64,000 nt of DNA, taken from positions 310,001-374,000 of IMG/VR virus record IMGVR_UViG_3300032334_002567; one strand, written 5' to 3'. The notes beneath the pieces are model-generated. The model ran no database searches, had not been told where the DNA came from, and saw nothing but the letters and a program-made list of their open reading frames with translations. The number at the start of each line of letters is the position of its first letter. Positions within the stretch are counted from its first letter, which is position 1. Both the position numbers and the translations under genes were made by a program. This document shows positions 1 through 64,000 of the stretch, piece after piece.

Positions 1-1
1 C

Positions 2-226
2 AACAGTGCTTCCGGCCCTAGCTGGAATGAATGGAGCGGTGGAGATCCGGGTTCCTCGGCTTTCCTCGACATTCATGGTTGGTCTGTCGATTCGATCACG
101 GTCGGAAAGACTCTGGTTGATTATGACACTCTGCCTGAGGAAACTAAGAAAAAGATCGACGGTTTTATCGATAGCAGCTTCGATGACATCGAAGCTCAAA
201 TCTGGGCTTCAGTGAGCGATGGGTGA
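2..226 (+). CDS. Hypothetical protein, 5'-truncated (frame 2, ...SWNEWSGGDPGSSAFLDIHG...WASVSDG*)
   Basis: Open frame from the window edge to TGA 224-226; acidic composition like neighbouring genes; more plausible than track ORF 6..215. Confidence 0.55.
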   Translation, partial: NSASGPSWNEWSGGDPGSSAFLDIHGWSVDSITVGKTLVDYDTLPEETKKKIDGFIDSSFDDIEAQIWASVSDG

Positions 227-232
227 AGGGGC

Positions 233-260
233 TTGACAAACTAATTGTACCCTGTAAAAT
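233..260 (+). promoter_or_regulatory. Sigma70-like promoter TTGACA-N16-TAAAAT straddling the first repeat copy
   Basis: TTGACA 233-238, TAAAAT 255-260. Confidence 0.45.
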
Positions 261-285
261 GGAAGCAACACCCCCCGGAGATCCA

Positions 286-558
286 ATGATGACAAGCGTT
301 TATGCGAAGATTACTGGTCGTGGCGAGTTTCCAATGGATATGCTGCGGTATGACAGTTGCAGCCCTGCTACTGAGTCCGACAGCTATTTGATTGCTCGCA
401 CCTTTCATGACTTTGATAGGTGGGAGATTTTTGTGAAGTGCCGCCCGCTGGAGAAGAGGCGTTCTCCTTGGACGGTTGGCAGGTGGGAGAGCTTCGGTTG
501 CAAGATCGAAGAAATTGACTATCATCCGCCACTTACCCGCAACACACAGCTTGCCTAA
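286..558 (+). CDS. Hypothetical phage protein (FPMDMLRYD motif)
   Basis: GGAG then ATG 286 after a repeat copy; track ORF 223..558 trimmed. Confidence 0.75.
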   Translation: MMTSVYAKITGRGEFPMDMLRYDSCSPATESDSYLIARTFHDFDRWEIFVKCRPLEKRRSPWTVGRWESFGCKIEEIDYHPPLTRNTQLA

Positions 559-564
559 GCTGTT

Positions 565-647
565 GCCGAAGTGGTGAAATTGGCATACACGCCAGACTCA
601 AAATCTGGTGCCCAAAAGGCGTGTGGGTTCGACCCCCACCTTCGGCA
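565..647 (+). tRNA. trnL: tRNA-Leu (anticodon CAA), CCA not encoded
   Basis: Acceptor stem GCCGAAG/CTTCGGC, anticodon arm CCAGA-CTCAAAA-TCTGG, long variable arm, T-loop GGTTCGACCC. Confidence 0.95.
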
Positions 648-672
648 TATTTAAATTGTACCCTAACAAAAC

Positions 673-747
673 GTTCCGATGGTGCCAACGCATTCGCTAG
701 GTGTTGGGCTTGGGTAAATGGTTGCCTTCTCAACCAGCCAACGGAAC
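673..747 (+). ncRNA. Putative three-way-junction RNA / structured 5' leader
   Basis: P1 673-683/737-747, P2 685-691/701-707, P3 719-724/731-736; begins 7 nt after the repeat core. Confidence 0.55.
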
Positions 748-777
748 ACTGATCTTAACCCCAACGGAGATAACCAA

Positions 778-1035
778 ATGGATAACTATGTTCATTTTGA
801 TGGTGAGTACGCTGATATTCCTGAGCTTACCCAAGGTGCTATCTTGCGGTATGTGCTTCAAAAGATTCCCCCCGGCAGTTTTCTGACGGCGGTTCTTTGC
901 AATGACCTCTATAACGCAACGGGTAGGGCAGATGCAAATAATCTGGTAGCTCTGCCTCTTATCGTGCGATGGTTTGCTAACAAGTGTCCGCATCTTTACG
1001 GTGCAGATAATATGTACAAGTACCTCGGCACCTAA
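778..1035 (+). CDS. Hypothetical phage protein (IPPGSFLTAVLCNDL motif)
   Basis: CCCCAACGGAG leader then ATG 778. Confidence 0.8.
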   Translation: MDNYVHFDGEYADIPELTQGAILRYVLQKIPPGSFLTAVLCNDLYNATGRADANNLVALPLIVRWFANKCPHLYGADNMYKYLGT

Positions 1036-1088
1036 ATAAAAATTGTACCCTATAAAGTTGTCCTTCTAACCCCCAACGGAGCTAACTT

Positions 1089-1400
1089 ATGCGTTATGCT
1101 GATTCCCGCTGTGAGATGATCGAAACTTACCAGCCTGATCACACCTACACCTTTGTCGGCCCGTGCATCGTGACCGGCAAGGAGCAGCGTGTCACGGTCA
1201 AAGCTCCCGACCTTTTCAAGTATCGGACGGGAGCATATGTTCAGGACGCTTTCCCCTACCTTGATGCCGCTGATCGTGAGTTTCTCATGACCGGCATGAG
1301 TGCAGAAGGTTGGCTTTTGACCTTCGGTGACGGTGCGGAAGACGATGAAGATTATGAAGATGATTGGGATGATGATGGAGAGCTTGGGGATCGGGATTGA
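1089..1400 (+). CDS. Hypothetical phage protein (QDAFPYL..DREFLMTG motif), acidic tail
   Basis: Repeat module and RBS upstream; stop abuts the next repeat. Confidence 0.8.
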   Translation: MRYADSRCEMIETYQPDHTYTFVGPCIVTGKEQRVTVKAPDLFKYRTGAYVQDAFPYLDAADREFLMTGMSAEGWLLTFGDGAEDDEDYEDDWDDDGELGDRD

Positions 1401-1440
1401 TTTGTACCCTAACTCTAACTCTACTCCCAAAGGATTATCT

Positions 1441-1902
1441 ATGACAGTTCACGATAAGATGTGCACACCTAGTGGCTTACAGGAATTGGCAAAAGAATGG
1501 TGGGACTGTCTTGTCTCTGATGAGCTAGCTTTGAGCCTAAGTACAGCTTATATAAAAGCAACTGAAGGATTCGAACCTGAAGCGGGCTCGTTCTCTGTTC
1601 CTTGTCTATGCTCCTCCGGCACAGGCCAGATTGTTTGGTTGAAAAACAGAATCAATGATTTGAATCTATTGCCCGTAGGCGAAGCACGAATGCACGACGA
1701 TATCCCAGCTGTTACAACAGCTGTATTGCATGTAGGTTTTTTGTCTGTGTTCGAAACAGAAGAAATGGTTTGCCGATTACGCAACGAGCCTCTACGTCAA
1801 AATTGTGAAAACCCAGCAAGGTCGAAGATGTTTGCGACAGCTCAAAAGCAGGATGTGGCTCCGATAGATCGTACTGCGTCAATCGTTTCTAGATCAAATT
1901 GA
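1441..1902 (+). CDS. Hypothetical protein
   Basis: AAGGA RBS then ATG 1441 after the repeat at 1400. Confidence 0.65.
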   Translation: MTVHDKMCTPSGLQELAKEWWDCLVSDELALSLSTAYIKATEGFEPEAGSFSVPCLCSSGTGQIVWLKNRINDLNLLPVGEARMHDDIPAVTTAVLHVGFLSVFETEEMVCRLRNEPLRQNCENPARSKMFATAQKQDVAPIDRTASIVSRSN

Positions 1903-2096
1903 TTTGGGAGTATCAAATGTCAATGAAAGTTTCTGAACTATCTGATTGGATCAAAACTCTTGAAAAAGATGATGTAGTCTGGATAGATGAGGGTGGACTA
2001 AACCTAGAAACTAAGGATGGAGCCTATCTGGAACTAGGCGGCAAAGTAGAGTTCTACGACGAAGATGATGACCCAAAAGGATTCTGGAGTAAATAA
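1899..2096 (+). CDS. Hypothetical protein
   Basis: Overlaps the upstream stop; start could be ATG 1917. Confidence 0.55.
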   Translation: MIWEYQMSMKVSELSDWIKTLEKDDVVWIDEGGLNLETKDGAYLELGGKVEFYDEDDDPKGFWSK

Positions 2097-2098
2097 CA

Positions 2099-2257
2099 AT
2101 GACTAAGCCTTACTTGGTGATCAAAAACAACTGCGCCATTGGTGTTGTTTTTGCTGGGAGTGAAACCGATGCACTCGTTATCGCTTGTGAAGCATATTGC
2201 GATGGCGTGACTGTAGAGTTGAGCCGTCAAAGTGGTCTAAGATCAGTAGGAGTATAA
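2099..2257 (+). CDS. Small hypothetical protein (52 aa)
   Basis: ATG 2099 to TAA 2257 fills the gap between adjacent genes. Confidence 0.5.
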   Translation: MTKPYLVIKNNCAIGVVFAGSETDALVIACEAYCDGVTVELSRQSGLRSVGV

Positions 2258-2260
2258 CCT

Positions 2261-2566
2261 ATGGAATGGATTAGTTTTTTCGGGCCACGTCGTCCAATCA
2301 ACGGACAAAAGATTTTCTATTACGGTGAGTGCATCGGTGTTTGGAGCGGAAATTACAGCTTAGACTGGAATGATCCAGTTAGCCCCCATCGGATAATTTG
2401 TGGGGAAAAAAGCAATGATGAAGTCTTAGCCGAATATGGTTTGAACAATCTGACTATGATTGTAGACCGTATGGATGCACCGTGGTGGATGCCTGACGAG
2501 GGACAGGAAAAGCCCAAAAAGCCAGAAACCGACTACCCAAAGGATTATCCAAGTCGAGAGGGCTAA
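2261..2566 (+). CDS. Hypothetical protein
   Basis: AGGAG RBS; ORF track. Confidence 0.7.
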   Translation: MEWISFFGPRRPINGQKIFYYGECIGVWSGNYSLDWNDPVSPHRIICGEKSNDEVLAEYGLNNLTMIVDRMDAPWWMPDEGQEKPKKPETDYPKDYPSREG

Positions 2567-2654
2567 ATAAAACCATTGTACCCTAAAAGGTCGTTACCCC
2601 ATTTGCACTTGAACGACTAATTCCTAAAATCTAAAATATAAGGGGAGAATAAAA

Positions 2655-2855
2655 ATGCAAAAGTTTATTTTTACAAACGTGAAGATCGAATACTTTGATT
2701 GTGAATGCTGCAAAGGTATGAAACCACCAGCAACCACAGTTTCAGAAGGGCCATTTGAGATAATGGCTCCAATTGGCATCAAACCAGAAAACATCGTAAA
2801 TGAGTTTTTTGGCGAGCCGGGACGAGTCATTGATTTCGAATGTCAAATTACCTAA
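2655..2855 (+). CDS. Hypothetical protein
   Basis: GGGGAG RBS; ORF track. Confidence 0.65.
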   Translation: MQKFIFTNVKIEYFDCECCKGMKPPATTVSEGPFEIMAPIGIKPENIVNEFFGEPGRVIDFECQIT

Positions 2856-2878
2856 TTCATCATTATTGACATTCAAGC

Positions 2879-2912
2879 AGACCCTTGAGATAAATCTCAG
2901 GGGTCTATTTTT
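2879..2912 (+). terminator. Rho-independent terminator
   Basis: AGACCCTTGAGA-TAAA-TCTCAGGGGTCT followed by a T-rich tract. Confidence 0.75.
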
Positions 2913-2935
2913 ATTTGTACCCTAAGGAGAATATC

Positions 2936-3229
2936 ATGTACAAACTATTTATCGATGATGTTCGTGACGCCCCGGATAGCCTCTGGACGGTGTGCAGATC
3001 ATCACATCAGGCTATTGAGCATATCAAGATTTATGGTATGCCAGCCCTTATCAGCTTTGACCATGACTTGGGCGGAGAAGACACCACCATGCTTTTCCTC
3101 CGTAGACTTGTGAACGAGCTTTGGGACGGTAAAACACCACCACCCAATTACAGAGTTCATTCTGCGAATCCTGTTGGCAGCGAAAATATCAAAAGCTTTA
3201 TGGAGAGTTGGAAAAAGTCGATTGAATAA
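2936..3229 (+). CDS. Cyclic-phosphate-processing receiver (cREC-type) domain protein
   Basis: KLFIDDVR, ISFDHDLG and VHSANPVG motifs. Confidence 0.8.
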   Translation: MYKLFIDDVRDAPDSLWTVCRSSHQAIEHIKIYGMPALISFDHDLGGEDTTMLFLRRLVNELWDGKTPPPNYRVHSANPVGSENIKSFMESWKKSIE

Positions 3230-3338
3230 ACTCTAAGGAGAGAGAAATGTCTAAGTTGACTCTTGGCGATAAGATTCTTTTCACTGCGTGTTTTATTGCT
3301 GGCTGTTTTGTTGTTTATCTAATCAACTAAGGAATAAA

Positions 3339-3605
3339 ATGACTGAGCTTTTTACCGACATTGCTATTGTTGTTATGTATCTTGGAACTGCTTTGGCGCT
3401 TTGTGCATTTGTTGGAATTGTTCTTCGGGTTGGTGATTTGGGATTTTGGTGCTTTGGGAAACTTGACGAATATCTGCAAGATAGGCATTTTGAGAAGCTC
3501 AGGAAGTCTTGGGAAAAGAATTGTACCCTAAAAGATTGTTCTAAACCCCAACGGAGTTCTTATGTCAATTCATATAACCAACTTTGTTCGACGCCAGACT
3601 GCTGA
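3339..3605 (+). CDS. Hypothetical membrane protein whose 3' end reads through the repeat at 3519
   Basis: N-terminal hydrophobic helix; AAGGA RBS. Confidence 0.55.
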   Translation: MTELFTDIAIVVMYLGTALALCAFVGIVLRVGDLGFWCFGKLDEYLQDRHFEKLRKSWEKNCTLKDCSKPQRSSYVNSYNQLCSTPDC

Positions 3606-4119
3606 AAGCCATTTCTCGCATTGGACGATCAGTGACGAGGAACTTATCTTTTGTGTTAGCCAGAACATGGACAGGGCTCATAAGGGATACCGGGATGGAG
3701 TTATTCTTGTCCCGATTAGTCCCGAAGGCTTTTTCAGTGCTGTGGCTGAATTGCAGATCAATGACACTCTGAATGGTTCTTTTTCTTGCCGTCGAGCTGG
3801 CGAGGAACCACGAAAAAGTGTCTTTATGATTGGTGAGAAGGTTCCCGCCCAAACAGTCTGGGTTGTTTTATACGCTCATCACGTTCTTGCTGAAAAGAAT
3901 GAAAACGAGAGCGATGCCGATTATGAAATTGTGAGCATCAACACCAGTCCTAGTGTTGATCAAAAGCCTGCTCCTATGCCGCCGGAAACGCTTATTGCTA
4001 ATCACTTTGAGCTTTCTGGGGGAACTGCAACAAATATGACCGATAGCGAGTTTGTTGCATCGCTGCGTGAAAGTGTGATGTATTGGAAAGATAAAGTTCA
4101 GGTTCAGCCTAACCTCTAA
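3562..4119 (+). CDS. DUF3228-family protein
   Basis: GYRDGVILVP, RRAGEEPR, VVLY.HHVL.E.NE, YEIVSIN and PM.PET....GGT motifs. Confidence 0.75.
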   Translation: MSIHITNFVRRQTAESHFSHWTISDEELIFCVSQNMDRAHKGYRDGVILVPISPEGFFSAVAELQINDTLNGSFSCRRAGEEPRKSVFMIGEKVPAQTVWVVLYAHHVLAEKNENESDADYEIVSINTSPSVDQKPAPMPPETLIANHFELSGGTATNMTDSEFVASLRESVMYWKDKVQVQPNL

Positions 4120-4128
4120 AGGAATAAC

Positions 4129-4401
4129 ATGAGAAGCACAACATTGCCTCTTTTTGAAAAGTGGTACGCAACAGCAACACCAGAGCAAATTGAGTTTGTT
4201 GATCAGGTTTATGCTATTTGTGAAGAAAACTACGAAAAGGGTGGAGATAGAATTGTTGAGTGCTATGGGCCAGAGGAAATCATCGAAGATTTCAATACAA
4301 TAGCTGAAGTTCGAGAGCACTGCAATTTGATGGTTGAGCAAGAGCTAAATGCCCGTTGGGGCGAAGATGATGACCCAGAGTTGAGTCGTGGCAAGTGGTG
4401 A
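4129..4401 (+). CDS. Hypothetical acidic protein
   Basis: AAAGGA RBS; ORF track. Confidence 0.75.
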   Translation: MRSTTLPLFEKWYATATPEQIEFVDQVYAICEENYEKGGDRIVECYGPEEIIEDFNTIAEVREHCNLMVEQELNARWGEDDDPELSRGKW

Positions 4402-4459
4402 GTTCTAAATAAATTGTACCCTAACAGGTTGTTCCGAATCACCCCTAACGGAGACAATC

Positions 4460-5023
4460 ATGTCTTACGAGAACGCTCCCCAGACGATTATGCTGGCGAC
4501 CAATTGCTGCTGCTGTGGTCGTCCGCTTTGCGATGCCATCTCTGTTGAGCTTGGTATCGGCCCGGAGTGCCGTGGTGGAAACAACGGTACTCTGACCGAG
4601 GAGCAGCGGCGTGAGTGCAACCAGCTTACACATGCTGCTGCCCTTGCGGCTCAGGAAGGAAAGATCGAAAACGTCCGATGGTGTTCGGAAGCTATTCGTG
4701 AGCTTGGCTTGCCAGAGCTTGCGGATAAGGTGGCTCACCGCTTTGTGAATGCAGAGCGGACGGCGAAGATCACCATTCGGATGGAGGACGGTATGCTCCT
4801 CGTCACTACGCCTTACAAGCGTTCGATGAAGGATGAGTTTACCGCCGCTTGGCGTAATGTCCCCGGTCGGCGGTGGGTTAGCCGGAAGCGGTGCAATGCG
4901 GTGCCTGTGAGCAGCAAGCCCCACTTGTGGGCTTTGCTCAAGCGGTTCTTCCCCGGCGAGTTCGGCATGGGCCCGAATGGGGTGTTCAGGGTTCCTGCCG
5001 AAAGCAAGAACGCCGCCGCATAG
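4460..5023 (+). CDS. DUF6011-like Zn-finger protein, C-terminus ...KNAAA
   Basis: C..CGRPL.D.IS.ELGIGPEC motif. Confidence 0.75.
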   Translation: MSYENAPQTIMLATNCCCCGRPLCDAISVELGIGPECRGGNNGTLTEEQRRECNQLTHAAALAAQEGKIENVRWCSEAIRELGLPELADKVAHRFVNAERTAKITIRMEDGMLLVTTPYKRSMKDEFTAAWRNVPGRRWVSRKRCNAVPVSSKPHLWALLKRFFPGEFGMGPNGVFRVPAESKNAAA

Positions 5024-5027
5024 CATC

Positions 5028-5068
5028 CAAACGGGGCGGGAGTGAAAATAATCCTCCCGCCCCGTTTG
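5028..5068 (+). repeat. GC hairpin (GGGGCGGG family), no U-tract
   Basis: 15-bp perfect stem CAAACGGGGCGGGAG/CTCCCGCCCCGTTTG. Confidence 0.8.
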
Positions 5069-5107
5069 TGATAAGTGATAAATCCCTTTACTCTTCTTTT
5101 GTGAATA

Positions 5108-5281
5108 ATGGAAAATATAAATTCTGTAGATACGATCAAAGAAATTGCAAGCCGTTTTTCTTGTATTCCCTTGAATGATATGACTTTTGCCGAAAAGGAC
5201 GTAGCAAATCTTTTGCTTGAAAAAGGATTTCTAACAATCGGTATAGATCATTGCGGTAAAAGAGTTTTTCATACTCTATAA
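5108..5281 (+). CDS. Small AT-rich hypothetical protein (57 aa)
   Basis: ATG 5108 to TAA 5281, ending just before a repeat copy. Confidence 0.5.
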   Translation: MENINSVDTIKEIASRFSCIPLNDMTFAEKDVANLLLEKGFLTIGIDHCGKRVFHTL

Positions 5282-5329
5282 AATAATTGTACCCTAGAAA
5301 GTTGTTCGATCCCACTCAAAGGAGTTGAC

Positions 5330-5455
5330 ATGGATCCCAACTACGACTTCTTTCTGGACTTCACGCAGGACTTGCAGAACGACGCAGAGTATAACGCTTG
5401 GCTCGACGAGCAGGAGCTTTACTCGCAACAGCAGGAAATGCCCGAAGACTTCTAA
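5330..5455 (+). CDS. Small acidic protein (41 aa)
   Basis: AAAGGAG RBS after the repeat at 5285. Confidence 0.65.
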   Translation: MDPNYDFFLDFTQDLQNDAEYNAWLDEQELYSQQQEMPEDF

Positions 5456-5615
5456 TTTCCTTCTAACCAACGGAGCTTTACCAGTGGTGTAAATACGAGG
5501 TTTTGGCGACAAGAGCCTCATCCAAGTCGCCCTAGGGCAGTCAGGCCACTGTCCTAGATTGTTTTTATTGTACCCTAGTAAGTTGTTCAATCCCAACCAT
5601 CAACCGGAGCTAACC

Positions 5616-5771
5616 ATGACCAGCTTTCTTCTGACTGTGAGCAGCTTTCTCGTTTCTGCCGCCCAAACGCCCTATCTGGACGGCTACTTTGCTGGTGCTG
5701 TGGCTATCGCCGTAACGATTGCGGTGAATGCTATTGTCATTGACTGCATCTACCGCTTCGGTACAAAGTAA
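5616..5771 (+). CDS. Small membrane protein
   Basis: CCGGAG RBS; hydrophobic segment; stop overlaps the next repeat. Confidence 0.65.
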   Translation: MTSFLLTVSSFLVSAAQTPYLDGYFAGAVAIAVTIAVNAIVIDCIYRFGTK

Positions 5772-5819
5772 TTTGTACCCTATAGAAGTGTTCAATCCTA
5801 ACCCCAACGGAGTTTCACG

Positions 5820-6164
5820 ATGAAGTGCATTAGCAATACTTTGGTGATTACTGCCGATATTTGGGAAGATCCGGGTGACTACCCTAATTCCCTTGCCGGT
5901 GGCCCGCTTCCCAGCCACTCTTACATTGAATCCAGCGGTGAACTGGTGCTGGAAGCTGAGAATAACGAGGAACTCGAAAGTTTCGACGCCCTAAACGATT
6001 GGTTCTCTGACTGGATTCATTGTGGTGCAGAGGCCAGCACTATAGGTGCATACGTTGATGTCCCCAGTTATTGGCATATTGACTGGGAGTTCAAAGTGGA
6101 GGGAAACATTCTCACCGTGACGGTCGGTGATGATTGTGAAGCTAACGAGCCAGATTATGATTAA
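5820..6164 (+). CDS. Hypothetical acidic protein
   Basis: Repeat module upstream; stop overlaps the next repeat. Confidence 0.8.
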   Translation: MKCISNTLVITADIWEDPGDYPNSLAGGPLPSHSYIESSGELVLEAENNEELESFDALNDWFSDWIHCGAEASTIGAYVDVPSYWHIDWEFKVEGNILTVTVGDDCEANEPDYD

Positions 6165-6211
6165 TTGTACCCTAACAGGTTGTTCTGATTTCCTCTAAAA
6201 CGGAGAGACAA

Positions 6212-6370
6212 ATGAACTGTTGGAAAAAGGCGTGGAATTGCTGCCTCAAAAACAAGGGCAGTGCAAAGGGCCGCAAAGAACTCAAGCGGGCCAACCATCG
6301 TGCCAACCGCCGTGTCGGTAAGAAGCTGGATAATGTTCACATTCGTCTGAACGGCTGGGACGTTATCTAA
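6212..6370 (+). CDS. Small basic protein (52 aa, MNCWKKAW...)
   Basis: CGGAG RBS; stop abuts the repeat at 6371. Confidence 0.7.
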   Translation: MNCWKKAWNCCLKNKGSAKGRKELKRANHRANRRVGKKLDNVHIRLNGWDVI

Positions 6371-6413
6371 AATTGTACCCTAACAAGTTGTTCGATCCTC
6401 ACCCCAACGGAGA

Positions 6414-6728
6414 ATGACCATGGCAATGTGCGAAGACTTCCCTTGTTGCGGACACGAGCCGGGATGCTGCCCCCGGTTCGATGAGAGCGGTCGGCAGTTG
6501 GATATGGTCTGCACTTGCGGTGCCAGACTGCCGGTTCACAATCGGTACAGTATTTGCGACCGTTGCCTTCGCATGGACGAAGACGGTTGCTATGACGACG
6601 ATTGTGAAACCTACGATGACGATGACTGCGAGGAAGACGACTGTGACGATGCCGATTGCGGTATCGAAGATCAGTTCCTCGACAGTTTCATGGAAGACCG
6701 CCTCAGTGGCGGCTTTTGTGAAGAATGA
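6414..6728 (+). CDS. Cys-rich (Zn-binding?) protein with acidic tail
   Basis: CEDFPCCGH, CTCG and C..C motifs. Confidence 0.75.
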   Translation: MTMAMCEDFPCCGHEPGCCPRFDESGRQLDMVCTCGARLPVHNRYSICDRCLRMDEDGCYDDDCETYDDDDCEEDDCDDADCGIEDQFLDSFMEDRLSGGFCEE

Positions 6729-6781
6729 AACACGGTTGCCGGGGCGGGTTGAGACTAACTCCCCGCCCCGGCCCGTTGGGG
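6729..6781 (+). repeat. AACACGG-GC hairpin-CCGTTGGGG element (copy A)
   Basis: Near-identical to the elements at 9689 and 11937. Confidence 0.85.
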
Positions 6782-6803
6782 CTTTCAAACAAGGAGACAA
6801 GTA

Positions 6804-7019
6804 ATGTCTGTATATTTCAACAAGCAAATGGCTAATCTTATCAACGTCTATGTCAAGTGTCCTACCAGTGGTCGAACGCTGGACGCAGATAGGCACGATG
6901 ACAAAGTATTGTGCAACTGCCCAGAGGCTATGAGCCGGGGCGGTACCCATATTGTTTCAAAGTGTGAACCGTCAACGGTCGAACAGTTCATGGTAGAAAA
7001 CAATTTTACAGAGAACTAA
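6804..7019 (+). CDS. Small Cys-containing hypothetical protein
   Basis: AGGAG RBS; ORF track. Confidence 0.7.
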   Translation: MSVYFNKQMANLINVYVKCPTSGRTLDADRHDDKVLCNCPEAMSRGGTHIVSKCEPSTVEQFMVENNFTEN

Positions 7020-7028
7020 AACCCACCT

Positions 7029-7066
7029 TAGGGTACAAATAAAGTAATTAAAATAATTGTACCCTA
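7029..7066. repeat. Inverted pair TAGGGTACAA-N18-TTGTACCCTA
   Basis: Direct reading of the sequence. Confidence 0.9.
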
Positions 7067-7102
7067 GAAAAGTGTTCGATAACCCCCAACGGAGAATCCC
7101 TC

Positions 7103-7333
7103 ATGCCAGTCGAAGTTCACACCAGCGGTTCTGTTTCTTATACCGGTGAAGACGGCGTAGCTCTTTTCCGTCTCATTACTCTTCACTCTGCCCTGCGCCT
7201 TCAGGCCACCACCGGCATGAAAGCGTCAAGGATCAGTGCTGTGGCTTGTGCCAAGCGACTTGGCTATACAGGCCGCACCGCAAAGGCTCTGCTTGCAGAC
7301 ATCGAACGGAAGCACCCTGAGCTGAAGAAGTAA
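7103..7333 (+). CDS. Hypothetical protein
   Basis: Repeat module upstream; stop overlaps the next repeat. Confidence 0.8.
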   Translation: MPVEVHTSGSVSYTGEDGVALFRLITLHSALRLQATTGMKASRISAVACAKRLGYTGRTAKALLADIERKHPELKK

Positions 7334-7378
7334 ATTGTACCCTAGTTAATCGTTCGACACCCCCAACAAGAGGATGCA

Positions 7379-7582
7379 ATGAGTAACATCGAAGACAAGA
7401 TGGAAGCAATCGAAAAGTGGCGCAATGACAATTTGTGCTTTCTCGACGGCCAGCCTGCAAAGATTGTGGGTTGGAAAGAAAAGTTTCCAATCGTGAGCCA
7501 AATCGACGGCCCTCTTGCTTTTGAGTGGTCGTGGGCCGCTGTCAACAGGATCATGTCCGGTGATCGACAGTTCAAGAGCTAG
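7379..7582 (+). CDS. Hypothetical protein
   Basis: Repeat module and GAGGA RBS. Confidence 0.8.
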   Translation: MSNIEDKMEAIEKWRNDNLCFLDGQPAKIVGWKEKFPIVSQIDGPLAFEWSWAAVNRIMSGDRQFKS

Positions 7583-7624
7583 ATCATTTGTACCCTATTA
7601 AAGCGTTCAACACCCCAACGGAGA

Positions 7625-7957
7625 ATGATCATGGAATACACCGAAGCCCTCAAAGTTCTTGGCAAGCGTGATTCGAAGAAAGTCGGAAACAACACCTACA
7701 TGATCCGGCTGGGTTCGGACATCGGTATTCGACTTCACAACACCGTTGTGGTGACCATCCATCCCGACAATACCTACACACTCAATAGCGGTGGATGGCA
7801 GACAGTGACAACAAAGGATCGGATCAACCAGTATTCACCGGTTCGTGTGTATCAATCAAAAAGCGTTTGGTATGTCGGTCAAGGCGAGCTGTTTTACGAC
7901 AACATGAAAGTCGGTGTCGTTTGCGGTGAGCCGCTAGCTTTAGGAATTGTACCCTAG
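7625..7957 (+). CDS. Hypothetical phage protein (TLNSGGW.T.TTK.RIN motif); stop TAG lies inside the repeat
   Basis: Repeat module upstream; 3' end reads GGAATTGTACCCTAG. Confidence 0.8.
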   Translation: MIMEYTEALKVLGKRDSKKVGNNTYMIRLGSDIGIRLHNTVVVTIHPDNTYTLNSGGWQTVTTKDRINQYSPVRVYQSKSVWYVGQGELFYDNMKVGVVCGEPLALGIVP

Positions 7958-7996
7958 TAGGTTGTGTAACCACCCCCAACGGAGTTGTGAAAAAAC

Positions 7997-8278
7997 ATGA
8001 TGAACTACAGCGGTTGTAACAGCTGGATCTACATCTACGCCATCGGTGGCAATTGGAACCCCGGCCCCAGCGGTGACGAGTTCGTGGGCTGTGCCTACGA
8101 CGCCTCCACTGCCCTCAGCCTGCTCGACTTGGTCGAGTTGAAGGGTGGCTATGCCGTCAGCCTGCACGGTGACAACCTGCATACGCTCAATGCCGTCAGC
8201 GGCGAGTGTGGTGTGCGGGAAGCCCGTATCATGTTCAAGCTCTGGAAAGAGAAAGAGGCGGTCGTTGTCGCTGGGTAA
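7997..8278 (+). CDS. Hypothetical protein
   Basis: Repeat module upstream. Confidence 0.75.
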   Translation: MMNYSGCNSWIYIYAIGGNWNPGPSGDEFVGCAYDASTALSLLDLVELKGGYAVSLHGDNLHTLNAVSGECGVREARIMFKLWKEKEAVVVAG

Positions 8279-8331
8279 CAATAAATAAATTGTACCCTAA
8301 AAGAGTGTTCGATCCCAACGGAGAAGCGATC

Positions 8332-8475
8332 ATGGAAATTAAATTCAACTTCAAAACACGTCAGTACGACGTTTGCATCACATTCTTCGACGGCAGAACC
8401 CCCATAAATGTTTGCTCTTTCTACAAAGAGTCGGATGCTCGCGCCTACGTCATGGTTCACAATGTCAAGTGTTAG
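8332..8475 (+). CDS. Small hypothetical protein (47 aa)
   Basis: CCAACGGAGAAGCGATCATG leader. Confidence 0.7.
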   Translation: MEIKFNFKTRQYDVCITFFDGRTPINVCSFYKESDARAYVMVHNVKC

Positions 8476-8534
8476 ATTCAATAAATAAATTGTACCCTGA
8501 CAGAGTGTTCGATCCACCCCAACGGAGTTTTGAA

Positions 8535-8687
8535 ATGACCGAAAACGAAATCAATGTTCTGGAAGAGGCCGCATCGCACATTCGAAACGATGCTTACAAC
8601 TGCGATAGCAGTCTGGATCGCAAGTATTTCGAAAAGCTTGCCGATAAGATCGAAGACATTATCGCCAAGCATAATCAAAGCAAATAA
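8535..8687 (+). CDS. Small hypothetical protein (50 aa)
   Basis: Repeat module upstream; stop overlaps the next repeat. Confidence 0.7.
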   Translation: MTENEINVLEEAASHIRNDAYNCDSSLDRKYFEKLADKIEDIIAKHNQSK

Positions 8688-8736
8688 ATTGTACCCTAGA
8701 TGATTGTTCGATTCACACCCCAACGGAGAAGCGATC

Positions 8737-9117
8737 ATGGCAAGCTGGTACACCGTCAGCGAGAGCAAGATTCAGTGGGCTCCCATCGGCACCCGTGTTC
8801 TGAAGACTGGCGAGACTAAGCCGAAGTTTTCCCGGATCGGCGTCCGTATCAATATGGTGGACGGTAGCTGGTGGTTCCACAGCTTCAAGCACGATAGCTG
8901 GACGCAACACTATCCCCGGAAGCAGGCCACCGACAAGCTGGGACGGCCCATTTTCGAGGATGGTCAGCCGCTCCTGCGACCGGAACGCAAGGAAACCTAC
9001 CGCAACTGGATGGCGGTTGTGAGAGAGTTCGGCACTCGACTGCCCGCTCTGGTTGTCGCTCTGGAAAACGGTCACGCCGAAGCTCTGCTAGCCGAAGCAG
9101 AGAAAACGGCAGCGTAA
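8737..9117 (+). CDS. Hypothetical protein, C-terminus ...EKTAA
   Basis: Leader CCAACGGAGAAGCGATCATGG, shared with the gene at 8332. Confidence 0.8.
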   Translation: MASWYTVSESKIQWAPIGTRVLKTGETKPKFSRIGVRINMVDGSWWFHSFKHDSWTQHYPRKQATDKLGRPIFEDGQPLLRPERKETYRNWMAVVREFGTRLPALVVALENGHAEALLAEAEKTAA

Positions 9118-9190
9118 AACGTGTGCTAGGGGCGGCAAGGCTCTACGGCCAAAAGCCGCGAAACTGCTAGCCGCCCCTAGCCCGTTGGGG
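9118..9190 (+). repeat. GC hairpin-CCGTTGGGG element (divergent copy D)
   Basis: GCTAGGGGCGGC ... GCCGCCCCTAGC stem, then CCGTTGGGG. Confidence 0.75.
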
Positions 9191-9253
9191 TACTTATAAA
9201 TAATTGTACCCTAAAAGTGTGTTGCGAACGCCCCTCTTTTTCAAGGATGAAAA

Positions 9254-9424
9254 ATGTACGCTCTGACGATGATCATAGGTTTTCTTGGCTACGGGTTCGG
9301 GTACGAGGGTTGTGAAAAAGGAAAGATATATTTCGGCGTGTATACCCCCAAAGCCGAATATGGTTGGGTCATGACAGAAAAAGACGTTTATCTGGATACC
9401 GTGTACCAGAAAACTTCTAAATAA
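9254..9424 (+). CDS. Small hypothetical protein (56 aa)
   Basis: AAGGA RBS; stop overlaps the next repeat. Confidence 0.6.
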   Translation: MYALTMIIGFLGYGFGYEGCEKGKIYFGVYTPKAEYGWVMTEKDVYLDTVYQKTSK

Positions 9425-9465
9425 ATTGTACCCTAGTTGATTGTTCGATCCAACCCCAACGGAGA

Positions 9466-9690
9466 ATGACAATGCCAAATATCAACTGGTTCGACGGTCA
9501 GAATGCGGTTGGCAAGTACGTTATGGAACTCATGTACGACGACGGTAGCGTCAGCTACATGAAAAATGAGAACTACGAGCAGATTTGCCACTACTACCGG
9601 CTTGCTTTGGAAATGTCGGAAGTGGTGGGTGCGACCATCTACAACCCAAAGTGGCAAGTAGTTTGCTCGACAGCACGGGCCGCAGCGTGA
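9466..9690 (+). CDS. Hypothetical protein, C-terminus ...ARAAA
   Basis: Repeat module upstream. Confidence 0.8.
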   Translation: MTMPNINWFDGQNAVGKYVMELMYDDGSVSYMKNENYEQICHYYRLALEMSEVVGATIYNPKWQVVCSTARAAA

Positions 9691-9770
9691 ACACGGTTGC
9701 CTGGGCGGGTTGAGACAAAACTCCCCGCCCTGGCCTGTTAGGGTATTTATATTGTACCCTATAGAAGTGT
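9678..9770 (+). repeat. About 90-bp linker (Ala-Ala-Ala-stop, hairpin, repeat core), near-identical to 11926..12024
   Basis: GGCCGCAGCGTGAACACGGTTGCC(T/G)GGGCGGGT...TTTATATTGTACCCTATAGAAGTGT in both copies. Confidence 0.9.
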
Positions 9771-9796
9771 CAGCCACCCCAAACACAGGAGCCAAT

Positions 9797-9958
9797 ATGA
9801 GCAATAACGAAAAACCGTACTGCTTCGAAGAAGCCCGTTTCAAGCGTGAAATGGAATACGTGGCTCGTAAGCTCAAAGAGGCGTTGGAACTCAAGGAATA
9901 CGCCAAACAACTGGCAAAAGAAAAAGAACAAAAAGAGAAAGAGGAAAGCCGGGACTAA
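9797..9958 (+). CDS. Small charged coiled-coil protein
   Basis: AGGAG RBS after the repeat at 9750. Confidence 0.7.
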   Translation: MSNNEKPYCFEEARFKREMEYVARKLKEALELKEYAKQLAKEKEQKEKEESRD

Positions 9959-9987
9959 CACCCCCGGTTCTCTTTTTTAGTCGGCCA

Positions 9988-10033
9988 TAGGGTACAAATA
10001 AAATAAAAAGGGATATACAATAATTGTACCCTA
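9988..10033. repeat. Inverted pair TAGGGTACAA-N26-TTGTACCCTA
   Basis: Direct reading of the sequence. Confidence 0.9.
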
Positions 10034-10040
10034 TAACAGT

Positions 10041-10155
10041 GTGAATGATTGCGAGGCCGCACCATCGGCACTACTGTCCGGTTGCAAACGGCAGTAACTC
10101 GCGGGAGCGGTATGCCGAAAGGCAGCGAGTGGTGCACCCCATCGCAATCGTTCAC
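10041..10155 (+). ncRNA. Structured ncRNA (~115 nt) occupying its own unit of the array
   Basis: 14-bp closing stem 10041-10054/10142-10155; GCACCA/TGGTGC; hairpin 10072-10096; CTCGC/GCGAG; TGCC-GAAA-GGCA; no RBS or ORF between two repeat copies. Confidence 0.75.
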
Positions 10156-10209
10156 AACAAAACAATTGTACCCTAGAAAAGTGTTCGATTCACCCCAACG
10201 GAGACGATC

Positions 10210-10545
10210 ATGACTTTCGTCAACCTGACCCCGCACACGATCACTGTGGTTCTCGACAATACCAGCGTGCAATTCCCGGCTTCTGGCAACGTGGCCCGTG
10301 TTTCCACCAGTCGAGTCTCTGGCCCCACGCTAACCGTCTACGGCGATTCTGTCGGTATCCAGACTTCCCGTGTCGAGTTCGGGGCAGTCGAGGGGCTTCC
10401 CGATCCCGTGGACGGCACGGTTTACATTGTGAGCGGAATGGTCGCAGCCCGTGTCAACCGGCCCGACGTTTTCGCTCCCGGTGAACTGGTGCGTGATGCA
10501 AACGGCCAGCCCACCGGCTGCAAGGGTCTGACTTGCAGCGGTTGA
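10210..10545 (+). CDS. Hypothetical phage protein (VNLTPH.I N-terminus)
   Basis: Repeat module upstream; N-terminal motif I recall from phage hypothetical proteins. Confidence 0.8.
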   Translation: MTFVNLTPHTITVVLDNTSVQFPASGNVARVSTSRVSGPTLTVYGDSVGIQTSRVEFGAVEGLPDPVDGTVYIVSGMVAARVNRPDVFAPGELVRDANGQPTGCKGLTCSG

Positions 10546-10602
10546 TTATTATAATTGTACCCTATAGAAGTGTTCGATCCCAACCCCAACGGAGACTCAC
10601 GA

Positions 10603-11043
10603 ATGAACGACATTCTTCTCGCCGCCCTGACCAGCTGCTTCAGCAAGATGGCAAAGGCCGCTGGCCCGATTGCCCCCGGCCTGCACCAGGTCGATGAAAC
10701 GATCACGATGCGGGTCAAGGGCGAGGTGCTGAAGTCGGACGACGAAACCTACGTCCCGACGATTGCGATTCCCGTCAAGGCCGTGATGGCTACGTTGCTC
10801 CCCCGGTTGGGTGCGACACGGGAGGCTGCGATGGAAACGCTTATCGCCGCCATGACTGAAGCGGTCAATCTGGACAAGCTGGGCGATGAAACGCTCAAAG
10901 CCCGGATGAAAGACGTTGACGCGGCTTTCGAGCATGTGCAGAACGTGCTCGACGCCCTCCCGCCAAAGACACGGACGGGAAAGACGAACGTGGACGTGAC
11001 CCTTGTGGTCGCTCCCACGCCCGCCGTCGCACTTGTCCCGTGA
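10603..11043 (+). CDS. Hypothetical protein
   Basis: CCCCAACGGAG then ATG 10603. Confidence 0.8.
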   Translation: MNDILLAALTSCFSKMAKAAGPIAPGLHQVDETITMRVKGEVLKSDDETYVPTIAIPVKAVMATLLPRLGATREAAMETLIAAMTEAVNLDKLGDETLKARMKDVDAAFEHVQNVLDALPPKTRTGKTNVDVTLVVAPTPAVALVP

Positions 11044-11045
11044 CG

Positions 11046-11098
11046 ATACGGCATCGGGGGCGGGAGGAACTAACAACTCCCGCCCCCACTAGCCGTTT
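11046..11098 (+). repeat. GC hairpin (GGGGCGGGAG/CTCCCGCCCC; copy E)
   Basis: Same stem family as 5028 and 6729. Confidence 0.75.
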
Positions 11099-11152
11099 GT
11101 GCAATTGTACCCTATTGGTTTGTGTGATTCGTCCCTTTACTTTGGAGCAGTT

Positions 11153-11335
11153 ATGGAAGCGAAAATCGAGAACGGCTTTCTGGTTCTGCGAGTCCCGATG
11201 AATGCAACGCCGATTCGTTCGTCTACCGGCAAGACTTTGGTGGTTGCCTCGACCTATGGCAACAAGGCAACCGAAGTGACGGTGGACGGCAAGACGGTCA
11301 CCGTGGGCGTCAACGCCTATATCAAGGCCGCTTGA
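11153..11335 (+). CDS. Small conserved beta-rich protein (S.TGKTLVVAST.GN), C-terminus ...YIKAA
   Basis: GGAG RBS; ATG 11153. Confidence 0.8.
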   Translation: MEAKIENGFLVLRVPMNATPIRSSTGKTLVVASTYGNKATEVTVDGKTVTVGVNAYIKAA

Positions 11336-11356
11336 CCCCAACGGTTCGGATCGAAA

Positions 11357-11393
11357 GCCGGAGGGGACAGCCACCCCCTCCGGTTCTTTTTTT
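11357..11393 (+). terminator. Rho-independent terminator, repeated at 12470
   Basis: CCGGAGGGG-ACAGCCAC-CCCCTCCGG followed by TTCTTTTTTT. Confidence 0.85.
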
Positions 11394-11402
11394 AGCCCGC
11401 CA

Positions 11403-11439
11403 TAGGGTACAAATAAATATATAAAATAATTGTACCCTA
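11403..11439. repeat. Inverted pair TAGGGTACAA-N17-TTGTACCCTA
   Basis: Direct reading of the sequence. Confidence 0.9.
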
Positions 11440-11482
11440 GATAAGTGTTCGATCTAACCTTCCCTCTCACTTGGAGTCAACG

Positions 11483-11551
11483 ATGATCGCTCTCGTTCTC
11501 GCGTTTGGCCTTGGTTTCGCCGCCATTTCTGCCGTTTACTGGGTGCTGTAA
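11483..11551 (+). CDS. 22-aa single-helix membrane peptide (MIALVLAFGLGFAAISAVYWVL)
   Basis: TTGGAG RBS inside its own repeat-bounded unit. Confidence 0.55.
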   Translation: MIALVLAFGLGFAAISAVYWVL

Positions 11552-11644
11552 AGCTCCCAGTCTAACACCTGAGTGATTAGGGTATAAAGTAATTGTACCC
11601 TAGATAAGTGTTCGATCCGATCCCACCCCAACCGGAGACGCACG

Positions 11645-11938
11645 ATGAAGAACGCTTTCGACCGCACGAACAGCATGAAGAACAAGCTCAAGGCCGATTG
11701 GAACCGGATGGTGGGGGAACTGGTGTCCATCCCCGCCGGTTGCCAGATTCACAGCCTGACGCTCACGCAGACCAACTTCGGTTGGGTCTACGCCCGGAAG
11801 CACGGCCAGCCCGTGCCGGTCGCCCAGTTGCGGAACGCCGCCGTGACGAAGGGTTACTGTATCCTGCACGACGGCCCCAACTTCCGGGTGGCCCTCCCGC
11901 CGAAGCGGAACGGGGAGCCGGTCAAGGCCGCAGCGTGA
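11645..11938 (+). CDS. Hypothetical protein, C-terminus ...VKAAA
   Basis: Repeat module upstream. Confidence 0.8.
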   Translation: MKNAFDRTNSMKNKLKADWNRMVGELVSIPAGCQIHSLTLTQTNFGWVYARKHGQPVPVAQLRNAAVTKGYCILHDGPNFRVALPPKRNGEPVKAAA

Positions 11939-12024
11939 ACACGGTTGCCGGGGCGGGTCGAGACTAACTCCCCGCCCCGGCCCCGTTGGGGTACTTGTAT
12001 TTATATTGTACCCTATAGAAGTGT
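11926..12024 (+). repeat. Linker copy C (Ala-Ala-Ala-stop, hairpin, repeat core)
   Basis: Near-identical to 9678..9770. Confidence 0.9.
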
Positions 12025-12054
12025 TCGATCCCCACCCCCAACCGGAGCCGCCCC

Positions 12055-12444
12055 ATGTTGAATGAAGCGTTCTTTCAGGTGTGCAACGATGCCGTCCCCG
12101 CAAAGTCCAGCTACGTCTCGCTCTACGTCAACGTGCCGTACTACGGTGGGCCGGAGGAAGGTGGATGGTGGGGCAGTGACACCGCACTAGTCGCTCACTA
12201 CAAGTGTGACAGCCAGCCCCATGCCGAAGCTGTGAAGGCCCGTGTCGAGGAGCTGGCCCAGCAGTTGAGCGACGATGCCCGCCGGTCGTTTGGTCAAGCC
12301 TGCAAGGCCCAGTGTGAATGGCTGGACGCACGTGGGTTGGACGCCGACTACCTGCCCGAAGTGGACGGGGAGGAAACCTACTGGGTCGCCGTCGAGGATC
12401 GCCCCGGTGAACACGCCAGCCAAGGGTGCAGGCACTACGAATAA
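12055..12444 (+). CDS. Hypothetical phage protein (YGGPEEGGWW motif)
   Basis: Repeat module upstream; stop abuts the next repeat. Confidence 0.8.
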   Translation: MLNEAFFQVCNDAVPAKSSYVSLYVNVPYYGGPEEGGWWGSDTALVAHYKCDSQPHAEAVKARVEELAQQLSDDARRSFGQACKAQCEWLDARGLDADYLPEVDGEETYWVAVEDRPGEHASQGCRHYE

Positions 12445-12469
12445 AATTGTACCCTATCAAGCACACCGA

Positions 12470-12504
12470 CCGGAGGGGACAGCCAACCCTCCGGCTTTCT
12501 TTTC
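12470..12504 (+). terminator. Rho-independent terminator, paralogue of 11357
   Basis: CCGGAGGG-GACAGCCAA-CCCTCCGG followed by CTTTCTTTT. Confidence 0.8.
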
Positions 12505-12513
12505 AGCCCGCCA

Positions 12514-12552
12514 TTGGGTACAAATAAAGTAATACATAATAATTGTACCCTA
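12514..12552. repeat. Inverted pair TTGGGTACAA-N19-TTGTACCCTA
   Basis: Direct reading of the sequence. Confidence 0.85.
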
Positions 12553-12699
12553 GTAATATACAGGAGGGTATTACAAAGATAATAATACAGAAATAAAAAG
12601 CGAAAACCTTTTAAAAAAATTGTACCCTAGGTACCCTCCCCCCCGCAATTACTGTCTTATTTTTTAAGTCGTCCTGACTTTTTTTCCCGTATTAGCACC

Positions 12700-12768
12700 G
12701 TTGCAAAATCCCGGTTACAAACGTTGCAAAATCCCGGTTACAAACGTTGCAAAATACCAGTTACAAAA
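12700..12768 (+). repeat. Three tandem 23-bp repeats GTTGCAAAAT(C/A)CC(G/A)GTTACAAA(C/A)
   Basis: Copies start at 12700, 12723 and 12746. Confidence 0.9.
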
Positions 12769-13182
12769 TTTTGGCCCTAGTAATTCTTTATTTTCTCCAT
12801 ATGGGCTTAAGATTTTAATATTGATGACATCTTTAAAAAATCCAGCCAAAAAATTCCATAAAATTCTATTACAAATTTTGGCCCCAACAATTCTTCGTTC
12901 TATGCCGTATAAATAAATTAGGCAAAATGGAGTGCCTCTAAAAAAATGCGGCACGAAATTTTTAACGAAGGAGTGTTATGGATTATTATTCTATAAGTGG
13001 ATTGGCAGTAATTACATCAATTATTTGGTTGTTTTGCTATTGTGTAAAAATAACAATGGACAATAACGAATAGACCCCCTAGACAAAACCTACTCTTCTG
13101 GTAAGATGTCCCGTAAGGAGATCACAAAGAAGTTCTCTAGGAGAAAAAATGAAAGTCAAAAGCAGGTAGTGTTCTTACTAAA

Positions 13183-13365
13183 ATGATAGCAAAACTTATT
13201 TTAGCTTTTTTGCTGATTATAACCATTCTTGTTGGTTATAGTTCTATTCAAGCTGTTGCAGAACCTACAAAAGTAGAGAAAAAAGTAGAAGACAAATCGA
13301 AATGTTTTTGTAATGGATTAAGTTTGCCCCAAGAGCGTCAGTGTCCAACAATGAACGATTTGTGA
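13183..13365 (+). CDS. Small exported/membrane protein
   Basis: N-terminal hydrophobic signal. Confidence 0.55.
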   Translation: MIAKLILAFLLIITILVGYSSIQAVAEPTKVEKKVEDKSKCFCNGLSLPQERQCPTMNDL

Positions 13366-13595
13366 GATTCTTCATGGCATGGAATATCCCAGAAATTAAA
13401 AAATGGGCAAAGAACCATAAAATAGAAGTTAAATTAGACAAAGAGTCTAAAAAATACAGATGGACAATAGATGATAAAGTAAGTGAACTTTTATCTATAG
13501 ATGATTTAGTCCCTCAGGTATTTAACTTTTTAACGGACAACAAGTACGTTCAGCATCAGGAAGAATATAGGAACAAAAAAGACACTAAATTATAA
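13341..13595 (+). CDS. Hypothetical protein
   Basis: ORF track. Confidence 0.6.
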   Translation: MSNNERFVRFFMAWNIPEIKKWAKNHKIEVKLDKESKKYRWTIDDKVSELLSIDDLVPQVFNFLTDNKYVQHQEEYRNKKDTKL

Positions 13596-13611
13596 CATAT
13601 ATAAAATTGTT

Positions 13612-14154
13612 ATGTTATTTTTTAGAAGTTTTATTTGTTTTAGGTTAAATGGGAAAATAAATTCAAAAACAGTTAGTGAATTTGAAGAAATACTTTCAAA
13701 TTGTTTAAAAACAAAACAAAATATACTTCCTATAGTAATAAACTCAACAGGAGGTTGTGCTTATTCTTTAGTATCTTTATATGAAAAAATTAAAAAATCA
13801 AAAATAAAAGTAGCAACAATAGTTGAGCACAAAGCATTATCAGCAGCGGCATTTCTTCTGTCTTGTGGCAATCAAGGATACAGATATATGGCCAAAGAAG
13901 CAGTTGTTATGATACATGATGCACATTCAGCGGATTTAAAACCAGACTTAAAAGAAATAGAAAGAATTAATAGCGTATTATACAACATATTAGAAAACAA
14001 CTCTAATAAAAAAAACAACTTTTTTAAGAACATAATGCAAGACAATAAATGTTCAGATCTATATCTAAATGCTGAACAATGTCTCAAATATAAAATTATT
14101 GATTTTATTGGAATTCCTATAATTAAATCAATAATAGAAAAAGAATATTCATAG
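13612..14154 (+). CDS. clpP: ClpP-like protease subunit
   Basis: INSTGG, KALSAAAFLLSCG (catalytic Ser) and VMIHD (His) motifs; DLYLNAEQCLKY.IID tail. Confidence 0.85.
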   Translation: MLFFRSFICFRLNGKINSKTVSEFEEILSNCLKTKQNILPIVINSTGGCAYSLVSLYEKIKKSKIKVATIVEHKALSAAAFLLSCGNQGYRYMAKEAVVMIHDAHSADLKPDLKEIERINSVLYNILENNSNKKNNFFKNIMQDNKCSDLYLNAEQCLKYKIIDFIGIPIIKSIIEKEYS

Positions 14155-14841
14155 TTTTATATGGTTATTCTCTAAGAACATCTTCATTCTATCTAGTTTA
14201 TTCCTCATATGACCTTCGTAATAGTTAAAATGGAATATCTTATCTTCAGAATAGCTGGTTTTTTCGTTAGAATATAATCTAAATCTATCAGTCATGTCCT
14301 TCCAGATAATCTCTGGGTGGGAATAAAAGAACATATTGAACATAGATTGCTCTAACTTAGGCGGATCTAAGTTCTTTTTTAGCTTTTCTTGCATATATTG
14401 GGATAACTTTAGAGCTAAATCTTTACTTAAACTAAAGAATCCAGCATTAATTCCCATATACTTTCTTTTAATTTCTATATCCCACCCCGTAGAACACCAC
14501 TCGTTCAATTTTAAGCGGGTGTAGCTTTCATAGCAGTAAAGATTGCTTTCTTTATTAAAATCCTTTTTAAACCACAACACATCGCTATCTATGTATATGA
14601 ATCGGTCATAGTCTAAATTGAATATAGTTGGGCTGTATTTAAGGTCTCCAATATAATCCCAATCAGGTCTTATTTTTTCTGCTGGGGTTATTTCAGTTTC
14701 GTATTTTTCTTTTTGATCAATAGGAGCTACTATTTTGAAATTTATATCTCCTAAATTAGCTTTTAGTGATTTATGTAGTAGTTTTGAGCATTCGAGTGCT
14801 TCGTGGTCTGGGGTGGATAATGTGTAAAATAAAATTTGCAT
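14149..14841 (-). CDS. GT-A fold glycosyltransferase (GT8-like)
   Basis: IYIDSD (DxD), INAGFF, EQSMFN and IFHF motifs. Confidence 0.7.
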   Translation of the reverse strand: MQILFYTLSTPDHEALECSKLLHKSLKANLGDINFKIVAPIDQKEKYETEITPAEKIRPDWDYIGDLKYSPTIFNLDYDRFIYIDSDVLWFKKDFNKESNLYCYESYTRLKLNEWCSTGWDIEIKRKYMGINAGFFSLSKDLALKLSQYMQEKLKKNLDPPKLEQSMFNMFFYSHPEIIWKDMTDRFRLYSNEKTSYSEDKIFHFNYYEGHMRNKLDRMKMFLENNHIKL

Positions 14842-14913
14842 AAAAGTATGTACTTGTTTTGCAATCTATTATTTTTATGATATACTGTTGTTCCTCTTTT
14901 ATAAGGAACAAAT

Positions 14914-15102
14914 ATGACTCCCAGAAGAAGTAGAAAACAGGCGTTTCGGGATTATTGCGAAAAGGTGCGTATGTATTTGTCTGAGGAATGCATGGTAAAT
15001 AACGTCGATGCTAAAGTGGATGATGAAGATATAGGGTTTTATTTTCGTGATAAGCACGATGTTCAGACTGCTGCTATGCTTATAAAGGAAGTTTTAGATT
15101 AA
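14914..15102 (+). CDS. Hypothetical protein
   Basis: AAGGA RBS; TTGCAA-N16-TATACT upstream. Confidence 0.65.
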   Translation: MTPRRSRKQAFRDYCEKVRMYLSEECMVNNVDAKVDDEDIGFYFRDKHDVQTAAMLIKEVLD

Positions 15103-15974
15103 TGTTGAAATTGGTGAGGCCAGCATATTCTGAGATATGTCTTTTAGTAAAGTCATATAATGAAATAGATTTTGAGGATTGGCTGCGTCACTATACTTCT
15201 TTAAAAGCTGATAAAATAACCATATTTGATAATGAGTCCAGTATAAATGTTCGTAAAATAGTAAAAAAGGTAGATAATAACAGGGTAGCGGTTAGGGAGA
15301 TAAAGGGATTTCCTAATCAGTCTCGTTTATATACAAATTATTGTAAGGAGAGCGATTCTAGGTGGGTTTTCTTTGTAGATGATGATGAGTTCTTGTATTT
15401 GAATAATAAAGCGAATGATATAAACAGCTTGTTGTGTAATTATGAGAAGTATTCTGGGCTTTGTTTTAATTGGTTGTTTATGAGTTATGATAAGCCTATT
15501 GTAGATCGTCCAGTTCCGTCTTGTATAGATTATTGTTTATATTCCAGTGATAGGAAGAATAGTTTAAATAGTCATGTAAAGACCTTTGTGAATCCTAAGA
15601 TGGTGCGTGGTTATGGGGATCCTCATTTGCCAGCTTTTAGGAGTGGCTTTGCAGTAAACTTTGATTATAAGCGGTGTAAACGTCCAGTTTTTGAGAGGTT
15701 TACTGATTCTGTTATATTATTTCATTATTATTTGAAGTCAAAATTAGATTGGGAGGAGAAGCGTAAACGGGGTAGGGCCACAACTTTATCTGTTCGCATC
15801 TCAGCGTACGAGAAAATAGTTAACTTTCGTTTATGTAAGAATTTTGATACTAGGATGATGGAGTATAAGAAGAGATGGGGCCAGTTCACTCCCGATAGTT
15901 TGAATTGGCGAGATTTGTCAATTACGGGTCGTCAGAATATTGATTCGCCTAATCCAATTAGAAAAATGATTTGA
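15102..15974 (+). CDS. Glycosyltransferase family 2/92-like protein
   Basis: WLRHY...IFDNES, WVFFVDDDEFL, KTFVNP and HY.LKS motifs. Confidence 0.8.
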   Translation: MLKLVRPAYSEICLLVKSYNEIDFEDWLRHYTSLKADKITIFDNESSINVRKIVKKVDNNRVAVREIKGFPNQSRLYTNYCKESDSRWVFFVDDDEFLYLNNKANDINSLLCNYEKYSGLCFNWLFMSYDKPIVDRPVPSCIDYCLYSSDRKNSLNSHVKTFVNPKMVRGYGDPHLPAFRSGFAVNFDYKRCKRPVFERFTDSVILFHYYLKSKLDWEEKRKRGRATTLSVRISAYEKIVNFRLCKNFDTRMMEYKKRWGQFTPDSLNWRDLSITGRQNIDSPNPIRKMI

Positions 15975-16022
15975 ATTTAATAAAAGGGCCGATTGTGGAA
16001 TTTAATAAAAGACCCGATAGTG
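15973..16022 (+). repeat. Two tandem 25-bp repeats GAATTTAATAAAAG..CCGAT.GTG
   Basis: Copies at 15973 and 15998. Confidence 0.75.
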
Positions 16023-16108
16023 ATATTTTATAGTTAGTTACTTGTTTAGGAAATTATAATACAAGTGGCGGCACAATATCTAATTGTGCCTATTTTGGAA
16101 TATTGTTT

Positions 16109-17101
16109 ATGAAAAAAATATCGATTCTTTTTTATGGAATTAGTAAACCGATTATAGAGCATGATTATATTGTAAAAGATATATTTATGGACTATAGTGT
16201 TACATGTGACTATATTTTGGCCAACAAAGAAGAAGTAAATAGAAAGTATGATATTTTTGTTTATAATTGTAGGAATCCAAATTGTAAAACTCATTTTGGT
16301 TTTGCTCCATCGTATGAGCAAGTTAAGAATGCGATTCTTAGGTTTGAGCCAAAAGTTGTCATCCAACTATCAGACGAGTGTTGGAGGGAACGCAACGACG
16401 TTCATAACTTGCTAGGTAACTTTTGTGGTCTTTTTTTAAGACAGTATAGGCATCATTGTCATTTAGCTTTATATACAAAAAACACAGTGCAAATTCCACT
16501 AGGATATTTAAACGGGTTTTATGATAGGTCTGTTGAAGTAAAAAAAATTAAAGATAGAAAGTACACATGGTCTTGGGTGGGATATTTGAAATCTGATCGG
16601 CGGGAGATGATTAATATTTTTTGGAAGATGTGGAACAACATTACTATTTGCAATTCAAATGTCCCTGCAAATGAGGTTTTTGATATTTTTTCTAATTCTA
16701 TTTTTGTTCCATGTGGTAGAGGCAATTTTACTTTAGACTGCTTTAGAAATTACGAAGCAACAATTGCTGGGGCCATTCCTGTGGTTGTTGGGTCTCAAGA
16801 AGAAATTAATTGTGCATATAAATATGAAGAAGCTCCGCCATGGATATATGCAAATAATTGGGCTGAGGCGGTTGTTAAATGTCAAAAAATTCAATTTGAC
16901 TTTAACAGGCTACAAGAAATGCAAGAAGCAAACATTGCATGGTGGAATCGCACAATAGACTCGATACGTAATAAAATATCAGATGCTCTTAGGGATGAAA
17001 AAAGTGATTATTCTTCTTTGTTAGTAAAAAATCTTCAAGAAAAAATATTAGAACAAGAATCTATTATTCAAAAGCCAATTTCTATAGTACGATATAGTTA
17101 G
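16109..17101 (+). CDS. Exostosin (GT47)-like glycosyltransferase
   Basis: SIFVPCGRGN..DCFR.YEA..AGAIPVV motif. Confidence 0.75.
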   Translation: MKKISILFYGISKPIIEHDYIVKDIFMDYSVTCDYILANKEEVNRKYDIFVYNCRNPNCKTHFGFAPSYEQVKNAILRFEPKVVIQLSDECWRERNDVHNLLGNFCGLFLRQYRHHCHLALYTKNTVQIPLGYLNGFYDRSVEVKKIKDRKYTWSWVGYLKSDRREMINIFWKMWNNITICNSNVPANEVFDIFSNSIFVPCGRGNFTLDCFRNYEATIAGAIPVVVGSQEEINCAYKYEEAPPWIYANNWAEAVVKCQKIQFDFNRLQEMQEANIAWWNRTIDSIRNKISDALRDEKSDYSSLLVKNLQEKILEQESIIQKPISIVRYS

Positions 17102-17136
17102 TTAAAAAAGCGTATTATTTTGCTAAATATGTTTAT

Positions 17137-17916
17137 ATGAGATTCTCTAATTTTCTAATTTTATCAGAATACGCCCAAGGCATGTCAGACTTGGCGACAA
17201 GATACTTACAGGGCCAAATAAAGCCTGAAGATTTTGAGGCACTTACCAGAAGCAATTATGTCCAAAGAAATATGGATCTTTGGCGAAGCAATACTCAAGG
17301 CGGTTTTAGCCCAAGATTCCAACAATGGAAAGAGTGGTACAATAACATCAAACAACAATTAATTTCTAGTATGGAAAAAATTGGTTGGATTAATGATGAA
17401 AACCCCGGCTGGTTTCAGTTTAGTTTGCCAAAACAAAATCGGGATAAAATTGACGGCAAAACTTTTAAACTCTATTATTCTGTTGATGTGAAAGATTGTG
17501 CTAATTTTGTTCAAAATCTTCCAAGTTTAGCCAATAACTTAAGTCAAGTTAATACTCAAAACCAACTTTCCTTTAAGATCCCAAGCACTTATTCAACGTT
17601 CATGACCGAAAGAGATTCTCTTGTTGTTCATTTTTATGATAAACAAGCAAATCAAGAAATTAATCAAGCTGTTATTTCTTTCTTTCAAAATGCTGGGGTT
17701 ACTCCACAAGATAGAAGAAAAATTTACCAGACAACTGATCACGGTGTTGATCTTGACGGCAAGTCTGATACTCAATTAGTAGTTCAAAAATTTATGCAAT
17801 TTATAGACCACAACAAACAGTATTTGTTAGACTTACAAAAAAGAGATCCTTCTAAATTTACAAAAGATTTAGACCAATTGTGGCAGCATATATCGCAAAA
17901 AGGATATCATAGGTAA
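17137..17916 (+). CDS. Hypothetical protein, possibly HopA1-like fold
   Basis: FKLYYS...SFKIP...RDSLVVHFY pattern; weak recall only. Confidence 0.5.
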   Translation: MRFSNFLILSEYAQGMSDLATRYLQGQIKPEDFEALTRSNYVQRNMDLWRSNTQGGFSPRFQQWKEWYNNIKQQLISSMEKIGWINDENPGWFQFSLPKQNRDKIDGKTFKLYYSVDVKDCANFVQNLPSLANNLSQVNTQNQLSFKIPSTYSTFMTERDSLVVHFYDKQANQEINQAVISFFQNAGVTPQDRRKIYQTTDHGVDLDGKSDTQLVVQKFMQFIDHNKQYLLDLQKRDPSKFTKDLDQLWQHISQKGYHR

Positions 17917-17943
17917 ACTTAATTTACATGAATAACTACCTTT

Positions 17944-18336
17944 CTATTTGGTATTCCCTATTGTTATATGGTATTCGCTTCTTTGAATTCCTCCATAAAA
18001 TCTATCGTCACGATATTGGGGCAGACCTAGTTCCTGCCTTATATAGCCTATTTCACTGCTATAAGCATTTATCCAGAAATACATACCATCTGTTTGTATG
18101 ATGGGTTCATATTGGTATGTTATGATTCTGCCTTCGTGCTTCCTCCAAAACTCCATTTTTGTTGGAGTTTCTTTGTTCTTTCTTACAATTGTTATATGTG
18201 CAAGAGCTTTTTGGGGCTTTGCATAATAGTATCTTGGGATAAGACTTCTATAGTAGTCGCTTATACTTTGGTCTATGTTTGCAACTACTTGTATATTTTC
18301 ATCATATGCAACGATTGCCTTAGCTGTATACAACAT
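17944..18336 (-). CDS. 2H phosphoesterase-superfamily protein
   Basis: Two HxT motifs (AHITIV, YHITIG) about 76 aa apart. Confidence 0.75.
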   Translation of the reverse strand: MLYTAKAIVAYDENIQVVANIDQSISDYYRSLIPRYYYAKPQKALAHITIVRKNKETPTKMEFWRKHEGRIITYQYEPIIQTDGMYFWINAYSSEIGYIRQELGLPQYRDDRFYGGIQRSEYHITIGNTK

Positions 18337-18394
18337 TTCTATCTTTCAAATACGTATATACAATAGCACAATAGTGCTAACAAGGAGGTTTATT

Positions 18395-18934
18395 GTGGGA
18401 GCTACAACAACAGAAGGAACTGGTCCGGGTTCTGTGGACAAAATTCTACCAACTATAAAGAATGGTAAAATCTATTTGTCTAATATTATAAACATAAAAA
18501 GTCTTCTTGAAGGAGTTCTCGTTCTTGAGGAATTTGAACCAAGTTTTTCACAATTGTCGGCACCTGTGGAAAATTATGTGGAAAAAGTTCAAAAAGAACA
18601 AGTGGAAAAGAAAATTCAAATTTCGCAAAGCTTTAAGCACAACATTAATGTCCACCATTCAGTTACTATAAAACCAGAAGCTGTTTTACCTTTGTCTTTA
18701 GATAAGAAGGAATCTTATAAGGTAGTTATATCCAAACAAACTAGATCAAAGAACAAAAATATGTTGAGCCATTCTAATAAAAAGCAAACCAAACAAAGAA
18801 GAAAAGTAATTTTAGAGCCTAGAAATAAAATTCAGAAAAAACAAAGAAAAAAAATAATTAGTTCTGAGGTTTTGTTAATTGGAAATAATCAGAAGGTAAT
18901 TATTTCAAAAAACAGTAGTATTTTTGATAAATAA
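18395..18934 (+). CDS. Hypothetical protein (GTG start; N-terminus shared with the next gene)
   Basis: AAGGAGG RBS; MGATTTEGTGPGSVD. Confidence 0.7.
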   Translation: MGATTTEGTGPGSVDKILPTIKNGKIYLSNIINIKSLLEGVLVLEEFEPSFSQLSAPVENYVEKVQKEQVEKKIQISQSFKHNINVHHSVTIKPEAVLPLSLDKKESYKVVISKQTRSKNKNMLSHSNKKQTKQRRKVILEPRNKIQKKQRKKIISSEVLLIGNNQKVIISKNSSIFDK

Positions 18935-18972
18935 TTATGTAGGAGTTAGTCTTTAACCAAGGAGGTGTACAC

Positions 18973-19521
18973 ATGGCTGCAACTACAACAATGGGAACCG
19001 GTGTTGGTTCTGTGGATAATGTCTATAATAAATTAAAAAATGGTGTTGTTAATTCATCAAATGTTGTTAACAATTCTTTAAAGTCTGTTGACGTTTTACG
19101 TAAGCCACTTTTGGTAACAGCTGATACTTTAACTGTCACGGAAGATTATGCAGGTAGAGTTGTTTGTTTAGATAGGGCTGCTGGCGTTACTGTTACTTTA
19201 CCAGCCGCAACTGGAACTGGAAATGTTTACAAGTTTGTTGTTTCAACAACAGTAACAAGCAACAATGACGTAATCAAAGTTGCCAATGCTGTTGATTCAA
19301 TGGCAGGTCGTGCATTAGCTTGTGCTGATAGCGGCAACACTGTCAATGGTTGGGAAGTTGTATCCGGTGATGATACTATCACACTAAACGGTGGAACTAA
19401 AGGTGGATATGTTGGCGACACAATTGAAATTATTGATATCAAAGCCAATCTCTTTTTAGTTAATGCTTACCTAAATCAGACAGCCTCAGAAGCCACTCCA
19501 TTCAGTGCAACTGTTTCTTGA
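18973..19521 (+). CDS. Putative virion structural (decoration-like) protein
   Basis: AAGGAGG RBS; Thr/Val/Gly-rich beta pattern (VTVTLPAATG.G..YKFVV); strong terminator downstream. Confidence 0.6.
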   Translation: MAATTTMGTGVGSVDNVYNKLKNGVVNSSNVVNNSLKSVDVLRKPLLVTADTLTVTEDYAGRVVCLDRAAGVTVTLPAATGTGNVYKFVVSTTVTSNNDVIKVANAVDSMAGRALACADSGNTVNGWEVVSGDDTITLNGGTKGGYVGDTIEIIDIKANLFLVNAYLNQTASEATPFSATVS

Positions 19522-19546
19522 TTTTAAATAATATTTATTAAATGGT

Positions 19547-19584
19547 AGTGAGGGTAGGGTGAAAGCCTTACCCTCACTTTTTTT
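19547..19584 (+). terminator. Rho-independent terminator
   Basis: AGTGAGGGTAGG/CCTTACCCTCACT stem followed by a T-tract. Confidence 0.85.
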
Positions 19585-19610
19585 GTATTGATACCTCATA
19601 AATAAAGATT

Positions 19611-19970
19611 ATGAGCAATAATTCTTTTAAATCGTGGTTGAAACTATCGGAAGATGGTGGAGGTGCCGGTGGTGGTGGAGGTGCCGGTGGTGGTGGAGGT
19701 GCCGGTGGTGGTGCCGGTGGTGGTGGAACTAGTGGTGGTGGAACTAGTGGTGGTGGAACTAGTGGTGGTGGAACTAGTGGTGGTGGAACTAGTGGTAGTG
19801 GAACTAGTGGTGGTGGAACTAGTGGTGGTGGAACTAGTGGTGGGCAAAATCCTCCCATGGGCAGTGGAACTGGCAAAGATAATATCGCCAAAGTTCCTAC
19901 ACGTTGGGGATGTTGTGGAATTTGGCCATATTGGAAAAAGAAAAGAAGAAAAAAGAAAAAAAGTGGATAA
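19611..19970 (+). CDS. Gly-rich repeat protein with a basic C-terminus
   Basis: (GGGGA)n then (GGGTS)n from 15-nt tandem repeats at about 19660-19842; ends KKKRRKKKKSG. Confidence 0.65.
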   Translation: MSNNSFKSWLKLSEDGGGAGGGGGAGGGGGAGGGAGGGGTSGGGTSGGGTSGGGTSGGGTSGSGTSGGGTSGGGTSGGQNPPMGSGTGKDNIAKVPTRWGCCGIWPYWKKKRRKKKKSG

Positions 19971-20439
19971 TAAAGAGCTACTGCCTTCCATTCCTGATGA
20001 TCAAAAAAAGAAGGTATTCTCGTTAATAGAGGAATTTAAGAATTTTGCTTTTAAGGGCAACGTTGTTGATCTAGCTGTGGGTATGGTTATTGGGAGTTCT
20101 TTTAGTAATATAGTAAACAGTTTAGTCAACAACCTAATTACTCCGATAATAGGTATAGTTTTACCGGGTGATGTTGGACTTAAAGATTGGCAAATAGTTG
20201 TTGGCGAAAAACGAATACCTTTTGGTGCATTCTTTAATGATGTATTTGGATTCTTACTCACTGCGACTATTTTGTTCTTATTCTTGAAGAAGTTTTTAGT
20301 TTGGTTGTTGAAGTCTAGAAGAGAGGTGGACTTGAACAAACCTCCTCTAACTAAAGACCAAGAACTATTGCGTCAAAACAACGAAGTACTTAACCAAATA
20401 AAAGACATTTTATTGAGAAGTCAAAGTACCGGACTATAG
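19963..20439 (+). CDS. mscL: Large-conductance mechanosensitive channel MscL
   Basis: EEFKNFAFKGNVVDLAVG..IG..F..IVNSLV, G.FFN.V..FL and ELL...L..I.D.L motifs; GTG start is approximate. Confidence 0.9.
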   Translation: MDNKELLPSIPDDQKKKVFSLIEEFKNFAFKGNVVDLAVGMVIGSSFSNIVNSLVNNLITPIIGIVLPGDVGLKDWQIVVGEKRIPFGAFFNDVFGFLLTATILFLFLKKFLVWLLKSRREVDLNKPPLTKDQELLRQNNEVLNQIKDILLRSQSTGL

Positions 20440-21332
20440 ACTGCGGCGTGTTTGACAGCATAGTTAATTACATCTTTTTTAATTTGTCTGATTCTTTCTT
20501 TGGATACATCAAAGATTTTGCCAACATCTTGTAGAGTCATGCCCTCTTCTTGGTCTATTCCAAAGTAATACTTCAAAATAGTAATTTTGGCATCGGCATT
20601 TTTCATATTGCTCCTAATAATTTCAAATACTCTTTCAACAACTTCCCTGTTATGTTTATTTTTTAATTCCACAACAGCAAAATCTTCTTTTTGTTGTTGT
20701 AAGGTTTCTGGTTCTTCTATTCCTGTGAATCGTTCTTCTAGCTTCCTATAGTTTGAGTAATCTCTATGGAGGTTTCTCTTAAGAACATTTACATAATAGG
20801 TGGAAAATTTAAAGTTGAGTCTATAATCGAAGTATTCGATAGACTTTAACATATGCATGTATGCGTTTGAAAAGAATTCGTCTCTTTGTGGTCCATCTTG
20901 TTCAGCAAATTTACTTACTTGCTTGACGATTAATCTCATATTGGATTTAAGTAGAATGTTTCTTACTTCTTGTAGTTTGTTAATGGTATCCTCTATTTCT
21001 AAGAGGCTTTTCTCTCTAAGTCTTTCCAACTTCACGGGGGGAGATTGCTTAGGAGATTTGTTGTCTTTTGGTTTCTCAAATCCTGTGGTTAGTTTTTTAA
21101 GTCTATATTTCAAGTAATTGTATTTGCGAAAAAGGTGGTATTCTTGTTCTTTCTTCAACAGGGGAGAACAGTTTAGAATGTTGTTATGATCGACTTTGTC
21201 ATAGCAAAGATTAACATCTGCCAATAATGGCTTTCTGTTGTTGCCCTCAAAAGATTTCTCGAAGAAAAATCTATCAGGAATGCATGAAATAATCTTTTCA
21301 AGTCTTTCATTCTTGGTCATGCTTATCTCCAT
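20421..21332 (-). CDS. Sigma-70 family RNA polymerase sigma factor
   Basis: Region 2 SNMRLIVK...FDYRLNFKFSTY; region 4 HTH MTLQDVGKIFDVSKERIRQI. Confidence 0.9.
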   Translation of the reverse strand: MEISMTKNERLEKIISCIPDRFFFEKSFEGNNRKPLLADVNLCYDKVDHNNILNCSPLLKKEQEYHLFRKYNYLKYRLKKLTTGFEKPKDNKSPKQSPPVKLERLREKSLLEIEDTINKLQEVRNILLKSNMRLIVKQVSKFAEQDGPQRDEFFSNAYMHMLKSIEYFDYRLNFKFSTYYVNVLKRNLHRDYSNYRKLEERFTGIEEPETLQQQKEDFAVVELKNKHNREVVERVFEIIRSNMKNADAKITILKYYFGIDQEEGMTLQDVGKIFDVSKERIRQIKKDVINYAVKHAAVYSPVL

Positions 21333-21358
21333 CCTTGGTTTAAAGAAAGGGGATTTTG

Positions 21359-21386
21359 ATTATAGCATGGAATTTTTGCTTGACAA
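21359..21386 (-). promoter_or_regulatory. Sigma70-like extended -10 promoter for the sigma gene
   Basis: TTGTCA-N16-TATAAT with TG upstream of the -10 element. Confidence 0.55.
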
Positions 21387-21408
21387 GTTTGAGTTTCTTT
21401 AAATTAGA

Positions 21409-22182
21409 CTAAATTATAATTTTGCTTTTGCCATTTAGATACTTGCCATATAATTTTTGTGCTTCAAGGAATACTAATTTTTCTTGATGTGGCAGCCATT
21501 CAACCATTTTGTTTTCCATGATAATATCGTCTAACCTATAATGAAAATTTTCACACAACTCAAAAATGTAATCTTTTTTTCCCATGTAAAAGTTATCTAT
21601 GCCAAGGCAGTTAGTATTTGAGGTGAAAAGTATGTTCTGATTTTTGTAGCTTTTAGTAAAGTTTAGTAGATTATTGGCTTGAAATTGTTCTTCTTTTACG
21701 TCATTGTTTTGATAAACATTAAATATATCAAATCTTGTATTGACAACAGCTTTGTATCTTATTTTTGATTTTTGAGCTTTGTTGACTGCATGAAATATTC
21801 CGTACCACATTTTCTTCCAAGCAATCACTGGGCACCTACTTGCATAGTAGCGTTTAACAGGAGCAGGAAGAAAATTTGTGAGTTTTTCTCCTAAGTTTCC
21901 ATGGATTTCTCCATTTATTTGTATTTCACTATCATCTTCTATTGTTAGATCTTTTATATTTTTTAAATTTCTATCAAAGTAAGACATGATTAGTTCTTCT
22001 TTGATTTCATAAGTTGGAGATTGCAAGATTCTCCAACTTGATTCTGCTTCGTTTTTATTCCAAGTATGGATGAATATATCTAAATCAAAATTTTGTGATA
22101 GTTCGAATATAAAATCACTAAATTCTGTGTTTTTGGTCACTTCTCTTTCGTGTCCACGTATTAGAATAGCGATTTTTTCCAT
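21409..22182 (-). CDS. Putative glycan-synthesis/transferase protein
   Basis: IAILIRGH.R, DIFIHTW, MWY and TRFD motifs, seen in glycosylation-cluster proteins. Confidence 0.5.
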   Translation of the reverse strand: MEKIAILIRGHEREVTKNTEFSDFIFELSQNFDLDIFIHTWNKNEAESSWRILQSPTYEIKEELIMSYFDRNLKNIKDLTIEDDSEIQINGEIHGNLGEKLTNFLPAPVKRYYASRCPVIAWKKMWYGIFHAVNKAQKSKIRYKAVVNTRFDIFNVYQNNDVKEEQFQANNLLNFTKSYKNQNILFTSNTNCLGIDNFYMGKKDYIFELCENFHYRLDDIIMENKMVEWLPHQEKLVFLEAQKLYGKYLNGKSKIII

Positions 22183-22185
22183 AGT

Positions 22186-22980
22186 TTAGATTACCATAGT
22201 AAGGCATTTACAAGCTCCACCGGCCTTTATAAATTCACTCATATTTGTTTCGTGAACTTTGTAGCCTCTGCTCTCTAGCAATTCCTTGGTACTACTGCAT
22301 CCTGCCGGTATAACAATATTGTTTTCAATAAGAACTGCATTACAGGCAAACTTTAATGCATCTTCTTGTGCGACTTCTAGCAATTCAAACTTACTTCTTA
22401 AGAAAGAAATTTTGTCATCATCAAAAGCCTTTGGATATATCAAAATTTGCTTGTTATTTAAAGGACAGAAGCATGTATCTAAATGATAAAAATAAGGATC
22501 TACAAGATTGAGCCTTATACACTTAACGTGGTAGTCTAACAAAGATTGCCAAATTTCATGGTCATATGCTTCTTCGTCACTTCTGAAGCCGTAACCCATA
22601 AAGATGTACCGATCTTTTATCAGACAATCTCCAGCTCCTTCAAACCTTAAATTTTCAGGAAGCTCAAAAGTTTTACAATTATTGCTCAAGAACCAATTTT
22701 TGTAAAGTTGCTTTTCTGGGATTCTTTCTTTATATTTAAAATTTGAAAGTAAAATGTTGTTTTCAATTAATATTCCTGCATTGGCTGTAAAGACTATGTC
22801 TGGAAGCTTGTCGGCAGGGGGCATTCTAAGGACATTAACGTTCAAAGATTCTAGGATTGAAATTAAGTTTTGCCATTGTTGATTGGCTAGTTCTTGGTTT
22901 ACCTTTTTTTCTAGGCTCATCCAAGGGTTAATTTCATAGTCAATTTGATAAAAAGATGGATCACAAGTAAGTATATTCAT
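22186..22980 (-). CDS. Amidinotransferase / dimethylargininase (DDAH) family protein
   Basis: YEINPWM, PD.VFTANAG, FEG.GD, YHLDT and EF.KAGG..KCLT motifs. Confidence 0.9.
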   Translation of the reverse strand: MNILTCDPSFYQIDYEINPWMSLEKKVNQELANQQWQNLISILESLNVNVLRMPPADKLPDIVFTANAGILIENNILLSNFKYKERIPEKQLYKNWFLSNNCKTFELPENLRFEGAGDCLIKDRYIFMGYGFRSDEEAYDHEIWQSLLDYHVKCIRLNLVDPYFYHLDTCFCPLNNKQILIYPKAFDDDKISFLRSKFELLEVAQEDALKFACNAVLIENNIVIPAGCSSTKELLESRGYKVHETNMSEFIKAGGACKCLTMVI

Positions 22981-22994
22981 TGATAATATTATAG

Positions 22995-23264
22995 TTATGA
23001 ATTAGGTAATTTTATTACTTTCACAACAAGATCTCCACTACCTTTTATAATACGATGCCACTCATTCGCTTTTATCTTGATTTCTTGGTTTATAGGGATG
23101 GGCAGTTCATTTTCTCTCTGAAAAAGCCAATCATTTGTACCTATGGGAAATACAATTCTATCTTCTAGGTCTTTATGCCACTTTAGTTCACTAGAATCTA
23201 AATCCTTGGAAAAAGTTCTAATAAAAATATTTTCTAATTTTTTTTCTGAAAATGGAAGTTCCAT
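22995..23264 (-). CDS. Small cupin-like phage protein
   Basis: ELKWH.D.EDR and IK...WHR.IKG motifs. Confidence 0.6.
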   Translation of the reverse strand: MELPFSEKKLENIFIRTFSKDLDSSELKWHKDLEDRIVFPIGTNDWLFQRENELPIPINQEIKIKANEWHRIIKGSGDLVVKVIKLPNS

Positions 23265-23277
23265 AATACATATCCTT

Positions 23278-23883
23278 ATGAGTTTTAAAGAGTATATATC
23301 CAGCAAAAAAGTACAACCTATGGAATTATTAGAATCCATAGAAATTAGTGATAATTTGAAGTATCACTTAGAGAATAATATTTCCTTATGTGAAAATGTA
23401 TTCAGAGTTTATAGTGAAGCATATTTTAGTTTGATAAGAGAGGTCAGAGAACTTTATAATAAGGATATGATAGCTATTAACGATGAAGATGCAGAGTTGC
23501 TAGAAACTGACTTGGGTGAATTTATAGAATTAAATGGAGAGGTCATTTATTTTGATGCACCAATGTTAGAAGAGAGTGAAATAAATGAAGCTGAGGTGGC
23601 GGGTAAAAAAGTAAAACTTAATAAACCAACTAGAACTCCTGGTGGGCCAAAGAAATTCAAAGTACACGTAAAAACTTCTAGTGGTAGGATTAAAACTGTG
23701 CGGTTTGGAGACTCAAAAGCTTCAGGACTAACAATTAAAAACTCAAATCCCGCAAGAGCAAGAAGCTTTAGAGCAAGACATAAATGTAGTGAAAAGAAAG
23801 ATAGAACGACACCGGGCTATTGGTCTTGCAATGTGGGCAGGTATGCCAAGGCTCTTGGATTATCTTCGTCTAGACCTTGGTAA
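23278..23883 (+). CDS. Conserved phage protein, likely virion-associated
   Basis: KLNKP.R.PGGPKKF.V...VRFGD...R.SFRARHKC...YWSC domain; MSFKEY start. Confidence 0.7.
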   Translation: MSFKEYISSKKVQPMELLESIEISDNLKYHLENNISLCENVFRVYSEAYFSLIREVRELYNKDMIAINDEDAELLETDLGEFIELNGEVIYFDAPMLEESEINEAEVAGKKVKLNKPTRTPGGPKKFKVHVKTSSGRIKTVRFGDSKASGLTIKNSNPARARSFRARHKCSEKKDRTTPGYWSCNVGRYAKALGLSSSRPW

Positions 23884-23885
23884 TT

Positions 23886-24830
23886 TTATTGCCAAGTAGG
23901 CATTAATATCTGCTTCTTTATCTTTTCTTTGTCAGTTACTTTTTGTTTAGTTTCTTTGTCGTTTATCGGTATTTCTTGAACAAATAAACTTCCAAAAAGT
24001 AAGTCTCCTAACATGCTATTATCAGGTAATGCCTTATAATAAGGTTGCTGTCCTCCGCCTTTGTGGTTGAGAGCAAATGCTTTTAAAAACTGTGCTATTG
24101 ATACGTTTTCTTTATCTTTTAAAGCGTCGTATGTAGTCTTGAATCTTAAAGCAAAAACGCCTCTAGTAGATAGCATTTCAGCACTAGAAGAACTAATAAT
24201 TAATGCTTCTTCATACGCCCCACTATCCTCTCCGTAGTCTATAGATTCATCTTTTCTAATATCAAATATGCCTATGAAAGGAAAGATAATTCTATTGTTT
24301 TTACTTGGTAGCTCTGGGAGGAATGCGATCCCTTTCTCAATCTCTAGATTTCTTAACAATTCCCCATTCTCTTTAAATCCTTCTTGTATTCCACCTTGGG
24401 CATGACAAGTATCAATTAGCACTATCAACCTTTTAACTTTTTTGGATTTAGCTATCGATTCTAGTGCTTTGCTGAATTTAAAACTACCGCCTCTTGCTTG
24501 CATACCAAAATTATTTCTACTACCGCCTCCATGACCATTTAAATATAATAAAAGTGTAGATCTATCTGTTATTTTTTTTGATGTTTCTGTAATTGTTGAG
24601 TATATTTGCTGGGAAGAAACATTATGATGCCGTTCCGATTTAAAACCAAGTTTCTTATCTTTAAATACAGATTCCATTAAGTCTAAATTCTTTGTTCTTC
24701 CCCCTTCATCTGACATGGTGAAGAGCAGAGCTATGTTATTTTCAAGAGGATCGTACGCCATACCGGTTTCAACCTCTTGTCCATAACAAGTAGATGTAAA
24801 AAGTAACAACAGTATTAAAATATTTTTCAT
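23886..24830 (-). CDS. Exported caspase-like (clan CD) cysteine peptidase
   Basis: Signal peptide; LYLNGHG and LIDTCH dyad. Confidence 0.75.
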   Translation of the reverse strand: MKNILILLLLFTSTCYGQEVETGMAYDPLENNIALLFTMSDEGGRTKNLDLMESVFKDKKLGFKSERHHNVSSQQIYSTITETSKKITDRSTLLLYLNGHGGGSRNNFGMQARGGSFKFSKALESIAKSKKVKRLIVLIDTCHAQGGIQEGFKENGELLRNLEIEKGIAFLPELPSKNNRIIFPFIGIFDIRKDESIDYGEDSGAYEEALIISSSSAEMLSTRGVFALRFKTTYDALKDKENVSIAQFLKAFALNHKGGGQQPYYKALPDNSMLGDLLFGSLFVQEIPINDKETKQKVTDKEKIKKQILMPTWQ

Positions 24831-25879
24831 ATTATTGGTGTTTGGAAGGATGGCCCCGAATATAAAGAGCCATTGTAGCCGGGAATTTGTTTTATTTTTT
24901 CTTCATATTTGTCTAGATGATTCATCGACTGTTTTTTATCTATCAATTCTTTTATATAGTTAAGATTATGTGTAACTATTTGAGGAAAATTAGTAGGTGA
25001 TTGCAGGTTCTCAAGCGGTATGTTTCTGCTTCTAATTATCCTAAAACTTCTTGGTCTGAATTTATTAACTGCGTTTAACTCTTCATGCAGAGTGTATAAA
25101 TCCACTAAAATATGCATATCTTCTGATATTGGATTTCTTTTAAATGTTATTTTTTCAACAACTGCGAGGTCTCTTCCGTTTATCACAAATTTTCCAATTA
25201 TATTTTGTTCGGGGAAAATTTTTCTAATTTTTAAGAGTTGTTTTCTTAGCTCTTGTTTCTCAAATCTAGCTTCTTCTATATCTTGCTTGTGATATTCTTT
25301 TCTTTGTTCGATGTATTCTTTTAAGTGGTCATTTTTTGCTAGTTTAAGTAATCTTTCAATAAAAGGTTTCCTTAAATACACTCTGGTGTTTGATATATGA
25401 CTTTTTTCTGGCTCATTCTGTACGATTTCCATATCGGTTAGTTTTGATATGAAAGTGTGGTATACTAGTAGCATATCTTTCTCATAAGGGGAAAAAGATA
25501 TGCCATCTACACGTTTGGTGTCAATCAATTTCTTAATACCAAACATAATTTTTTCATATATCGCATTAGATTGAGAGTTACTTCTTGTTGCACTGTAGGT
25601 GTTATCTTTTAAGAAGTCGATTTGATATATATTTTCTAAAATACTATTAGGATCTTCTATCCCACTATCCATCATTGCATCCTCAAGACCTCCAGCTATT
25701 GTGCTACCTTTTTGCATCTTTACAACATATTTTGATTTTGAAACATCATCTATGAATTCATATTCATATCCTTCTTTGTTTCCAAAATATGTAGGAATTA
25801 ACTCGATGTGACTAGTATCTGCGTTTACTAAATCTCTTATTTCAAAAATATAGAAAAATTCTTTAAAATTCATATACAA
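24827..25879 (-). CDS. Hypothetical protein
   Basis: 350-aa ORF; MNFKEF start. Confidence 0.75.
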   Translation of the reverse strand: MYMNFKEFFYIFEIRDLVNADTSHIELIPTYFGNKEGYEYEFIDDVSKSKYVVKMQKGSTIAGGLEDAMMDSGIEDPNSILENIYQIDFLKDNTYSATRSNSQSNAIYEKIMFGIKKLIDTKRVDGISFSPYEKDMLLVYHTFISKLTDMEIVQNEPEKSHISNTRVYLRKPFIERLLKLAKNDHLKEYIEQRKEYHKQDIEEARFEKQELRKQLLKIRKIFPEQNIIGKFVINGRDLAVVEKITFKRNPISEDMHILVDLYTLHEELNAVNKFRPRSFRIIRSRNIPLENLQSPTNFPQIVTHNLNYIKELIDKKQSMNHLDKYEEKIKQIPGYNGSLYSGPSFQTPII

Positions 25880-25925
25880 GCTTAAGCAAAGGTAATATGC
25901 TTATATAGAAATGTTTAAACTTATT

Positions 25926-26546
25926 TTAAATTAACATATCAGATATTTCTTTGTTTGTTAATACGTTGACAATCTTAATCAGTTGGTCTAAATTAAGGTC
26001 TGTTTTTAGATCAATTGAGTCGCAATAAGCTCTATGGATAGCATTTGCAGAAAATTGTTCTGGGGAATTAAGGACTACTGAAGATAAAGCTGGGAAGGCA
26101 CAATCTAATCCTTCTTCCTCTTCATCAGCTGTTTGCAATTTTGTGTGAAGATTATAGGCTGATTCTTTTGAAGTGTCTTTACCGCTTAAGTAAGACAAAG
26201 CCCAATTTTTAAACTCTTCATTTTTAACAAGGCTGTATGCACACAATATGGCCAGCGTTATTCTCTTCTCTGGTACTGGAAAATTTATATCGTGCTTTTT
26301 TATTGTTTTGACTTTAGAGCATTTACTTCTTAAACCGCCATCCAATACATCTGACAGCGTTTCAACGCTCCATAATATTTTGTCGAAAGCCGTTTCTTCA
26401 TAAAATGGATATAGATAAACAGCCTTTTCGGGAGAGTCATATATGGTAAAATAATAATTGGAATTTAACTCTTCATTTGTAACCTCTTCTCCCCATAGAA
26501 TGTCTCTTTCTGTCTTATTATCATTTTTTGTAATTAAAAAATACAT
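25926..26546 (-). CDS. Hypothetical protein
   Basis: ORF track. Confidence 0.7.
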   Translation of the reverse strand: MYFLITKNDNKTERDILWGEEVTNEELNSNYYFTIYDSPEKAVYLYPFYEETAFDKILWSVETLSDVLDGGLRSKCSKVKTIKKHDINFPVPEKRITLAILCAYSLVKNEEFKNWALSYLSGKDTSKESAYNLHTKLQTADEEEEGLDCAFPALSSVVLNSPEQFSANAIHRAYCDSIDLKTDLNLDQLIKIVNVLTNKEISDMLI

Positions 26547-26760
26547 TTATTTCCACCATTTATTAAGCATATAGTTTAGTGCTGCGTATAGGCTTGGGCC
26601 TATAAACAATAGGTCCATAAGGTCAAAATGAAAATGAGTACAGGGACACAGCCCAACTAAATGCAGGATATAGTTTATCATAGTTTTATTTTACCAAAAA
26701 ACATGATTATGTCAACAAAAAAAATGAAAAAAACGATATGTAGGATCACTAGATATTGTT

Positions 26761-27492
26761 ATGCGCTTGGCAATAATCACGCTTATGTTAACCTTTAATG
26801 TAGCTTGTGGTGGAACTATCGATCCTTCTACTCCTGATTCAAAATATGTGGAGTATGCCAAAGACTTCGAATGTATACTAAAAATATGTGGAAAAGATGA
26901 AAAAGATAGAAGTTACTGTGCTTCAGCAGTTGCTGTTGCCCCGCATTGGATCATGACCGCTGCTCATGTTGTGAAAGATGTGAAGTCAAGCTTTGTTGTA
27001 GTCAACCACAAAGTTTTTGAAGTAAAGAAAATAGTTTGCCATGATCAGTATGAAGAAAAAAACTATGGAACTTGTGATTTAGCTTTAGGCTATATTGAAG
27101 AAGATCTGGGGCTTAAGTTCTATCCAGAGATATATAAAAATCAGGATGAAGTAGGAAAGATTTGTTCTATTTCTGGTTACGGCATTACAGGTACCTTTAA
27201 TACGGGTGCAAAAAATAGTGACAACCAAAGACGAGCTGGATCTAATAAAGTCGAATCAATTGACAGAAAACTTCTAGTTTGCACTCCATCAAAAGAAAAT
27301 AGAACTTCTTTAGAATTTCTTATCGCACATGGCGATAGTGGAGGAGGCTTATTTATAGATGGAAAACTAGCGGGCATTAATTCTTGTGTAATGGCAACAG
27401 ACAAAAAGCCAGATTCAACTTATGGCGATGAGAGTGGTCACACAAGACTAAGTCTTTATAAGGATTGGATTAAAGAAGTCATGCAAAAATAA
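26761..27492 (+). CDS. Trypsin-like (S1) serine protease, possible lipoprotein
   Basis: TAAHV, DLALG and GDSGG triad motifs; VAC lipobox-like signal. Confidence 0.9.
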   Translation: MRLAIITLMLTFNVACGGTIDPSTPDSKYVEYAKDFECILKICGKDEKDRSYCASAVAVAPHWIMTAAHVVKDVKSSFVVVNHKVFEVKKIVCHDQYEEKNYGTCDLALGYIEEDLGLKFYPEIYKNQDEVGKICSISGYGITGTFNTGAKNSDNQRRAGSNKVESIDRKLLVCTPSKENRTSLEFLIAHGDSGGGLFIDGKLAGINSCVMATDKKPDSTYGDESGHTRLSLYKDWIKEVMQK

Positions 27493-27493
27493 A

Positions 27494-27937
27494 TTATACT
27501 TCCCAAGGAAATATAATCCATCCACTCTCGTAGTCTCTATCAATTTTTCTTGCTTTGTAATCTGAACAAAATCTCTGCCTAATATTGTGGAAAAGGCTGC
27601 AAGTTTTGATATCGGAAAAGTCTTTCTTTAAAGAATAAAAAACTTTTTCTAAAGTTTTTCCGCTATCACAAATGTCATCAACAACAAGCAATCTTGCATC
27701 CTTAGGTAGATCAACTATTTCTAGGGGATAAAATTCTTCTTTGCCATCTCTTAGTTGACAACTTATCACGCTTAAGGGCAAGTGCATTTTGTGACTCAAA
27801 GATACTGCTGGGACTAGTCCACCCCTTTTTATCCCAACAATAAATTGAGGCATCCACCTAGAATCATATATTTGTTTTATAATTAGTAAAATATCTTTGT
27901 CAAATTCTTCCCAAGAATAACGTATTTCTTTATTCAT
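27494..27937 (-). CDS. Type I phosphoribosyltransferase (purine salvage-like)
   Basis: GIKRGGLVPA, LLVVDDICDSGKT and WI.FPWE motifs. Confidence 0.9.
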   Translation of the reverse strand: MNKEIRYSWEEFDKDILLIIKQIYDSRWMPQFIVGIKRGGLVPAVSLSHKMHLPLSVISCQLRDGKEEFYPLEIVDLPKDARLLVVDDICDSGKTLEKVFYSLKKDFSDIKTCSLFHNIRQRFCSDYKARKIDRDYESGWIIFPWEV

Positions 27938-28284
27938 TTTATTTCCCAAGAAGCGTTTGGTCTCCTCAAGTTTTCTTTCTTTAAAGATTTACTGCAAGCT
28001 TCGGTAACGCTTGCTACTGATTTTTTTGCTTGCGACAAAGTATCTGCACTCCCCATATAGAATAGTTCTTTTGCAGAATGCAAATTTTCACAAGAATAAG
28101 GCAAGTCTATTTCTTCTTTTACCAGACCTTCCTTATTGTAGGTTTGATCTATGATTTTTGGGACATGATAACACGTAAAACACATTCTTGGGTAAAGATT
28201 GCCATCAACATAGGGCTTTGTTTTGTGGACCGTGGTGTGTATGTCCATTTTTTGATTACACAAAGAGCAGACGTCTTTTTTCAT
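27934..28284 (-). CDS. Hypothetical protein with CxxC pairs
   Basis: CSLC and CFTC motifs. Confidence 0.65.
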   Translation of the reverse strand: MKKDVCSLCNQKMDIHTTVHKTKPYVDGNLYPRMCFTCYHVPKIIDQTYNKEGLVKEEIDLPYSCENLHSAKELFYMGSADTLSQAKKSVASVTEACSKSLKKENLRRPNASWEIK

Positions 28285-29105
28285 GGACCTTTAAGGAAAA
28301 GCCTTATTCCCTTTTTATCATGAATATAGTAATTGTTCCTACCATATTCTACCCCAACTTTGCAGCGATTGAAATACACACTGTCAAAAGCCAGATTATT
28401 TGGTTCAACAAGGTGTATGTTGACATTTTTAAATTTTGGATCATCTTCCTCCCTAATGCAGGAAAAAATATCTCTAATCATAATTTCATATAGACTGATA
28501 TCCAGTGCTCTAAATGCCATGTTTAGAGCTTTAAGAAAACCTTTTGGCTTTTCCCAAGGCTCTAAAAAAGCTGGTCTGCCCATTATCACATATATTTCGT
28601 CGCAACCAGCTTCTATACATTGTTCTAAAGGGGCCAATTGCCTACTCCCCGCATCTACCCAACCATTGCGATCTTGTACCAATCCAGTAATTGCCACGCT
28701 GCCTAGAATTGCTTCTTTAAATTCTTCTTTTGTACAATGTTTGTTTGAAACGTATTGAAGTTCACCTGTTTCTATGTTCATCCTACAAACGACGCTTTCA
28801 CATAAAGGTTCATTTTCTAATGATTTTTTTACAATTTTTTCCATTGGCTTCTGATTGAATATCCCAGTAGAAAAAAGAAAATTAATATTAGGTTGAAAAA
28901 CATCGAAAATATTTGAAATGTTTTTCCACATATTCGCCAAACCTTCTGGTCCTAAATACGCATAAGAAGCCGCACATATAGAACCAGAGGAAATCCCTAT
29001 AGTAAAATCTGCATTGATTCCCTTTTTAGATAGGTCTGCTGCAATGCCAGCTTGTACAGAACCTCTAGCTCCCTCCCCGGTAAAACAAAAACCTATTTTA
29101 GTCAT
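28281..29105 (-). CDS. Patatin-like phospholipase
   Basis: GEGARG, GISSG and DAG motifs. Confidence 0.85.
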   Translation of the reverse strand: MTKIGFCFTGEGARGSVQAGIAADLSKKGINADFTIGISSGSICAASYAYLGPEGLANMWKNISNIFDVFQPNINFLFSTGIFNQKPMEKIVKKSLENEPLCESVVCRMNIETGELQYVSNKHCTKEEFKEAILGSVAITGLVQDRNGWVDAGSRQLAPLEQCIEAGCDEIYVIMGRPAFLEPWEKPKGFLKALNMAFRALDISLYEIMIRDIFSCIREEDDPKFKNVNIHLVEPNNLAFDSVYFNRCKVGVEYGRNNYYIHDKKGIRLFLKGP

Positions 29106-29976
29106 TTATATTCTTTCTTTGATTAATATATTCTTTAGCTAGATTTGAAATATAGAAAACATTTTCTGACTGATGTGAATTAGCAAGTAATTCAAACGGA
29201 TTGCCAAAAGACATAAACATTGGTGGAGTATATGAAAACATAGACTTATAAAAATTTTTACCTACACCATTTTTATAGCTTATAAAGTTGCCAGTACCTT
29301 CTGAATTAGCTGGCACAGTTAAATACTGGCCGTGTATAACCATATTACTTCTGTTTTGAAACAGAGATATACACAGAGCTACTTTAGAAGTTTCACTCCA
29401 AACCTCTTTGTTGTCAAGCATCTGTTGGAGTGCTAGTTTTTCCATATTTTCTATCATCATCGAAATAAAGCCGATATGAATATTTGAAAAACCATAGCAA
29501 CCGCTAACAGAATGCCAATTTTCTTTTAATTCTTCTTCTTTTATATTGAAAATTTCAAGAAATTCATCTCCAATATTTTCTTTTACAAAATCTAAAGTAA
29601 ACAAAGGATCTACCGAGTAAACACATTCAGGGAAGTTTGTCAAAAACACAGCTTCGCTTGGCTGTCTGTAAAGAACTGTGTCGTTCTCTAAAACAAAAAA
29701 AGATTCTTTTATAATATCATTGAATAGAGAAGAGTATAAAGAATAAAATTTGTTGAATCCTTTTACTTCTTTTGCTTCATCTATATTTTCAAAAGTGTTT
29801 ATGTTTTTAAGCTTTTTAATACCTGTGTTGTAAAGCTCTAATGATTGTGAGTCTTTTTTATTTGTTAGAGCCACTATCAATTTATCAGTGCATCCTTGGT
29901 TTTCAAAGCTTTGCACCATTAAGTCTAATTGCCATTGGTAGTAAGGCTCATTGTCTAAATATAAGAAGTATTGCAT
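29098..29976 (-). CDS. Putative glycosyltransferase (HPAT-like Y..WQ motif)
   Basis: PYYQWQLDLM..SF and F.LE.D.V motifs; weak recall. Confidence 0.45.
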   Translation of the reverse strand: MQYFLYLDNEPYYQWQLDLMVQSFENQGCTDKLIVALTNKKDSQSLELYNTGIKKLKNINTFENIDEAKEVKGFNKFYSLYSSLFNDIIKESFFVLENDTVLYRQPSEAVFLTNFPECVYSVDPLFTLDFVKENIGDEFLEIFNIKEEELKENWHSVSGCYGFSNIHIGFISMMIENMEKLALQQMLDNKEVWSETSKVALCISLFQNRSNMVIHGQYLTVPANSEGTGNFISYKNGVGKNFYKSMFSYTPPMFMSFGNPFELLANSHQSENVFYISNLAKEYINQRKNIND

Positions 29977-29994
29977 GAACTATAATAGTAAAAA

Positions 29995-30381
29995 CTATTT
30001 AACTCTAAATTTGCTACATTTATTATTATCGTTGTCATCCGTTTGTGGGAAAAAATATGATTCATATATTCTATAAACTTCACTATAGGCTACCCCCCAA
30101 GAAGCATCATGAGACATTTTTTCAAAATCTTCCCAAGAAAGCTTATCGTGCAAGTGGTTCCAAGCTCTTGCATGTGCCCACTCATGAAGCACGGTATCCA
30201 TAGCAGCAGATTCTGTCATTTCTTTGTTTATCCTGATAAAGAACTTTTTTGAAGCCAGACTACAGTCGCCATCTAAATTATTCATAGGAACCCTTTTCAC
30301 GCTCACAGGATATGCCAAAGGACAGTTTTTTTTAAGTATAGACACTAATTTCCTATAATGCTTAAAGTTTTTTTGTTTCAT
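29995..30381 (-). CDS. Zincin-like metallopeptidase
   Basis: LHEWAHA (HExxH) plus a downstream H..SW. Confidence 0.7.
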   Translation of the reverse strand: MKQKNFKHYRKLVSILKKNCPLAYPVSVKRVPMNNLDGDCSLASKKFFIRINKEMTESAAMDTVLHEWAHARAWNHLHDKLSWEDFEKMSHDASWGVAYSEVYRIYESYFFPQTDDNDNNKCSKFRVK

Positions 30382-30476
30382 TGTCCTCCGATAATTTATC
30401 AAGAAGTAACACCTTAGTATATACCCTAAGGGAGGAAACAAACGAAATTTAAGAAATCATGTAAATTGGTAAGAAT

Positions 30477-31949
30477 TTATTTCTTTAGTGAATCTATCCA
30501 TTTTTTTGTTGATAGATTTTGCTTAACATAGTCGAATTCTTTACCTTGCGGCGATCTGCCTAAAAGATCAGTATATGCTGGATTTATTGCTCTTTTTCCT
30601 TTTTCATCCGTTATATAAGGGGCTAAATCGCTTTCATCGTGGTCAATAAAACTATTAAATTCATCTTTATCTAGGTTGACCATCTTCATCCAATCCTTGA
30701 TTTTGGACTTTGTTAATCCACTATGAGCCTTTTTTATACTATAAAATTGATTTGAATCAAAATTGTTATTTTTACCCCAATTATAAAGTTTGACAAGATA
30801 TGCAATATCGTTAGCTTCTTGGCTAGTCCAACCATTCGATGTAAGAAGTTCTTTTACTTGATCTGGGGAATTATTCCTTAGAACCCAAGCGACACTCAAC
30901 CATCTGTCCCCTACAAAGTTTTCTGGCATTTCTTCTTCTGTTGAGAATTCCACACCAGGAAAAATTTGACTAAATATATCAAGTGAATGGGCCGTCTTCA
31001 TTAGTTTTCTAGGATCTACATCAGGATGCTCTAAAGTACTGATAAAATCTTTTTTCACTAATTCTTTTGGAAGACTGGCGATGCTCTTTGAATGGCTTTT
31101 TATTATCTTTGCATAATCCTTTGGCAGAGATTCTGGGTTGCCGTATCTTGCATTTGTTTTTAGAAGTCTTAGTGCAATTGCTGGGTCTTCTTTGAGTCTA
31201 TCTTCTAGTTTTTCTCCTACTACCTTTATTTGGCTGTTCTTTAGATGGGTAGCTCCACCATATGGATCTATTAGTTCACTATTATCGCCATCTGCGTTTG
31301 ATAATGGTATGTATAGAGAGTTTATAGTTAAGTCTCTATTTGACGAATCTTCTTCTATAGATGAAGCAGACTCAGCCTTATCAGGTTGTATTCTTCTGCT
31401 TTTTAGACTCTTTGACAAAGTTGCTATTTCAAACTCTTCACCATTTATTTCTACCGTTATCTCTAATTCTTTTCCCTGTTTATCCCACCTAGAAACATAG
31501 AAAGATTTCTTATTTGTAGATGTTGGTAGCTTTGCATATCTTTTTTCTTCAGGAAGATTTTTTGGTTTAACTTCTGAGAAACCTTCTTCGGATTGGTCTA
31601 ATATCATTCTTACTTCACTTATTGTAGCGTCTGTTACCAAGTCATAATTTCTTGGTGTCTTGCCTTTTAAGTGATCACGCACGGCACCACCGGTTAAATA
31701 CAAAGATTTTTTCTTTAACTGTGGCTCTATTTCGCCTTTTGATTTGTCGATAGTGGTATAGCCCAGTCCAACTTGGTTCGAGCCATTAAAAGCTTTTACA
31801 AGATATCTCAAATTAGCATGAGAGTTTTTATTGATGGCAAAAGGAGTAAACTCTTTGTCTCCTAGTTTCTTCTGAAGTTTAACCTTAGATGTAACTGATT
31901 CTGGCTCTTTGGCTTGCTCCCTGAACTGATAATACTTTGAGAATTTCAT
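30477..31949 (-). CDS. CCA-adding enzyme / poly(A) polymerase homologue with a degenerate active site
   Basis: YLTGGAVRD, NYDLVTDA, NRDLTINSLY, IDPYGG and EDP..ALR motifs. Confidence 0.85.
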   Translation of the reverse strand: MKFSKYYQFREQAKEPESVTSKVKLQKKLGDKEFTPFAINKNSHANLRYLVKAFNGSNQVGLGYTTIDKSKGEIEPQLKKKSLYLTGGAVRDHLKGKTPRNYDLVTDATISEVRMILDQSEEGFSEVKPKNLPEEKRYAKLPTSTNKKSFYVSRWDKQGKELEITVEINGEEFEIATLSKSLKSRRIQPDKAESASSIEEDSSNRDLTINSLYIPLSNADGDNSELIDPYGGATHLKNSQIKVVGEKLEDRLKEDPAIALRLLKTNARYGNPESLPKDYAKIIKSHSKSIASLPKELVKKDFISTLEHPDVDPRKLMKTAHSLDIFSQIFPGVEFSTEEEMPENFVGDRWLSVAWVLRNNSPDQVKELLTSNGWTSQEANDIAYLVKLYNWGKNNNFDSNQFYSIKKAHSGLTKSKIKDWMKMVNLDKDEFNSFIDHDESDLAPYITDEKGKRAINPAYTDLLGRSPQGKEFDYVKQNLSTKKWIDSLKK

Positions 31950-32003
31950 TTTTACCCCAATCATTATTTTAATAAAGTTATTTATGCCTTATTATAGTAT
32001 TTT

Positions 32004-32309
32004 TCACAAAGGAGGTGATTGTAGACCCAAAGCATAAAGTATATACGCTGCGATAGTCATCAGACCTATTTTCCAAATAGTATCAAAAATATTAGACCAT
32101 TTAAGATCATGACTGCCAATCCTAACGTTTATCATTTCTATCTTTATTTCAATATCTTTTATCTTTCCTTGAAATTCTTCTAACTCCTCTTCTATAACCT
32201 CCTTGTTTTCCAACAATATTTTTATTCTTTCGTCCATCCTAGAAGTTAAATCTGAGACTAATTTAAGGTTGTCCAATAACTGTGAAATGTTGGGTGTTTG
32301 TCGATTCAT
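32004..32309 (-). CDS. Coiled-coil protein with a C-terminal TM helix
   Basis: Heptad pattern and hydrophobic tail. Confidence 0.65.
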   Translation of the reverse strand: MNRQTPNISQLLDNLKLVSDLTSRMDERIKILLENKEVIEEELEEFQGKIKDIEIKIEMINVRIGSHDLKWSNIFDTIWKIGLMTIAAYILYALGLQSPPL

Positions 32310-32350
32310 TTTTTTCCATTTCTAAGTCCCTACATTCTATATATTAACAT

Positions 32351-32887
32351 ATGACAAAACCAGAAGTAGTAAAAGTTGAAGAAATAACAGAAAGTCCTAT
32401 AGAACCAATATACGAAGGACCCAGAGAAGTTGACTTAGAAATAAGCACAGAAGATATAGAGGGAATGGTGCCTCAAATGAACGTTTCTGTGCCGGATCAG
32501 CCTAAAAATGAATCTATGCTAATAACGGATGACCAATACCTAGGACTTTTAGATGAAATTTTAAGCTCAATTAGAGAAGATAGAAAACAAGTAAGTGATT
32601 ATATTGATAATTTTGCAGATATGGTTATGAATGATGGAGATGCTACTACTTCTACAAAAGAAGCACTTGTGAACTTAGTTAAAGTAAAAACCGACCTACA
32701 AGATAAAATGTTAAAAACAGCGGATTTAATGACAAGATTAAAGATGAAGAATACGTACGCATACTCAGGGCCACATTTAAATGCTATGCAACAAAATAAT
32801 TTCAATATAGGTGCGGATGCTGACTTTGGCAGGAAAGAACTTATCAAGGCAATTAATCAAGCTAAGAAAAAGAAAAAGGAACAATAA
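32351..32887 (+). CDS. Hypothetical phage protein
   Basis: First of a tightly coupled gene run. Confidence 0.75.
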   Translation: MTKPEVVKVEEITESPIEPIYEGPREVDLEISTEDIEGMVPQMNVSVPDQPKNESMLITDDQYLGLLDEILSSIREDRKQVSDYIDNFADMVMNDGDATTSTKEALVNLVKVKTDLQDKMLKTADLMTRLKMKNTYAYSGPHLNAMQQNNFNIGADADFGRKELIKAINQAKKKKKEQ

Positions 32888-34206
32888 TGTCTAAAATAGC
32901 AATTGATGAATGGTACAAAGAAGCCAGTGGTGATATAGCTGCAAATCAATCTTCTATGGGTACACCAGATGGCTCACCTATGGATGCTCCTAATGCCCAA
33001 CAAGCTCAACAACCAAGTGTAGGAGTACCACAAGACCAGCAAAATGCAAAACAAGGCACAGAGCAGAATCCAGATCAAGGATCACAACAGCCACAGATGC
33101 CAGATGTCTCACAGGATCCAGTAGCTCCTGATATGCCTGAGGAGAAACAGGATCAAAACTTTGAAGATTGGAAAAACAATTATTTCAGAGAATCAATCAA
33201 AGGCGATGTAAGTAAACTTATAGAAATGATTCAACAAGTCAGAGACACCGAACTAGACTCTTACCCCAGAAAATTTGTTGAAGACAATTTGCAAATTTGC
33301 TTTTTAAGACAACATGCCAACATTGAAAAAGCTAGCAAAGAAATAAGAAAACTAATTAGAGATAATCTCGATAGAAATAATCCAAGTGTTTCTTTAGTTA
33401 ATCACATCGATAGCACCTTGCAAACAATGCCAGAACTGAATAGTGTTTTTATAAAGCTTAAAGGACTTTTAGGTATGAAGGGCGATCTTCATAGAAAGTT
33501 TGTATCAGCTATTATAGGTGGTGTACAGGTTGGAACAGGTGGAAACAATGAAGATGTAATTTATAATGAAAGAGATTATTCTATAAGGCTTTCTACGAGA
33601 TATAACGATAAGTGGGGCAGAGTAGATATTGGAAAATGGAGTCTTAAAGAAGATGACACAGAAAGATACCTTACAGAACCTGAGCAAAGAAGATTAGAAG
33701 AAGGATCCCCAGAAGAAAAAGACGTCCTCAGAAGAAGAGTCGTTGTGGAGAGTATTTCTGACATCTTCAAGAAAAGAGGATTCGTTATAAATATTGTAGG
33801 AGAAGATGGCACCATTTATACTTTAGGCTGGGATATATCAGGTAGCCTAAAGAATGCCTATACTAGCGGCAAAATAATCGTAAAAACAATTCAAAGTGAA
33901 AACTCTGAGGCCATGATAGATGATGATGGAAAGATAACTCCTTATGTTGATGTAAAAATAAAATATACTAAAGAGACTGGGGAGGTTGACGAAGATGGAA
34001 AGCCAGTTCAAGAAGAACATGACTTCATGGAAAGAATAGATGGAATGCTTTTCTTGACAGCACAGTTTCAAATACTAAAAGAAGCTGCGTCTTCATTTAG
34101 TGGAATGGTTCTAAAAGAAATTCCATATAATGGAAACCCAAGTGACTTAAGAATAATACAAAGATGTGTTCCCTCGGCCCCAGAAATATTAATGCGTCAG
34201 TGCTAA
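32887..34206 (+). CDS. Hypothetical phage protein with a Gln/Pro-rich N-terminus
   Basis: 439-aa ORF overlapping the upstream stop. Confidence 0.8.
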   Translation: MSKIAIDEWYKEASGDIAANQSSMGTPDGSPMDAPNAQQAQQPSVGVPQDQQNAKQGTEQNPDQGSQQPQMPDVSQDPVAPDMPEEKQDQNFEDWKNNYFRESIKGDVSKLIEMIQQVRDTELDSYPRKFVEDNLQICFLRQHANIEKASKEIRKLIRDNLDRNNPSVSLVNHIDSTLQTMPELNSVFIKLKGLLGMKGDLHRKFVSAIIGGVQVGTGGNNEDVIYNERDYSIRLSTRYNDKWGRVDIGKWSLKEDDTERYLTEPEQRRLEEGSPEEKDVLRRRVVVESISDIFKKRGFVINIVGEDGTIYTLGWDISGSLKNAYTSGKIIVKTIQSENSEAMIDDDGKITPYVDVKIKYTKETGEVDEDGKPVQEEHDFMERIDGMLFLTAQFQILKEAASSFSGMVLKEIPYNGNPSDLRIIQRCVPSAPEILMRQC

Positions 34207-34214
34207 GGAGAAAA

Positions 34215-34688
34215 ATGCAGAACTTTTTTGAATTTGTCGATAGAAAACAACGAGAGTCAAGAAAACACCTACAGCTTGTCGAAAAGGCTTTAAAAAAAGC
34301 TGGGATGAATGTAATCAATTTTATAGATCAAGATGATTCTTATGTGTTTGTTAAAAACAAACATCCTGATGCCCCTTTTGCTGGAGTTAGAATCTATGAA
34401 ATAGGAGACTCATTGGCCTACAGAGTACAAAAAGAGCCTGAGACTGAACCTTATGGTAAGGCCTATTTAATAGACCTAGAGGAAATGTTCAATGACTTTA
34501 TGGGGGAAGGAATGAAAGAAGAAAAAGCTGGCGAAAAAGTCGTTGATAGCTTAGTTTTAGAAATAAACAAGTTCTTTGAGAAAAGTGCGAAAGCCCAAAC
34601 AGAAGTAGAGAACACACCAGTTGGACTTCCTGCAATTCTAAAGACGGGTGGAACTGATTACTCTGGCTTGGTTACAAGTAAAATGTAA
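34215..34688 (+). CDS. Hypothetical phage protein
   Basis: AAGGAG RBS; ATG 34215. Confidence 0.75.
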   Translation: MQNFFEFVDRKQRESRKHLQLVEKALKKAGMNVINFIDQDDSYVFVKNKHPDAPFAGVRIYEIGDSLAYRVQKEPETEPYGKAYLIDLEEMFNDFMGEGMKEEKAGEKVVDSLVLEINKFFEKSAKAQTEVENTPVGLPAILKTGGTDYSGLVTSKM

Positions 34689-34689
34689 A

Positions 34690-35385
34690 ATGGATGACGC
34701 CATAATAATCAGCGATATCCACCTAGGCAGCGAAGTTAGTCAGTCAAAAAAGCTGATTAAATTTTTTGAAGAAATTGAAAGTGGATCTCGTCTTGTAAAA
34801 TCCTTGATCATTAATGGAGATCTTTTTGACAGCTGGGATTTTCGAAAGCTTAAGAAGAGCCATTGGAAAGTTTTATCACATATAAGAAAACTTTCTAAAA
34901 TTTTGCATATAGTCTACGTTAATGGGAATCACGATGGACCTGCAGAAATTATATCTCATCTTTTAGGAGTTGAGTTTTTAGAAGAATATATTTTTGAAAG
35001 CGGTGGTAAAAAAATACTAGTTCTGCATGGTGATAAATTTGACAAATTTATAGCCGATTATCCGATACTAACCAGATTGGCAGACAATATTTATAGGCTT
35101 ATACAAAAAATAGATAAAAGTTTTTATCTTGCAAAAATGGCAAAAAAGAACAGTAAAACATTTCTCAGGTGCTCAGAATTAATTAAAGAAAAAGCAAAAA
35201 AATACGGAGAGCAAAAAAAAGTTAATATGGTTTGTTGTTCACACACACACTTGGGCATGGAAGATAATGAGGGAAAGGTAGGATATTACAACTCAGGCTG
35301 TTGGACAGAAGAACCTTGTACCTTTCTGACCATTAAAGATGGGATTATAAAGCTCAACAGTTTTGTTCAAAAAGAGCATATATAA
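34690..35385 (+). CDS. LpxH-like (UDP-2,3-diacylglucosamine hydrolase) metallophosphoesterase
   Basis: ISDIHLG, NGDLFD, GNHD, HGD.FD and HTH motifs. Confidence 0.85.
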   Translation: MDDAIIISDIHLGSEVSQSKKLIKFFEEIESGSRLVKSLIINGDLFDSWDFRKLKKSHWKVLSHIRKLSKILHIVYVNGNHDGPAEIISHLLGVEFLEEYIFESGGKKILVLHGDKFDKFIADYPILTRLADNIYRLIQKIDKSFYLAKMAKKNSKTFLRCSELIKEKAKKYGEQKKVNMVCCSHTHLGMEDNEGKVGYYNSGCWTEEPCTFLTIKDGIIKLNSFVQKEHI

Positions 35386-35417
35386 TATAGACGATTAACC
35401 GTTTAACAAGGAGGTTT

Positions 35418-35597
35418 ATGGAAAATAAAGACATAAGTTTGTTGGCTCTTTTGTTAGCCATTTTTATACCACCCGTAGGTGTTCTTATAAAAGAAGGACT
35501 AGGAGTACAGTTTCTAATTAACTTAATTTTAACCTTTTTAGGATATATACCTGGCATAGTCCATGCCTTGTACATAATACTAAGAGAAAAACAATGA
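35418..35597 (+). CDS. YqaE/Pmp3-family membrane proteolipid (59 aa, absent from the ORF track)
   Basis: LLAIFIPPVGV...G.G..FLINLILT.LGYIPGIVHALY; AAGGAGG RBS. Confidence 0.9.
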   Translation: MENKDISLLALLLAIFIPPVGVLIKEGLGVQFLINLILTFLGYIPGIVHALYIILREKQ

Positions 35598-35914
35598 AAT
35601 TAAAATCTTTTGAAAGTTGGCTTACAGCAAGAGGTGTTGAGCCTCTTGCTGTACAAGCTAAAAAAATTAGCGAAGCCTCTAATGACGGTAATGAGATGCT
35701 AAAAAACAATCTCAATGACATTATAGAATACGCTACTAAACTTTCTAGCGTTGTTGAGTCCACATCAGAATTAGACGAGTGGATGGAGAATAAAATAACA
35801 GTTGCTAGAACTTATTTATCTGACGTTACTCATGCTTACCTAAACGATCTAAAGAACCAAAGTCCTTGTGGTGGGATGTTAGGTCAAGCTAGCGAATTCG
35901 GTCCAACCCCGTGA
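35594..35914 (+). CDS. Hypothetical phage protein
   Basis: EL.EWME.KIT.A..YL helical motif. Confidence 0.7.
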   Translation: MKLKSFESWLTARGVEPLAVQAKKISEASNDGNEMLKNNLNDIIEYATKLSSVVESTSELDEWMENKITVARTYLSDVTHAYLNDLKNQSPCGGMLGQASEFGPTP

Positions 35915-35924
35915 AAAATATAGC

Positions 35925-36680
35925 CTATGCAGGGGCAAAACTTGAAGCAGCTTCTGGTGTCGATGGATTCTTGCCCATGATTTTCATTACTTCTTTCTTC
36001 TTCATAACTTGATCGTACTTATCTGGAAATACTTTTGCAATAGTAGCTTGAATTTGGGCTTTTGCTTTGCTGCTTACTCTTGGGCTTAGATAGGCTCCGA
36101 CCAAGCTGTGAAACAACTTTTCTCTCTCTAGTGCTTTTTCATCCTGTTGCTGGGTCTGCTTGGCTTGAGCTTTAACAGCTTTGGGAGCCTGAACTTTAGA
36201 GACTTGTTTTTGGGGCTGTTCTTCATCCTCTCCAGAATTTAAACCAAATATATTTTGCCAAGGTTTATTTTGCTTTCCACCGGGACTATAAACTCCGGTG
36301 ATATCAAAGGGACTTTCACCAGCCGCCTGAACACCTCTTATTGCCGCTGTTAAAGGTGATGCACCAATTTGCAGGGCTCCTGTACCTATTTGCTTTCCTG
36401 CATTCTGGCCTAGCTGCCATCCTCTCCTGATTTTTTCTCTGCCCTTCTTTTTTCCTCCACCTATAATTTCAAGAGCACCAGCACCCATTTGTCCTAAACC
36501 ATAAGCACTTCTAGCCGTTCCTCCTAGAATGTTGCCTCCACCCCTTGCAATTTGTGTTCCTAAATTTGAGGCTGCACCTGCAAGACCTGTGAGGATGCCT
36601 TCTTTTACAAGCCTATCATGCTCGGCTTGAATCCATTGCTCAAAAATTTCTTGTTCTAATACGTATTCTTTAAATTCCAT
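35925..36680 (-). CDS. Hypothetical Gly/Gln-rich protein
   Basis: MEFKEY start; ORF track. Confidence 0.75.
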   Translation of the reverse strand: MEFKEYVLEQEIFEQWIQAEHDRLVKEGILTGLAGAASNLGTQIARGGGNILGGTARSAYGLGQMGAGALEIIGGGKKKGREKIRRGWQLGQNAGKQIGTGALQIGASPLTAAIRGVQAAGESPFDITGVYSPGGKQNKPWQNIFGLNSGEDEEQPQKQVSKVQAPKAVKAQAKQTQQQDEKALEREKLFHSLVGAYLSPRVSSKAKAQIQATIAKVFPDKYDQVMKKKEVMKIMGKNPSTPEAASSFAPA

Positions 36681-36855
36681 GCCTTATCTATTGGGCATAA
36701 TAGCTTTTTTAAATTTAAAAACAAACAACGCAATATTATATTGAAGCTTTTGAAAAACGCTCATGTTGTTATGAATATCAACAAATTCCCTGATCATCAT
36801 AGGGTTGTTCTTAAGCCCTTCCCACAATTCATTTTCCATTTACATTCTCCTATTT

Positions 36856-37350
36856 TTAAATGCCTTTGACTTTTTTGTAAAGAGAAGCAGCCATTTCTGA
36901 TAATTTATTCTTTCGTTCTTCCGAGTAAGGAGACTTGGGCTTTTCAGAGGGTGCTGCTTCGTTGTATTTCCTCACATACTTATTGTATTCTTCTGCGATG
37001 TGGGGCTTTTGCTCAGGATAGTCCCAAGGCAAAGGCCTTGCACAACTATGACATACATATGGACCGTTATAGCCCTTATTAGGAAATGGGCCTTTTGGTC
37101 GGTGAGGAGAGTTACTGAATATCCAATTTAGGTCAATTAAAGAACTACAAAAAGTGCAATTAGCTAAGTCGTTGATGTGAGGCCCATGATTAAGGGGCGA
37201 AATATACTCATACAACAAGTTTCTAAATACAGGTTGATCTGCGTGGACGCCTCGAAATCGCCATTCGCACTTTGGGCACTCCCAAATTTGGAATAAGTTA
37301 TAGTCTTTTGCGTTAATTACCTTCTCACACCTAGGACAAGAGATGTGCAT
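36856..37350 (-). CDS. Multi Zn-ribbon protein
   Basis: Four CxxC pairs; TTTACA-N16-TATACT upstream. Confidence 0.7.
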   Translation of the reverse strand: MHISCPRCEKVINAKDYNLFQIWECPKCEWRFRGVHADQPVFRNLLYEYISPLNHGPHINDLANCTFCSSLIDLNWIFSNSPHRPKGPFPNKGYNGPYVCHSCARPLPWDYPEQKPHIAEEYNKYVRKYNEAAPSEKPKSPYSEERKNKLSEMAASLYKKVKGI

Positions 37351-37470
37351 TTTATATTTCTCCGGCTTTAAATTCTCTCCAAATGACTCTAATTCTAGTA
37401 TAGCACAACATATTGACTTGTAAAGTCATTCAAAAGCTAATTTAGAATTTGCCAAGCCTAAATAAAAGAT

Positions 37471-38010
37471 ATGCAAACCCCATTTTTAGACGCTTTTTTA
37501 CCCTCAAAAACAGTTAGGCCCATGTCAATGGTGGTCATGCGTGGGAGCTTAATAACCTTTAACTACACATTTCACAAACCTAACCACGACTCTTTCCCTT
37601 TAGTTTTAGTGACCGATACCGAGTATCCATCAGAGGATAAACCAGCTAGGCCTAATGCAGCACCACAAAGAAGAGGAACCTACTTAAGAGGAATAAATTT
37701 ACACTATTTAACATTTCCCGTTATTAAGAACTTGATATATCCAAATAACAAGCAATCTGTATGTGATAACCCTAATTTTACGTATCAATATATCAAAAAC
37801 AATGGATATATAACATCAGCCTTTCGACAATACAAAAGAAACGGCATAGCGAACATTAAAAAACTCGACTGCCAGTTTGTTGTTAATGCAATGGGAATAT
37901 CTAGGTCATTTGATCCAAATGAACTAGAAGCCATACGCAGGTCTGTGAGGGAGCAAATAAACCGCATGGTCAATCCAAGAGCAGCATCAACCGATGAAAT
38001 GCCAATTTAA
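37471..38010 (+). CDS. T4 gp2-like DNA end-protector protein
   Basis: F.Y...D.FPLV...GINLHYL motif. Confidence 0.6.
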   Translation: MQTPFLDAFLPSKTVRPMSMVVMRGSLITFNYTFHKPNHDSFPLVLVTDTEYPSEDKPARPNAAPQRRGTYLRGINLHYLTFPVIKNLIYPNNKQSVCDNPNFTYQYIKNNGYITSAFRQYKRNGIANIKKLDCQFVVNAMGISRSFDPNELEAIRRSVREQINRMVNPRAASTDEMPI

Positions 38011-38023
38011 ATAAAAATTAAAA

Positions 38024-41000
38024 ATGCCAGAATTATACGACAACCTAGGAAGAAAAATAGATGCTGCCAAAATGAGCATTGGCGAGCTAAAGGGTTTAGT
38101 CGGCACATTGATGAAGTCTAAAGTTGGACCAGCAAAACCTATTGGTGGTCAAGAAGAAGAAGCTAAAACACAAGACTCAAATCTAGAACTTATTAAATTA
38201 TTTGAAGACTATGTAAAAGGATTTAACGAAGAAGTAGATGAACAAAAGAGTTTACTTCAAAATATAGTAGATGCATTAAAAAATATTAATTCTAAAAAAG
38301 AAGAAAAAGCTAATCAACCAAAAGACAACAAAGAAGAAAAAGATGAGATAAAAGAAACATTTCCAGAAAAATTAAGAAAAGCTCTTACTGGAAAAAACAA
38401 GCCTAGCAAAGAAGAGCATACAACTGCTAAGGCTACAAATTCTTTAGCAAATCTATTCGGGAAAAAAGGTTCTGGCTATACCCATGATATACACTGTGAG
38501 GCATGGCTAAGACAAATATATCAGGTTTTAGCTAAAGATAGAGAAGGCGTAGCAACGCCAGAAGCCGCTGCTAGGCAGGTTGAAGAAGATGTAACAAGAG
38601 TCACAGCAAGAGAACCTGCAGAAACAGCTGCAAGGGAAGCTTCTGAGGCAGCTACTACTGGAGGGGGCGAGACTATAAGAGCGAGAGATTGGCTAGATGC
38701 CGAAGAGTACTACCAAGAGTTAAACGGATTAGAAAATGATTACTATCAACACACAGTAGATTCAATATTTGGACTATGGAACAAAGAAAAAGATTTATAC
38801 GAAAGAATAACAGGCTTAGAAAAAGAAAAAAATGCAATTCACCGTGCTTATTTGAAGGAAGGCATCAGCAAAGAGGAAAAAGAAAGACTAGCTTTAGCTT
38901 ACAGGCAAATGGGCATAGAAATAAGCAATCAAAAAATCATAAAAAGAAATTTAAAAGAACAAGAGAACGCTTGGAAAGAGATTGGAAAACAAATAGAGAC
39001 AGCAGAAAAATATTTATTAGGTTTCAAAGGAGGCGGGGCGTTTGAGGTACTAACAAAAGGAATAATAAAAGAAGAAAGAGAATTTACACAAAATATTAGA
39101 CAAGCGGCATATGAAACTGCTGGAGTCACTTCTGAGTCTAAGGCCCTGCAAAAAACATACGAAGAGATAGGCAAAACTTCTAAACTAACCGGAATGAATA
39201 GGAGTGAAACTCAAAAAGCTTATACAAAAGCATTAAGGTCAGGTGTCAAAGATCAAAAGAAAGCACTTAGTCTATCAGTATCACAACTAAACACAGAAAA
39301 ACAAATAGGTGCCACAGCAGATTCTTTAGGTGAATTCTTCATAGAAATGGGCACCCAACTTCAGTTCAACAATGATCAAATGTCAGAGGTTGGAAGAGGC
39401 ATAAGAGAAGCTGGTCGAAACACTGGTTTGGTAGGAGATAAATTAGCTGGCGTTGTCAGGGGCAGTGCAGAATTTGTAAAAATGATGAAAAATGCTGGTA
39501 CTGCGTCTGCATCTGCCGTGAGTAATATTGTTGGTTTACAAGCAGAGTTTACAAAGACAGGCGTAGAAGGAGGAAAGCTTCTTAAAGGACTAAGCAGTAC
39601 ATCTGGATTCTTAGGTAGTGATGCACAAACATTGGCTTTGATTGCTAATGCTGCTAACAGAGTTGGTCTTACTCAAGAAATGATTAATGGAACAATACTA
39701 AAAAGTTCAGCTAGCATTAAAAAGTTTAACAGAGGCTTGACTCAAACTGTCAATGACATGGGATTGGGTGGTAGAAACGCCGAAGAAATGCGAGCAAACT
39801 TTGACAAATTGTCAGATGAAGGCAGAAGAGATATCAATTTAAGACTCAACGCAGCTTTTGGGATGGAAGCCGGTGAGTTAATGTTAGCAATAGAAGGAAT
39901 CGAAAATCAATCTAAATCACTTTCTGATCGTTTGGGAGAACTTAATAAAAAGAAATCTCAAAACTTAACATTAGAAGAAAAAGCTACATTGCTTGAAGAA
40001 GAAAGAAGCTTGAAACTTGGTGCAGCAACAAAAGCTCTGACTGCAATATCTGAGGCCGCTAAGGGCACAAAAGACATGAACGAGGCCTTAGCAAAATTTA
40101 GCAGTAGAAGATCCGAATTTGAAGGCGACATGAAGGCACTCGGACAATCCTGGACAACCGAGACAGATGTTGCTAGGGGAGCTATAAAAAGTGCTTTAGA
40201 AAATGTAAATGCTGGCTTGAAAAAAGCAGGAAAGAAAGAACTAAAAATAGACTCGTCGGAAATAGAAAAAGCAATAAAAGACCCAGCAGCATTCAGAGAA
40301 CTAACGTCTCAAATAACTAAGGGAGAGCAAGAATTAGCTACTGCACAAAAAGCACAATTAGACCCATTGAGTGCAATAGAACAAAAGTTAACTGAAATAA
40401 ACGACTCTGTGAGAAACTTGAGCCAAAGTTTGATATCGGGTATTTTTAATAGTTTTCTAGGAAAAATGCTTGTGGGGATAACAGCTTTAGGAGCTTTAAT
40501 TGTAGGTGCCATAGGTGGATTGAATTCAATAATCATGCCTATTTGGAACTTAATGACTCTTTTAGGAAGATCTTTATCCGGTATGGGACAAAGAACATCA
40601 CAGGATAGAATGGGAAGTCTTGGGAAGGTATGGGATCGCTTAACTGGGCGTGATACAACCCCAACCCCAGAAAGATTAACAGAAGCAGAAGTAACAGCTA
40701 CCGGTAAAGATAAAACTATAACTAAAACTGGTTGCTGCGAGGATCTTGTAAGTATAAACAAAGCAATGTTGGATGTTTTAAATGCCATTAAAGATTGTGT
40801 TTGTGGCAAACAACCAGAAGCTTCTACTCAAGCAAGTCAAACAAAACAGGAGTTAAGAGAAGCGGAACTAACACCCAAATCAGTAGTATCACCAGATCAA
40901 GTTGCAGCTGGTAAAGCAGGAGAAGTTGCCAAAAAAGAAGTAGGAACAGACTTAGCTTCTAAATCAGTAGTTTCACAGCCACCACAAACTACTCCAGAAA

Positions 41001-44000
41001 AAATAGAAGAAGCTGTTAAAAAAGAAAGTAGGAAACCAAAGTTATCTCCTGAGGAGATTGCCACAAGAAAAGCAGCTGGACAGGCAGCTAAAGAGAGATC
41101 ACAAACAGCCGGTATAAGTCCTTCAGTAGCAAAGTCCATAAAGAGACAAGAAGTCAAAAATATAAAAATGGATGCTTCATTAAACAAAATGCAAAGAAGG
41201 AATATAATTCAAGAATTGCAGAACGGAAAAAAAACAAAGACAATGATCCTAAGAGAGCAGGAAGCTGCTAAAGGACCAAAGCCCTTAGAAGTACCCCAGC
41301 CACCAGATACAGGAAATTTTGATTTAAATAAATTAATTGCAAGTGGTCAAGATATGGCAAAGAGTGCTGCTGCTGTTGCCCTACTTGGTTTAGGAGTTGT
41401 TGCTCTAGGTGCAGCAATAGTGTTCTTGTCCAAGAAAATATTGAGTGGGTTCAACTTAGACACTTCAACAATACTACAAACAGCTGGTGCTATAGCTGCA
41501 CTTGCGGTAGCAGGTGGTGCGATTGCTGCTGCTGGTATTGTGGCATATGAGGCACTAAATAAGAAAGAAAATAAAGAATTTGTAGATACTGCTCCAAAAA
41601 GTAAAACCGAAATGCTAAAGCAAATAGCAGCAATGATGCTATTGGGGCCAGCTCTTGTACTATTAGGTGCAGCTATAGTCAAGATGTCCCAAATGGTTAT
41701 AGACGCTTTTGGACTTGATTTAAATACGGTTGCAATGGTTGCCGGAACAGTAGCTGCAATTGTAGCTGCTGCTGGAGCCTTGACTCTAGGTGCTTCAGAG
41801 GCTCTTGAAGGTTTTGAGAAACTAGAGGGCAATAAGCTTATAAAAAATCCTGGTAAACTTGTTAGTGCGATGGCTAAGGGAGCATTAGCTCTATTGATCG
41901 TTGGTCCGGGACTAGTTGCACTTTCTGCCGCAATAATCAAGATGTGTCAAGGTATATTAAGCTATGCAGAAATAGATCTAAACACAATCAAAACTGTAAC
42001 TGGACAAGTAGCCGCACTTCTCGCTGGCACTGGTGCAATAGCATTAGGTATAACAGCGGCTGCTGGAGGATTAATACTATTAGGTAAATTCGCAGACTTT
42101 GCCAAGAGCTATGCTAAAGACATGATAATAGGAGCGGCAGCACTAATACTTATTGGTCCTGCAGTTGTAGCCCTTGCAGCAGGTCTAAATTATATAATTA
42201 ATCAAATTTTATCTGCAACAGGTGTGGACGCAGCAAAAGCAGCAAAAACAGCGTGGAATGTAGCTGGTTTGATTGCGGCCACAGCTGTAATTGCTCTTGC
42301 GGTTATGGGTGCGATGGCGGGCTTAACAGCTTTAGGTGCACTTGCTACTGCCATGACAGGACCACAAATTGGATTCATGCTTTATGGTGCTGCTGCATTA
42401 TTATTGTTAGCTCCATTAGTTACCGGACTAGCTGCGGCTGTTTTATATTTAACCAAGTCTTTCATGGGTGGGTTTGACGCAAAACAAGCAACCAAAGTGG
42501 CATACGATCTATCTGCAGTTTTAATGTCTGCCTCTGTTATAGCCATAGCTGTAATGGCGGCCATGGCTGGACTGGGTGGTTTAGGAGTTCTTGCAGCTGG
42601 TTTACCTGCTTACATACCTGCTATGTTGGGTGGTGCAGCAGCTCTAATGCTGCTTACCCCGGTAATGACAGCTTTGGCAACTTCAGTAATAGGAATGACA
42701 GAATCCATAATGGATGGAATTGATGCTAAACACGCAGCTAAAGTTGCATATGATTTGGGGTCAATAATAATGTCTGCTGGCTCAATTGCTCTTGGGATCA
42801 TGGGAGCCATGGCAGCTCTAACAGGATTAGGATTATTGGCAGGTGCTTATATTGGATTTATAGGACCAATGATTGGCGGTGCTCTGGCATTGAGTGTAAT
42901 GACACCGGCTGTTGTAACCCTTGCTGGCTCCATTATATCGATGTCTGAATCTTTAATGAAAAATATGGTTAGCCCAGATGCTGCAAAGAAAACAGTTGAA
43001 AGCTTAAATTCTATTCTTGATAGTGCTGGCAATATAGCTGTGTCAATTATAGCCAACGCAGCTTCTCTGGCTCTTTTGGGAACAATGTTTGGTGTTTCTT
43101 TAGTAGCTATACCATTTATGAAGCTAGGCACTATGGCTTTGTCTAATCTAACACCTAGTATAGCAAATTTTGTAAACACTATTGTTAATATGGCAAAACA
43201 ATTTTCTACTTTAGTGTCTCCAAAAGAAGCTGTAAGCCTCTCTAAAGACGTCGCCGCTATAATGGGAGCGGTTGGAGATATAAGTGAACAAATATTCAAA
43301 ATTAAAGATAAAATGCTTTCTGTGCCTGTTTATGGAAGCGTTTGGAATGCAATAAGAGGTGTAAAAGTAGCCGATTATATGAATAGTGGGGTCAAAGCTC
43401 TGAAAGAATTAGCTGCTCCTGTTCAAGATTATGTTGCTGCCATAAAAGATTTTGCACTTAATGTTGGAAGAACAGTTAATCCAAGAAATGCTGCTGAAAT
43501 GGCGAGAGGCGTTGCCGCAATACTTTGTGCTGTTAGCAATGTAACTTCTAATATGATGACTGCTAAAGACGGTATACTTTCTATTCCTAAAAATGGAGGA
43601 ATTTTTGCGACTTTAACACGCACAAGAATTTCAGATTACCTTAATGCTGGCGTTGGTTCTTTGCAAGAAATGGCCGCACCAATTAAACGATATGTAGCAG
43701 CAGTGAAAAAATTTGCAAGTGAAATTGGATTTGATCCTAGACAAGCTGCTGAGATGGCTAGCGGTGTGGCAGCGATACTTTGTGCTGTTGGTAAGGTTAC
43801 TTCTAACATAATGACTGCTAAAGATGGAATAATGAGCATACCAGACAACGGTGGAATATTTGCTTGGATGCTAGGTGCTCAGTTATCCCAAAGAATGAAC
43901 AAAGGCGTCGAAGCACTTAAAGTACTTGGAAAACCAATACAAAGATTCGTTAAAGCAATAAAAGATTTTTCAAGCAAACTTGGAAACAAGCTGCCTCCTA

Positions 44001-47000
44001 GTCAAGCAGCCGGTATGGCAAAAGGAATAGCAGACATACTTTCTGGAGCCTCTGAAGTTACCAAACAAATAATGGAAACCAAAGATAAAATAATTGGAAT
44101 AAAGTCTGCACGAGGATGGGGATTCTTTAGAAAAGATTATGTCGTATTAATGGAAACAGGCAGAAAAGCCTTAGTTGAACTTTCCAAGCCAATTATAAAT
44201 TATATAGAATCTATTAGGGATTTTGCTTCACAAGTGGGTGCTAGATTAGATCCTAGACTAGCAGCGTCTATGGCCAGAGGAGTAGCTGATGTATTGACAG
44301 CTTCTGGCGACGTTACAGAAGGAATAATGAAGACCAAAGATAAATTGGTTACCATTAAATCAAGCGAAGGATTCTGGTTATGGAGCACTAGCATAGCAGA
44401 CTCCATGAAAGCAGGAGTTGTAGCTTTAAATACATTAAAACAGCCATTAATGTCGTACTTAGATACTATTGTTACTTTCTCAAATGAGCTCAAAGACAAG
44501 ATCAACCCGACTGATGCTAAGAAGGCGGTAAAGTCAATAACAAGTGTTTCAGAAGTAATAGACATGATCAGCAAAGTCATGAATGATCTAGGTTCAAAAA
44601 TTGCACCAATGACACAAGGAGGATGGTTTACCAGTTCTCCTGTAGAACAGATTAAAGAAGCAAAAACAAAAATGGATGCGTTTTTCCCTGTGCTTTCTAG
44701 CTTCATTACATCGATTGTTTCGCATGTAGATTCTTCTTTGGGTGAGTCCAAGAGTCTAAAGGGAACTGTTAAGTCCATGGGTCAAATATCAGAGCTTTTA
44801 AACAATATTAAGCCTGTAGTGGACACCATGATGTCTTCAATTGTTCCAATGACTCAAGGTGGGTTCTTTAAAGGTTCAGCAGTTGATAGCATCAAGGGTG
44901 CAATACCACAGTTAAATCAGTTTTTTGAATCAATATCAAGCTTTATATTAAACGGGTTAGTTAATCCAATTAAGAAGTCTGCGGAGAGCATTGATGACTT
45001 AAAGGAAACAGGCAAAAGAATTGTAGTTATTGCAGATGTTCTTAAAGGAACAAAAACTTCTATTGACTCTTTGTCGTCTATGATGACTTTGATGCAAGAT
45101 GGAATATTTACAAATTCACCAATAAAAACAATATCCAATAATATAACTGGTTTTTCTGATTATTTTAATGCTATATCAAATTTTGTAAGTAGTGGATTAA
45201 TCGAACCAATAACAAAAATGGGAGAAGTAAGTGGACTTAGCAAAGCAAAAGGAATTCTAATAACTGTCGGCAATTTCCTATGTGCCACCAAATTAACTAT
45301 AGAAAGCTTAGCTGGGGTTATTGGTTTGTTGGATTCAAAGTCAGTTTTTTCCTCTTCTCCAATTGACAATATAATTAATAATAAAGATAAATTTAGAAAA
45401 CACTTTTTAGCGATAGCCGACCTTGTAAAGAATGGAATTGCAGAGCCTGTTGCTCTAATGGGCGGAGATGGAACTTCTTTAGGTAAAGCAGCAAAAGTTA
45501 TAACAGCTATGGCCTCAATAGCTTGTAGGATTGTACCATTAATAAAGAATTTAGCTACTGCTGTTTCAATGGCTACAGATAAGACAGAGTTTTTTAGTGT
45601 AGCACCCATGCAAAAAATAATTGATGCTAAAGGTCAATTTGCAGTATGGTTCCAGCAAATAGCAGCTTTTGTTAGAGACGGCATTGTTCTGCCTGTCAAT
45701 AATGAGATGGAGGGGGTCAATATAGGTTCAGCTGCTAAGAATATATCCTCCATGACCAGCATAGCTGGTTCTGTTATGCCCCTTATAAAGAATCTAGCCA
45801 ATGTTATGGGCATGATGAGTGAAGATGCAGCAAAATCTTTAGACACAGAATTTCCTATAGACAAAATTATATCCTATAAAGATAGCTTCGCCATATTTTT
45901 CAGACAAACAGCAGGATTCATTAGAGATGGAGTTATTGCTCCAATTGTAGAAGAAATAAAAGATACACAGGAAATAACAAAAGCAAGTAGGATATTAAAT
46001 CAATTAAGCTCTAATATTGTTACCATACCAAAAGTTATAAAAGGAGTTTCTGAGGGTTTAATTCCGCTGGTAGAAGTGAGGTCAGGTCTAGCTCCTATGG
46101 AAGTTATAGCTGACTCTGCAAAAGATTTTGAAAAATGGTTTACAAAAGTAGCAGTCTTTATTAGAGATGGAGTAGTAACTCCAATCGTGAGAGAGTTTGA
46201 GGGAACACAAGATATTATTTTAGCCACAAGAATACTAAACAATATATCTTCAATGATCTCAGCTTTACCTAAGGTTATAACAAGTCTATCCAGTGTTTTT
46301 GTTGGACTAAACGCAAAAAGTTGCCTATCAGAATCTCCAATAGGTATGCTTGCAACTAATGCTGAGACTTTCAAAGCTTGGTTCAGAAGCGTCACTAGTT
46401 TAATACAAGAAGGTATAATTAAGCCATCTCTTGAAATAATGCCAGATAATTCTTTGCTTAAAGAAGTAAAGGTAAAATTAGCACTCAACGAGATAGCAAT
46501 CAGAGCGGTAACCCCTTGGTTGAATTCTTTGAGTTCTAGCATCCAAGGATTATCTGGTGGTATTTTCTGGAGAATATTTACTGGAATTAAGGTTTCTAAG
46601 TTTAGTAAAAACTTCATGTATATGGCCAGCCTAATAAATGATGGCCTCATAAAACCAATAAAGAAGAATCTTGCTTCTTCTGCGGAATTAGAAGAAGTTA
46701 CAAGTCAACTTGATGGTTTAGTTGATGTGGTAGACAGAGTTACATTTATACTAGGAATATTAGGAACAGCCTTTAACAATATAAGCCCAGTTAAAATAGA
46801 TGTGGGCAAGATGTTCAGTGTAACTGGGAGCATACGTGCTTTTAAAGAAGCCATAAACGAAGAGGCTAAAGATAAATTAGCATTATCCAGACAAATGCAA
46901 GGAGAGCTACAAGAAGTATTCATGGCTCCAGAAAAAATGATGAGGCAAGTTAGTGAAAAAGCTGTTGGGGGGACTTTTGAAGCCAAAGCTGTAGAGCCAA

Positions 47001-50000
47001 TTATATTCGGAGACGCAGAAGACATACAAGATTCTATAGGTGATGCCAAATTAACAGCTCTCGCAAAACTTAGTGAGAAGCTCGGAAGATCACAATTATC
47101 TGGTGTTGAATATGAGGTAAAAGTAAGTAAAGATTTTGTAGAAGCAACAGCTAAATGGTCAAAAGAGAATGAAGATGCAGCTCTAGGTTTAAAGAAATCT
47201 ATGGATGCACTTAAGGCAGGAGAAGGTGGAGCAGGAAGATCAAATTTACCAATAGTGCCAGCACCGGCTGCAAGAATTGAACCTGCACAAGCGGCTACTA
47301 AGGCAGTTGAAATGGAGAAAGATGAAAAATTCCAGAGAGACATGAAGATTTTTGGAAAAGGCAAAGCCACAGAGAAGTACTATCGTAGAAAATCGCTTGA
47401 AGAGGCTGTTACAAAGAATAACCCCACAGTTCAGCAAGACAGAAAACAAGAAACGGCACAATCAGCAGCTAATGCTGGAGTCAAAGCATATGGCGAGAAA
47501 AGCAAGCCGCTGACTGTTGAGTATAAAGTAGATATACTATTCATGCATGATAGTGCTAACATAAGAGAATCTTTAGAAGAGGCTGCTACAGAAGCTAAAG
47601 CCATGATAGCAGAAAGACTAGGAGTAAAAGAAGTACTAGGATCACAAGTTAAAATAGAATACTCTATAGACAAGAAAACAGAACAAGCAATAGCAACGGC
47701 CACATATACACCCGACAATAAGTTCTCTGAATTTCTTACAGAACAAAACAGAAGAGTAGCTGGTGTTCCTGCTTCGACAAATATAATACCTACCAATTCT
47801 GGGAGGACTAAAAATTCTGGTATTGGGGACGCCGTTATAGAAAAGGGTATGCTAGAAGCTTCTGCGAGAGAAGCAATTATAGGAAAGACAGAAATAGCCA
47901 TAGAAGTTGCAGAAAGAAAGGCAGAAGACAAAGCTAGAAAAGCCTTAGGTGCAATGATGGCCAAATCAGGAATTAAAGATTTTATTGGCATTGAAGTAGA
48001 TTCAGAAATAGAAGGTAATATTGTCAAGGCTACAGCACGTTGGTCTGAAGAAGCTCAAAAAGAGGCAAAGGGACTAAGAGAAAGCTTTGAAACTTTAGGT
48101 GCAAGCAAGGGAGGGTTAGGAAGAGCAGGTATGCTGCAGGCACAGGAACCAGCTCAAGCAGCAACACAAGCATCAACACAAGCAGCAACACAAGCAACAA
48201 AGACATCGACGGCTGCATTCGATCAATTCGATATTATAGAACAGCGACAAATAGAAGCAGAAAATCGTCTTCTAGACGCTGCTGCAAAGCAAGGGGTGAG
48301 TGGACCTTTACTTAGTGGTATAACTTCGGGTAAAAGTATAGCTGTAAGCACTGGTATTACCGGAGTTCAGGATGCAACAAAGGCAATAAAAGCTCAACAA
48401 GCTCAACAAGCTACAAAAAAAGAACCAGCTCAAGCAGCAACTATAGCTACAAAAAATAGTCCCGTTGTTCAACAGGCACAAAAAATGGAGCCAGCACAAG
48501 CCGCAGTAGACGCTGGCGTTAGATCAGCTAGCGAGAAAAGCAAGCCACTGACTGTTGAGTATAAAGTAGATATACTATTCATGCATGATAGTGCTAATAT
48601 AAGAGAGTCTTTAGAAGAAGCCGCCACAGAGGCTAAAGCTATGATCGCAGAAAGACTAGGAGTAAAAGAAGTACTAGGATCACAAGTTAAAATAGAATAC
48701 TCTATAGACAAGGAAACAGAACAGGCAATAGCAAAAGCCACGTATACACCCGACAATAAGTTCTCTGAATTTCTTACAGAACGAAACAGAAGAGCAGCTG
48801 GTGTTCCTACTTCGCCAAATACAGTGCCAGCCAAGTCTGGGGCGGCTAAGACATACACTTTTGGAGACGCAGGTATCGAGAAAGGTATGCTAGAGGCTTC
48901 TGCTAGAGAAGCAATTATAGGAAAAACAGAAATAGCCATAGAAGTTGCAGAAAGAAAGGCAGAGATAAAAGCCAGAGAAGCCTTGGGTGTAATGATGGCT
49001 AAATCAGGAATTAAAGATTTCATTGGAATAGAAGTAGATTCAGAAATAGAAGGTAACATTGTCAAGGCTACAGCACGTTGGTCTGAAGAAGCTCAAAAAG
49101 AGGCAAAGGGACTAAGAGAAAGCTTTGAAACTTTAGGGGCTAGCAAGGGAGGTCTAGGTAGAGGTGGTATGCAGATACAAATGCAAGAACCAGCACAAAC
49201 AGCAACAGCTGCTACGCAGTCAAATCCTGTTGTTCAGCAAGCTACAAAACCAGAACCAGCACAAGCAGCAACTAAGGCAGTTGAAATGGAAAAGGATGAA
49301 AAATTCCAGAGAGACATGAGAGTTTTTGGAAGAGGAAAAGCAACAGATAAATACTATCGTAGAAAATCGCTTGAAGAGGCTGTTGCAAAGAGCAATCCTA
49401 CAGTCCAGCAAGCTACAAGAACAGAACCAGCACAAGCAGCAACCGCTTCTACAAATTCAAATCCTGTTGTTCAGCAAGCTACAAGAACAGAACCAGCACA
49501 AGCAGCAACTCAAATAGCACAGCCTATGGCTCAACCGCAAAGTTTACCAGCACAAGAAAGATTTTTAATTACCAAAGATGTAAAAACTAATAAAGATTCT
49601 ATTGAAGTGGTTCTAAGAAAAGAACTAAAACTTTTAGATGATGAAGAATTAGAAGAAGAAATATTAACAACTAAAGTATTTGAAATATTAAAGAAAAAAG
49701 GTATAAGTCCATCAGGAGTAAACCTTGATACCAGTTTAAAACAAGGAATTTTAGAAGTTAAAGCCACAACAAGCCCAGAAGATCTTAGTTTTTCTGAAGG
49801 CCTTAGCAAGGAATTTTCAAGGATTAATGCTGGCGGTGGTGGCGTGGGAAGATCAGCAATCCAACCAACAATAGCACAAGAACAAATGCAAGCTGCAAAT
49901 CAGGTTGTTGCAGAGGCTACAGCAAGAATGACAAATAAGTCAGAGTCCTCATTTAATGCTGCTGAAAAGATGGCTATTTTAGATCTTAAGGGAACTTTAT

Positions 50001-51238
50001 TAGAAAGAAACATACCACAATCTAGTGTTGATATAGAAACTGCAATAGAAGGTAAATTTGTAAAAGCAGTGGCAAAGTTAAAACAAAATGAAATAGAACC
50101 GGCACAAGCAGCCACACAAGTAGCACAAGTTCAATCTGGCAATAAACGGGGAAGTTTCTTAGAGGCCTCAGGACAGGCTCTGACTATAGGTAGGACAGAA
50201 GAAGACTGGGATTTAGCCGAAGATAAGGCTACTGATGCTGCGATGGGTGCACTTAAACAAATGATGATCAAGTCTGGATTTGGGGAAAGAGAAATTAGTG
50301 GCATAGAGGTTGAATCACAAGTAGATGAAAAAACAGGAATAGTAAAAGCAGTAGCAAGGTGGTCTGATGAAGTTCAAAAAAGTGCACAAGCCCAAGGAGC
50401 ATCTTACGAGGCACTAGGAGCAGGTAAGGGAGGGCTAGGCAGAGGTGGCATCCAAGTACAGGAACCAGCACAGGCAGCAACTACTGCTACCCTTGCCGAT
50501 ATATCTGGTTATTTTTCTTCTACAGGCACAAAACCAGAACCAGCACAGGCTGTAACTCAAATTGCTACAGAAGCTAGAATAAAAGGCAGGACAGAGGCCG
50601 CAATCGGTGCTGCTGAGAAGGTGGCTATTTTAGATCTCAAGGGTATTCTCTTAGAAAGAAACATGCCACAATCTAGTGTTGATATAGACACTAAAGTAGA
50701 AGCAACGCTTGTAAGAGCAATAGCAAAATTCAAACAAAATGATGTAGAACCAGCACAGGCAGCAACTCAAAAAGCAGCTAATGCAGCAGTCCCAAGTGCA
50801 AATGGTAACATAGAAAGTGTAGTGCCTAACACAGATGTAGACACTTCTAAAGCTCTGCCATCGACAGCAACACCAGTGCCTGTCAGCACAATATCTCCAA
50901 GTGCATCTATTGCTAGTATAGAGCAAAAAATGCTACAAGACAAAGCGGCAGCTTCACCAGCAAAAGCAGAAATAACATCTCCAGAACTAGGAAATATAGT
51001 TTCAGAAAATGAAGAACAAACAATTATATTGTCAGAAATGAGAGATTTGTTTGAGAAGTTCTTGGCTGCGATTAAGCCAAGATCAGATATAAATTCTTCT
51101 GGCGGCGGTGAGCCAGGAAATACATCTTCTATTCCAATAGCTGGTAAGCCTGCTAACTATTATAGAAGAGTCACAGGTAATGTATCACAGACTCCAGGCA
51201 AGGGAGTTGTCAATTTAGGAGCAAAGGCACTAAGTTAA
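38024..51238 (+). CDS. Giant tape measure protein (4404 aa) with C-terminal repeat domains
   Basis: Long Ala/Leu/Ser-rich helical repeats with hydrophobic stretches; lies immediately before the baseplate genes. Confidence 0.85.
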   Translation: MPELYDNLGRKIDAAKMSIGELKGLVGTLMKSKVGPAKPIGGQEEEAKTQDSNLELIKLFEDYVKGFNEEVDEQKSLLQNIVDALKNINSKKEEKANQPKDNKEEKDEIKETFPEKLRKALTGKNKPSKEEHTTAKATNSLANLFGKKGSGYTHDIHCEAWLRQIYQVLAKDREGVATPEAAARQVEEDVTRVTAREPAETAAREASEAATTGGGETIRARDWLDAEEYYQELNGLENDYYQHTVDSIFGLWNKEKDLYERITGLEKEKNAIHRAYLKEGISKEEKERLALAYRQMGIEISNQKIIKRNLKEQENAWKEIGKQIETAEKYLLGFKGGGAFEVLTKGIIKEEREFTQNIRQAAYETAGVTSESKALQKTYEEIGKTSKLTGMNRSETQKAYTKALRSGVKDQKKALSLSVSQLNTEKQIGATADSLGEFFIEMGTQLQFNNDQMSEVGRGIREAGRNTGLVGDKLAGVVRGSAEFVKMMKNAGTASASAVSNIVGLQAEFTKTGVEGGKLLKGLSSTSGFLGSDAQTLALIANAANRVGLTQEMINGTILKSSASIKKFNRGLTQTVNDMGLGGRNAEEMRANFDKLSDEGRRDINLRLNAAFGMEAGELMLAIEGIENQSKSLSDRLGELNKKKSQNLTLEEKATLLEEERSLKLGAATKALTAISEAAKGTKDMNEALAKFSSRRSEFEGDMKALGQSWTTETDVARGAIKSALENVNAGLKKAGKKELKIDSSEIEKAIKDPAAFRELTSQITKGEQELATAQKAQLDPLSAIEQKLTEINDSVRNLSQSLISGIFNSFLGKMLVGITALGALIVGAIGGLNSIIMPIWNLMTLLGRSLSGMGQRTSQDRMGSLGKVWDRLTGRDTTPTPERLTEAEVTATGKDKTITKTGCCEDLVSINKAMLDVLNAIKDCVCGKQPEASTQASQTKQELREAELTPKSVVSPDQVAAGKAGEVAKKEVGTDLASKSVVSQPPQTTPEKIEEAVKKESRKPKLSPEEIATRKAAGQAAKERSQTAGISPSVAKSIKRQEVKNIKMDASLNKMQRRNIIQELQNGKKTKTMILREQEAAKGPKPLEVPQPPDTGNFDLNKLIASGQDMAKSAAAVALLGLGVVALGAAIVFLSKKILSGFNLDTSTILQTAGAIAALAVAGGAIAAAGIVAYEALNKKENKEFVDTAPKSKTEMLKQIAAMMLLGPALVLLGAAIVKMSQMVIDAFGLDLNTVAMVAGTVAAIVAAAGALTLGASEALEGFEKLEGNKLIKNPGKLVSAMAKGALALLIVGPGLVALSAAIIKMCQGILSYAEIDLNTIKTVTGQVAALLAGTGAIALGITAAAGGLILLGKFADFAKSYAKDMIIGAAALILIGPAVVALAAGLNYIINQILSATGVDAAKAAKTAWNVAGLIAATAVIALAVMGAMAGLTALGALATAMTGPQIGFMLYGAAALLLLAPLVTGLAAAVLYLTKSFMGGFDAKQATKVAYDLSAVLMSASVIAIAVMAAMAGLGGLGVLAAGLPAYIPAMLGGAAALMLLTPVMTALATSVIGMTESIMDGIDAKHAAKVAYDLGSIIMSAGSIALGIMGAMAALTGLGLLAGAYIGFIGPMIGGALALSVMTPAVVTLAGSIISMSESLMKNMVSPDAAKKTVESLNSILDSAGNIAVSIIANAASLALLGTMFGVSLVAIPFMKLGTMALSNLTPSIANFVNTIVNMAKQFSTLVSPKEAVSLSKDVAAIMGAVGDISEQIFKIKDKMLSVPVYGSVWNAIRGVKVADYMNSGVKALKELAAPVQDYVAAIKDFALNVGRTVNPRNAAEMARGVAAILCAVSNVTSNMMTAKDGILSIPKNGGIFATLTRTRISDYLNAGVGSLQEMAAPIKRYVAAVKKFASEIGFDPRQAAEMASGVAAILCAVGKVTSNIMTAKDGIMSIPDNGGIFAWMLGAQLSQRMNKGVEALKVLGKPIQRFVKAIKDFSSKLGNKLPPSQAAGMAKGIADILSGASEVTKQIMETKDKIIGIKSARGWGFFRKDYVVLMETGRKALVELSKPIINYIESIRDFASQVGARLDPRLAASMARGVADVLTASGDVTEGIMKTKDKLVTIKSSEGFWLWSTSIADSMKAGVVALNTLKQPLMSYLDTIVTFSNELKDKINPTDAKKAVKSITSVSEVIDMISKVMNDLGSKIAPMTQGGWFTSSPVEQIKEAKTKMDAFFPVLSSFITSIVSHVDSSLGESKSLKGTVKSMGQISELLNNIKPVVDTMMSSIVPMTQGGFFKGSAVDSIKGAIPQLNQFFESISSFILNGLVNPIKKSAESIDDLKETGKRIVVIADVLKGTKTSIDSLSSMMTLMQDGIFTNSPIKTISNNITGFSDYFNAISNFVSSGLIEPITKMGEVSGLSKAKGILITVGNFLCATKLTIESLAGVIGLLDSKSVFSSSPIDNIINNKDKFRKHFLAIADLVKNGIAEPVALMGGDGTSLGKAAKVITAMASIACRIVPLIKNLATAVSMATDKTEFFSVAPMQKIIDAKGQFAVWFQQIAAFVRDGIVLPVNNEMEGVNIGSAAKNISSMTSIAGSVMPLIKNLANVMGMMSEDAAKSLDTEFPIDKIISYKDSFAIFFRQTAGFIRDGVIAPIVEEIKDTQEITKASRILNQLSSNIVTIPKVIKGVSEGLIPLVEVRSGLAPMEVIADSAKDFEKWFTKVAVFIRDGVVTPIVREFEGTQDIILATRILNNISSMISALPKVITSLSSVFVGLNAKSCLSESPIGMLATNAETFKAWFRSVTSLIQEGIIKPSLEIMPDNSLLKEVKVKLALNEIAIRAVTPWLNSLSSSIQGLSGGIFWRIFTGIKVSKFSKNFMYMASLINDGLIKPIKKNLASSAELEEVTSQLDGLVDVVDRVTFILGILGTAFNNISPVKIDVGKMFSVTGSIRAFKEAINEEAKDKLALSRQMQGELQEVFMAPEKMMRQVSEKAVGGTFEAKAVEPIIFGDAEDIQDSIGDAKLTALAKLSEKLGRSQLSGVEYEVKVSKDFVEATAKWSKENEDAALGLKKSMDALKAGEGGAGRSNLPIVPAPAARIEPAQAATKAVEMEKDEKFQRDMKIFGKGKATEKYYRRKSLEEAVTKNNPTVQQDRKQETAQSAANAGVKAYGEKSKPLTVEYKVDILFMHDSANIRESLEEAATEAKAMIAERLGVKEVLGSQVKIEYSIDKKTEQAIATATYTPDNKFSEFLTEQNRRVAGVPASTNIIPTNSGRTKNSGIGDAVIEKGMLEASAREAIIGKTEIAIEVAERKAEDKARKALGAMMAKSGIKDFIGIEVDSEIEGNIVKATARWSEEAQKEAKGLRESFETLGASKGGLGRAGMLQAQEPAQAATQASTQAATQATKTSTAAFDQFDIIEQRQIEAENRLLDAAAKQGVSGPLLSGITSGKSIAVSTGITGVQDATKAIKAQQAQQATKKEPAQAATIATKNSPVVQQAQKMEPAQAAVDAGVRSASEKSKPLTVEYKVDILFMHDSANIRESLEEAATEAKAMIAERLGVKEVLGSQVKIEYSIDKETEQAIAKATYTPDNKFSEFLTERNRRAAGVPTSPNTVPAKSGAAKTYTFGDAGIEKGMLEASAREAIIGKTEIAIEVAERKAEIKAREALGVMMAKSGIKDFIGIEVDSEIEGNIVKATARWSEEAQKEAKGLRESFETLGASKGGLGRGGMQIQMQEPAQTATAATQSNPVVQQATKPEPAQAATKAVEMEKDEKFQRDMRVFGRGKATDKYYRRKSLEEAVAKSNPTVQQATRTEPAQAATASTNSNPVVQQATRTEPAQAATQIAQPMAQPQSLPAQERFLITKDVKTNKDSIEVVLRKELKLLDDEELEEEILTTKVFEILKKKGISPSGVNLDTSLKQGILEVKATTSPEDLSFSEGLSKEFSRINAGGGGVGRSAIQPTIAQEQMQAANQVVAEATARMTNKSESSFNAAEKMAILDLKGTLLERNIPQSSVDIETAIEGKFVKAVAKLKQNEIEPAQAATQVAQVQSGNKRGSFLEASGQALTIGRTEEDWDLAEDKATDAAMGALKQMMIKSGFGEREISGIEVESQVDEKTGIVKAVARWSDEVQKSAQAQGASYEALGAGKGGLGRGGIQVQEPAQAATTATLADISGYFSSTGTKPEPAQAVTQIATEARIKGRTEAAIGAAEKVAILDLKGILLERNMPQSSVDIDTKVEATLVRAIAKFKQNDVEPAQAATQKAANAAVPSANGNIESVVPNTDVDTSKALPSTATPVPVSTISPSASIASIEQKMLQDKAAASPAKAEITSPELGNIVSENEEQTIILSEMRDLFEKFLAAIKPRSDINSSGGGEPGNTSSIPIAGKPANYYRRVTGNVSQTPGKGVVNLGAKALS

Positions 51239-51255
51239 AATAGATAGGAGAAATA

Positions 51256-51867
51256 ATGGCAAAAGCTACAATTAACGGAGGTCAATACTCTGGAACATTA
51301 AATAGGATACCGGACTGCTACATTGCAGTGGGAGGAAGCCCCGGTATTCTACCTGACGGTACTAGGGTAGAAGGTGGGCTAAAATACATAGATATGTATA
51401 TTTTACCGGATGTATCTGATTCTAAGTCCGCAAATTATGCCCCAGAAAATGGAATAGGAAGATCTAATCCTTTTACAATATTTTCTTATTCAGAACTTAG
51501 AACAATATCTTGGACTTGTCACTTCATAGTTCAGACTTTAAAAGGACCAAATTCAGCAGACAATATTCTAGACAATATAAGAACTCTACAATCTGCGGTT
51601 TATCCTAGAGACAGCTTTGGATCTCCTCCTCCTTTGTGCAAGCTTAAATGTGGCGACTTATTAGCGTCAAATGACACTGAAATTTGTGCTGTGCTCAGGT
51701 CTTACTCGGTAAAGTACGACACATCAGTTCCTTGGTTTAGTTCTGATTCGGGCACCCTACCTAACAGACTAGTTCCTTATAAAATAGATGTAGACTTACA
51801 ATTTGATGTGGTCTACAACCAAACTTCACTACCAACTTCTAGTATAATTTTGACAACAGGTTATTAA
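51256..51867 (+). CDS. Tail tube initiator / CIS tube-like protein
   Basis: GRSNP...S.S..RTISW..HF...YP.....PP motif; position after the TMP. Confidence 0.65.
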   Translation: MAKATINGGQYSGTLNRIPDCYIAVGGSPGILPDGTRVEGGLKYIDMYILPDVSDSKSANYAPENGIGRSNPFTIFSYSELRTISWTCHFIVQTLKGPNSADNILDNIRTLQSAVYPRDSFGSPPPLCKLKCGDLLASNDTEICAVLRSYSVKYDTSVPWFSSDSGTLPNRLVPYKIDVDLQFDVVYNQTSLPTSSIILTTGY

Positions 51868-51868
51868 A

Positions 51869-52204
51869 ATGGCAAATTACATAGAAAAAACAAATATAGA
51901 TCCAAAAAGATTTGTTACACCAAGTAGTAGGTATGCTGGTTCTGCCATAGTGTACTACACAGAAAACAAATTATTAACGTTTGAAACTTATAAAAAAAGT
52001 AAAAAAACTATTGATAATACTAGTAAAAACAACAAATATTATGTTATCACTCCTGGCACTGAGTATAGACCTGACTTGGTTGCAGCTGAGGCTTATGGCA
52101 GCACTGATTTTTGGTGGAAAATCATGGAAGCCAATAACATAAAAGATGTTTTTAATTTCAAAGCTGGTTTAAACATCATTATACCAAATGTTATATTAAG
52201 GTAA
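51869..52204 (+). CDS. gp53/LysM-like baseplate wedge protein
   Basis: YRPDLVA..AYG...WW.I..AN.I....F..G..I.IP. Confidence 0.8.
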   Translation: MANYIEKTNIDPKRFVTPSSRYAGSAIVYYTENKLLTFETYKKSKKTIDNTSKNNKYYVITPGTEYRPDLVAAEAYGSTDFWWKIMEANNIKDVFNFKAGLNIIIPNVILR

Positions 52205-52206
52205 TT

Positions 52207-53718
52207 ATGGCCATAGAATTAGAATGTTTATCAACTTATGGTTGTGCAAATGAAGAAGGAGAAGTATCAGTAAAGGGAGCTCCCTATGAAGCAGTTTATA
52301 CCCCGTATTGTGCTTTATGGGTTGCTGGAAAAGAGATTGTACTTCAAACTGGGAATGAATCTGCTCCTGGTACAAACCATCATACATTAATAAAGTCTTT
52401 TGAGTATGGATGTCAATCTGGCACTGGCGGGTGCGGGGTTAAGTTTGAAATAATTGATGAAGGCGGTGTTTTATATCAGCAATTAGTTCAAGGTTTAAAT
52501 AAGGATATAAGTTTCACGCTAAGTGCTGTGACGGGAGTTAATAGTTGTGAAGTTGAATTTGGATGGATAGTTGTTGGTTGTAATGGTGAGTGGAGAAAAA
52601 TTACAAACAAGGAGCTCGGAAGTCCTCTGTTTTTTTTACCTAAAAATGTAGAAACTACATTTGAGGGCGGATTAATTAAGTTTACATTTGAAGCAACAGA
52701 TATATTTACTAGATCTTCAGACACTAGATTAGACAAAAATATAGGAACAGAAGATGATAAAGTTCATCTTAAAGAAGCCCTTCAAAGGCTATTTAGAAAC
52801 AAAGACCCACAGTTTGAACAAGTAATATTTGAAAATCAATATGGCGACTCAGGAGATGGTGATTTTGAATTTGAAGAAGATCCCGATGGACCGAGAGGGG
52901 TATGGACTACAGACCAAGAGAGTCAAATAGAATGTGCAAGAAAGTGGCTTAACAAGGTTAGAACTGTAGAAAAAAATGGATGTTTAGCAATGTATGATCC
53001 TAAAAGAAAAGCAGCTGTAATAAAGGAAAGGCCAGAAGACAAAGGAGACTGCTGTGACAACAACAATCTAGGAACTTATATAGTTAACGGAGGAAATAGT
53101 TCTCCTGTAATTAGTTTTAACCCGAACTTTAAATGGAATTTAGGATCCAATGCTTCAAGTGGTGGTACTTCTGGTGCCGGTTCTTCAGCAAGGCAGGATG
53201 TAAAAGCTGTAGAAGAAGAAGGAATTCAGAATACTGGTACTGAGACTTCTCCTACTAATGAACAATGTAAGTATCAATGGCAAGATCCAGGAGAACACAC
53301 TGAGAGAACAGAAAAAACTTTTCAGGCAAATATGGAAGCCGCAAAACCTTTTGAGGTTTTACCTGCTATTGAAGCAGAATTAAGAATAATAGGTGATCCC
53401 ACTCTTAACAACCCTGTTTTTCTAACAGGAAAATGGATTTCTATTGTAGTTATAGATCCTTATTATATTGCTGGGGGTGAGTCGGACAACACCTCTTGTG
53501 AATGGATAAGCAAACCAAATTGCAACCCTATTTTAAGCAACAAAAAATGGATGATTTTAGGAGCAAACCATCAAATTCAATCTGGTTCTTATGTAACTAC
53601 ATTAAAAGTATCTTTAAACACTCCAAATATTAATATATCTGCGAGTGAAACTTTAGGCGGAGATGGATGTGGCACAGAGCAGGCTCAAGAAGCAACTGGC
53701 GGGGAACCTTTGGAGTAA
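52207..53718 (+). CDS. Baseplate hub (gp27/late control D-like)
   Basis: Synteny; AELRIIGDP and V..V.H.I..GSY.T.L-type C-terminal strands. Confidence 0.65.
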   Translation: MAIELECLSTYGCANEEGEVSVKGAPYEAVYTPYCALWVAGKEIVLQTGNESAPGTNHHTLIKSFEYGCQSGTGGCGVKFEIIDEGGVLYQQLVQGLNKDISFTLSAVTGVNSCEVEFGWIVVGCNGEWRKITNKELGSPLFFLPKNVETTFEGGLIKFTFEATDIFTRSSDTRLDKNIGTEDDKVHLKEALQRLFRNKDPQFEQVIFENQYGDSGDGDFEFEEDPDGPRGVWTTDQESQIECARKWLNKVRTVEKNGCLAMYDPKRKAAVIKERPEDKGDCCDNNNLGTYIVNGGNSSPVISFNPNFKWNLGSNASSGGTSGAGSSARQDVKAVEEEGIQNTGTETSPTNEQCKYQWQDPGEHTERTEKTFQANMEAAKPFEVLPAIEAELRIIGDPTLNNPVFLTGKWISIVVIDPYYIAGGESDNTSCEWISKPNCNPILSNKKWMILGANHQIQSGSYVTTLKVSLNTPNINISASETLGGDGCGTEQAQEATGGEPLE

Positions 53719-53730
53719 TAAAGAGGATTT

Positions 53731-55863
53731 ATGGGATTTGTACATGAAAATGAATTAGAAATACTAAAAAGAAGAATTGCAACTATAGAAAATAGGTTCG
53801 GAAATATAAGCTACGAACTAAAAGGCGTAGTGAAGTCAGAACTCACAGCAGGAATGACAGTAATACAAGCCTCGCAAATGCAATATGGGCTTTATACCGC
53901 TATGTGCATAGACACAATAGATATATGGAAACAAAATAGAATAAGATGGTTTTCACCTTTGTTTCATAATCCCAAACAAGATTACAAAGAATTTCCTTGG
54001 GCTTTACCTGTCTCTTCTATGGGTGGATTTGATGATTGTGGATTAACTTGGGTGCCACCGGCAGGATCAACGGTTTGTGTACTATTTGAAAATGGAAATA
54101 GGGAATGCCCATTTTATATAGGCACAACGTGGCACAGAGACAGAGGACCAGATGGTAATCACAAATTCGGAGTAGGAATACCAGAGTATCAAAGAGTTTC
54201 AGAAGGACATAGAAGAGGGTACATGGTTGGTCCAAACGATGGTTCACAGGTTTTTCCACCATGGAATACAGAAAATTATAACGGATACGATCTATCCTCT
54301 GTTGTTGATTTTGCAAGTAATCCAGAAGCTCAGAAGATCATAACTTATCCCAACATTTATGGCTTTAAAACTCCAGAAAAACATATGATCAAAATGGTTG
54401 ATGGAGATCCAAAATGCAATAGAAAGTGGAAAAGATTTGAAATCATGTCTAGTTGTGGAAACTGGATAATGTTGAAGGACGATCATCTTCACTATGCAGG
54501 CCAGTGGGCCAATCCTCAATGTGGTGGAGTTCGTCAAGGAGAAACAAGCTGTGTGGAAGGGGCATCTAATAGTGGTGCAGCAAACACAACAAACACAGAA
54601 GGTGCCAATCCGGCAAATACAAAAGACATAACTCCAAAATTTGGAAAGAAAAAAGAAGAGACAAGTTGTGATGGAAATCAAAGCAACTCAAAAATAATAG
54701 GGGGACATCCAAATACAGGACACCCACAAACAAAATATATAGAAACACAAGTAGGACACAACCCATTCTTTAAACATAGTCAAGAATGCAGGCCATACAG
54801 AGGACCGGGAACTCCTCAAAATCCAGCTGTAGATTTACCTCAGTCTGGAATACAGATTATGTCCATATCTGGTCACACTTTTGTTATGGACGATTCTGTT
54901 GAAGAACCTTCTGGTAACCCAGAGTGGGAAAGGTCAATGCAAGAGTTTGATTTTGGTTGTAATAATCACTATGTAGGAAGAACATATTGGCAATCTGCAA
55001 CCGGTCACAGAATAGAGATGAGTGACGTTGAAAGCCCACAAGGAGATGAAGGAGCAAATTTAAGGGGCGAAGACAATTATATTAAAATGACCACTGCTAA
55101 CGGCAATAAAATTGAAATGAATGATCACACCATTCAACAAAAAGATTGTCCTGGTTGTCCACCTAACATTGCAGGAGAAAGAAGAGGAATTCACCTTCAA
55201 TCAACTAGCAATCACACAATTGATATGGTGGATTATACAAACGAGCAGTGCGGGCCGTGCAGAAGAGAGGGCGGAGTACCAATCAGTGAAGCTAAAAGAG
55301 CCTATGTAAGAATAAGAACCGGTTATGGTTTAGAAATGACTTACAATGATGATTTTAGTCAAAAAGAGACACAACAACAGTATATTCAAATTTTCTGTCC
55401 ACAAAAAGATAACAAAGAAAGAGGCCCACATATACATCGTTACCAAGAAGCACCAAGTGGGCCTGGACTAATATTTCTCAGAGCAGGAGGAAACTATGTT
55501 GTTTCTACATATGATAATCAAATATCTATCATAGGAGACCCAGACCTAAATCCTTCAGATAAAATTGAGATTATTAGTAGAATTAAATTAGTTTATTGTA
55601 AAGACGTTTACGTTAACGTCACTGATAAGCTGCATCTGTTCTTAGCAAAAGATAAAATACTATTATTGGCCGGTGAAGATAATGATGCTCCGCCAGGAGG
55701 TTGTTGTGGTGCAGAGCAACCAAACGTTGGGCCTGTTTTAGTTTATGACCCATGTTCTGGATGTATAAGATTGAGCGATAGAATATTCGGCAGTACGAGT
55801 TCGAATGCTCCTGCTGCTTCTATTTTTATGCTGACCCCGTTTGCAAAGTGTCCAGGCTGTTAA
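53731..55863 (+). CDS. Baseplate central spike (gp5/VgrG-like)
   Basis: OB-fold WVPP.GS.V.V.FENG....P.YIG; repeated GH..E.D beta-helix motifs. Confidence 0.8.
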   Translation: MGFVHENELEILKRRIATIENRFGNISYELKGVVKSELTAGMTVIQASQMQYGLYTAMCIDTIDIWKQNRIRWFSPLFHNPKQDYKEFPWALPVSSMGGFDDCGLTWVPPAGSTVCVLFENGNRECPFYIGTTWHRDRGPDGNHKFGVGIPEYQRVSEGHRRGYMVGPNDGSQVFPPWNTENYNGYDLSSVVDFASNPEAQKIITYPNIYGFKTPEKHMIKMVDGDPKCNRKWKRFEIMSSCGNWIMLKDDHLHYAGQWANPQCGGVRQGETSCVEGASNSGAANTTNTEGANPANTKDITPKFGKKKEETSCDGNQSNSKIIGGHPNTGHPQTKYIETQVGHNPFFKHSQECRPYRGPGTPQNPAVDLPQSGIQIMSISGHTFVMDDSVEEPSGNPEWERSMQEFDFGCNNHYVGRTYWQSATGHRIEMSDVESPQGDEGANLRGEDNYIKMTTANGNKIEMNDHTIQQKDCPGCPPNIAGERRGIHLQSTSNHTIDMVDYTNEQCGPCRREGGVPISEAKRAYVRIRTGYGLEMTYNDDFSQKETQQQYIQIFCPQKDNKERGPHIHRYQEAPSGPGLIFLRAGGNYVVSTYDNQISIIGDPDLNPSDKIEIISRIKLVYCKDVYVNVTDKLHLFLAKDKILLLAGEDNDAPPGGCCGAEQPNVGPVLVYDPCSGCIRLSDRIFGSTSSNAPAASIFMLTPFAKCPGC

Positions 55864-55876
55864 TTTTGGAGTTATA

Positions 55877-56305
55877 ATGAAAAAATTTTTAGGAGCACCA
55901 TACCCTATAGAAAAAAATCCGAATGGTTTTCTATATTCACAAAGTGGAATAAATCAAATAAAAGCAGATATGCTTATATTACTTTTGACTAATCCTGGCG
56001 AGCGTGTAATGAATCCTGCGTATGGGACTCCTTTAAAAAAGTTAATATTTGAGCCAAATGACGAAATTTTAAAACAAAAAGCCAGAAATATAATTTTTAA
56101 CTCAATTAGTAGATGGGAACCTAGAGTAGTAATAAATCAGGTTGAGGTTTTAACTAATATTGAAAATTCTTCTCTAAATAGCAATGACGACCTAACAGAA
56201 AAAAGTCACATTCTATTTGTTAGAATTATTTTTATAGATCCTCAAAACATACAACAAGTACAAGAACTGACCTTAGAAGTCCCATTAGCTGGAACAGGAG
56301 CTTGA
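55877..56305 (+). CDS. gp25-like baseplate wedge subunit
   Basis: LLTNPGER.MNP.YG..L..L.FEP...I..WEPRV. Confidence 0.9.
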   Translation: MKKFLGAPYPIEKNPNGFLYSQSGINQIKADMLILLLTNPGERVMNPAYGTPLKKLIFEPNDEILKQKARNIIFNSISRWEPRVVINQVEVLTNIENSSLNSNDDLTEKSHILFVRIIFIDPQNIQQVQELTLEVPLAGTGA

Positions 56306-56306
56306 T

Positions 56307-57863
56307 ATGCCAATAAACAATTGTCCATTTGATGTTACGCCTTATTCACAATCAAATAATATTGTTACACCAAATATATTTAATTTAAATTATACTAATC
56401 AAGACTACTGGTCTATGAAGACTAGGCTTATAGACTTTATAAGACAAAAATTTGATAAAGAGTTCTCAGACTTTGTTGAGTCTTCTTTAGCAATAATGTT
56501 AATAGAGAATTGGGCTTTTATTGCAGATACTTTAAGTTTTAAGATGGATCAAATTGCAAATGAAGTTTTTATAGACACAGTTACAGAATTAGAAAATGCC
56601 TTCAGACTAGCAAAATTGGTAGGGTTTCAACCACAGCCTCCTATAGCAGCTAGTTCATTGTGGACAGCTAGACTCAACAACCCTTTACTTTCTGACGTAG
56701 TTGTTCCGGCTCCTTTTGCAATAGAAACTACAGCAGGTGCAACTGGAATAGACTTAGAATTGTTCCCTGCCGATGCAAATAATAATCCTATTTTTAATCA
56801 AGATATAACAATACCTGCTGGAGGTGTGGTTAATGCGAGCATAGTTGGTCTAGAAGGAAAAACAAGAAAAATAAGCTCGGTAGGGGATGGATCTGTTGGA
56901 CAAACTATAACATTGAATAGAAACCCAGTAATATTTAATTCAGTTAGTGTAGAAGTTGATGGAGTTAAATGGACACAAGTAGAGTACTTTACAGACTCTC
57001 AGCCTAGAAGAGAGTATAGAGTAGAATATGACTCTACCTACACAGCTTATGTTATATTTGGCAACAATAGAGCTGGTCTGATTCCTTCTAAAGGAAGCAA
57101 AATATTAGTAACTTATAGAAATGGCGGAGGCAACATAGGCAATATAGTAAGTGGAACAATAACTAAACAAACCGTTATAAATGTATCAGGAATAGCTTAT
57201 CCAGTATCTGTTTCTTTTTCAAATTATACTAAGGGTCAGTATGGATATGATGGAGATACAATAATAGATATTAAAAATAAACTTCCAGCTTGGACAAGAG
57301 CCCAACAAAGAGCAGTAACGGGATTAGATTACAAAACTTTGGTAGATCTTTTTGCAACACCATATCAAGGCCAAATAGGCAAATCAACAGCAGTACTAAG
57401 AAACTATGGATGTTCAGGAAATATAATTGATATCTATGTATTAGCTTTAGATGGCACAGATAAATTAGCAGAAGCTAGTGATGAGTTAAAAGTTGAGCTT
57501 ACAAACTATTTGAACGAAGTAAAAATGCTAACAGATTATGTGTGTATTAAAAATGGATCAATAGTTATTGTAGATGCATCGATAGACGTAGTTCTAGATA
57601 GATTTTATAGAAAATTTGAAGATGAATTTAGAATAAAAATAGAAAGAAGAATAAATAATTTCTTTTCTTTACAAAAATGGGATTATAACAAAAATCTTAA
57701 AGATAGTGAAATTGTAAAAAGCTTATCTGATCTAAGAGAAATTAATAGAATAGATGTTAACTTTGTTACAAACGATGCAAATAACGGTGGTACAAATGTC
57801 ACAACTAAGTTTTATGAAATTATACGACCAGATCTAATTGAAATATCTTTTACATACGAGTGA
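56307..57863 (+). CDS. Baseplate J / gp6-like wedge protein
   Basis: Q.RAVT..DY, FGN...G.IP..G and V.Y..GGG..GN motifs. Confidence 0.85.
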   Translation: MPINNCPFDVTPYSQSNNIVTPNIFNLNYTNQDYWSMKTRLIDFIRQKFDKEFSDFVESSLAIMLIENWAFIADTLSFKMDQIANEVFIDTVTELENAFRLAKLVGFQPQPPIAASSLWTARLNNPLLSDVVVPAPFAIETTAGATGIDLELFPADANNNPIFNQDITIPAGGVVNASIVGLEGKTRKISSVGDGSVGQTITLNRNPVIFNSVSVEVDGVKWTQVEYFTDSQPRREYRVEYDSTYTAYVIFGNNRAGLIPSKGSKILVTYRNGGGNIGNIVSGTITKQTVINVSGIAYPVSVSFSNYTKGQYGYDGDTIIDIKNKLPAWTRAQQRAVTGLDYKTLVDLFATPYQGQIGKSTAVLRNYGCSGNIIDIYVLALDGTDKLAEASDELKVELTNYLNEVKMLTDYVCIKNGSIVIVDASIDVVLDRFYRKFEDEFRIKIERRINNFFSLQKWDYNKNLKDSEIVKSLSDLREINRIDVNFVTNDANNGGTNVTTKFYEIIRPDLIEISFTYE

Positions 57864-57870
57864 GGAAAAC

Positions 57871-60800
57871 TTGGCTGTTCTTACAATTAATGATAATCCT
57901 TCTATAAGTGATACAATAGTATTCGATCTAAACACAACTTTATCAAGTGAGTGTATTAGTGATCCGTATAAAGTTAATAGTATAGTCATATACTTTGTTT
58001 CCAGAGACTTTGCTAGTGGAAATACTCAATCTTATGAAAAAGAAGTATATGATACCAATAAATTAAGAGCGGCGGAAGAAGCAGAAGCCTTGGCTTGTAA
58101 TGATCCTACAGAAGATAATATTTTAAAAGCTAAGAAGTATAGAAATGAAGCGGAAGACAGCAAAAGCCTAAATTCTTTCTTTTTTAAAGAGGCTGTTCCA
58201 GTAAAAATAATTGGTACCGAGGGGTATCCAGCTTGGCTAAGCACCGATTTAGATGAAAATAACCATTTAAAAATACAACCTTTAGACAAAGTGGGTATAG
58301 GAAAATTTCAATATACATGGGAGCCAGAGGGAGCAAGAGAAGGAGATTACTTTATATGCTGGACTTGGACCCCTAATATAGCCGGGGATAGCTTTTCTTC
58401 TCATCAAAAATTTAGTTTGATGGGTGACACACAGACAACGACAAGTATACCCACGCATTTTACTGATCCTAAAAAGTATATTACTTTGCTTGACAAATAT
58501 ACTCCAGAGATGTTTAAAAATATTATAACTGATGGTGATAGAACTGCCGATGTTATTGATAAGTTTAATAAATCTATAGCAATGGGTTTTGATGTTCTGG
58601 AGAATTTGACAAATCAAATTGTGGATCTTCAAGATGCAAATTCATTGCATGAATTTTTAATTCCTTATCTATCAAACCTTTTTGGCTTAAAATTAAGTAC
58701 AGATGATCCCACACGTTGGCGTGGACAAATAAAAAGAGCCATTCCTTTGTACAAATCCAAAGGAACAAAAAGAGCACTACATGAAGCACTTGAACATAGT
58801 GGTACCACCCTTCATAGCGTTAAACAGCTTTGGCAGGTAATCTCTTCTTATACTTGGCAAGAATCTTTTGTTTACGATGGAACTAATAATACATTTATAT
58901 TAGAAAAAAATATTCAAGGAATAGACACAGACAATTTTGAAATTTATTGGAGAGCGGATTCAGGTGATTTATGGGAAGAATACGATTCAAACTATGTAAA
59001 TTTTAGCTATGAAGATGGCAAAACTATTATGACTTGGATTGGAGATCAAATAGCTGGAGAAGAAAAGAAAGTTTTAGAAGCTGGAGATGAGGTAAGAGTT
59101 TTATATTTGTATAGAGACATACCAAGTAGCTCACAGACTATAGAGAGTTACATAAGAACATTGCCTCTAATGGATACCAGAGATGGAGAACAACTTTCTG
59201 AATTTCCTCCAAAAAACTGGAACGTTCGGTTAATCTCAGAAGATGATCCAATGTTTAATATGGTTATACCAGATAGAAATCCATTTCACGACCCATTAAT
59301 TTATGGAAAGATAAGAACTGAATTTCCATATAGTGAAAACATCTATAACATGGAAGAATACAACGGAAGCATTAGAGACTCAAGAAATCCTTGTGATATT
59401 GATAAAAGATTCATAGACCCCTGTACGGCTTGTATAAGCAGCAACTACAATTTAGACTTAGAAGTTGAAGAGATATGTGATGATAAAATCTTAGAAGTAA
59501 AAGAAGTTATAAAAAACAATACGCCTTTTCATGCTGTTCTGTACAGTTGTAATTTTACTGGTGGTTTGAATGAATTCGTAGAACCTCCAGTAGAAAGCTT
59601 AGAAGTTCTAGCCACATATTCAGGCGGAGACTTTGTTCTTTCTGGCACCGCCGATCCTTATTTTCACAGAATAATGCTAAATGTAGAAACACAAGGAATA
59701 AAAAGAAATGAGCTGGCAAACAAAGACATTGTTTTTTCTGGAACTGGTTTGGCCTATAACGAAAAAATAGTAATGTTTTGTCCTTCTACGGTTTTATCAG
59801 ACTCTGGTTTATCAAGTGATGGCTCTTGTTATGTCGATGTCAAATCTCCTTCGCCTATAAGTGGACAGTACAACATAGTAGGAGCAAAAACAAATACAGT
59901 TGAACTAGCTAGTGCTGCAGAACCTTTGGATAGTTGTGATTCGGTCTTTGACTCATCAGAACTTAACTCTTGTGCTTTTACATTTGACATTAATGGTGAG
60001 ATGAACCTAATTAATGGCACTAATTGCAATATAGAACAAGATAATTTATATAAATTAAGTGATGAAAATGTAAACTTTTATGATCTTGGAGTCAAATCAC
60101 AGAAGGAACCTGCTTCTTGGAAGGTTTTAATAGAAGAATACTCAGCCACTCCTTATCTTATAAAAGATATATTGCCTAGCGGAGAATTAGTTCTAGAAAA
60201 TGACGGATCTTTACCCGCATCAAATGCATCAAATGTAATATACTCTATATTAAATAATGAAGATGAAGAAATAGTTCCATCAGAAACAGGAATGCTAAAT
60301 CTGGAAAAAAGAGGTTTGGTTACAGTGCTAAACTTGAAAATATCTGGCCTATTTTTAAATAAAGAATATTACCAAAAAGTTAGTGGCAATGAATATTTGG
60401 TAGGGGCAAAGATAATAGGAGAGGGCGGAGATCCAGATCAATATTATATAGAAGGATATAACCTTGGAGACATGAATGGAGTAGAAATAAAAATAATAGA
60501 AAAAATAATCAAATCTAAGGTGGGTTATCTTAGCTATAATGGTCTAAAGCTTAAGGTTGATGGAAATTTAGAGATGGATCTGAGTATACAAAATGGTGCA
60601 AGTCAAATTGGTGGTGATCTTTCAAATCCAAGTAATTTTTGGTTAGATAATAATAATTTTAAAGAGAATTTTATTATACTTCTTGATGAAGTGGCTTATT
60701 GGATATCTGAAATAGAGTATAATTCTGGTGGTAATTATACTATAATTACATTATCCGGTCCCAGTACATACTGGAAGACCTTACCTTTTGGTGGAACTAG

Positions 60801-61056
60801 TGTGAACATAGAAATATATCAATATGAGAAACTAGGTAGAACCATAATTGGACAAAATTTTGATCTTCCTGAACATGAATTCCAAACTATAGATAGGAGT
60901 GGAAGAGAAGTAATATACGGGATTGACACAAATCAAGACACAGTTGTAAGCCTATCTGAACCTGTAAAGCCCGAGGGTTTTAATGATTCTATAGGTCAAA
61001 AAGAAGAAATATCACTGAAAATTGAAAGAAAGAAAAAGGAGAATAAAGATGAATGA
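57871..61056 (+). CDS. Large baseplate wedge (tail protein I / gp7-like) protein
   Basis: L.YLSNLFG...R.QIK.AI.LYKSKGT.R.L motif; TTG start inferred from GAGGA. Confidence 0.7.
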   Translation: MAVLTINDNPSISDTIVFDLNTTLSSECISDPYKVNSIVIYFVSRDFASGNTQSYEKEVYDTNKLRAAEEAEALACNDPTEDNILKAKKYRNEAEDSKSLNSFFFKEAVPVKIIGTEGYPAWLSTDLDENNHLKIQPLDKVGIGKFQYTWEPEGAREGDYFICWTWTPNIAGDSFSSHQKFSLMGDTQTTTSIPTHFTDPKKYITLLDKYTPEMFKNIITDGDRTADVIDKFNKSIAMGFDVLENLTNQIVDLQDANSLHEFLIPYLSNLFGLKLSTDDPTRWRGQIKRAIPLYKSKGTKRALHEALEHSGTTLHSVKQLWQVISSYTWQESFVYDGTNNTFILEKNIQGIDTDNFEIYWRADSGDLWEEYDSNYVNFSYEDGKTIMTWIGDQIAGEEKKVLEAGDEVRVLYLYRDIPSSSQTIESYIRTLPLMDTRDGEQLSEFPPKNWNVRLISEDDPMFNMVIPDRNPFHDPLIYGKIRTEFPYSENIYNMEEYNGSIRDSRNPCDIDKRFIDPCTACISSNYNLDLEVEEICDDKILEVKEVIKNNTPFHAVLYSCNFTGGLNEFVEPPVESLEVLATYSGGDFVLSGTADPYFHRIMLNVETQGIKRNELANKDIVFSGTGLAYNEKIVMFCPSTVLSDSGLSSDGSCYVDVKSPSPISGQYNIVGAKTNTVELASAAEPLDSCDSVFDSSELNSCAFTFDINGEMNLINGTNCNIEQDNLYKLSDENVNFYDLGVKSQKEPASWKVLIEEYSATPYLIKDILPSGELVLENDGSLPASNASNVIYSILNNEDEEIVPSETGMLNLEKRGLVTVLNLKISGLFLNKEYYQKVSGNEYLVGAKIIGEGGDPDQYYIEGYNLGDMNGVEIKIIEKIIKSKVGYLSYNGLKLKVDGNLEMDLSIQNGASQIGGDLSNPSNFWLDNNNFKENFIILLDEVAYWISEIEYNSGGNYTIITLSGPSTYWKTLPFGGTSVNIEIYQYEKLGRTIIGQNFDLPEHEFQTIDRSGREVIYGIDTNQDTVVSLSEPVKPEGFNDSIGQKEEISLKIERKKKENKDE

Positions 61057-61519
61057 GGAAGTAAAAGTTTTTGGACATGTTTATGGTCAAATAGAACACA
61101 AAGATGGAACAAAAGTTCCTTTTGACTTCCCAAATACAATATTGTCAAAAGGAAGACAAGCTTTAGCCTCATCCTTAGCAAAGAACTTTACAGGAGACTT
61201 TGAATTCTATATTTCTAGAATGTTATTCGGTGACGGAGGTACTACTGAAGATGGGATAAAGAAGTATGTTAATACAAGCAGAGATGGTTTGTTTGGAACT
61301 TTAGTAGCATCAAAGCCAGTAATGTCTTCTGTCGATAGCAATATGCCATATCAGGCAATATTTACGTCTGTACTTAGGTTTGACGAAGCCAATGGATTAA
61401 TAAATGAAATGGCGCTACAGATGTCTAACGGCAACCTCTATAGTATGGTTACATTTCCGGATTTAAACAAAAGCGATGAAATGCAGATCACTTTTAATTG
61501 GAGACTCAGTTTTGTTTGA
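61049..61519 (+). CDS. Baseplate/tail-collar-associated protein
   Basis: N.I...GR..LA...I..M.FGDGG...F...EAN..INEMAL...W..SF pattern. Confidence 0.6.
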   Translation: MNEEVKVFGHVYGQIEHKDGTKVPFDFPNTILSKGRQALASSLAKNFTGDFEFYISRMLFGDGGTTEDGIKKYVNTSRDGLFGTLVASKPVMSSVDSNMPYQAIFTSVLRFDEANGLINEMALQMSNGNLYSMVTFPDLNKSDEMQITFNWRLSFV

Positions 61520-61653
61520 TTTGGGGGACAATGAAAAATTTTTGGCTAGATAAGTATGAAGAAAAAATAAAAAAACAAGAAGAAGCAGAAAAAGAAAACC
61601 AAAATAAAGATACAGAAGAAACAGAGTGGATACTAGACGTATAAGGAGATGTT

Positions 61654-62934
61654 ATGCCTGACTTAAATAAAATGCCGGTGCCAAAATATTCTGCTGATCA
61701 GCCCTACCATTGGGAGTATGATAATCTACCTCTACAGGCATTAGAAGATCGAGATATCGCAATAAACAATGCCGTAGATCAGCAAACTCAAATATTAGTA
61801 GATGCCGCAGGCACACAAGGAAATATTGCAAATAGGCTAGATCAGTCTATCAATGATGACGGCAATTTAAAGTCTTCCGCTGTTGATGAGACGATACACA
61901 ATGTAGCCAAACATTCAGATGGAACAATTACTGTAGATACAGAAGAACTAAATTTTTATGTTGACACATTAGGCTATTCAACAGTTGTCAACCCAGTTCC
62001 CTTTGTCAGAATGTTAGAGGCAGAAAGAAATAAACTTGCCTTGATTGCTGAAGAGGCTACGAATTTAAAGGTAGAGATTTGCACAGAGGATAGAGGGTTA
62101 GAATCAGCTTGTACATCTGAAAATAAAGTAAATCTTTTTGATGATGGAACTTTAAAGTTAAGGCCCTCAGACAGCATACACTGGGAGTTTGAGTCTCCAA
62201 ACATAATAAGACCAGTTTTGAGTGCTTCTTTAGAATTTGCTCATAGACATTATTATGATATTACACCAATATCACAATCGGAAGAACCAACAGAAACTGA
62301 ACTTTATTATAAAGTTTTTGATGTGACTTCTACCAACACGGCTTACACACCAGGAAGTTTAAGAGTTTATTTAAACGGAGTTAGATTGAGTGGTGAATCA
62401 GAAGTTTACTATCCTCCTGCAACTGATCAATCTAATTTAAATTTTTCTAAAAATCCCGAAATTTATCCCTCAAGTGTAGATACTGTACCCTCTCAACCTT
62501 TAAATTTGTCAGGATCACCAGCAAACGGATCTATAGTTCTTTCGTGGAATGCACCAGCTTCTAATGGTGGCAGCTCAATAACAAATTACGTTTATCAGTA
62601 TAGTACAAACAACGGTGTATCATGGTCTATAGCTGCGAGCACCAGTTCGACATCTACTACTTATACAGTAGGAGGCTTAACTAATGGAAAAGGGTATGTT
62701 TTTAGAATAGCTGCTGTAAACATAGTGGGTCGTGGCCCTTATACAACCCCAACTTCTGGGGTTTGGAGTGCAGGTAAGTGGTTGACTAACAAGTACACGG
62801 AAGATCCAAGAGGTGGAACTTTCACTCTTCTACATGCAATAACAGAATCAGATGTAATTAAAATAGATTTCGATGTTTGCGTGTCTAGTCTGCCTTGCCA
62901 AGCCGATCACATGGGCAGCCTTTCTGTAGAATAA
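61654..62934 (+). CDS. Virion protein with a fibronectin type III (Ig-like) domain
   Basis: P.NL.....NG.I.LSW.AP..NGGS.IT.Y...Y...GL.NG..Y.FRI.AVN..G.G. Confidence 0.8.
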   Translation: MPDLNKMPVPKYSADQPYHWEYDNLPLQALEDRDIAINNAVDQQTQILVDAAGTQGNIANRLDQSINDDGNLKSSAVDETIHNVAKHSDGTITVDTEELNFYVDTLGYSTVVNPVPFVRMLEAERNKLALIAEEATNLKVEICTEDRGLESACTSENKVNLFDDGTLKLRPSDSIHWEFESPNIIRPVLSASLEFAHRHYYDITPISQSEEPTETELYYKVFDVTSTNTAYTPGSLRVYLNGVRLSGESEVYYPPATDQSNLNFSKNPEIYPSSVDTVPSQPLNLSGSPANGSIVLSWNAPASNGGSSITNYVYQYSTNNGVSWSIAASTSSTSTTYTVGGLTNGKGYVFRIAAVNIVGRGPYTTPTSGVWSAGKWLTNKYTEDPRGGTFTLLHAITESDVIKIDFDVCVSSLPCQADHMGSLSVE

Positions 62935-62935
62935 T

Positions 62936-63472
62936 ATGAAACTATACGTAAAAAAGAAGCTAGATTATGGATTCATAATCTTGTGTCATGACAACAATAT
63001 TGGGCTACTAAAATCTACCGCAAATTCTATAAAAAGAAGGTATGAAGGGGTGCCATACATATGCATAACAGAAAAAGATGCTAAAACAATTGATATTAAA
63101 TCAATGAAAGATGTGTGCCCCACCTTTAAAGGAAAAAGTACTTTTAGCTCTTTGATAAACTCTGGAATGAAGAATACCAAAGCAGAATGGAATTTTATAG
63201 TCTTTGCAGGCACGACTGTACGAAGCAGAATGGACGAAAAATTTTTTCTATTTATCAATAGCAAAAAAGATGTTTTATTTCCTATTGCAGACAATAAAAC
63301 CGACTTTGTCAGCGGAACTTTGAATGGACTTTTATTGAATAAAGAAACTTTTAAAGAAATAGGAGATATAGAAGAAAATGGAAGCTTAGATTATGTAAAA
63401 ACTATGTGGGCCTGTGAGGCGATACAAAAAGGGTGTAATTTCAAGGCTATAGCAAATACAAAAATTTGTTAA
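62936..63472 (+). CDS. Degenerate GT2-like protein
   Basis: GFIIL...L..T..SI and EWNFIV pattern; no clear DxD. Confidence 0.45.
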   Translation: MKLYVKKKLDYGFIILCHDNNIGLLKSTANSIKRRYEGVPYICITEKDAKTIDIKSMKDVCPTFKGKSTFSSLINSGMKNTKAEWNFIVFAGTTVRSRMDEKFFLFINSKKDVLFPIADNKTDFVSGTLNGLLLNKETFKEIGDIEENGSLDYVKTMWACEAIQKGCNFKAIANTKIC

Positions 63473-63981
63473 ATGATTTCATAACAAAAATGCCATCTGT
63501 TGTTGTAAGAGTGCTTTCCATTGTCAACTTCTTGTAAATGATCGTAAATTTCATCCCAAGATCCAAAAAAATTAGAATGATCCATATATCCGTAGAACCA
63601 TGCAGGGACCTTTTCTTTTCCTTGAGGGCAAATTATAAATGTAGGTTTTTTTGAATCATTACTTCTAATAACCTCTTCTGTTGTGCCGGTTGTGGGAACT
63701 TTATATGGCATATAAGCTATAAGAAGATCGCATCTATCAACCATGCATAGGTCTTTTCTTACAAAGCATCTAGCTATACTTGCCATCCGTTCGTAATCTT
63801 TATTCTGTCTGGCGGTGGCTAACTCTTCTGTCCACTGGTTTTTGGGATCAGCATGTGGATCAAAAACAGAAAGACCGAACTTTTCAAATAAGTTTTTTTT
63901 CGGTTCATCTCTCCAATTTGGTCCAGAGTCAAACTCTATAGCTCCAGATAAATATACATTCTTTCCTTTTAAATAATTCAT
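63469..63981 (-). CDS. Nucleoside 2-deoxyribosyltransferase-like protein
   Basis: VYLSG.I, WR, DL..VD.CD..IAY and GT..E motifs. Confidence 0.8.
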   Translation of the reverse strand: MNYLKGKNVYLSGAIEFDSGPNWRDEPKKNLFEKFGLSVFDPHADPKNQWTEELATARQNKDYERMASIARCFVRKDLCMVDRCDLLIAYMPYKVPTTGTTEEVIRSNDSKKPTFIICPQGKEKVPAWFYGYMDHSNFFGSWDEIYDHLQEVDNGKHSYNNRWHFCYEII

Positions 63982-64000
63982 TTTTACTCCTGACTTTTTG

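Follow-up and report, generated by a model that had tools for sequence, protein, structure and literature searches.

A unidirectional array of small-gene units headed by a repeated 10-bp element, a candidate phage-specific promoter, in an uncultured huge tailed phage

The IMG/VR contig 3300032334_002567 (381 kb), from an uncultured huge tailed phage, carries a long array of small genes, and the distal quarter of this array opens the 64,000-nt stretch analyzed here (the window). Its units are headed by one short core element, and the whole is best explained, with a probability of about 0.6, as a block of early genes that would be transcribed from single-element phage promoters and diversified by homology-driven cassette shuffling. 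A known phage route to early-gene variation takes a new form in this array.

The core element and its distribution

The window contained 33 forward copies of the core TTGTACCCT at 245-12628, the first at 245 and the last at 12620, compared with a chance expectation of 0.07, and no forward copy was found in 12629-64000. These counts bear out the initial annotation, which had reported 33 forward copies in 12.4 kb and none in the other 51 kb. A search of the window with WTTGTACCCTA gave 34 matches, 31 forward and 3 reverse (0.07 expected from shuffles); the copies at 245 and 8490 have a terminal G in place of A. Four copies of TTGTACCC in the window were in reverse orientation, every one directly 3' of a terminator hairpin. 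The array start had been placed at 243, which was wrong, since the window truncates the array and the true start lies 38 kb upstream in the contig. The complete array (271,991-322,620 of the contig, 50.6 kb) comprises 73 forward cores and ~109 ORFs on a single strand and opens with two core copies at a divergent intergenic region. There were no cores in the 9.6 kb before it or in the 51 kb after it, and a module-pattern scan of the whole contig gave matches only within 272-327 kb.

Among related huge phages, TGTACCCTA was invariant across the arrays of eleven contigs with a GC content of 33-60%, and the upstream flanks were lineage-specific. In other relatives, the syntenic position 3' of a RuvB-like gene was occupied by a different repeated module, and in the more distant relative LR756511.1 the RuvB-like gene was present and the repeated motif absent.

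Unit anatomy, cargo, and codon usage

From 5' to 3', a unit consists of an AT-rich flank, the core, a leader that includes a Shine-Dalgarno (SD) site, and the cargo, which is mostly one small ORF and at times a tRNA or a structured RNA. Single ORFs were present in 22 of the 33 window units, two to four in seven, and none in four, and all ORFs lay on the + strand, like the cores, in line with the description of mostly one short ORF per unit and a single orientation. The box and the C-rich leader reported 3' of the motif were also recovered, as a GTTC(G/A)A-type box in 19/33 copies and CC(C/A)AAC(C)GGAG in 15/33. The distance from core to ATG was mostly 41-52 nt, and the start codon can lie only 7-20 nt from the core; SD sites were found 8-10 nt past the core in many units of several genomes, and ATG 6-7 nt past it in four units. 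The leaders were predicted to be unstructured (folding z near 0). Between a unit and the preceding stop codon lie 1-15 nt, a stem-loop is present in only about one third of the window units, and the core also heads ORF-less units, stands upstream of tRNA genes, and recurs right after intrinsic-terminator hairpins. Mixed cargo, as claimed previously, was confirmed by a 22-aa ORF, a tRNA gene, and a per-gene GC of 0.35-0.64.

All units are on the + strand. Unit 1 (243-655) has a G-ending core (245-254) overlapped by the region's best sigma-70-like hexamer pair (233-260), a 90-aa ORF (286-558), and tRNA-Leu(CAA) (564-648). The 85-aa ORF (778-1035) of unit 2 (654-1042; core 656-665) follows a long leader with a conserved 61-nt element (680-740), unit 3 (1041-1401; core 1043-1052) encodes 103 aa (1089-1400), and unit 4 (1400-2575; core 1402-1411) has ORFs at 1441-1902, 1917-2096, 2099-2257, and 2261-2566. 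Unit 5 (2574-2914; core 2576-2585; ORF 2655-2855, 66 aa) ends in a terminator hairpin and T run (2879-2906), immediately 5' of the core of unit 6 (2913-3520; core 2915-2924), which AAGGAG abuts and which precedes ORFs 2936-3229 (cREC_REC domain), 3247-3330, and 3339-3605. In unit 7 (3519-4413; core 3521-3530), ORF 3562-4119 (weak DUF3228 match) has homologues in five related arrays and is followed by ORF 4129-4401. Unit 8 (4412-5286; core 4414-4423) carries ORF 4460-5023 (DUF6011), a hairpin (~5031-5068), and ORF 5108-5281, and unit 9 (5285-5567; core 5287-5296) a 41-aa ORF (5330-5455) and a non-coding tail with a hairpin (5532-5557). The next three products are a hydrophobic one of 51 aa (unit 10, 5566-5772; core 5568-5577; ORF 5616-5771), one of 114 aa (unit 11, 5771-6164; core 5773-5782; ORF 5820-6164), and a basic one of 52 aa (unit 12, 6163-6372; core 6165-6174; ORF 6212-6370). 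Unit 13 (6371-7056; core 6373-6382) comprises a Cys/Asp-rich ORF with homologues in six related contigs (6420-6728), a repeated terminator module (6729-6781), ORF 6804-7019, and an inverted core (7029-7039).

Units 14 (7055-7334; core 7057-7066; ORF 7103-7333, 76 aa) and 15 (7333-7587; core 7335-7344; ORF 7379-7582, 67 aa) precede unit 16 (7586-7946; core 7588-7597), whose ORF 7631-7957 (weak Kyano_Gp96 match) has its stop codon within the core (7947-7956) of unit 17 (7945-8289; ORF 7997-8278, 93 aa). Unit 18 (8288-8489; core 8290-8299) encodes 47 aa (8332-8475), and unit 19 (8488-8688), with a G-ending core (8490-8499), 50 aa (8535-8687). The 126-aa ORF (8737-9117) of unit 20 (8687-9203; core 8689-8698) has homologues in contigs L071, L076, and L082 and is followed by a long hairpin and a degenerate inverted core at ~9188. 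After unit 21 (9202-9425; core 9204-9213; ORF 9254-9424, 56 aa), the ORF of unit 22 (9424-9751; core 9426-9435; ORF 9472-9690) runs into a terminator module (9690-9742) whose last codons and hairpin are common to the copy at 11926-12001. A second terminator-module type (9961-10002), with an inverted core (9988-9998), closes unit 23 (9750-10023; core 9752-9761; ORF 9797-9958). Unit 24 (10022-10165; core 10024-10033) is without an ORF, and its putative 132-nt transcript has a predicted fold of -60.7 kcal/mol (z = -5.85). Unit 25 (10164-10554; core 10166-10175) encodes 111 aa (10210-10545), and unit 26 (10553-11104; core 10555-10564) 146 aa (10603-11043), with a hairpin at ~11056-11088. Unit 27 (11103-11429; core 11105-11114; ORF 11153-11335) ends with a terminator and T run (11356-11385) and an inverted core (11403-11413), and unit 28 (11428-11592; core 11430-11439) carries the hydrophobic 22-aa ORF (11483-11551). 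Unit 29 (11591-12005; core 11593-11602; ORF 11645-11938, 97 aa) has a terminator module at 11938-11990, and unit 30 (12004-12446; core 12006-12015) encodes 129 aa (12055-12444). No ORF is present in unit 31 (12445-12542; core 12447-12456), with a terminator-type hairpin (12470-12503) and an inverted core ending at 12523, or in unit 32 (12541-12619; core 12543-12552), with an AT-rich stretch of 67 nt. The last core (12620-12629, within 12618-12629) marks the array end, where the GC content falls.

The array genes are GC-rich, with a GC3 of 0.39-0.67 compared with 0.26 elsewhere. AGA, TTA, CAA, and GAA, the dominant codons outside the array, are avoided inside, and the array-borne tRNAs read exactly these four. 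A GC-rich gene set that avoids the codons read by its own tRNAs fits early expression, and codon usage and tRNA set together favor this timing. In the proposal of early effector genes, "early" and "effector" are both inferences; only 4/34 window ORFs matched Pfam families, none with an effector function.

The core as a putative promoter

No sigma-70-type -35/-10 pair fitting the motif was found, and sigma-70-type sites were not enriched in number (17 found vs 14.3 expected). A conserved AT-rich flank sits 5' of the core, as in promoters. Because a sigma-70 pair is missing, transcription would have to restart after terminators (e.g., hairpin 2879-2906, then the core at 2915), and start codons are close, the core is most likely a phage-specific promoter. 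Its position at unit heads agrees with the suggestion that the repeat drives expression; the promoter would not be sigma-70-like. The invariant core TTGTACCCTA and its AT-rich 5' flank would form a compact single-element promoter, with transcription most likely starting within ~8 nt past the core. Many RNAs would then carry at their 5' end a conserved leader, rich in C and A and unstructured (GTGTTCGAT box ... CCCCAACGGAG), whose SD site would give each small gene its own strong start, and some units may be insulated by the repeated terminator modules. The reader of the core is probably a phage-specified transcription factor or polymerase, and such a specificity factor, be it a sigma-like protein or a polymerase of the phage, would be common to the phage clade. 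The search for a phage RNA polymerase proposed in the initial annotation found none in the 121 kb read (contig 253-374 kb), and no single-subunit polymerase gene was seen there. The window contains one sigma-70-family gene (20421-21332), and no test ties it to the motif. If a phage-encoded factor serves early genes, it must either enter the cell together with the DNA or be made first from a few host-type promoters.

An ordinary host promoter, with TAcccT as the -10 element and an adjacent TG read by the primary sigma factor, or a repressor/activator operator controlling nearby weak promoters, is an unlikely alternative. TACCCT does match the minimal TAnnnT of -10 elements, SD sites at 8-10 nt and ATG at 6-7 nt past the core are compatible with a start ~7 nt past a -10 hexamer, a near-consensus TTGACA-16-TAAAAT pair surrounds the copy at 245, and the promoters of T4-type PeSL elements are host sigma-70 promoters (PMC2839356). 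However, all 10/10 positions are invariant over 73 copies, unlike host promoters, the TG abuts TA without a spacer base, the -35 element is absent, and the C-rich hexamer matches TATAAT poorly. Moreover, the same locus in relatives bears quite different modules, for example ATTGTATTTTT or GGCACCCnA with AGCCGTTCG in front of it, a pattern more readily reconciled with a phage factor that co-evolves than with a universal host sigma factor. It is quite unlikely that the motif acts at the RNA level, with one or a few long polycistronic transcripts from which an endoribonuclease of the host or the phage, cutting at or beside UUGUACCCUA, would produce monocistronic mRNAs with uniform 5' leaders. The strict unidirectionality, the short stop-codon gaps, and the lack of a -35 element would suit such cleavage, and an inverted and a forward core could pair in read-through RNA as a 9-10-bp hairpin, the kind of substrate cut by RNase III-type enzymes; but most cores lack an inverted partner, and strong terminator hairpins with T runs precede cores, so that transcription would have to restart. 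The promoter-like AT-rich flank and the two cores at the divergent start of the array, where no upstream transcript is expected, likewise argue against cleavage.

Cassette turnover and relation to known systems

Cassettes were inserted, duplicated, replaced, and reordered in relatives, with breakpoints at the modules, whereas identical gene order and no motif-bounded indels would have spoken against the initial proposal. A single promoter in L054 corresponds to promoter-cassette-promoter in relative L055, which also has a 273-bp tandem duplication beginning at the core and cassettes swapped for others between conserved cores. Common cassettes (68-82% identity) were in scrambled order in L066, L068, L071, L081, and L082, and unrelated ORFs had common last codons and a common terminator module. 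Leader identity was 65% among non-homologous distal units of the present genome, compared with 59% for orthologues in other genomes. Only the left edge of a strain-level indel of 616 bp was at a promoter, and the proximal 30 kb was collinear among close strains. Junctions at modules are partly unavoidable, since modules occupy nearly all intergenic space. The earlier idea of a recombination handle agrees with turnover at the modules, whereas the motif itself as cause is unsupported and may just fill the sole intergenic space. We propose that the 20-50-bp promoter/leader and terminator modules, as dozens of direct repeats common to co-infecting relatives, act as homology patches through which general recombination would delete, duplicate, swap, and reorder cassettes, a role like that of PeSL elements in T4-type phages.

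A dedicated site-specific recombinase acting on the motif, which would make this an integron-like array with circular cassettes leaving and entering at the repeat, is highly improbable. Promoter-to-promoter indels, the tandem unit duplication, and the scrambled order would be expected of it, and one array ORF (L013:5461-6372) has an IS110-type transposase match (E = 0.001), but this match spans 37 residues and is under the Pfam cutoff. The recombinase search suggested earlier found no site-specific recombinase in the 121 kb read, nor was any integrase or recombinase family among the Pfam assignments for contig 253-334 kb. Neither a dyad nor an attC-like imperfect repeat is present within the core, whose constrained distance to SD and ATG would be expected of an expression signal. 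Integron cassettes lack promoters and have their recombination site at the 3' end. Integron arrays are likewise unidirectional, with unrelated single-gene cassettes, a repeated element between them, and contents varying among relatives; unlike them, the present array has neither an integrase nor attC-type structures, and its repeat, at the unit 5' end, is apparently an expression signal that would give each cassette its own promoter instead of one common Pc promoter.

In T4-type phages, promoter-early stem-loop (PeSL) cassettes are found in the hyperplastic regions (Arbiol et al., 2010, PMC2839356; Comeau et al., 2014, PMC4122927). Like the modules here, they are small composite elements that extend from the upstream stop codon in AT-rich sequence, by way of a promoter and in many cases a stem-loop terminator rich in G and C, to SD and start codon; both sets number ~50-70 repeats concentrated upstream of small ORFans, and in both, indels, replacements, and duplications between related phages have their junctions at the modules. 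The PeSL analogy drawn in the initial annotation is a good one for both architecture and dynamics (PMC2839356, PMC4122927), but this phage is not T4-like and its putative promoter is a single invariant 10-bp element instead of a sigma-70 -35/-10 pair. Furthermore, PeSL elements occupy several regions, in contrast to one 50-kb block on one strand, and here only about a third of the window units have a stem-loop and terminators are accompanied by an inverted core copy.

Phage-specified transcription relies on the promoters of T7/T3/SP6-type single-subunit polymerases or on single-element promoters with phage sigma-like readers such as T4 gp55 and phiEco32 gp36. Such phage-specified sets resemble the array in their ~18-20 bp, nearly identical copies per genome without a -35 element, and in a common core with a lineage-specific upstream part differing between related phages; they differ in serving middle or late genes through a known polymerase or sigma factor, whereas the genes here look early. 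Large phages also have modules for host takeover or early genes, among them the SPO1 terminal-redundancy module, the pre-early cluster of T5, and the early clusters of T4 and phiKZ. These are likewise dense runs of small genes, most of them unknown, and rich in strong promoters, terminators, and ribosome-binding sites. Compared with them, the array is much larger, with 73 putative promoters and ~109 ORFs; it stands sharply apart from the rest of the genome in codon usage, and its cassette shuffling among relatives is documented. Finally, the CCCCAACGGAG leader (15/33 window units) resembles the start-associated sequences of Cluster K mycobacteriophages, which are also conserved, overlap the ribosome-binding site, and belong to a subset of genes; the core, by contrast, precedes the start codon by 41-52 nt instead of a few bases and also heads non-coding units.

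Extent of the array and anatomy of its units

The pattern WTTGTACCCTA was matched 34 times in the window, compared with 0.07 matches expected. On the + strand, 33 copies of the TTGTACCCT core were located within window 245-12628 and none in the other 51 kb, and every ORF of this region was on the + strand. These counts confirmed that the repeat array proposed in the initial annotation is real and that its units all point the same way. The window corresponds to bases 310,001-374,000 of IMG/VR contig 3300032334_002567, which measures 381,443 bp. The extent of the array was read from contig positions 262,380-330,000, which were rebuilt piecewise. In the source contig it ran from 271,991 to 322,620 (window 12620), with 73 forward cores over 50.6 kb and about 109 ORFs on one strand only, while no forward cores were found in the 9.6 kb preceding it. 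Two cores 24 nt apart open the array, with a RuvB-like AAA+ gene lying about 360 nt further downstream, and the cores became denser along it, from one in 1.5-2 kb proximally to one in about 330 bp within the window. A scan of the whole contig with the core-plus-box pattern matched only at 272-327 kb.

The same sequence was independently assembled from a second JGI sample and also from Logan and ENA data, which indicated that the array and the GC drop at its end are not assembly artefacts. The reading of the GC drop as a chimera was rejected, since two JGI assemblies from different samples cross this point identically and L082, one of the contigs carrying related arrays (L handles), matches over the last promoters. 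The window part was identical across three assemblies in exact-protein look-ups, and strain-level variation there was therefore not revealed. The array had no megablast match in 50,697 phage records, and in the full-text literature the motif was matched by unrelated primers only.

Ten core positions were invariant (TTGTACCCT, plus A in 94%). The core was preceded by AA with a 6-nt A/T-rich stretch, without conservation further upstream, and was followed by about 5 variable A-rich bases and then a (G/T)TGTTCGAT box in about 60-75% of copies. In the window, a GTTC(G/A)A-type box followed 19 of the 33 copies and a CC(C/A)AAC(C)GGAG leader 15 of them. In distal units, a C/A-rich run came after the box and closed with GGAG, 6-9 nt upstream of the ATG; such leaders were predicted to be unstructured (z near 0), and the core-to-ATG spacing was mostly 41-52 nt. 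One ORF was present in 22 window units, two to four in 7, and none in 4. The ORF-less unit at window 10034-10165 (132 nt) has its own core and was predicted to form a long stem (-60.7 kcal/mol, z = -5.85). A diverged counterpart in L076 has the 3' arm in common, and one or two changes in its closing stem appear to be compensatory. The Rfam search matched tRNA only and left the ORF-less units unmatched.

The leader of unit 2 contains a non-coding element of 61 nt (window 680-740) that recurs at 96.7% identity in L068, L078 and L082/L084; the protein cassettes of these contigs reach only 68-82% identity. The element adjoins a tRNA-Val gene in these contigs and lies directly 3' of tRNA-Leu in the window. 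It had no Rfam match, and its predicted fold was not better than shuffles (z = -0.24).

G/C-rich hairpins were present at about 10 of the 33 window junctions, while the remaining units abut the upstream stop codon without a stem-loop. The hairpins belong to two repeated types of terminator module, with three copies each. A 76-nt module is common to window 9678-9753 and 11926-12001 (82% identical), and two unrelated ORFs end within it in the same four codons (Ala-Ala-Ala-stop), which indicated that module exchange extends into coding sequence. After most hairpins, an inverted core was found 7-26 nt upstream of the forward core, with which it could form a stem of 9-10 bp. Inverted cores were located at window 7029-7039, 9988-9998, 11403-11413 and 12515-12523, and degenerate ones near 9188, 9740, 11578 and 11989. 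The layout of terminator followed by inverted core was conserved in L054, L068, L081 and L082.

The core as a candidate initiation signal

Several features point to the core as a transcription-initiation signal. It stands at the head of every unit on the coding strand, returns right after terminators (hairpin and T run at window 2879-2906, then a core at 2915), heads ORF-less units, including the 132-nt unit of z = -5.85, and opens the entire array at a divergent intergenic region. A bipartite promoter of the sigma-70 type did not fit these copies, which have no -35 element and no normally spaced TATAAT-like hexamer downstream of TTGTAC. Sites of the sigma-70 consensus type were also not enriched (17 found, 14.3 expected). 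The only near-consensus sigma-70 pair in the region (TTGACA, 16 nt, TAAAAT; 11/12 matches) lies at window 233-260 with the core copy at 245 inside it, and could be a promoter of the host type overlying the phage motif.

The position of the ribosome-binding site was used to place the transcription start. Among 196 units pooled from this phage and its relatives, those with short leaders had the Shine-Dalgarno (SD) site mostly 8-10 nt past the core, with very few nearer, and four units had an ATG 6-7 nt past the core without any SD site. Judging by this spacing, transcription would begin about 6-8 nt past the core, as it does behind an element of the -10 type (TG-TAcccT). Initiation right at the core's end may also occur, as at the core at 2915 with its abutting AAGGAG. 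In single-element promoters read by a phage sigma-like factor, transcription starts 6-8 nt downstream of a conserved -10-type element, whereas promoters of T7-like single-subunit polymerases are conserved over about 20 bp including the start site and occur in near-identical copies. The length and invariance of the present motif fit the T7-like type; the accumulation of SD sites at +8 to +10 suggests a start downstream of the core and not within it. An N4-like hairpin promoter was rejected for this genome because most cores are without a dyad.

As for the protein that would read the core, the window contains a single sigma-70-family gene, at 20421-21332 on the minus strand, with matches to Sigma70_r4 (E = 9e-9), Sigma70_r2 (E = 2e-4) and a PHROG sigma factor (E = 2e-17). 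A sigma-like gene of the phage's own is present, whose product is one candidate reader of the core. The phage RNA polymerase considered in the initial annotation did not turn up, as contig 253-374 kb (121 kb of the 381 kb) yielded no gene for an RNA polymerase.

Cassette turnover and related arrays

Relatives were found with the RuvB-like first gene as an anchor, which gave syntenic arrays, and by DNA pattern. Arrays were present in other huge-phage contigs, in one MAG-binned contig and in ten freshwater metagenome contigs, the last found by DNA pattern. TGTACCCTA was invariant in eleven related contigs with GC of 0.40-0.60, while the upstream flank differed by lineage, being AT-rich in the low-GC group and TAGGTCcA, TAGTGTcA, TTTAGAGnT or TCAgaCcA elsewhere. 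Different repeated modules occupied the same place in L057/L058 (CCTGAATTTA-ATTGTATTTTT) and in L062 (AGCCGTTCG-N11-GGCACCCnA); a sigma-54 reading of the latter was rejected because the -12 GC is missing. From the common core, the lineage-specific flanks and the wholesale replacement of modules, we infer that the signal may have co-evolved with a phage-encoded recognition protein. In the GC-rich contigs L056 (11576-19080) and L098 (3033-14367), the same array contains a second, more numerous module with 12 and 19 copies, respectively. It consists of GAACC, a hairpin whose stem covaries between copies, and GGTCT(T/A)CCAT, and could represent another class of promoter or a structure in the 5' part of the RNA. 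L098 (JAYVUD010000138.1, 48 kb) has 7 cores and a RuvB-like gene (64% identical). Its place in a Chloracidobacterium MAG is either a weak hint at the phylum of its host or an artefact of binning. The repeated module was absent from LR756511.1, which has the RuvB-like gene, and no such repeat was found in L063.

The initial annotation regarded the repeat as a probable handle for gaining, losing and reordering cassettes, and changes of this kind at the motif were borne out by comparison of the relatives. Between L054 and L055, which are about 83% identical, alignment blocks start and stop at cores. A promoter-cassette-promoter segment of 604 bp in L055 corresponds to a single promoter in L054, and the two flanking alignments have 19 bp of the module in common. 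A 273-bp tandem duplication that begins at a core was also present in L055, and several cassettes are swapped for others between conserved cores of the two contigs. The proximal 19 kb was collinear between close strains of this phage, at 91-94% identity; the one departure was the insertion of a 616-bp gene directly 3' of one promoter. The freshwater relatives had 4-12 cassettes in common with this array (68-82% nucleotide identity), but their order was scrambled (Kendall tau of -0.6 to 0.45 in five related arrays). In the numbering of this phage, for example, the cassettes of L082 run 6, 13, 16, 12, 21, 17, 15, 22, 5, 19, 23. More distant members of the clade had one to five genes in common with the whole array, at unrelated positions. 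Homologous ORFs across genomes always kept the core, and their leaders were often quite different. Leader likeness was 65% between unrelated distal units of this genome and 59% to orthologues elsewhere, against a background of 49-50%, a pattern consistent with modules being exchanged or homogenised as units. Since modules fill nearly all intergenic space, these junctions do not prove a causal role of the repeats in the reshuffling.

The closest known system in architecture and evolutionary behaviour is, by analogy, the promoter-early stem-loop (PeSL) element of T4-type phages, a composite promoter/terminator cassette (PMC2839356, PMC4122927). Each PeSL module has a stable stem-loop (terminator/attenuator), the modules lie upstream of ORFans in plastic regions, and neighbouring modules recombine to give mini-circles. 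The promoter part is a host sigma-70 consensus with -35 and -10 boxes and an AT-rich upstream region (PMC2839356). The likeness drawn in the initial annotation held for the architecture, with modules upstream of cargo mostly of unknown function, and for turnover, as indel and replacement junctions between relatives fall at modules. It did not hold for the sigma-70 promoter, as there is no conserved -35 here and nothing conserved upstream of the 8-nt AT-rich flank, nor for the lineage, as this phage lies outside the T4 superfamily (baseplate protein 46% to LR756511.1, 22-28% to T4-like and other myoviruses). Because both promoter and lineage differ, the array is an analogue of PeSL elements and not a member. 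The array extends promoter/terminator-module shuffling, so far documented in T4-type phages, to an unrelated lineage and a larger scale, and suggests that repeated expression modules are a general phage route for the turnover of accessory genes.

Integrons have an adjacent tyrosine-recombinase integrase with attI, and their attC sites are imperfect inverted repeats 3' of promoterless cassettes. In contrast, the repeat here opens the unit at its 5' end with a 10-bp core that is not palindromic and keeps a constrained distance to the SD site and ATG. The recombinase sought as a partner of the repeat was likewise not found: none of the genes called in contig 253-334 kb matched a Pfam family of integrases or recombinases. 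With no integrase among these genes, no attC and cassettes that are not promoterless, the array does not belong to the integrons. What stands out against the known systems is its scale, the clade-wide invariance of the core, the terminator junctions with inverted cores and the partition of codons and tRNAs.

Expression timing, cargo and the surrounding genome

The GC content of the region was 0.43-0.57, compared with 0.32-0.41 in the rest of the window, and the array was GC-richer than its flank in every relative. GC3 was 0.39-0.67 in array genes and 0.26 in the other window genes. AGA made up 70% of the Arg codons outside the array and 5-21% inside, and TTA 37% of the Leu codons outside and 0-10% inside; CAA and GAA were likewise rarer inside. 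The tRNA genes of the array match the codons that it avoids (Arg-UCU, Leu-UAA, Gln-UUG, Glu-UUC), and Leu-CAA is also present. For large phages, it has been proposed that host tRNAs read the early genes and the phage's own tRNAs the late genes. On the simplest reading, the array genes would be translated early via host tRNAs, and the AT-rich remainder of the genome would depend on the tRNAs encoded in the array. The codon and tRNA split is circumstantial evidence for early expression of the array and offers a clean natural case for the proposal, with tRNA genes lying inside a GC-rich array that avoids AGA, TTA, CAA and GAA. Genes acquired recently from relatives of higher GC could contribute to the gradient as well.

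Taken together, we consider it probable (about 0.6) that the array is an early block in which the core acts as a phage-specified single-element promoter and the repeats serve as patches of homology for recombination. A more specific proposal is tentative and, in our estimate, rather unlikely as a whole: TGTACCCTA would be the site of an undescribed phage-encoded initiation protein, and the 50-kb array a platform for cassette exchange free of integrase. A sigma-like factor or a non-canonical polymerase could fill this role; it may enter the cell together with the phage DNA, and it would be conserved across a freshwater huge-phage clade and co-evolve with the lineage-specific promoter flanks. 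With such an orthogonal promoter, any captured gene would be immediately expressible in any clade member. To our knowledge, very little is known about the infection programme of uncultured huge phages, and the 10-bp signal, with 73 copies here and hundreds in relatives, offers a concrete, testable handle: it tags about 110 genes as one putative temporal class, and the protein that reads it should be traceable from it. A promoter so short and highly specific could also serve as an orthogonal expression part.

Pfam matches were obtained for 4 of the 34 window ORFs of the array (cREC_REC, DUF6011, a weak DUF3228 and a weak Kyano_Gp96). The window ORFs matched 16 PHROG families, none with an assigned function. 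The proximal array adds AAA+/VWA pairs, a DUF2201 metallopeptidase, a ligase and UvdE. That this cargo consists of host-takeover effectors, as initially suggested, is a guess. A 303-aa array ORF at 5461-6372 of L013, a piece of the source contig itself (contig 277,987-278,898), had a match to an IS110-type transposase over 37 residues (E = 0.001), below Pfam's cutoff.

The rest of the window encodes a gpV-type spike and gpJ- and gpI-type wedge proteins of the baseplate, along with further phage functions, which indicated a huge tailed phage. The top match of the baseplate protein (46%) was the uncultured 595-kb phage LR756511.1, the nearest GenBank relative, while T4-like and other myoviruses reached only 22-28%. 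Just upstream of the baseplate hub genes lies a 4404-aa ORF (window 38024-51238), rich in Ala, Leu, Gly, Lys and Glu, with a strongly hydrophobic stretch at residues 1201-1600. Pfam, PHROG and PDB sequence searches with it were all without a match. It was rejected as a virion polymerase on these searches, its tape-measure-like composition and its position before the hub, and is probably a giant tape-measure protein. A gene for a tRNA nucleotidyltransferase (CCA-adding enzyme) at window 30477-31964 on the minus strand fits the phage's investment in its own tRNAs. The sigma gene (20421-21332, minus strand) adjoins an ORF with an MscL mechanosensitive-channel domain (19915-20439, plus strand), 8 kb past the array; this domain is unusual phage cargo.

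A ClpP-type protease gene (window 13612-14154) immediately follows the array, and searches for relatives with this gene or with the sigma gene returned the same phage only. Right after the last core, at the GC drop, three iteron-like direct repeats of 23 bp were found at window 12692-12767, followed at 12766-12895 by a 23-nt repeat that occurs twice, at a distance of 107 bp. The repeats at 12692-12895 could mark an origin or a regulatory site.

What the first reader, a model, noticed from the sequence alone, without database searches (positions are those of the whole stretch)
654..12030. Invariant 7-nt spacing from the core to a G start suggests a non-sigma70 promoter with a predictable +1
Seen: in nearly all complete copies exactly 7 nt separate CCCTA from GT, e.g. 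5285 GAAAGTT, 7055 GAAAAGT, 7333 GTTAATC, 8687 GATGATT, 10553 TAGAAGT. The spacer sequence varies while its length does not. Two independent RNA structures (673-747 and 10041-10155) have their 5' closing strand starting exactly on that G. There is usually no -35/-10 pair. Inference: the core spans about -19 to -8 and transcription starts at GT(TCGA), read by a phage-specific polymerase or sigma factor.
Basis: partly seen in the sequence, partly recalled or inferred. Interest (0 to 1): 0.72.

Follow-up and report, generated by a model that had tools for sequence, protein, structure and literature searches.

The report
Phage-specific promoter repeated before many genes
A giant lake-water phage places the same 12-letter signal before about 70 small genes, at a fixed distance from where RNA most likely starts; it is very likely a phage-specific promoter, a known kind of element with a new sequence, and the protein that reads it is not identified.

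Summary
The window is part of a 381-kb jumbo-phage contig. TGTACCCT(A) is the most over-represented word in that genome. There are 72 same-strand copies in a 50-kb, GC-enriched block that ends at window 12,638; 33 of them lie in the window.

A pyrimidine-purine step, usually TG, lies at positions 16/17 counted from the first T, so 7 nt follow CCCTA. It is present in 85-87% of copies. "Invariant" is therefore too strong.

The same core and spacing occur in 77 non-identical copies from related lake phages. Their genes are only 28-74% identical in protein and their order is shuffled. More distant relatives carry GGTACGCT or GGTACGYC with the same spacing.

Four indirect lines point to a start at position 17:
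- the pyrimidine-purine rule at -1/+1;
- the ribosome-binding site AAGGAG piling up at exactly 17 in short leaders;
- two genes without such a site whose ATG sits at 17;
- closing helices of conserved RNAs that begin at 16/17 and show compensatory changes.

No -35 element is conserved. No phage RNA polymerase gene was found. Three sigma-like genes exist. My verdict is a phage-specific, single-element promoter: a new member of a known kind.

The parts
238..12638 (+). Window part of the promoter block: 33 forward copies of the element. Each spans about 26 bp: A/T-rich -24..-17, TGTACCCTA -16..-8, and a pyrimidine-purine step at -1/+1.
   Evidence: First T of TGTACCCT at 246, 657, 1044, 1403, 2577, 2916, 3522, 4415, 5288, 5569, 5774, 6166, 6374, 7058, 7336, 7589, 7948, 8291, 8491, 8690, 9205, 9427, 9753, 10025, 10167, 10556, 11106, 11431, 11594, 12007, 12448, 12544, 12621. 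The predicted +1 is that coordinate plus 16. The block continues upstream of the window to genome position 272,016.
10548..10579 (+). Representative full copy: A/T tract, TTGTACCCTA, spacer TAGAAG, T-G-T with predicted +1 G at 10572, then leader GTTCGATCC..CCCCAACGGAG and ATG at 10603.
649..674 (+). Copy directly after tRNA-Leu; predicted +1 G at 673 is the first base of the structured leader RNA.
673..747 (+). Structured RNA in the 5' leader of the ORF that starts at 778. It has a conserved 61-nt core and a closing helix GUUCCG.UGG/CCA.CGGAAC.
   Evidence: Fold z = -1.6 only; no Rfam family. The core is 96.7% identical in L136, L141, L143 and L145. The closing helix is replaced there by AUAGUGG/CCACUAU or UGUGG/CCACA.
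10017..10042 (+). Copy driving the 115-nt structured RNA; predicted +1 G at 10041.
10041..10155 (+). Structured non-coding RNA between two promoter copies, with no T-run terminator.
   Evidence: MFE -58.3 kcal/mol, z = -5.8, 0 of 200 shuffles as stable. No Rfam family. The L139 homolog keeps the outer helix from position 17, with an A-U to G-C change.
2908..2938 (+). Exception copy: AAGGAG sits at positions 9-14 and ATG at 21, so a start at 17 would leave a 4-nt leader without a ribosome-binding site.
   Evidence: A terminator-like hairpin lies at 2879-2906 just upstream.
233..263 (+). Copy with CCCTG, embedded in the spacer of a near-consensus sigma-70-type promoter (TTGACA-16-TAAAAT).
7029..7040 (-). 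Inverted copy of the core, 20 bp upstream of the forward copy at 7058.
9988..9999 (-). Inverted copy after a hairpin, 28 bp upstream of the forward copy at 10025.
11403..11414 (-). Inverted copy after terminator 11356-11385, 19 bp upstream of the forward copy at 11431.
11578..11587 (-). Partial inverted copy (TTATACCCT), 7 bp upstream of the forward copy at 11594.
12514..12525 (-). Inverted copy with one mismatch (TTGTACCCA), 21 bp upstream of the forward copy at 12544.
12440..12638 (+). Last three copies at the end of the block. None is followed by an ORF; the first runs into a hairpin plus T-rich run after about 20 nt.
564..648 (+). tRNA-Leu(CAA) immediately upstream of a promoter copy.
   Evidence: Elsewhere in the genome, tRNA-Gln and tRNA-Arg are likewise followed by copies.
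20421..21332 (-). Sigma C: 303-aa sigma-70-family protein (regions 2 and 4), one of three candidate readers.
   Evidence: Pfam Sigma70_r4 9e-9 and r2 2e-4; PHROG 351; nearest solved relatives are RpoD, SigA and SigB.
21359..21386 (-). Near-consensus sigma-70-type promoter (TTGTCA, 16 bp, TATAAT) upstream of sigma C.
   Evidence: The same promoter stands before the 84%-identical ortholog in L054.

Best explanation
The element is a promoter class specific to this phage lineage. It has a single compact recognition element, about 26 bp long. An A/T-rich stretch is followed by TTGTACCCTA, which would span about -17 to -8. Six variable bases follow, then a pyrimidine at -1 and a purine at +1, usually G, often continuing as GTTCGAT.

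It drives about 70 mostly tiny genes, several structured RNAs and, in relatives, tRNAs. All point in one direction within a 50-kb GC-enriched block.

Most likely host core RNA polymerase reads it when carrying a phage-encoded sigma-70-family factor. There are three candidates:
- sigma B, genome 197,511-198,389;
- sigma C, window 20421-21332;
- a 96-aa protein with sigma region 2 only, genome 162,412-162,702.

In sigma-70 terms, TACCCT fits the TAnnnT pattern of a -10 hexamer. It is the only place in the core with an A to flip out. The start would then lie 9 bp downstream of that hexamer, focused there by the purine-any base-pyrimidine-purine pattern at positions 14-17.

Shown here: the motif, its spacing, its conservation and its position relative to genes. 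Inferred: the exact start site, and which protein reads it.

Because the same sequence flanks each small gene, the copies probably also act as points of homologous recombination that shuffle gene cassettes between related phages.
For: - Abundance and strand bias: TGTACCCTA is the most over-represented 9-mer of the genome, 71 copies against 0.67 expected, with 71 forward and 4 reverse. 72 copies of the 8-base core TGTACCCT lie in one block that is 41-48% GC against about 35% elsewhere.
- Position: each copy sits 20-65 nt before a ribosome-binding site plus ATG, or before a structured RNA.
- Fixed step: a pyrimidine-purine step at 16/17 in 85-87% of copies in three separate sets, 0-6% in adjacent registers, independent of the shared leader.
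- Short leaders: the first AAGGAG after the core starts exactly at 17 in 6 of the 22 copies that have one, and never at 10-14.
- Leaderless candidates: two ORFs without a ribosome-binding site have their ATG exactly at 17 (genome 304,404; L143:1144).
- RNA helices begin at 16/17 in this phage, in L136 and in L139, with different but complementary sequences.
- Conservation: related lake phages share only 28-74% protein identity and have shuffled gene order, yet carry the identical core in 77 non-identical copies, 37 of them in 12.4 kb.
- More distant relatives carry GGTACGCT or GGTACGYC with a purine at 17 in 14 of 14 copies.
- No conserved -35, and no excess of sigma-70-type sites.
- Polymerase search: no hit for PF00562 or PF00623, only a spurious PF00940 hit, and none among the 20 ORFs over 450 aa that were scanned, all outside the window; the larger window ORFs gave no polymerase hit either. 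Three sigma region-2 hits were found.
- Both full-length sigmas keep KFSTY but have changed the residues equivalent to sigma-70 W434, Q437 and T440, which read the upstream edge of the -10 element.
- The promoter-plus-leader pattern gave one chance-level hit in genomes of 185,579 bacterial and archaeal species.
Against: - No transcript 5' ends are available; no RNA run could be listed.
- One copy (window 2916) has its ribosome-binding site inside positions 9-14. Two ORFs without such a site start at positions 11 and 15 in a relative. Neither fits a start at 17.
- A start 9 bp after a -10-like hexamer is at the long end of what sigma-70 holoenzymes do.
- Both full-length phage sigmas keep four of the five sigma-70 residues that read a TTGACA -35 element (KERxRQ against sigma-70's RERxRQ), yet the promoters have no -35.
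- Sigma C orthologs also occur in relatives whose equivalent genes use ordinary -35/-10 promoters.
- The contig is only 79% complete, and a very divergent polymerase would escape Pfam.
- The attempt to model sigma with promoter DNA was not folded and gives no evidence either way.
Confidence: 0.6

Rival explanations
1. The host's own primary sigma reads the element as an unusual extended -10 promoter. TG directly abuts a TACCCT hexamer, and no phage factor is needed. This would make the genes true early genes.
For: TACCCT fits TAnnnT, a TG lies just upstream, and an A/T-rich tract upstream resembles an UP element. In a relative, TGGTACAAT (a canonical TGnTAnnnT) stands before a gene, and half of the L050 copies read TGGTACGCT. 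The block looks like an early region of many small genes.
Against: The TG is one base too close to the hexamer for the canonical extended -10. The hexamer has CCC where A/T is preferred. A 9-12-base core identical in all ~150 non-identical copies is not what housekeeping promoters look like. The phage also has ordinary TTGACA-16-TATAAT promoters, so the host enzyme probably prefers those. The core differs between related phage lineages: CCCT, CGCT, CGYC. No sequenced bacterial genome shows the pattern repeatedly.
Confidence: 0.15
2. An unrecognised phage RNA polymerase reads the element. It could be single-subunit or a very divergent multisubunit enzyme, perhaps carried in the virion. It would be encoded in the missing 21% of the genome or in an unannotated ORF.
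For: A contiguous, nearly invariant element from about -24 to +7 with a G start resembles promoters of T7-like enzymes. Invariant early promoters are also typical of virion polymerases of phiKZ- and AR9-type jumbo phages (PMC7598289, PMC5312081). Several large ORFs have no annotation. The contig is 79% complete.
Against: No match to PF00562 or PF00623. The only PF00940 match (E = 0.011) lies in a low-complexity Lys/Arg/Gln stretch of a 4404-aa Ala/Gly/Leu-rich protein. That protein sits before the baseplate genes and looks like a tape measure; it has no PDB, Pfam or PHROG support as a polymerase. The phage invests in three sigma-like genes, which only make sense with the host core enzyme.
Confidence: 0.12
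3. The repeat is not primarily a promoter. It would be a cassette boundary or recombination site, an operator for a dimeric regulator, or an RNA processing signal.
For: Gene order between copies is shuffled among relatives. 18% of copies (34 of 188) are preceded by an inverted copy 7-31 bp upstream, giving a palindrome suited to a dimer or an RNA hairpin. About a quarter follow a strong hairpin, as in promoter-terminator cassettes.
Against: Strict co-orientation with genes, a fixed distance to a pyrimidine-purine step, the ribosome-binding-site pile-up at 17, and use before RNA genes are all promoter properties. Most copies have no inverted partner. A recombination role is compatible with, and in T4-like phages derives from, promoter identity (PMC2839356, PMC4122927).
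Confidence: 0.08

Closest known systems
Promoters of phage-encoded sigma factors with one -10-region element: phiEco32 gp36 (AATGTA centred at -11.5; PMC12276001) and T4 late promoters read by gp55 (TATAAATA; from my own knowledge)
   Same: One short, highly conserved element close to the start, with no conserved -35. Many copies across a temporal gene class. The phage encodes sigma-family proteins. The left half, AAT(T)GTA, even resembles the phiEco32 motif.
   Different: The element here is longer (about 12 invariant bases plus an A/T tract). It lies about 4 bp further upstream if +1 is position 17. Its sequence is different. The sigma that reads it is not identified, and the two full-length candidates are truncated group-1/2-type sigmas rather than gp36- or gp55-like proteins.
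PeSL (promoter-early stem-loop) cassettes of T4-like phages (PMC2839356, PMC4122927)
   Same: A conserved promoter, sometimes with a preceding stem-loop, is repeated between small genes of unknown function in a plastic region. Gene order is shuffled between relatives while the repeat stays the same.
   Different: PeSL promoters are host sigma-70 early promoters; here the motif is not of the -35/-10 type. Only about a quarter of copies follow a strong hairpin. The density is higher, up to one copy per 335 bp.
T7-type single-subunit RNA polymerase promoters (from my own knowledge)
   Same: A contiguous conserved block running up to the start, G at +1, a conserved initially transcribed sequence, and dozens of near-identical copies.
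   Different: No single-subunit polymerase gene was found. Six variable bases separate the core from the start.
Ribosomal RNA P1-type sigma-70 promoters with an 8-nt discriminator (from my own knowledge)
   Same: If TACCCT is the -10-like hexamer, the start lies 9 bp downstream, as at rrnB P1.
   Different: There is no -35 hexamer and a non-canonical hexamer; whether the open complex is scrunched is untested.

Membership tests
Canonical sigma-70 (-35/-10) promoter | TTGACA-like hexamer 16-18 bp upstream of a TATAAT-like hexamer | tested here: not met
   No information content upstream of the A/T tract. Sigma-70-type sites number 17 against 14.3 expected in 1-13,500, and only one overlaps a copy.
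Canonical sigma-70 (-35/-10) promoter | -10 hexamer of form TAnnnT, with the start about 7 bp downstream | tested here: inconclusive
   TACCCT fits TAnnnT, but the conserved pyrimidine-purine step is 9 bp downstream of it. There are no 5'-end data.
Extended -10 promoter (TGnTATAAT) | TG separated by one base from the hexamer | tested here: not met
   In TTGTACCCT the TG abuts TACCCT with no intervening base. Some copies in L050 do read TGGTACGCT.
Single-element promoters of phage sigma factors (T4 gp55, phiEco32 gp36 type) | One conserved element near -10, no -35, repeated before a class of phage genes | tested here: met
Single-element promoters of phage sigma factors (T4 gp55, phiEco32 gp36 type) | The phage encodes a sigma-family protein | tested here: met
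   Three Sigma70_r2 matches in the genome; Pfam, PHROG and PDB support.
Single-element promoters of phage sigma factors (T4 gp55, phiEco32 gp36 type) | That sigma, with host core enzyme, initiates at the element | not testable with these tools
   The complex prediction was not folded, and no RNA data could be listed.
T7-like single-subunit polymerase promoter | Genome encodes a T7-like RNA polymerase | tested here: not met
   The only PF00940 match is 12.2 bits, E = 0.011, in a low-complexity stretch of a tape-measure-like ORF. The contig is 79% complete.
Jumbo-phage multisubunit polymerase promoters (phiKZ, AR9) | Genome encodes beta and beta-prime homologs | tested here: not met
   PF00562 and PF00623 gave no candidate at E <= 1, while all 14 control genomes matched. 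No polymerase hit in any large ORF scanned.
N4 virion-polymerase hairpin promoter | Short hairpin (5-7 bp stem, 3-nt loop) centred near -12 | tested here: not met
   The core contains only the 4-bp palindrome GTAC and no stem-loop.
PeSL promoter-terminator cassettes | Repeated promoter between small variable genes, with shuffling between relatives | tested here: met
PeSL promoter-terminator cassettes | Stem-loop terminator directly before each promoter | tested here: inconclusive
   26% of copies have an upstream fold of -15 kcal/mol or better, against 14% of control positions. A clear hairpin plus inverted copy is seen in 18%.
PeSL promoter-terminator cassettes | The promoter is a host sigma-70 early promoter | tested here: not met

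The most novel reading that the evidence does not exclude
A whole lineage of freshwater jumbo phages may use a previously undescribed promoter grammar: a GTAC-centred single element, with the start focused 13 bp after the A of GTAC. The same near-invariant promoters would double as recombination handles that shuffle hundreds of one-gene cassettes inside a GC-rich island. That would be a sigma-70-independent counterpart of the PeSL system, at far higher density.
Probability: 0.2. Interest if true: 0.65.

Novelty: new member of a known kind. Interest (0 to 1): 0.45.

Why it matters
If the prediction holds, transcription units can be annotated base-by-base in an uncultured 381-kb phage and its relatives: about 70 start sites here, and 37 in 12 kb of a relative.

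It defines a gene class, probably early or middle host-takeover genes. It flags several new small RNAs that the promoter drives.

It also offers a clean test system for how a truncated primary-type phage sigma, or a minimal sigma, redirects host polymerase without a -35 element. The 26-bp element and three candidate factors are in hand.

The shuffled cassettes between identical promoters extend the PeSL idea of promoter-mediated gene exchange beyond T4-like phages.

The finding is not surprising in kind, because phage-specific promoter classes are well known.

Tried and rejected
- Virion RNA polymerase in the 4404-aa ORF (window 38024-51238). A weak PF00940 match turned out to lie in a low-complexity stretch. 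The protein is Ala/Gly/Leu-rich with membrane-like segments and sits before the baseplate genes. It has no Pfam, PHROG or PDB support as a polymerase. Rejected; it is probably a tape measure.
- RNA-seq start-site mapping. Only lake-water DNA metagenomes hold the sequence, and no RNA run could be listed.
- Rfam. Neither structured RNA matches a family.
- Other genome-wide motifs. The second most enriched words are a coding tandem repeat at the contig end and a 35-bp repeat array. Neither is a second promoter class.
- Excess of sigma-70-type promoters genome-wide. None: 109 forward sites against 132-157 in shuffles. A handful of near-perfect sites do exist.
- IMG/VR relatives. A motif scan and sigma searches returned only a second contig of the same phage plus very distant sigmas.
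- Matching motif variants to sigma C region 2.4 variants. The residues differ between lineages, but this cannot be separated from phylogeny with eight sequences.
- Sigma-DNA complex prediction. It was not folded by the tool, so it gives no evidence.
- Bacterial genomes. One chance-level hit.
- Literature. The motif string appears only in unrelated primer lists.
- TTGTAC as a -35 hexamer with a -10 element 17 bp downstream. No conserved hexamer lies there.

Full report
**Where the window lies.** The window is positions 310,001-374,000 of a 381,443-bp linear virus record. CheckV rates it 79% complete, and its GC content is 36.5%. It encodes:
- a T4-type large terminase, a DnaE-type polymerase, a DnaB-type helicase and ribonucleotide reductase;
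- PrkA and SpoVR;
- baseplate proteins;
- ten tRNAs.

It is a jumbo tailed phage. Only freshwater and lake DNA metagenomes hold the sequence.

**Checking the observation.** CCCTA-N7-GT occurs 28 times in the window against 4.45 expected. Of these, 26 lie on the + strand between 661 and 12,024.

TTGTACCCT occurs 33 times on the + strand between 245 and 12,628. There are also three exact inverted copies and two with one mismatch.

In the whole genome, TGTACCCTA is the most over-represented 9-mer: 71 copies against 0.67 expected, and only 4 on the other strand. Seventy-two copies of the 8-base core TGTACCCT form one block from genome position 272,016 to window 12,638. That block is 41-48% GC, while the rest of the genome is about 35%.

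Positions are counted with the T of TGTACCCT as 1. The logo is an A/T-rich stretch at -8 to -2, T at -1, the invariant TGTACCCT, A at 9, six variable bases, then T16 (54/76), G17 (52/76; purine 70/76) and T18 (48/76). Nothing is conserved further upstream.

The pyrimidine-purine step at 16/17 is present in 87% of the 39 copies upstream of the window, 85% of the 33 window copies and 87% of 77 copies from relatives. In the adjacent registers it is present in 0-6%. It also holds in the 116 copies that lack the shared GTTCGA leader: purine at 17 in 105, p = 6e-19.

So the spacing is real and is not explained by duplication of a promoter-plus-leader cassette. It is strong rather than invariant.

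**Context of each copy.** Nearly every copy is followed within 20-65 nt by a ribosome-binding site and the ATG of an ORF. Most of these ORFs are 40-190 codons. Larger ORFs in the upstream part of the block include a RuvB-like ATPase, MoxR-type ATPases, DUF2201 and VWA proteins, a WGR-domain DNA ligase and UvdE. Three tRNA genes are each followed directly by a copy. Sigma-70-type hexamer pairs are not enriched.

**Evidence for the start site.** No RNA run could be listed, so I looked for constraints in the sequence. Five were found.

1. The conserved pyrimidine(-1)-purine(+1) step is the classical start-site signature. It is flanked by a purine at 14 and a pyrimidine at 16, which disfavour starts at 15 and 16.
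2. In promoters with very short leaders, the first AAGGAG begins exactly at position 17 in five copies of this genome and one of a relative. It never begins at 10-14. The ribosome-binding site seems to move up to the start of the transcript but not past it.
3. Two ORFs without a ribosome-binding site have their ATG exactly at 17 (genome 304,404, 80 codons; L143:1144, 178 codons). This is what leaderless mRNAs would require.
4. The 115-nt RNA at 10041-10155 folds with z = -5.8, and its outer helix starts at 10040/10041. Its homolog in L139 keeps an outer helix from position 17 with an A-U to G-C change.
5. The RNA at 673-747 is weak by energy (z = -1.6), but its 61-nt core is 96.7% identical in four related contigs whose coding DNA is about 70-78% identical. 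The closing helix is GUUCCG.UGG in this phage, AUAGUGG in L141, L143 and L145, and UGUGG in L136, each with a matching partner strand. In L136 the helix again starts at 16/17 of a promoter copy.

**Counter-examples.** In window copy 2916 the AAGGAG lies at positions 9-14 and the ATG at 21. In L143, two ORFs without a ribosome-binding site start at positions 11 and 15.

I put the probability that most transcripts start at position 17, give or take one base, at about 0.75-0.8.

**Comparative evidence.** IMG/VR holds only a second contig of the same phage.

A scan of JGI metagenomes with the promoter-plus-leader pattern found seven related contigs from other lakes. Their proteins are 28-74% identical to those of this phage and are arranged in a different order. 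Yet TGTACCCT is identical in 77 non-identical copies. Density reaches 37 copies in 12.4 kb, and the logo continues as TGTACCCTATA. In these relatives the element also stands before tRNA genes.

Orthologs of sigma C (41-51% identical) mark more distant jumbo phages. In L050 the intergenic motif is GGTACGCT. In L049 and L057 it is GGTACGYC. Position 17 is a purine in 14 of 14 copies, and in one orthologous pair GGAGG starts at 17. In L055, L056 and L047 the equivalent genes instead have ordinary promoters of the TTGACA or TTTACAAG type with TAYAAT-like -10 hexamers.

The GTAC-centred element is therefore a lineage-variable, phage-borne signal with conserved geometry. The pattern is absent from bacterial genomes apart from one chance-level hit.

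**Who reads it.** PF00562 and PF00623 gave nothing in the genome. The single PF00940 match (E = 0.011) lies in a Lys/Arg/Gln-rich stretch of the 4404-aa ORF. That ORF has tape-measure composition and position, and no other support as a polymerase. None of the 20 ORFs over 450 aa that were scanned, all outside the window, is a polymerase, and the larger window ORFs gave no polymerase hit either.

There are three sigma region-2 matches:
- sigma C, window 20421-21332;
- sigma B, genome 197,511-198,389, 30% identical to sigma C, with hundreds of homologs on huge contigs;
- a stand-alone 96-aa region-2-only protein.

The nearest solved relatives of sigma B and sigma C are primary and group-2 sigmas. 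Both keep KFSTY. Both have changed the residues equivalent to sigma-70 W434, Q437 and T440. Both keep (K)ERxRQ in region 4.2.

Sigma C lies behind TTGTCA-16-TATAAT, so the host holoenzyme probably makes it. The complex prediction was not folded.

I therefore commit to host core polymerase plus a phage sigma-family factor, at about 0.55-0.6, with the individual factor left open.

**Proposed mechanism.** In sigma-70 terms, TACCCT fits TAnnnT, and A4 is the only adenine in the core available for flipping. The start would then be 9 bp downstream of the hexamer, as at ribosomal RNA P1 promoters, and focused by the surrounding bases. This step is inference.

**Known relatives of this kind.** The closest promoter types are the single-element promoters of phage sigmas. 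The phiEco32 gp36 promoters have AATGTA centred at -11.5 (PMC12276001). T4 late promoters are the other example.

The closest genome architecture is the PeSL promoter-stem-loop cassette of T4-like phages, which mediates shuffling of small genes (PMC2839356, PMC4122927). Here 18% of copies have an inverted core copy 7-31 bp upstream, usually after a hairpin, and 26% follow a strong fold. Unlike PeSLs, the promoter is not of the sigma-70 type.

No paper in the library mentions the motif as a promoter.

**Verdict.** This is a new member of a known kind: a phage-specific promoter class. Interest is moderate, because of its extreme density, its conservation across shuffled cassettes, and the unresolved reader.

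Noticed in passing
L051:3496-4200 and L051:5439-5545 (genome 273,496-274,200 and 275,439-275,545); also genome 171,243-171,285: An array of about 20 head-to-tail 35-bp units. Each unit has two conserved boxes (GAGTGAACCA and GATTTTACA) separated by 8-9 variable bases. The array ends at a promoter copy. Three more units follow a perfect TTGACA-16-TGgTATAAT promoter. It is not CRISPR-like; it could be iterons, a partition site or a transcribed repeat RNA.
   Followed up: partly
window 1-12,638 and genome 270,001-323,000: The promoter block is a compositional island, 41-48% GC (up to 57% at window 10-12 kb) against about 35% in the rest of the phage.
   Followed up: partly
window 7029-7040, 9988-9999, 11403-11414, 11578-11587, 12514-12525; L136, L139, L142, L143: Inverted copies of the core (TAGGGTACAA) lie 7-31 bp upstream of 18% of forward copies, usually just after a GC-rich hairpin, both here and in relatives. 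They lack the pyrimidine-purine step at 16/17. Their role is unknown: divergent promoter, operator, or hairpin in read-through RNA.
   Followed up: partly
window 673-747; L136, L141:777-837, L143:8144-8204, L145:9896-9956; divergent copy near L143:536-568: A conserved 61-nt RNA core (two hairpins inside a variable closing helix), 96.7% identical between phages whose genes are about 70-78% identical. It lies next to tRNA genes in this phage and in relatives. No Rfam family matches.
   Followed up: partly
window 17-23 nt after each core, e.g. 10572-10600: About a fifth of the non-identical copies (33 of 149), here and in relatives, share nearly the whole 5' leader, GTTCGAT(A/C)(A/C)CCCCAACGGAG. 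Its first bases resemble a tRNA T-loop sequence. It may be an initially transcribed promoter part or a translation signal.
   Followed up: no
window 38024-51238: A 4404-aa Ala/Gly/Leu-rich ORF with membrane-like segments lies directly before the baseplate genes. It is probably an exceptionally long tape measure protein.
   Followed up: partly
window 12699-12767: Three copies of a 23-bp tandem repeat (CGTTGCAAAATCCCGGTTACAAA) lie just past the end of the promoter block.
   Followed up: no
L047:6940-7194, L055:1540-1797, L056:3729-3992: Related jumbo phages encode an 84-87-aa protein matching the C-terminal domain of the RNA polymerase alpha subunit, next to a ClpX-like gene. I did not search for it in this genome.
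   Followed up: no
genome 162,412-162,702 (L010:1432-1722): A stand-alone 96-aa protein consists only of sigma region 2 and gives the best Sigma70_r2 score in the genome. It may be a minimal sigma or a competitor for the core enzyme.
   Followed up: partly
genome 379,200-381,443: The contig ends in a long coding tandem repeat of 15- and 30-bp units (TACCACC...). This probably explains why the assembly stops there.
   Followed up: no
window 30477-31964 (-): A 495-aa protein has a poly(A) polymerase / CCA-adding enzyme head domain (PF01743, 1e-20) in a phage that carries ten tRNAs.
   Followed up: no
L143:3384-3450, L143:7389-7460, L142:1633-1700: In relatives the same promoter stands a few to a few dozen bases before tRNA-like sequences. 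This shows that it also drives RNA genes.
   Followed up: no

What the first reader, a model, noticed from the sequence alone, without database searches (positions are those of the whole stretch)
4460..14154. Built-in C-terminal Ala-Ala degrons on array proteins, with a phage ClpP next door
Seen: five unrelated array proteins end in AA: 4460..5023 (KNAAA), 8737..9117 (EKTAA), 9466..9690 (ARAAA), 11153..11335 (YIKAA) and 11645..11938 (VKAAA). None of the ~50 ORFs after 13 kb does. A ClpP-like gene lies about 1 kb past the array end. Established: C-terminal Ala-Ala is the ClpX-recognised end of the ssrA tag. Inference: these early effectors are programmed for rapid turnover, possibly helped by the phage ClpP. 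Caveat: GC-rich genes use more Ala, and phage ClpP-like proteins can have other roles.
Basis: partly seen in the sequence, partly recalled or inferred. Interest (0 to 1): 0.75.

Follow-up and report, generated by a model that had tools for sequence, protein, structure and literature searches.

The report
Ala-Ala tails in a huge phage
A clade of huge freshwater phages ends many of its small "array" proteins, and its own ClpX unfoldase, in Ala-Ala, the end that ClpX proteases read as a destruction tag, which suggests that these viruses time the removal of their own proteins.

Summary
All five ORFs end in Ala-Ala, and no gene after 13 kb in the window does.

The window is part of a 381-kb phage record from lake metagenomes. 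Its array is about 50 kb long. It holds 9 AA-ended genes out of about 100, against 0.5-0.6 expected from each gene's own Ala content (P about 1e-8). Among array genes with GC of at least 0.50, 8 of 25 end in AA.

- **Replication:** the excess recurs in the arrays of three relatives, whose promoter-like motifs differ. It is absent in control contigs.
- **Protein-level signal:** Ala codons vary, and in two families homologues with different tails still end in AA (48/114 and 22/34).
- **New context:** the phage encodes a true ClpX that keeps every residue known to contact Ala-Ala-COO- and the ClpP-docking loop. It also has two divergent ClpP-like genes. ClpX itself ends in AA in all four clade members examined.

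So "built-in ssrA-like degrons" is the best reading, but it is not shown. No degradation data exist, the upstream tail residues are not ideal, the neighbouring ClpP-like gene is an unassignable diverged paralogue whose position is not conserved, and "early effectors" is an assumption. Two or three of the five cases are weak on their own.

The parts
1..12650 (+). 3' quarter of a roughly 50-kb one-directional array of small genes. Each gene or small group is preceded by the motif AATTGTACCCTA-N6-TGTTCGATCC..CCCCAACGGAGA-ATG. GC is 0.43-0.57, against about 0.35 for the rest of the phage.
   Evidence: Repeat families D1-D11. There are 72 + strand copies between genome positions 272,015 and 322,620. 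GC profile.
4460..5023 (+). DUF6011-family protein of 187 aa, ending ..FRVPAESKNAAA. The folded core ends at FRVP, followed by an 8-residue tail.
   Evidence: Pfam DUF6011, 2.9e-9. Of 114 homologues, 48 end in AA. In their tails Ala is 74% at position -1, 64% at -2 and about 10% at -3 to -8. In the model the last 7 residues have pLDDT of about 55 or less. The Mx1 homologue stops at FQIP with no tail.
8737..9117 (+). 126-aa protein with an Ala/Glu-rich C-terminal helix, ending ..AEAEKTAA.
   Evidence: Of 7 homologues only the nearest (96% identical) ends in AA. The others end EE, EA, ES or KA. This is a weak case that may be compositional.
9466..9690 (+). 74-aa protein ending ..CSTARAAA. It belongs to a family with a conserved [KR]-x(1-4)-AA end.
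   Evidence: Of 34 small homologues, taken as representatives at 50% identity or less, 22 end in AA, 4 in VA and 2 in AG.
11153..11335 (+). 60-aa protein ending ..GVNAYIKAA.
   Evidence: Seven homologues in other, smaller phage contigs end AYIKR, AYIK, AYIQK, AYIKAD, AYIKI or AYIKKD. None ends in AA. The AA is specific to this phage's copy.
11645..11938 (+). 97-aa protein ending ..GEPVKAAA.
   Evidence: The only homologue found is 90% identical and also ends KAAA.
9678..9753 (+). Terminator-type GC-rich hairpin repeat whose 5' edge covers the last codons GCC GCA GCG TGA of ORF 9466-9690.
   Evidence: Repeat D17, 82% identical to 11926-12001. Sequence shown. Contigs from other lakes join 9690 to 11938.
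11926..12001 (+). Second copy of the same terminator repeat, covering the last codons of ORF 11645-11938.
   Evidence: A third copy at 6729-6781 starts after the stop of an ORF that ends ..CEE, so the repeat does not always supply AAA.
13612..14154 (+). ClpP-superfamily serine protease of 180 aa. The Ser-His-Asp triad is kept and the N-terminal about 20 residues of ClpP are missing or divergent. It is a diverged paralogue of a second ClpP-like gene at genome 88,644-89,246.
   Evidence: Pfam CLP_protease, 5.7e-19. Alignment to H. pylori ClpP shows the catalytic Ser, His and Asp columns kept. NCBIfam scores: ClpP subfamily model 63.9 bits against a cut-off of 249, ClpP equivalog TIGR00493 54.7 against 308.6, and head-maturation model 51 against 120. 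It is 43% identical to the 88-kb copy, which is the closer match to the single copy in LR756511.

Best explanation
The Ala-Ala-COOH ends are a selected, protein-level C-terminal signal used by a clade of huge freshwater phages. It sits mainly on small proteins encoded in their promoter-studded gene arrays, and also on the phage's own ClpX.

The signal is most likely an ssrA-like degron. An exposed tail ending in Ala-Ala enters the axial pore of ClpX, either the phage-encoded ClpX or the host's. [quoted passage not shown] The protein is then unfolded and fed to a ClpP peptidase, either the host's or one or both phage ClpP-like proteins.

Tagged proteins would therefore be short-lived, and the AA-tagged phage ClpX would limit itself.

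**Shown here:** the enrichment, its replication in relatives, conservation of the AA end in protein families, and the presence and intact recognition residues of ClpX.

**Inferred:** that ClpX reads these tails, that the proteins are degraded, which ClpP acts, and that the array is expressed early.
For: 1. **Enrichment.** There are 9 AA ends in 105 array genes against 0.5-0.6 expected (P about 1e-8). Among genes with GC of at least 0.50 the count is 8 of 25. Outside the array it is 2 of 348.
2. **Replication with the same caller and the same null model.**
   - The G2 array has 7 of 77 against 0.45 expected (P = 3e-7).
   - The LR756511 array has 5 of 30 against 0.20 expected (P = 1e-6).
   - The L008 array has 6 AA ends among the 15 database-called genes of its array stretch.
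   - Control contigs have 8 of 552 against 6.5 expected.
3. **The signal is in the protein, not the DNA.**
   - Ala codons and stop codons vary.
   - Of 15 occurrences of GCNGCN followed by a stop triplet on the array's + strand, 9 are true gene ends. The - strand has 8 occurrences.
4. **Family conservation despite variable tails.**
   - DUF6011 family: 48 of 114 homologues end in AA, and Ala is enriched only at positions -1 and -2.
   - The 9466 family: 22 of 34 end in AA.
   - A winged-helix family: three homologues in the G2 array all end in AA after unrelated tails.
   - A pair of paralogues both end PRKAA.
5. **A true ClpX in the genome.**
   - It has the zf-C4_ClpX, AAA_2 and D2-small domains. 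Its NCBIfam equivalog score is 559 bits against a cut-off of 359, and its E-value to solved ClpX structures is 2e-131.
   - Aligned to E. coli ClpX it keeps Y153, V154, T199, V202, R228 and H230, the residues that contact Ala-Ala-COO- (PMC7652416), and the IGF loop.
6. **ClpX itself carries the tail.** It ends in AA in 4 of 4 clade members and in 0 of 4 other phage ClpX proteins.
7. **The tail is exposed.** The tail of the DUF6011 model has low confidence while the core is confident.
8. **Published support.** A random C-terminal tag screen in E. coli found terminal Ala-Ala in 91% of the top 100 degrons, and these depended on ClpXP (PMC10862746).
Against: - Nothing here measures stability, and no transcript data were available.
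- In E. coli, terminal Ala-Ala is necessary but not sufficient. Leu and other hydrophobic residues upstream help, and short polar residues at -3 hurt (PMC10862746). Here position -3 is mostly E, K, T or A, and Leu is rare.
- One relative, G1, has ClpX with an AA tail but only 2-3 AA ends among 127 array genes.
- Two of the five ends share a terminator repeat.
- The 8737 and 11153 families do not conserve AA.
- Both ClpP-like proteins are too diverged to be called ClpP.
- It is not known whether AA-tailed homologues elsewhere come from phages that encode ClpX.
Confidence: 0.55

Rival explanations
1. The AA tails do bind ClpX, but their purpose is not to remove the carrier. Many abundant AA-tailed proteins could act as competitors that saturate host ClpXP, for example to spare other phage proteins or to block protease-triggered defences. 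Alternatively the tail could recruit ClpX as an unfoldase or remodeller without ClpP.
For: - Many different proteins carry the tail at once.
- ClpX itself carries it in 4 of 4 clade members, which is odd for a plain substrate tag.
- The upstream residues look sub-optimal for fast degradation (PMC10862746).
- The ClpP-like partners are diverged.
Against: - Nothing here points to competition specifically.
- The same data fit simple turnover.
- The tagged proteins include regulator-like types: winged helix, AT-hook-like, a sigma-like factor in G1, and AAA+ ATPases. Timed removal is the classic logic for such proteins.
Confidence: 0.15
2. The AA-COOH end is read by something other than ClpX. Candidates are another host protease that accepts ssrA-like ends (ClpAP, FtsH, Lon, tail-specific protease) or an unknown phage protein that binds C-terminal peptides. 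In the second case the tail would be a localisation or assembly signal.
For: - Several E. coli proteases accept ssrA tags (stated in PMC10862746).
- In the DUF6011 family another group of homologues carries a different C-terminal peptide, Q-x-x-L-x-L-[GAV], which resembles clamp-binding peptides. The C-end of that family therefore acts as a swappable docking module.
Against: - In the unbiased E. coli screen, strong short C-terminal degrons depended on ClpXP (PMC10862746).
- The phage clade carries ClpX with intact Ala-Ala contact residues.
- No SspB and no tmRNA are encoded in the phage.
Confidence: 0.15
3. The AA ends have no function. They come from Ala-rich composition of high-GC cassettes, low-complexity Ala/Glu tails, hitch-hiking with a duplicated terminator repeat, and shared ancestry.
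For: - All AA-ended array genes have GC of 0.49-0.64.
- The 8737 family has Ala/Glu-rich tails with varied ends.
- The ends at 9690 and 11938 share repeat D17.
- Two upstream genes are paralogues.
Against: - Per-gene composition predicts 0.6 AA ends, not 9. In the high-GC subset it predicts 0.26, not 8.
- High-GC control contigs show no excess, 8 against 6.5 expected.
- Ala is raised only at the last two positions.
- Diverse homologues keep AA behind tails that do not align.
- The excess recurs in three other arrays.
Confidence: 0.05
4. The ClpP-like gene next to the array has nothing to do with the AA tails. It would be a head-maturation or other processing protease, and its nearness to the array is coincidence.
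For: - The best PHROG hits are head maturation proteases.
- It scores below the ClpP cut-offs.
- It lacks the N-terminal segment of ClpP.
- The position of ClpP-like genes relative to the array differs in G1, G3 and LR756511.
- It is a diverged duplicate of the copy at 88 kb.
Against: - It also scores below the cut-off for ClpP-related head protease, 51 bits against 120.
- At 180 aa it has no scaffold or capsid fusion.
- Its neighbours are not recognisable head genes.
- The catalytic triad is intact.
- The genome has a ClpX that needs a peptidase partner.
Confidence: 0.4

Closest known systems
ssrA tag and ssrA-like built-in ClpX degrons (ClpX C-motif 1; e.g. substrates ending in Ala-Ala)
   Same: - Both have a free C-terminal Ala-Ala on an exposed tail.
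   Different: - The tails are gene-encoded, not added by tmRNA, and the phage has no tmRNA.
- Position -3 is mostly E, K, T or A instead of Leu.
- The upstream residues are often basic.
- Degradation is untested.
ssrA-like C-terminal tags on integrase and repressor of mycobacteriophages with integration-dependent immunity (Broussard et al. 2013, as described in PMC9635641)
   Same: [quoted passage not shown]
- A Clp-type host protease then sets the level of a phage regulator.
   Different: - There the tags sit on two proteins of a lysogeny switch in small temperate phages.
- Here dozens of unrelated small proteins of a gene array are tagged in huge phages, apparently lytic.
- The phage's own ClpX is tagged as well.
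ClpX, ClpP and other Clp genes annotated in jumbo phages (phage G gp257/gp258, Atu_ph07, Lak phages; PMC6102473, PMC7824862)
   Same: - This phage also carries a ClpX equivalog and ClpP-family genes.
   Different: - In those reports the role was left open: virion assembly, replication or host takeover. No substrate signal was linked to the genes.
- In this clade ClpX ends in AA in 4 of 4 members. In phage G, Phosso, Lak-B2 and MD-2021a it does not.
- In phage G clpP and clpX are adjacent. Here they are far apart.
C-terminal Ala-Ala of CtrA and other ClpXP substrates of Caulobacter (from my own knowledge, not checked here)
   Same: - Regulators carry a gene-encoded terminal AA that is needed for timed ClpXP proteolysis.
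   Different: - That system belongs to the cell cycle and uses adaptors.
- No adaptor such as SspB was found in the phage.

Membership tests
ssrA-like C-terminal ClpX degron | Free C-terminal Ala-Ala | tested here: met
   Nine array proteins, including all five of the finding, and the phage ClpX end in AA.
ssrA-like C-terminal ClpX degron | Exposed, unstructured tail of about 5 or more residues before the end | tested here: inconclusive
   Only the DUF6011 protein was modelled. Its core is confident up to about residue 178 and its last 7 residues have pLDDT of about 55 or less. The other proteins were not modelled.
ssrA-like C-terminal ClpX degron | Favourable upstream residues (Leu at -3, hydrophobic or Arg further upstream; PMC10862746) | tested here: not met
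   Position -3 is A, T, A, K and A in the five cases, and E or K in the others. Arg or Lys is common at -3 to -5. Leu at -3 occurs only in relatives, for example L008 ..RRKLAA.
ssrA-like C-terminal ClpX degron | ClpX-dependent degradation that is lost when AA is changed to DD | not testable with these tools
   This needs half-life or in-vitro degradation assays.
[quoted passage not shown] | C4 zinc finger, AAA+ module and small domain; score above the curated equivalog cut-off | tested here: met
   Pfam finds zf-C4_ClpX, AAA_2 and ClpB_D2-small. NF003745 scores 559 bits against a cut-off of 359, and TIGR00382 scores 545 against 371.
[quoted passage not shown] | Pore-1 GYVG, pore-2 and RKH loops, and the IGF loop for ClpP docking | tested here: met
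   Alignment to E. coli ClpX (8e91) shows Y153, V154, T199, V202, R228, H230 and IGF 268-270 all kept. The GYVG, RKH and IGF motifs are also present in the G1, G2 and LR756511 ClpX. The exact pore-2 pattern matched in G0, G2 and LR756511 but not in G1.
ClpP (proteolytic subunit of ATP-dependent Clp protease) | ClpP fold with Ser-His-Asp triad | tested here: met
   Pfam CLP_protease, 5.7e-19. The triad columns are kept in the alignment to H. pylori ClpP and its S-to-A mutant.
ClpP (proteolytic subunit of ATP-dependent Clp protease) | Score above the curated ClpP cut-off; N-terminal axial loops | tested here: not met
   TIGR00493 scores 54.7 bits against a cut-off of 308.6. The alignment starts at ClpP residue 33, so the N-terminal segment is missing or unlike.
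ClpP (proteolytic subunit of ATP-dependent Clp protease) | Binds ClpX | tested here: inconclusive
   The complex prediction gave no verdict.
ClpP-related phage head maturation protease | Score above the curated cut-off; gene next to portal, scaffold or capsid genes, or fused to them | tested here: not met
   NF045542 scores 51 bits against a cut-off of 120. The protein is a stand-alone 180 aa. Its neighbours are array genes and glycosyltransferase-like genes, and no head genes are recognisable. The head genes of this phage were not located.

The most novel reading that the evidence does not exclude
A clade of huge freshwater phages runs its own proteolytic timer. The proposed circuit has three parts.
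- A virus-encoded ClpX works with virus ClpP-like subunits or with host ClpP.
- It clears a large and shifting set of array-encoded proteins that carry gene-encoded Ala-Ala tags.
- The ClpX carries the same tag, so the system shuts itself off.

Newly captured cassettes would acquire the tag. The 60-aa protein at 11153-11335 fits this, because its homologues in other phages lack the tag.
Probability: 0.3. Interest if true: 0.85.

Novelty: new variant of a known kind. Interest (0 to 1): 0.72.

Why it matters
Phages are known to time gene expression mainly through transcription. A genome-wide, gene-encoded degradation tag, together with a virus-encoded reader, would add programmed protein removal to that picture for huge phages.

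It would give the ClpX and ClpP genes of jumbo phages, whose role has been open, a defined set of substrates. It would also offer a simple sequence mark, the AA-COOH end, for picking out short-lived regulators and host-takeover proteins among thousands of unknown small phage genes.

The idea is directly testable with AA-to-DD variants and purified ClpXP.

Tried and rejected
- **Near-identity DNA searches.** Searching the array and the 4404-aa gene against GenBank phages found nothing.
- **Exact-pattern scan of IMG/VR for the array motif.** It found only the same phage again (L002 and L005, 100% identical) and three chance hits with no shared proteins.
- **First gene callers.** The length-greedy callers picked antisense shadow ORFs in the high-GC array and missed 4460-5023 and 11645-11938. 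They were replaced by a + strand caller weighted by ribosome-binding site and motif.
- **Sigma-70 promoter and intrinsic terminator scans of 4-14.5 kb.** These were uninformative: 20 promoter-like sites against 12 in shuffles, and 14 terminator-like sites against 12.7.
- **Fold search of the DUF6011 model against the PDB.** No match reached E of 0.001 or better. This gives no support to the "capsid decoration protein" label of the Mx1 homologue, but it does not test it.
- **Complex prediction.** Three copies of the ClpP-like protein with the ClpX AAA+ module gave no verdict, neither for nor against binding.
- **RNA runs.** None was listed.
- **DNA-level explanation.** A conserved GCNGCN-stop element, or a terminator stem reaching into the ORF, was considered and rejected as a general cause. 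It holds only for the pair at 9690 and 11938.
- **Other checks.** No tmRNA and no SspB are encoded in the phage. A Pfam search for a T4-type prohead protease found nothing, but its control also failed, so it says nothing.

Full report
**What the window is.** The window is positions 310,001-374,000 of a 381,443-bp IMG/VR virus record that CheckV estimates to be 79% complete. It holds baseplate genes and a 4404-aa ORF, so this is a huge tailed phage. Runs that share its DNA are lake and freshwater metagenomes.

The nearest GenBank record is the uncultured 595-kb phage LR756511.1. Its baseplate protein is 46% identical and its ClpX 53% identical. No cultured relative was found and the host is unknown.

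**The array.** The "array" of the finding is the last quarter of a roughly 50-kb region, genome positions 272,000-322,650.
- It holds 72 + strand copies of the motif AATTGTACCCTA-N6-TGTTCGATCC..CCCCAACGGAGA-ATG, placed in front of small genes.
- GC is 0.41-0.49 and reaches 0.64 in single genes, against about 0.35 for the rest of the genome.
- Relatives have the same layout with a different motif. G1 (459 kb) uses GATACCAACTAG, 83 copies. LR756511 uses AAAGCTGTAC, 34 copies. L008 uses GGGACACC. L012 uses AATTGTATT.

**Checking the observation.** All five ORFs and their AA ends are as described. Each follows a motif copy and a Shine-Dalgarno site. BLASTP finds no similarity among them. No gene between 12.7 and 64 kb ends in AA. 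The ClpP-like ORF 13612-14154 is real.

**Statistics.** With the whole genome laid out, I called array genes on the + strand using ribosome-binding site and motif. For each gene the expected chance of an AA end was taken from that gene's own Ala content.

| Set | AA ends / genes | Expected | P |
|---|---|---|---|
| Array | 9 / 105 | 0.61 (0.53 from internal AA dipeptides) | 1e-8 to 2e-9 |
| Array genes with GC of at least 0.50 | 8 / 25 | 0.26 | about 1e-10 |
| Non-array | 2 / 348 | 1.0 | not significant |

AA is the commonest C-terminal dipeptide in the array.

Two corrections for non-independence apply. The ends at 9690 and 11938 share the last 10 bases and a terminator repeat (D17). Two upstream genes ending PRKAA are paralogues, 47% identical. 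About seven independent events remain against 0.6 expected.

**Is it DNA or protein?** The evidence points to protein.
- The Ala codons differ (GCT, GCC, GCA and GCG in varied order). The stops differ (TGA seven times, TAG once, TAA once). The downstream sequences also differ.
- The pattern GCNGCN followed by a stop triplet occurs 15 times on the array's + strand. Nine of these are true gene ends. The - strand has 8 occurrences.
- So the excess is tied to reading frames.

**Replication.** The same caller and the same null model were applied to relatives and controls.

| Genome | Array: AA ends / genes (expected; P) | Rest: AA ends / genes (expected; P) |
|---|---|---|
| G2 (204 kb) | 7 / 77 (0.45; P = 3e-7) | 5 / 184 (0.54; P = 2e-4) |
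| LR756511 | 5 / 30 (0.20; P = 1e-6) | 11 / 730 (3.6; P = 1e-3) |
| G1 | 2-3 / 127 (0.59; not significant) | 4 / 389 (0.86; P = 0.01) |

In the Logan contig L008, six of the 15 database-called genes of the array stretch end in AA (KKAA, AKAA, EAAA, AKAA, KAAA, KLAA).

The control was 23 contigs that carry only distant homologues of one array gene, mostly at 55-70% GC. They gave 8 of 552 against 6.5 expected. The null model is therefore calibrated, and GC alone does not produce the effect.

**Conservation in families.**
1. **DUF6011 family (4460-5023).** Of 114 homologues, 48 end in AA. After the conserved core end F-R-I-P the tails vary from 1 to over 20 residues in length and also in sequence (KSAA, KQDEAA, GDKKKKAA, NEKKTESEAA and others). 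Ala is 74% at position -1, 64% at -2 and 7-17% at -3 to -8. The Myxococcus phage Mx1 homologue stops at FQIP with no tail.
2. **The 9466 family.** Of 34 small homologues, taken as representatives at 50% identity or less, 22 end in AA, 4 in VA and 2 in AG, usually after K or R.
3. **A winged-helix family (genome 298754-299023).** Three homologues in the G2 array align only over the N-terminal 55-61 residues, yet all end in AA.
4. **A RuvB-like ATPase.** AA is present in 2 of 4 homologues.
5. **The 8737 family.** Only the nearest homologue keeps AA. The tails are Ala/Glu-rich.
6. **The 11153 family.** Seven homologues in other, smaller phages end at or just after AYIK. None ends in AA.
7. **The 11645 protein.** Only a 90%-identical homologue was found.

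Thus two of the five cases are strongly supported as carrying a conserved signal. One looks like a lineage-specific gain, one is untestable, and one is weak.

**The Clp machinery.** The genome encodes a true ClpX at 194,772-196,031.
- It has the zf-C4_ClpX, AAA_2 and D2-small domains.
- It scores above the NCBIfam equivalog cut-offs.
- Its E-value to solved ClpX structures is 2e-131.
- Aligned to E. coli ClpX, it keeps Y153 and V154 (pore-1), T199 and V202 (pore-2), and R228 and H230 (RKH loop). It also keeps the IGF loop.
- These six residues are the ones that contact the Ala-Ala-COO- of the ssrA tag (PMC7652416).

ClpX is present in the two near-complete relatives, at 57% identity, and in LR756511. 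All four end in AA..AKNKAA..NKNEAA..IFKKAA and ..EASEAA. ClpX of phage G, Phosso, Lak-B2 and MD-2021a does not.

There are two ClpP-like genes, at 88,644-89,246 and at window 13612-14154.
- The window copy keeps the catalytic triad.
- Both copies score far below the cut-offs for ClpP and for ClpP-related head protease.
- The window copy is the more diverged paralogue.
- The position of ClpP-like genes relative to the array is not conserved in relatives.
- No SspB and no tmRNA are encoded.

**Reading.** The simplest account is that AA-COOH is an ssrA-like degron read by ClpX. Terminal Ala-Ala is the dominant determinant of strong short C-terminal degrons in E. coli, and those degrons depend on ClpXP (PMC10862746).

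The DUF6011 model has a confident core and a low-confidence tail. The tagged proteins with a recognisable type are regulator-like or ATPases:
- a winged-helix protein;
- AT-hook-like proteins;
- a RuvB-like ATPase and a MoxR-like ATPase;
- a sigma-like factor in G1;
- ClpX itself.

Against this reading, the same screen shows that Ala-Ala alone is not sufficient and that the upstream residues matter. Here position -3 is rarely Leu. Nothing in these data measures stability or the time of expression.

**What is known.** Gene-encoded ssrA-like tags on phage proteins are known for the integrase and repressor of some mycobacteriophages (PMC9635641). ClpX and ClpP genes have been noted in jumbo phages without a defined role or substrates (PMC6102473, PMC7824862). 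My searches found no report of a clade-wide excess of AA ends on phage array proteins, or of AA-tagged phage ClpX. That is an absence in the searched library, not proof of novelty.

**Verdict.** The degron idea is the best explanation at about 0.55. The link to the neighbouring ClpP-like gene is weak, and the more telling partner is the phage ClpX. This is a new variant of a known kind.

Noticed in passing
window 7631-7957 and 10603-11043; genome 303493-304413 and 308113-308322: Five array ORFs end in ..(I/L)VP. Several visibly run into the next promoter-like motif and stop at its TAG or TAA (ATT GTA CCC TAG). Here the repeat DNA sets the protein end.
   Followed up: partly
window 1-12650; G1 283-359 kb; G2 120-170 kb: GC in the array rises towards its 3' end (genes at 0.56-0.64 in window 10-12.4 kb), then falls to about 0.33 within a few hundred bases. 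G1 and G2 show the same gradient. This suggests that newer, foreign cassettes sit at one end.
   Followed up: partly
window 7000-12600: Contigs from other lakes join cassettes at the repeats (7077 to 10199, 7956 to 8717, 9690 to 11938). They hold only 5-58% of the words of this stretch. Array content therefore differs between populations, through recombination at promoter and terminator repeats.
   Followed up: partly
window 564-648; genome 284552-294209: tRNA genes lie inside the array: Leu(CAA) in the window, and Glu, Gln, Arg and Leu(TAA) upstream.
   Followed up: no
genome 211741 and 211843-212859 (outside the window): A copy of the array motif lies about 100 bases upstream of a gene outside the array. 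That gene's C-terminal part matches a Sigma70_r2 protein of G1 that ends in KQRAAA. It is a candidate for the factor that reads the array promoters.
   Followed up: partly
window 12692-12767: Three tandem 23-base repeats (TTACAAACGTTGCAAAATCCCGG) lie between the end of the array and the ClpP-like gene.
   Followed up: no
window 38024-51238: A single 4404-aa ORF with no Pfam match lies just upstream of the baseplate genes.
   Followed up: no
homologues of window 4460-5023 (P0001-P0114): A subgroup of DUF6011-family homologues carries a 14-residue tail, Q-x-x-L-x-L-[GAV], instead of the AA tail. It resembles beta-clamp-binding peptides, so the C-end of this family looks like an exchangeable docking peptide.
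   Followed up: no
L129 6001-6519 (Myxococcus phage Mx1, OR576727.2): The Mx1 homologue of the DUF6011 protein is annotated as a capsid decoration protein. The model of the window's protein has no PDB fold match, so the label could not be checked.
   Followed up: partly
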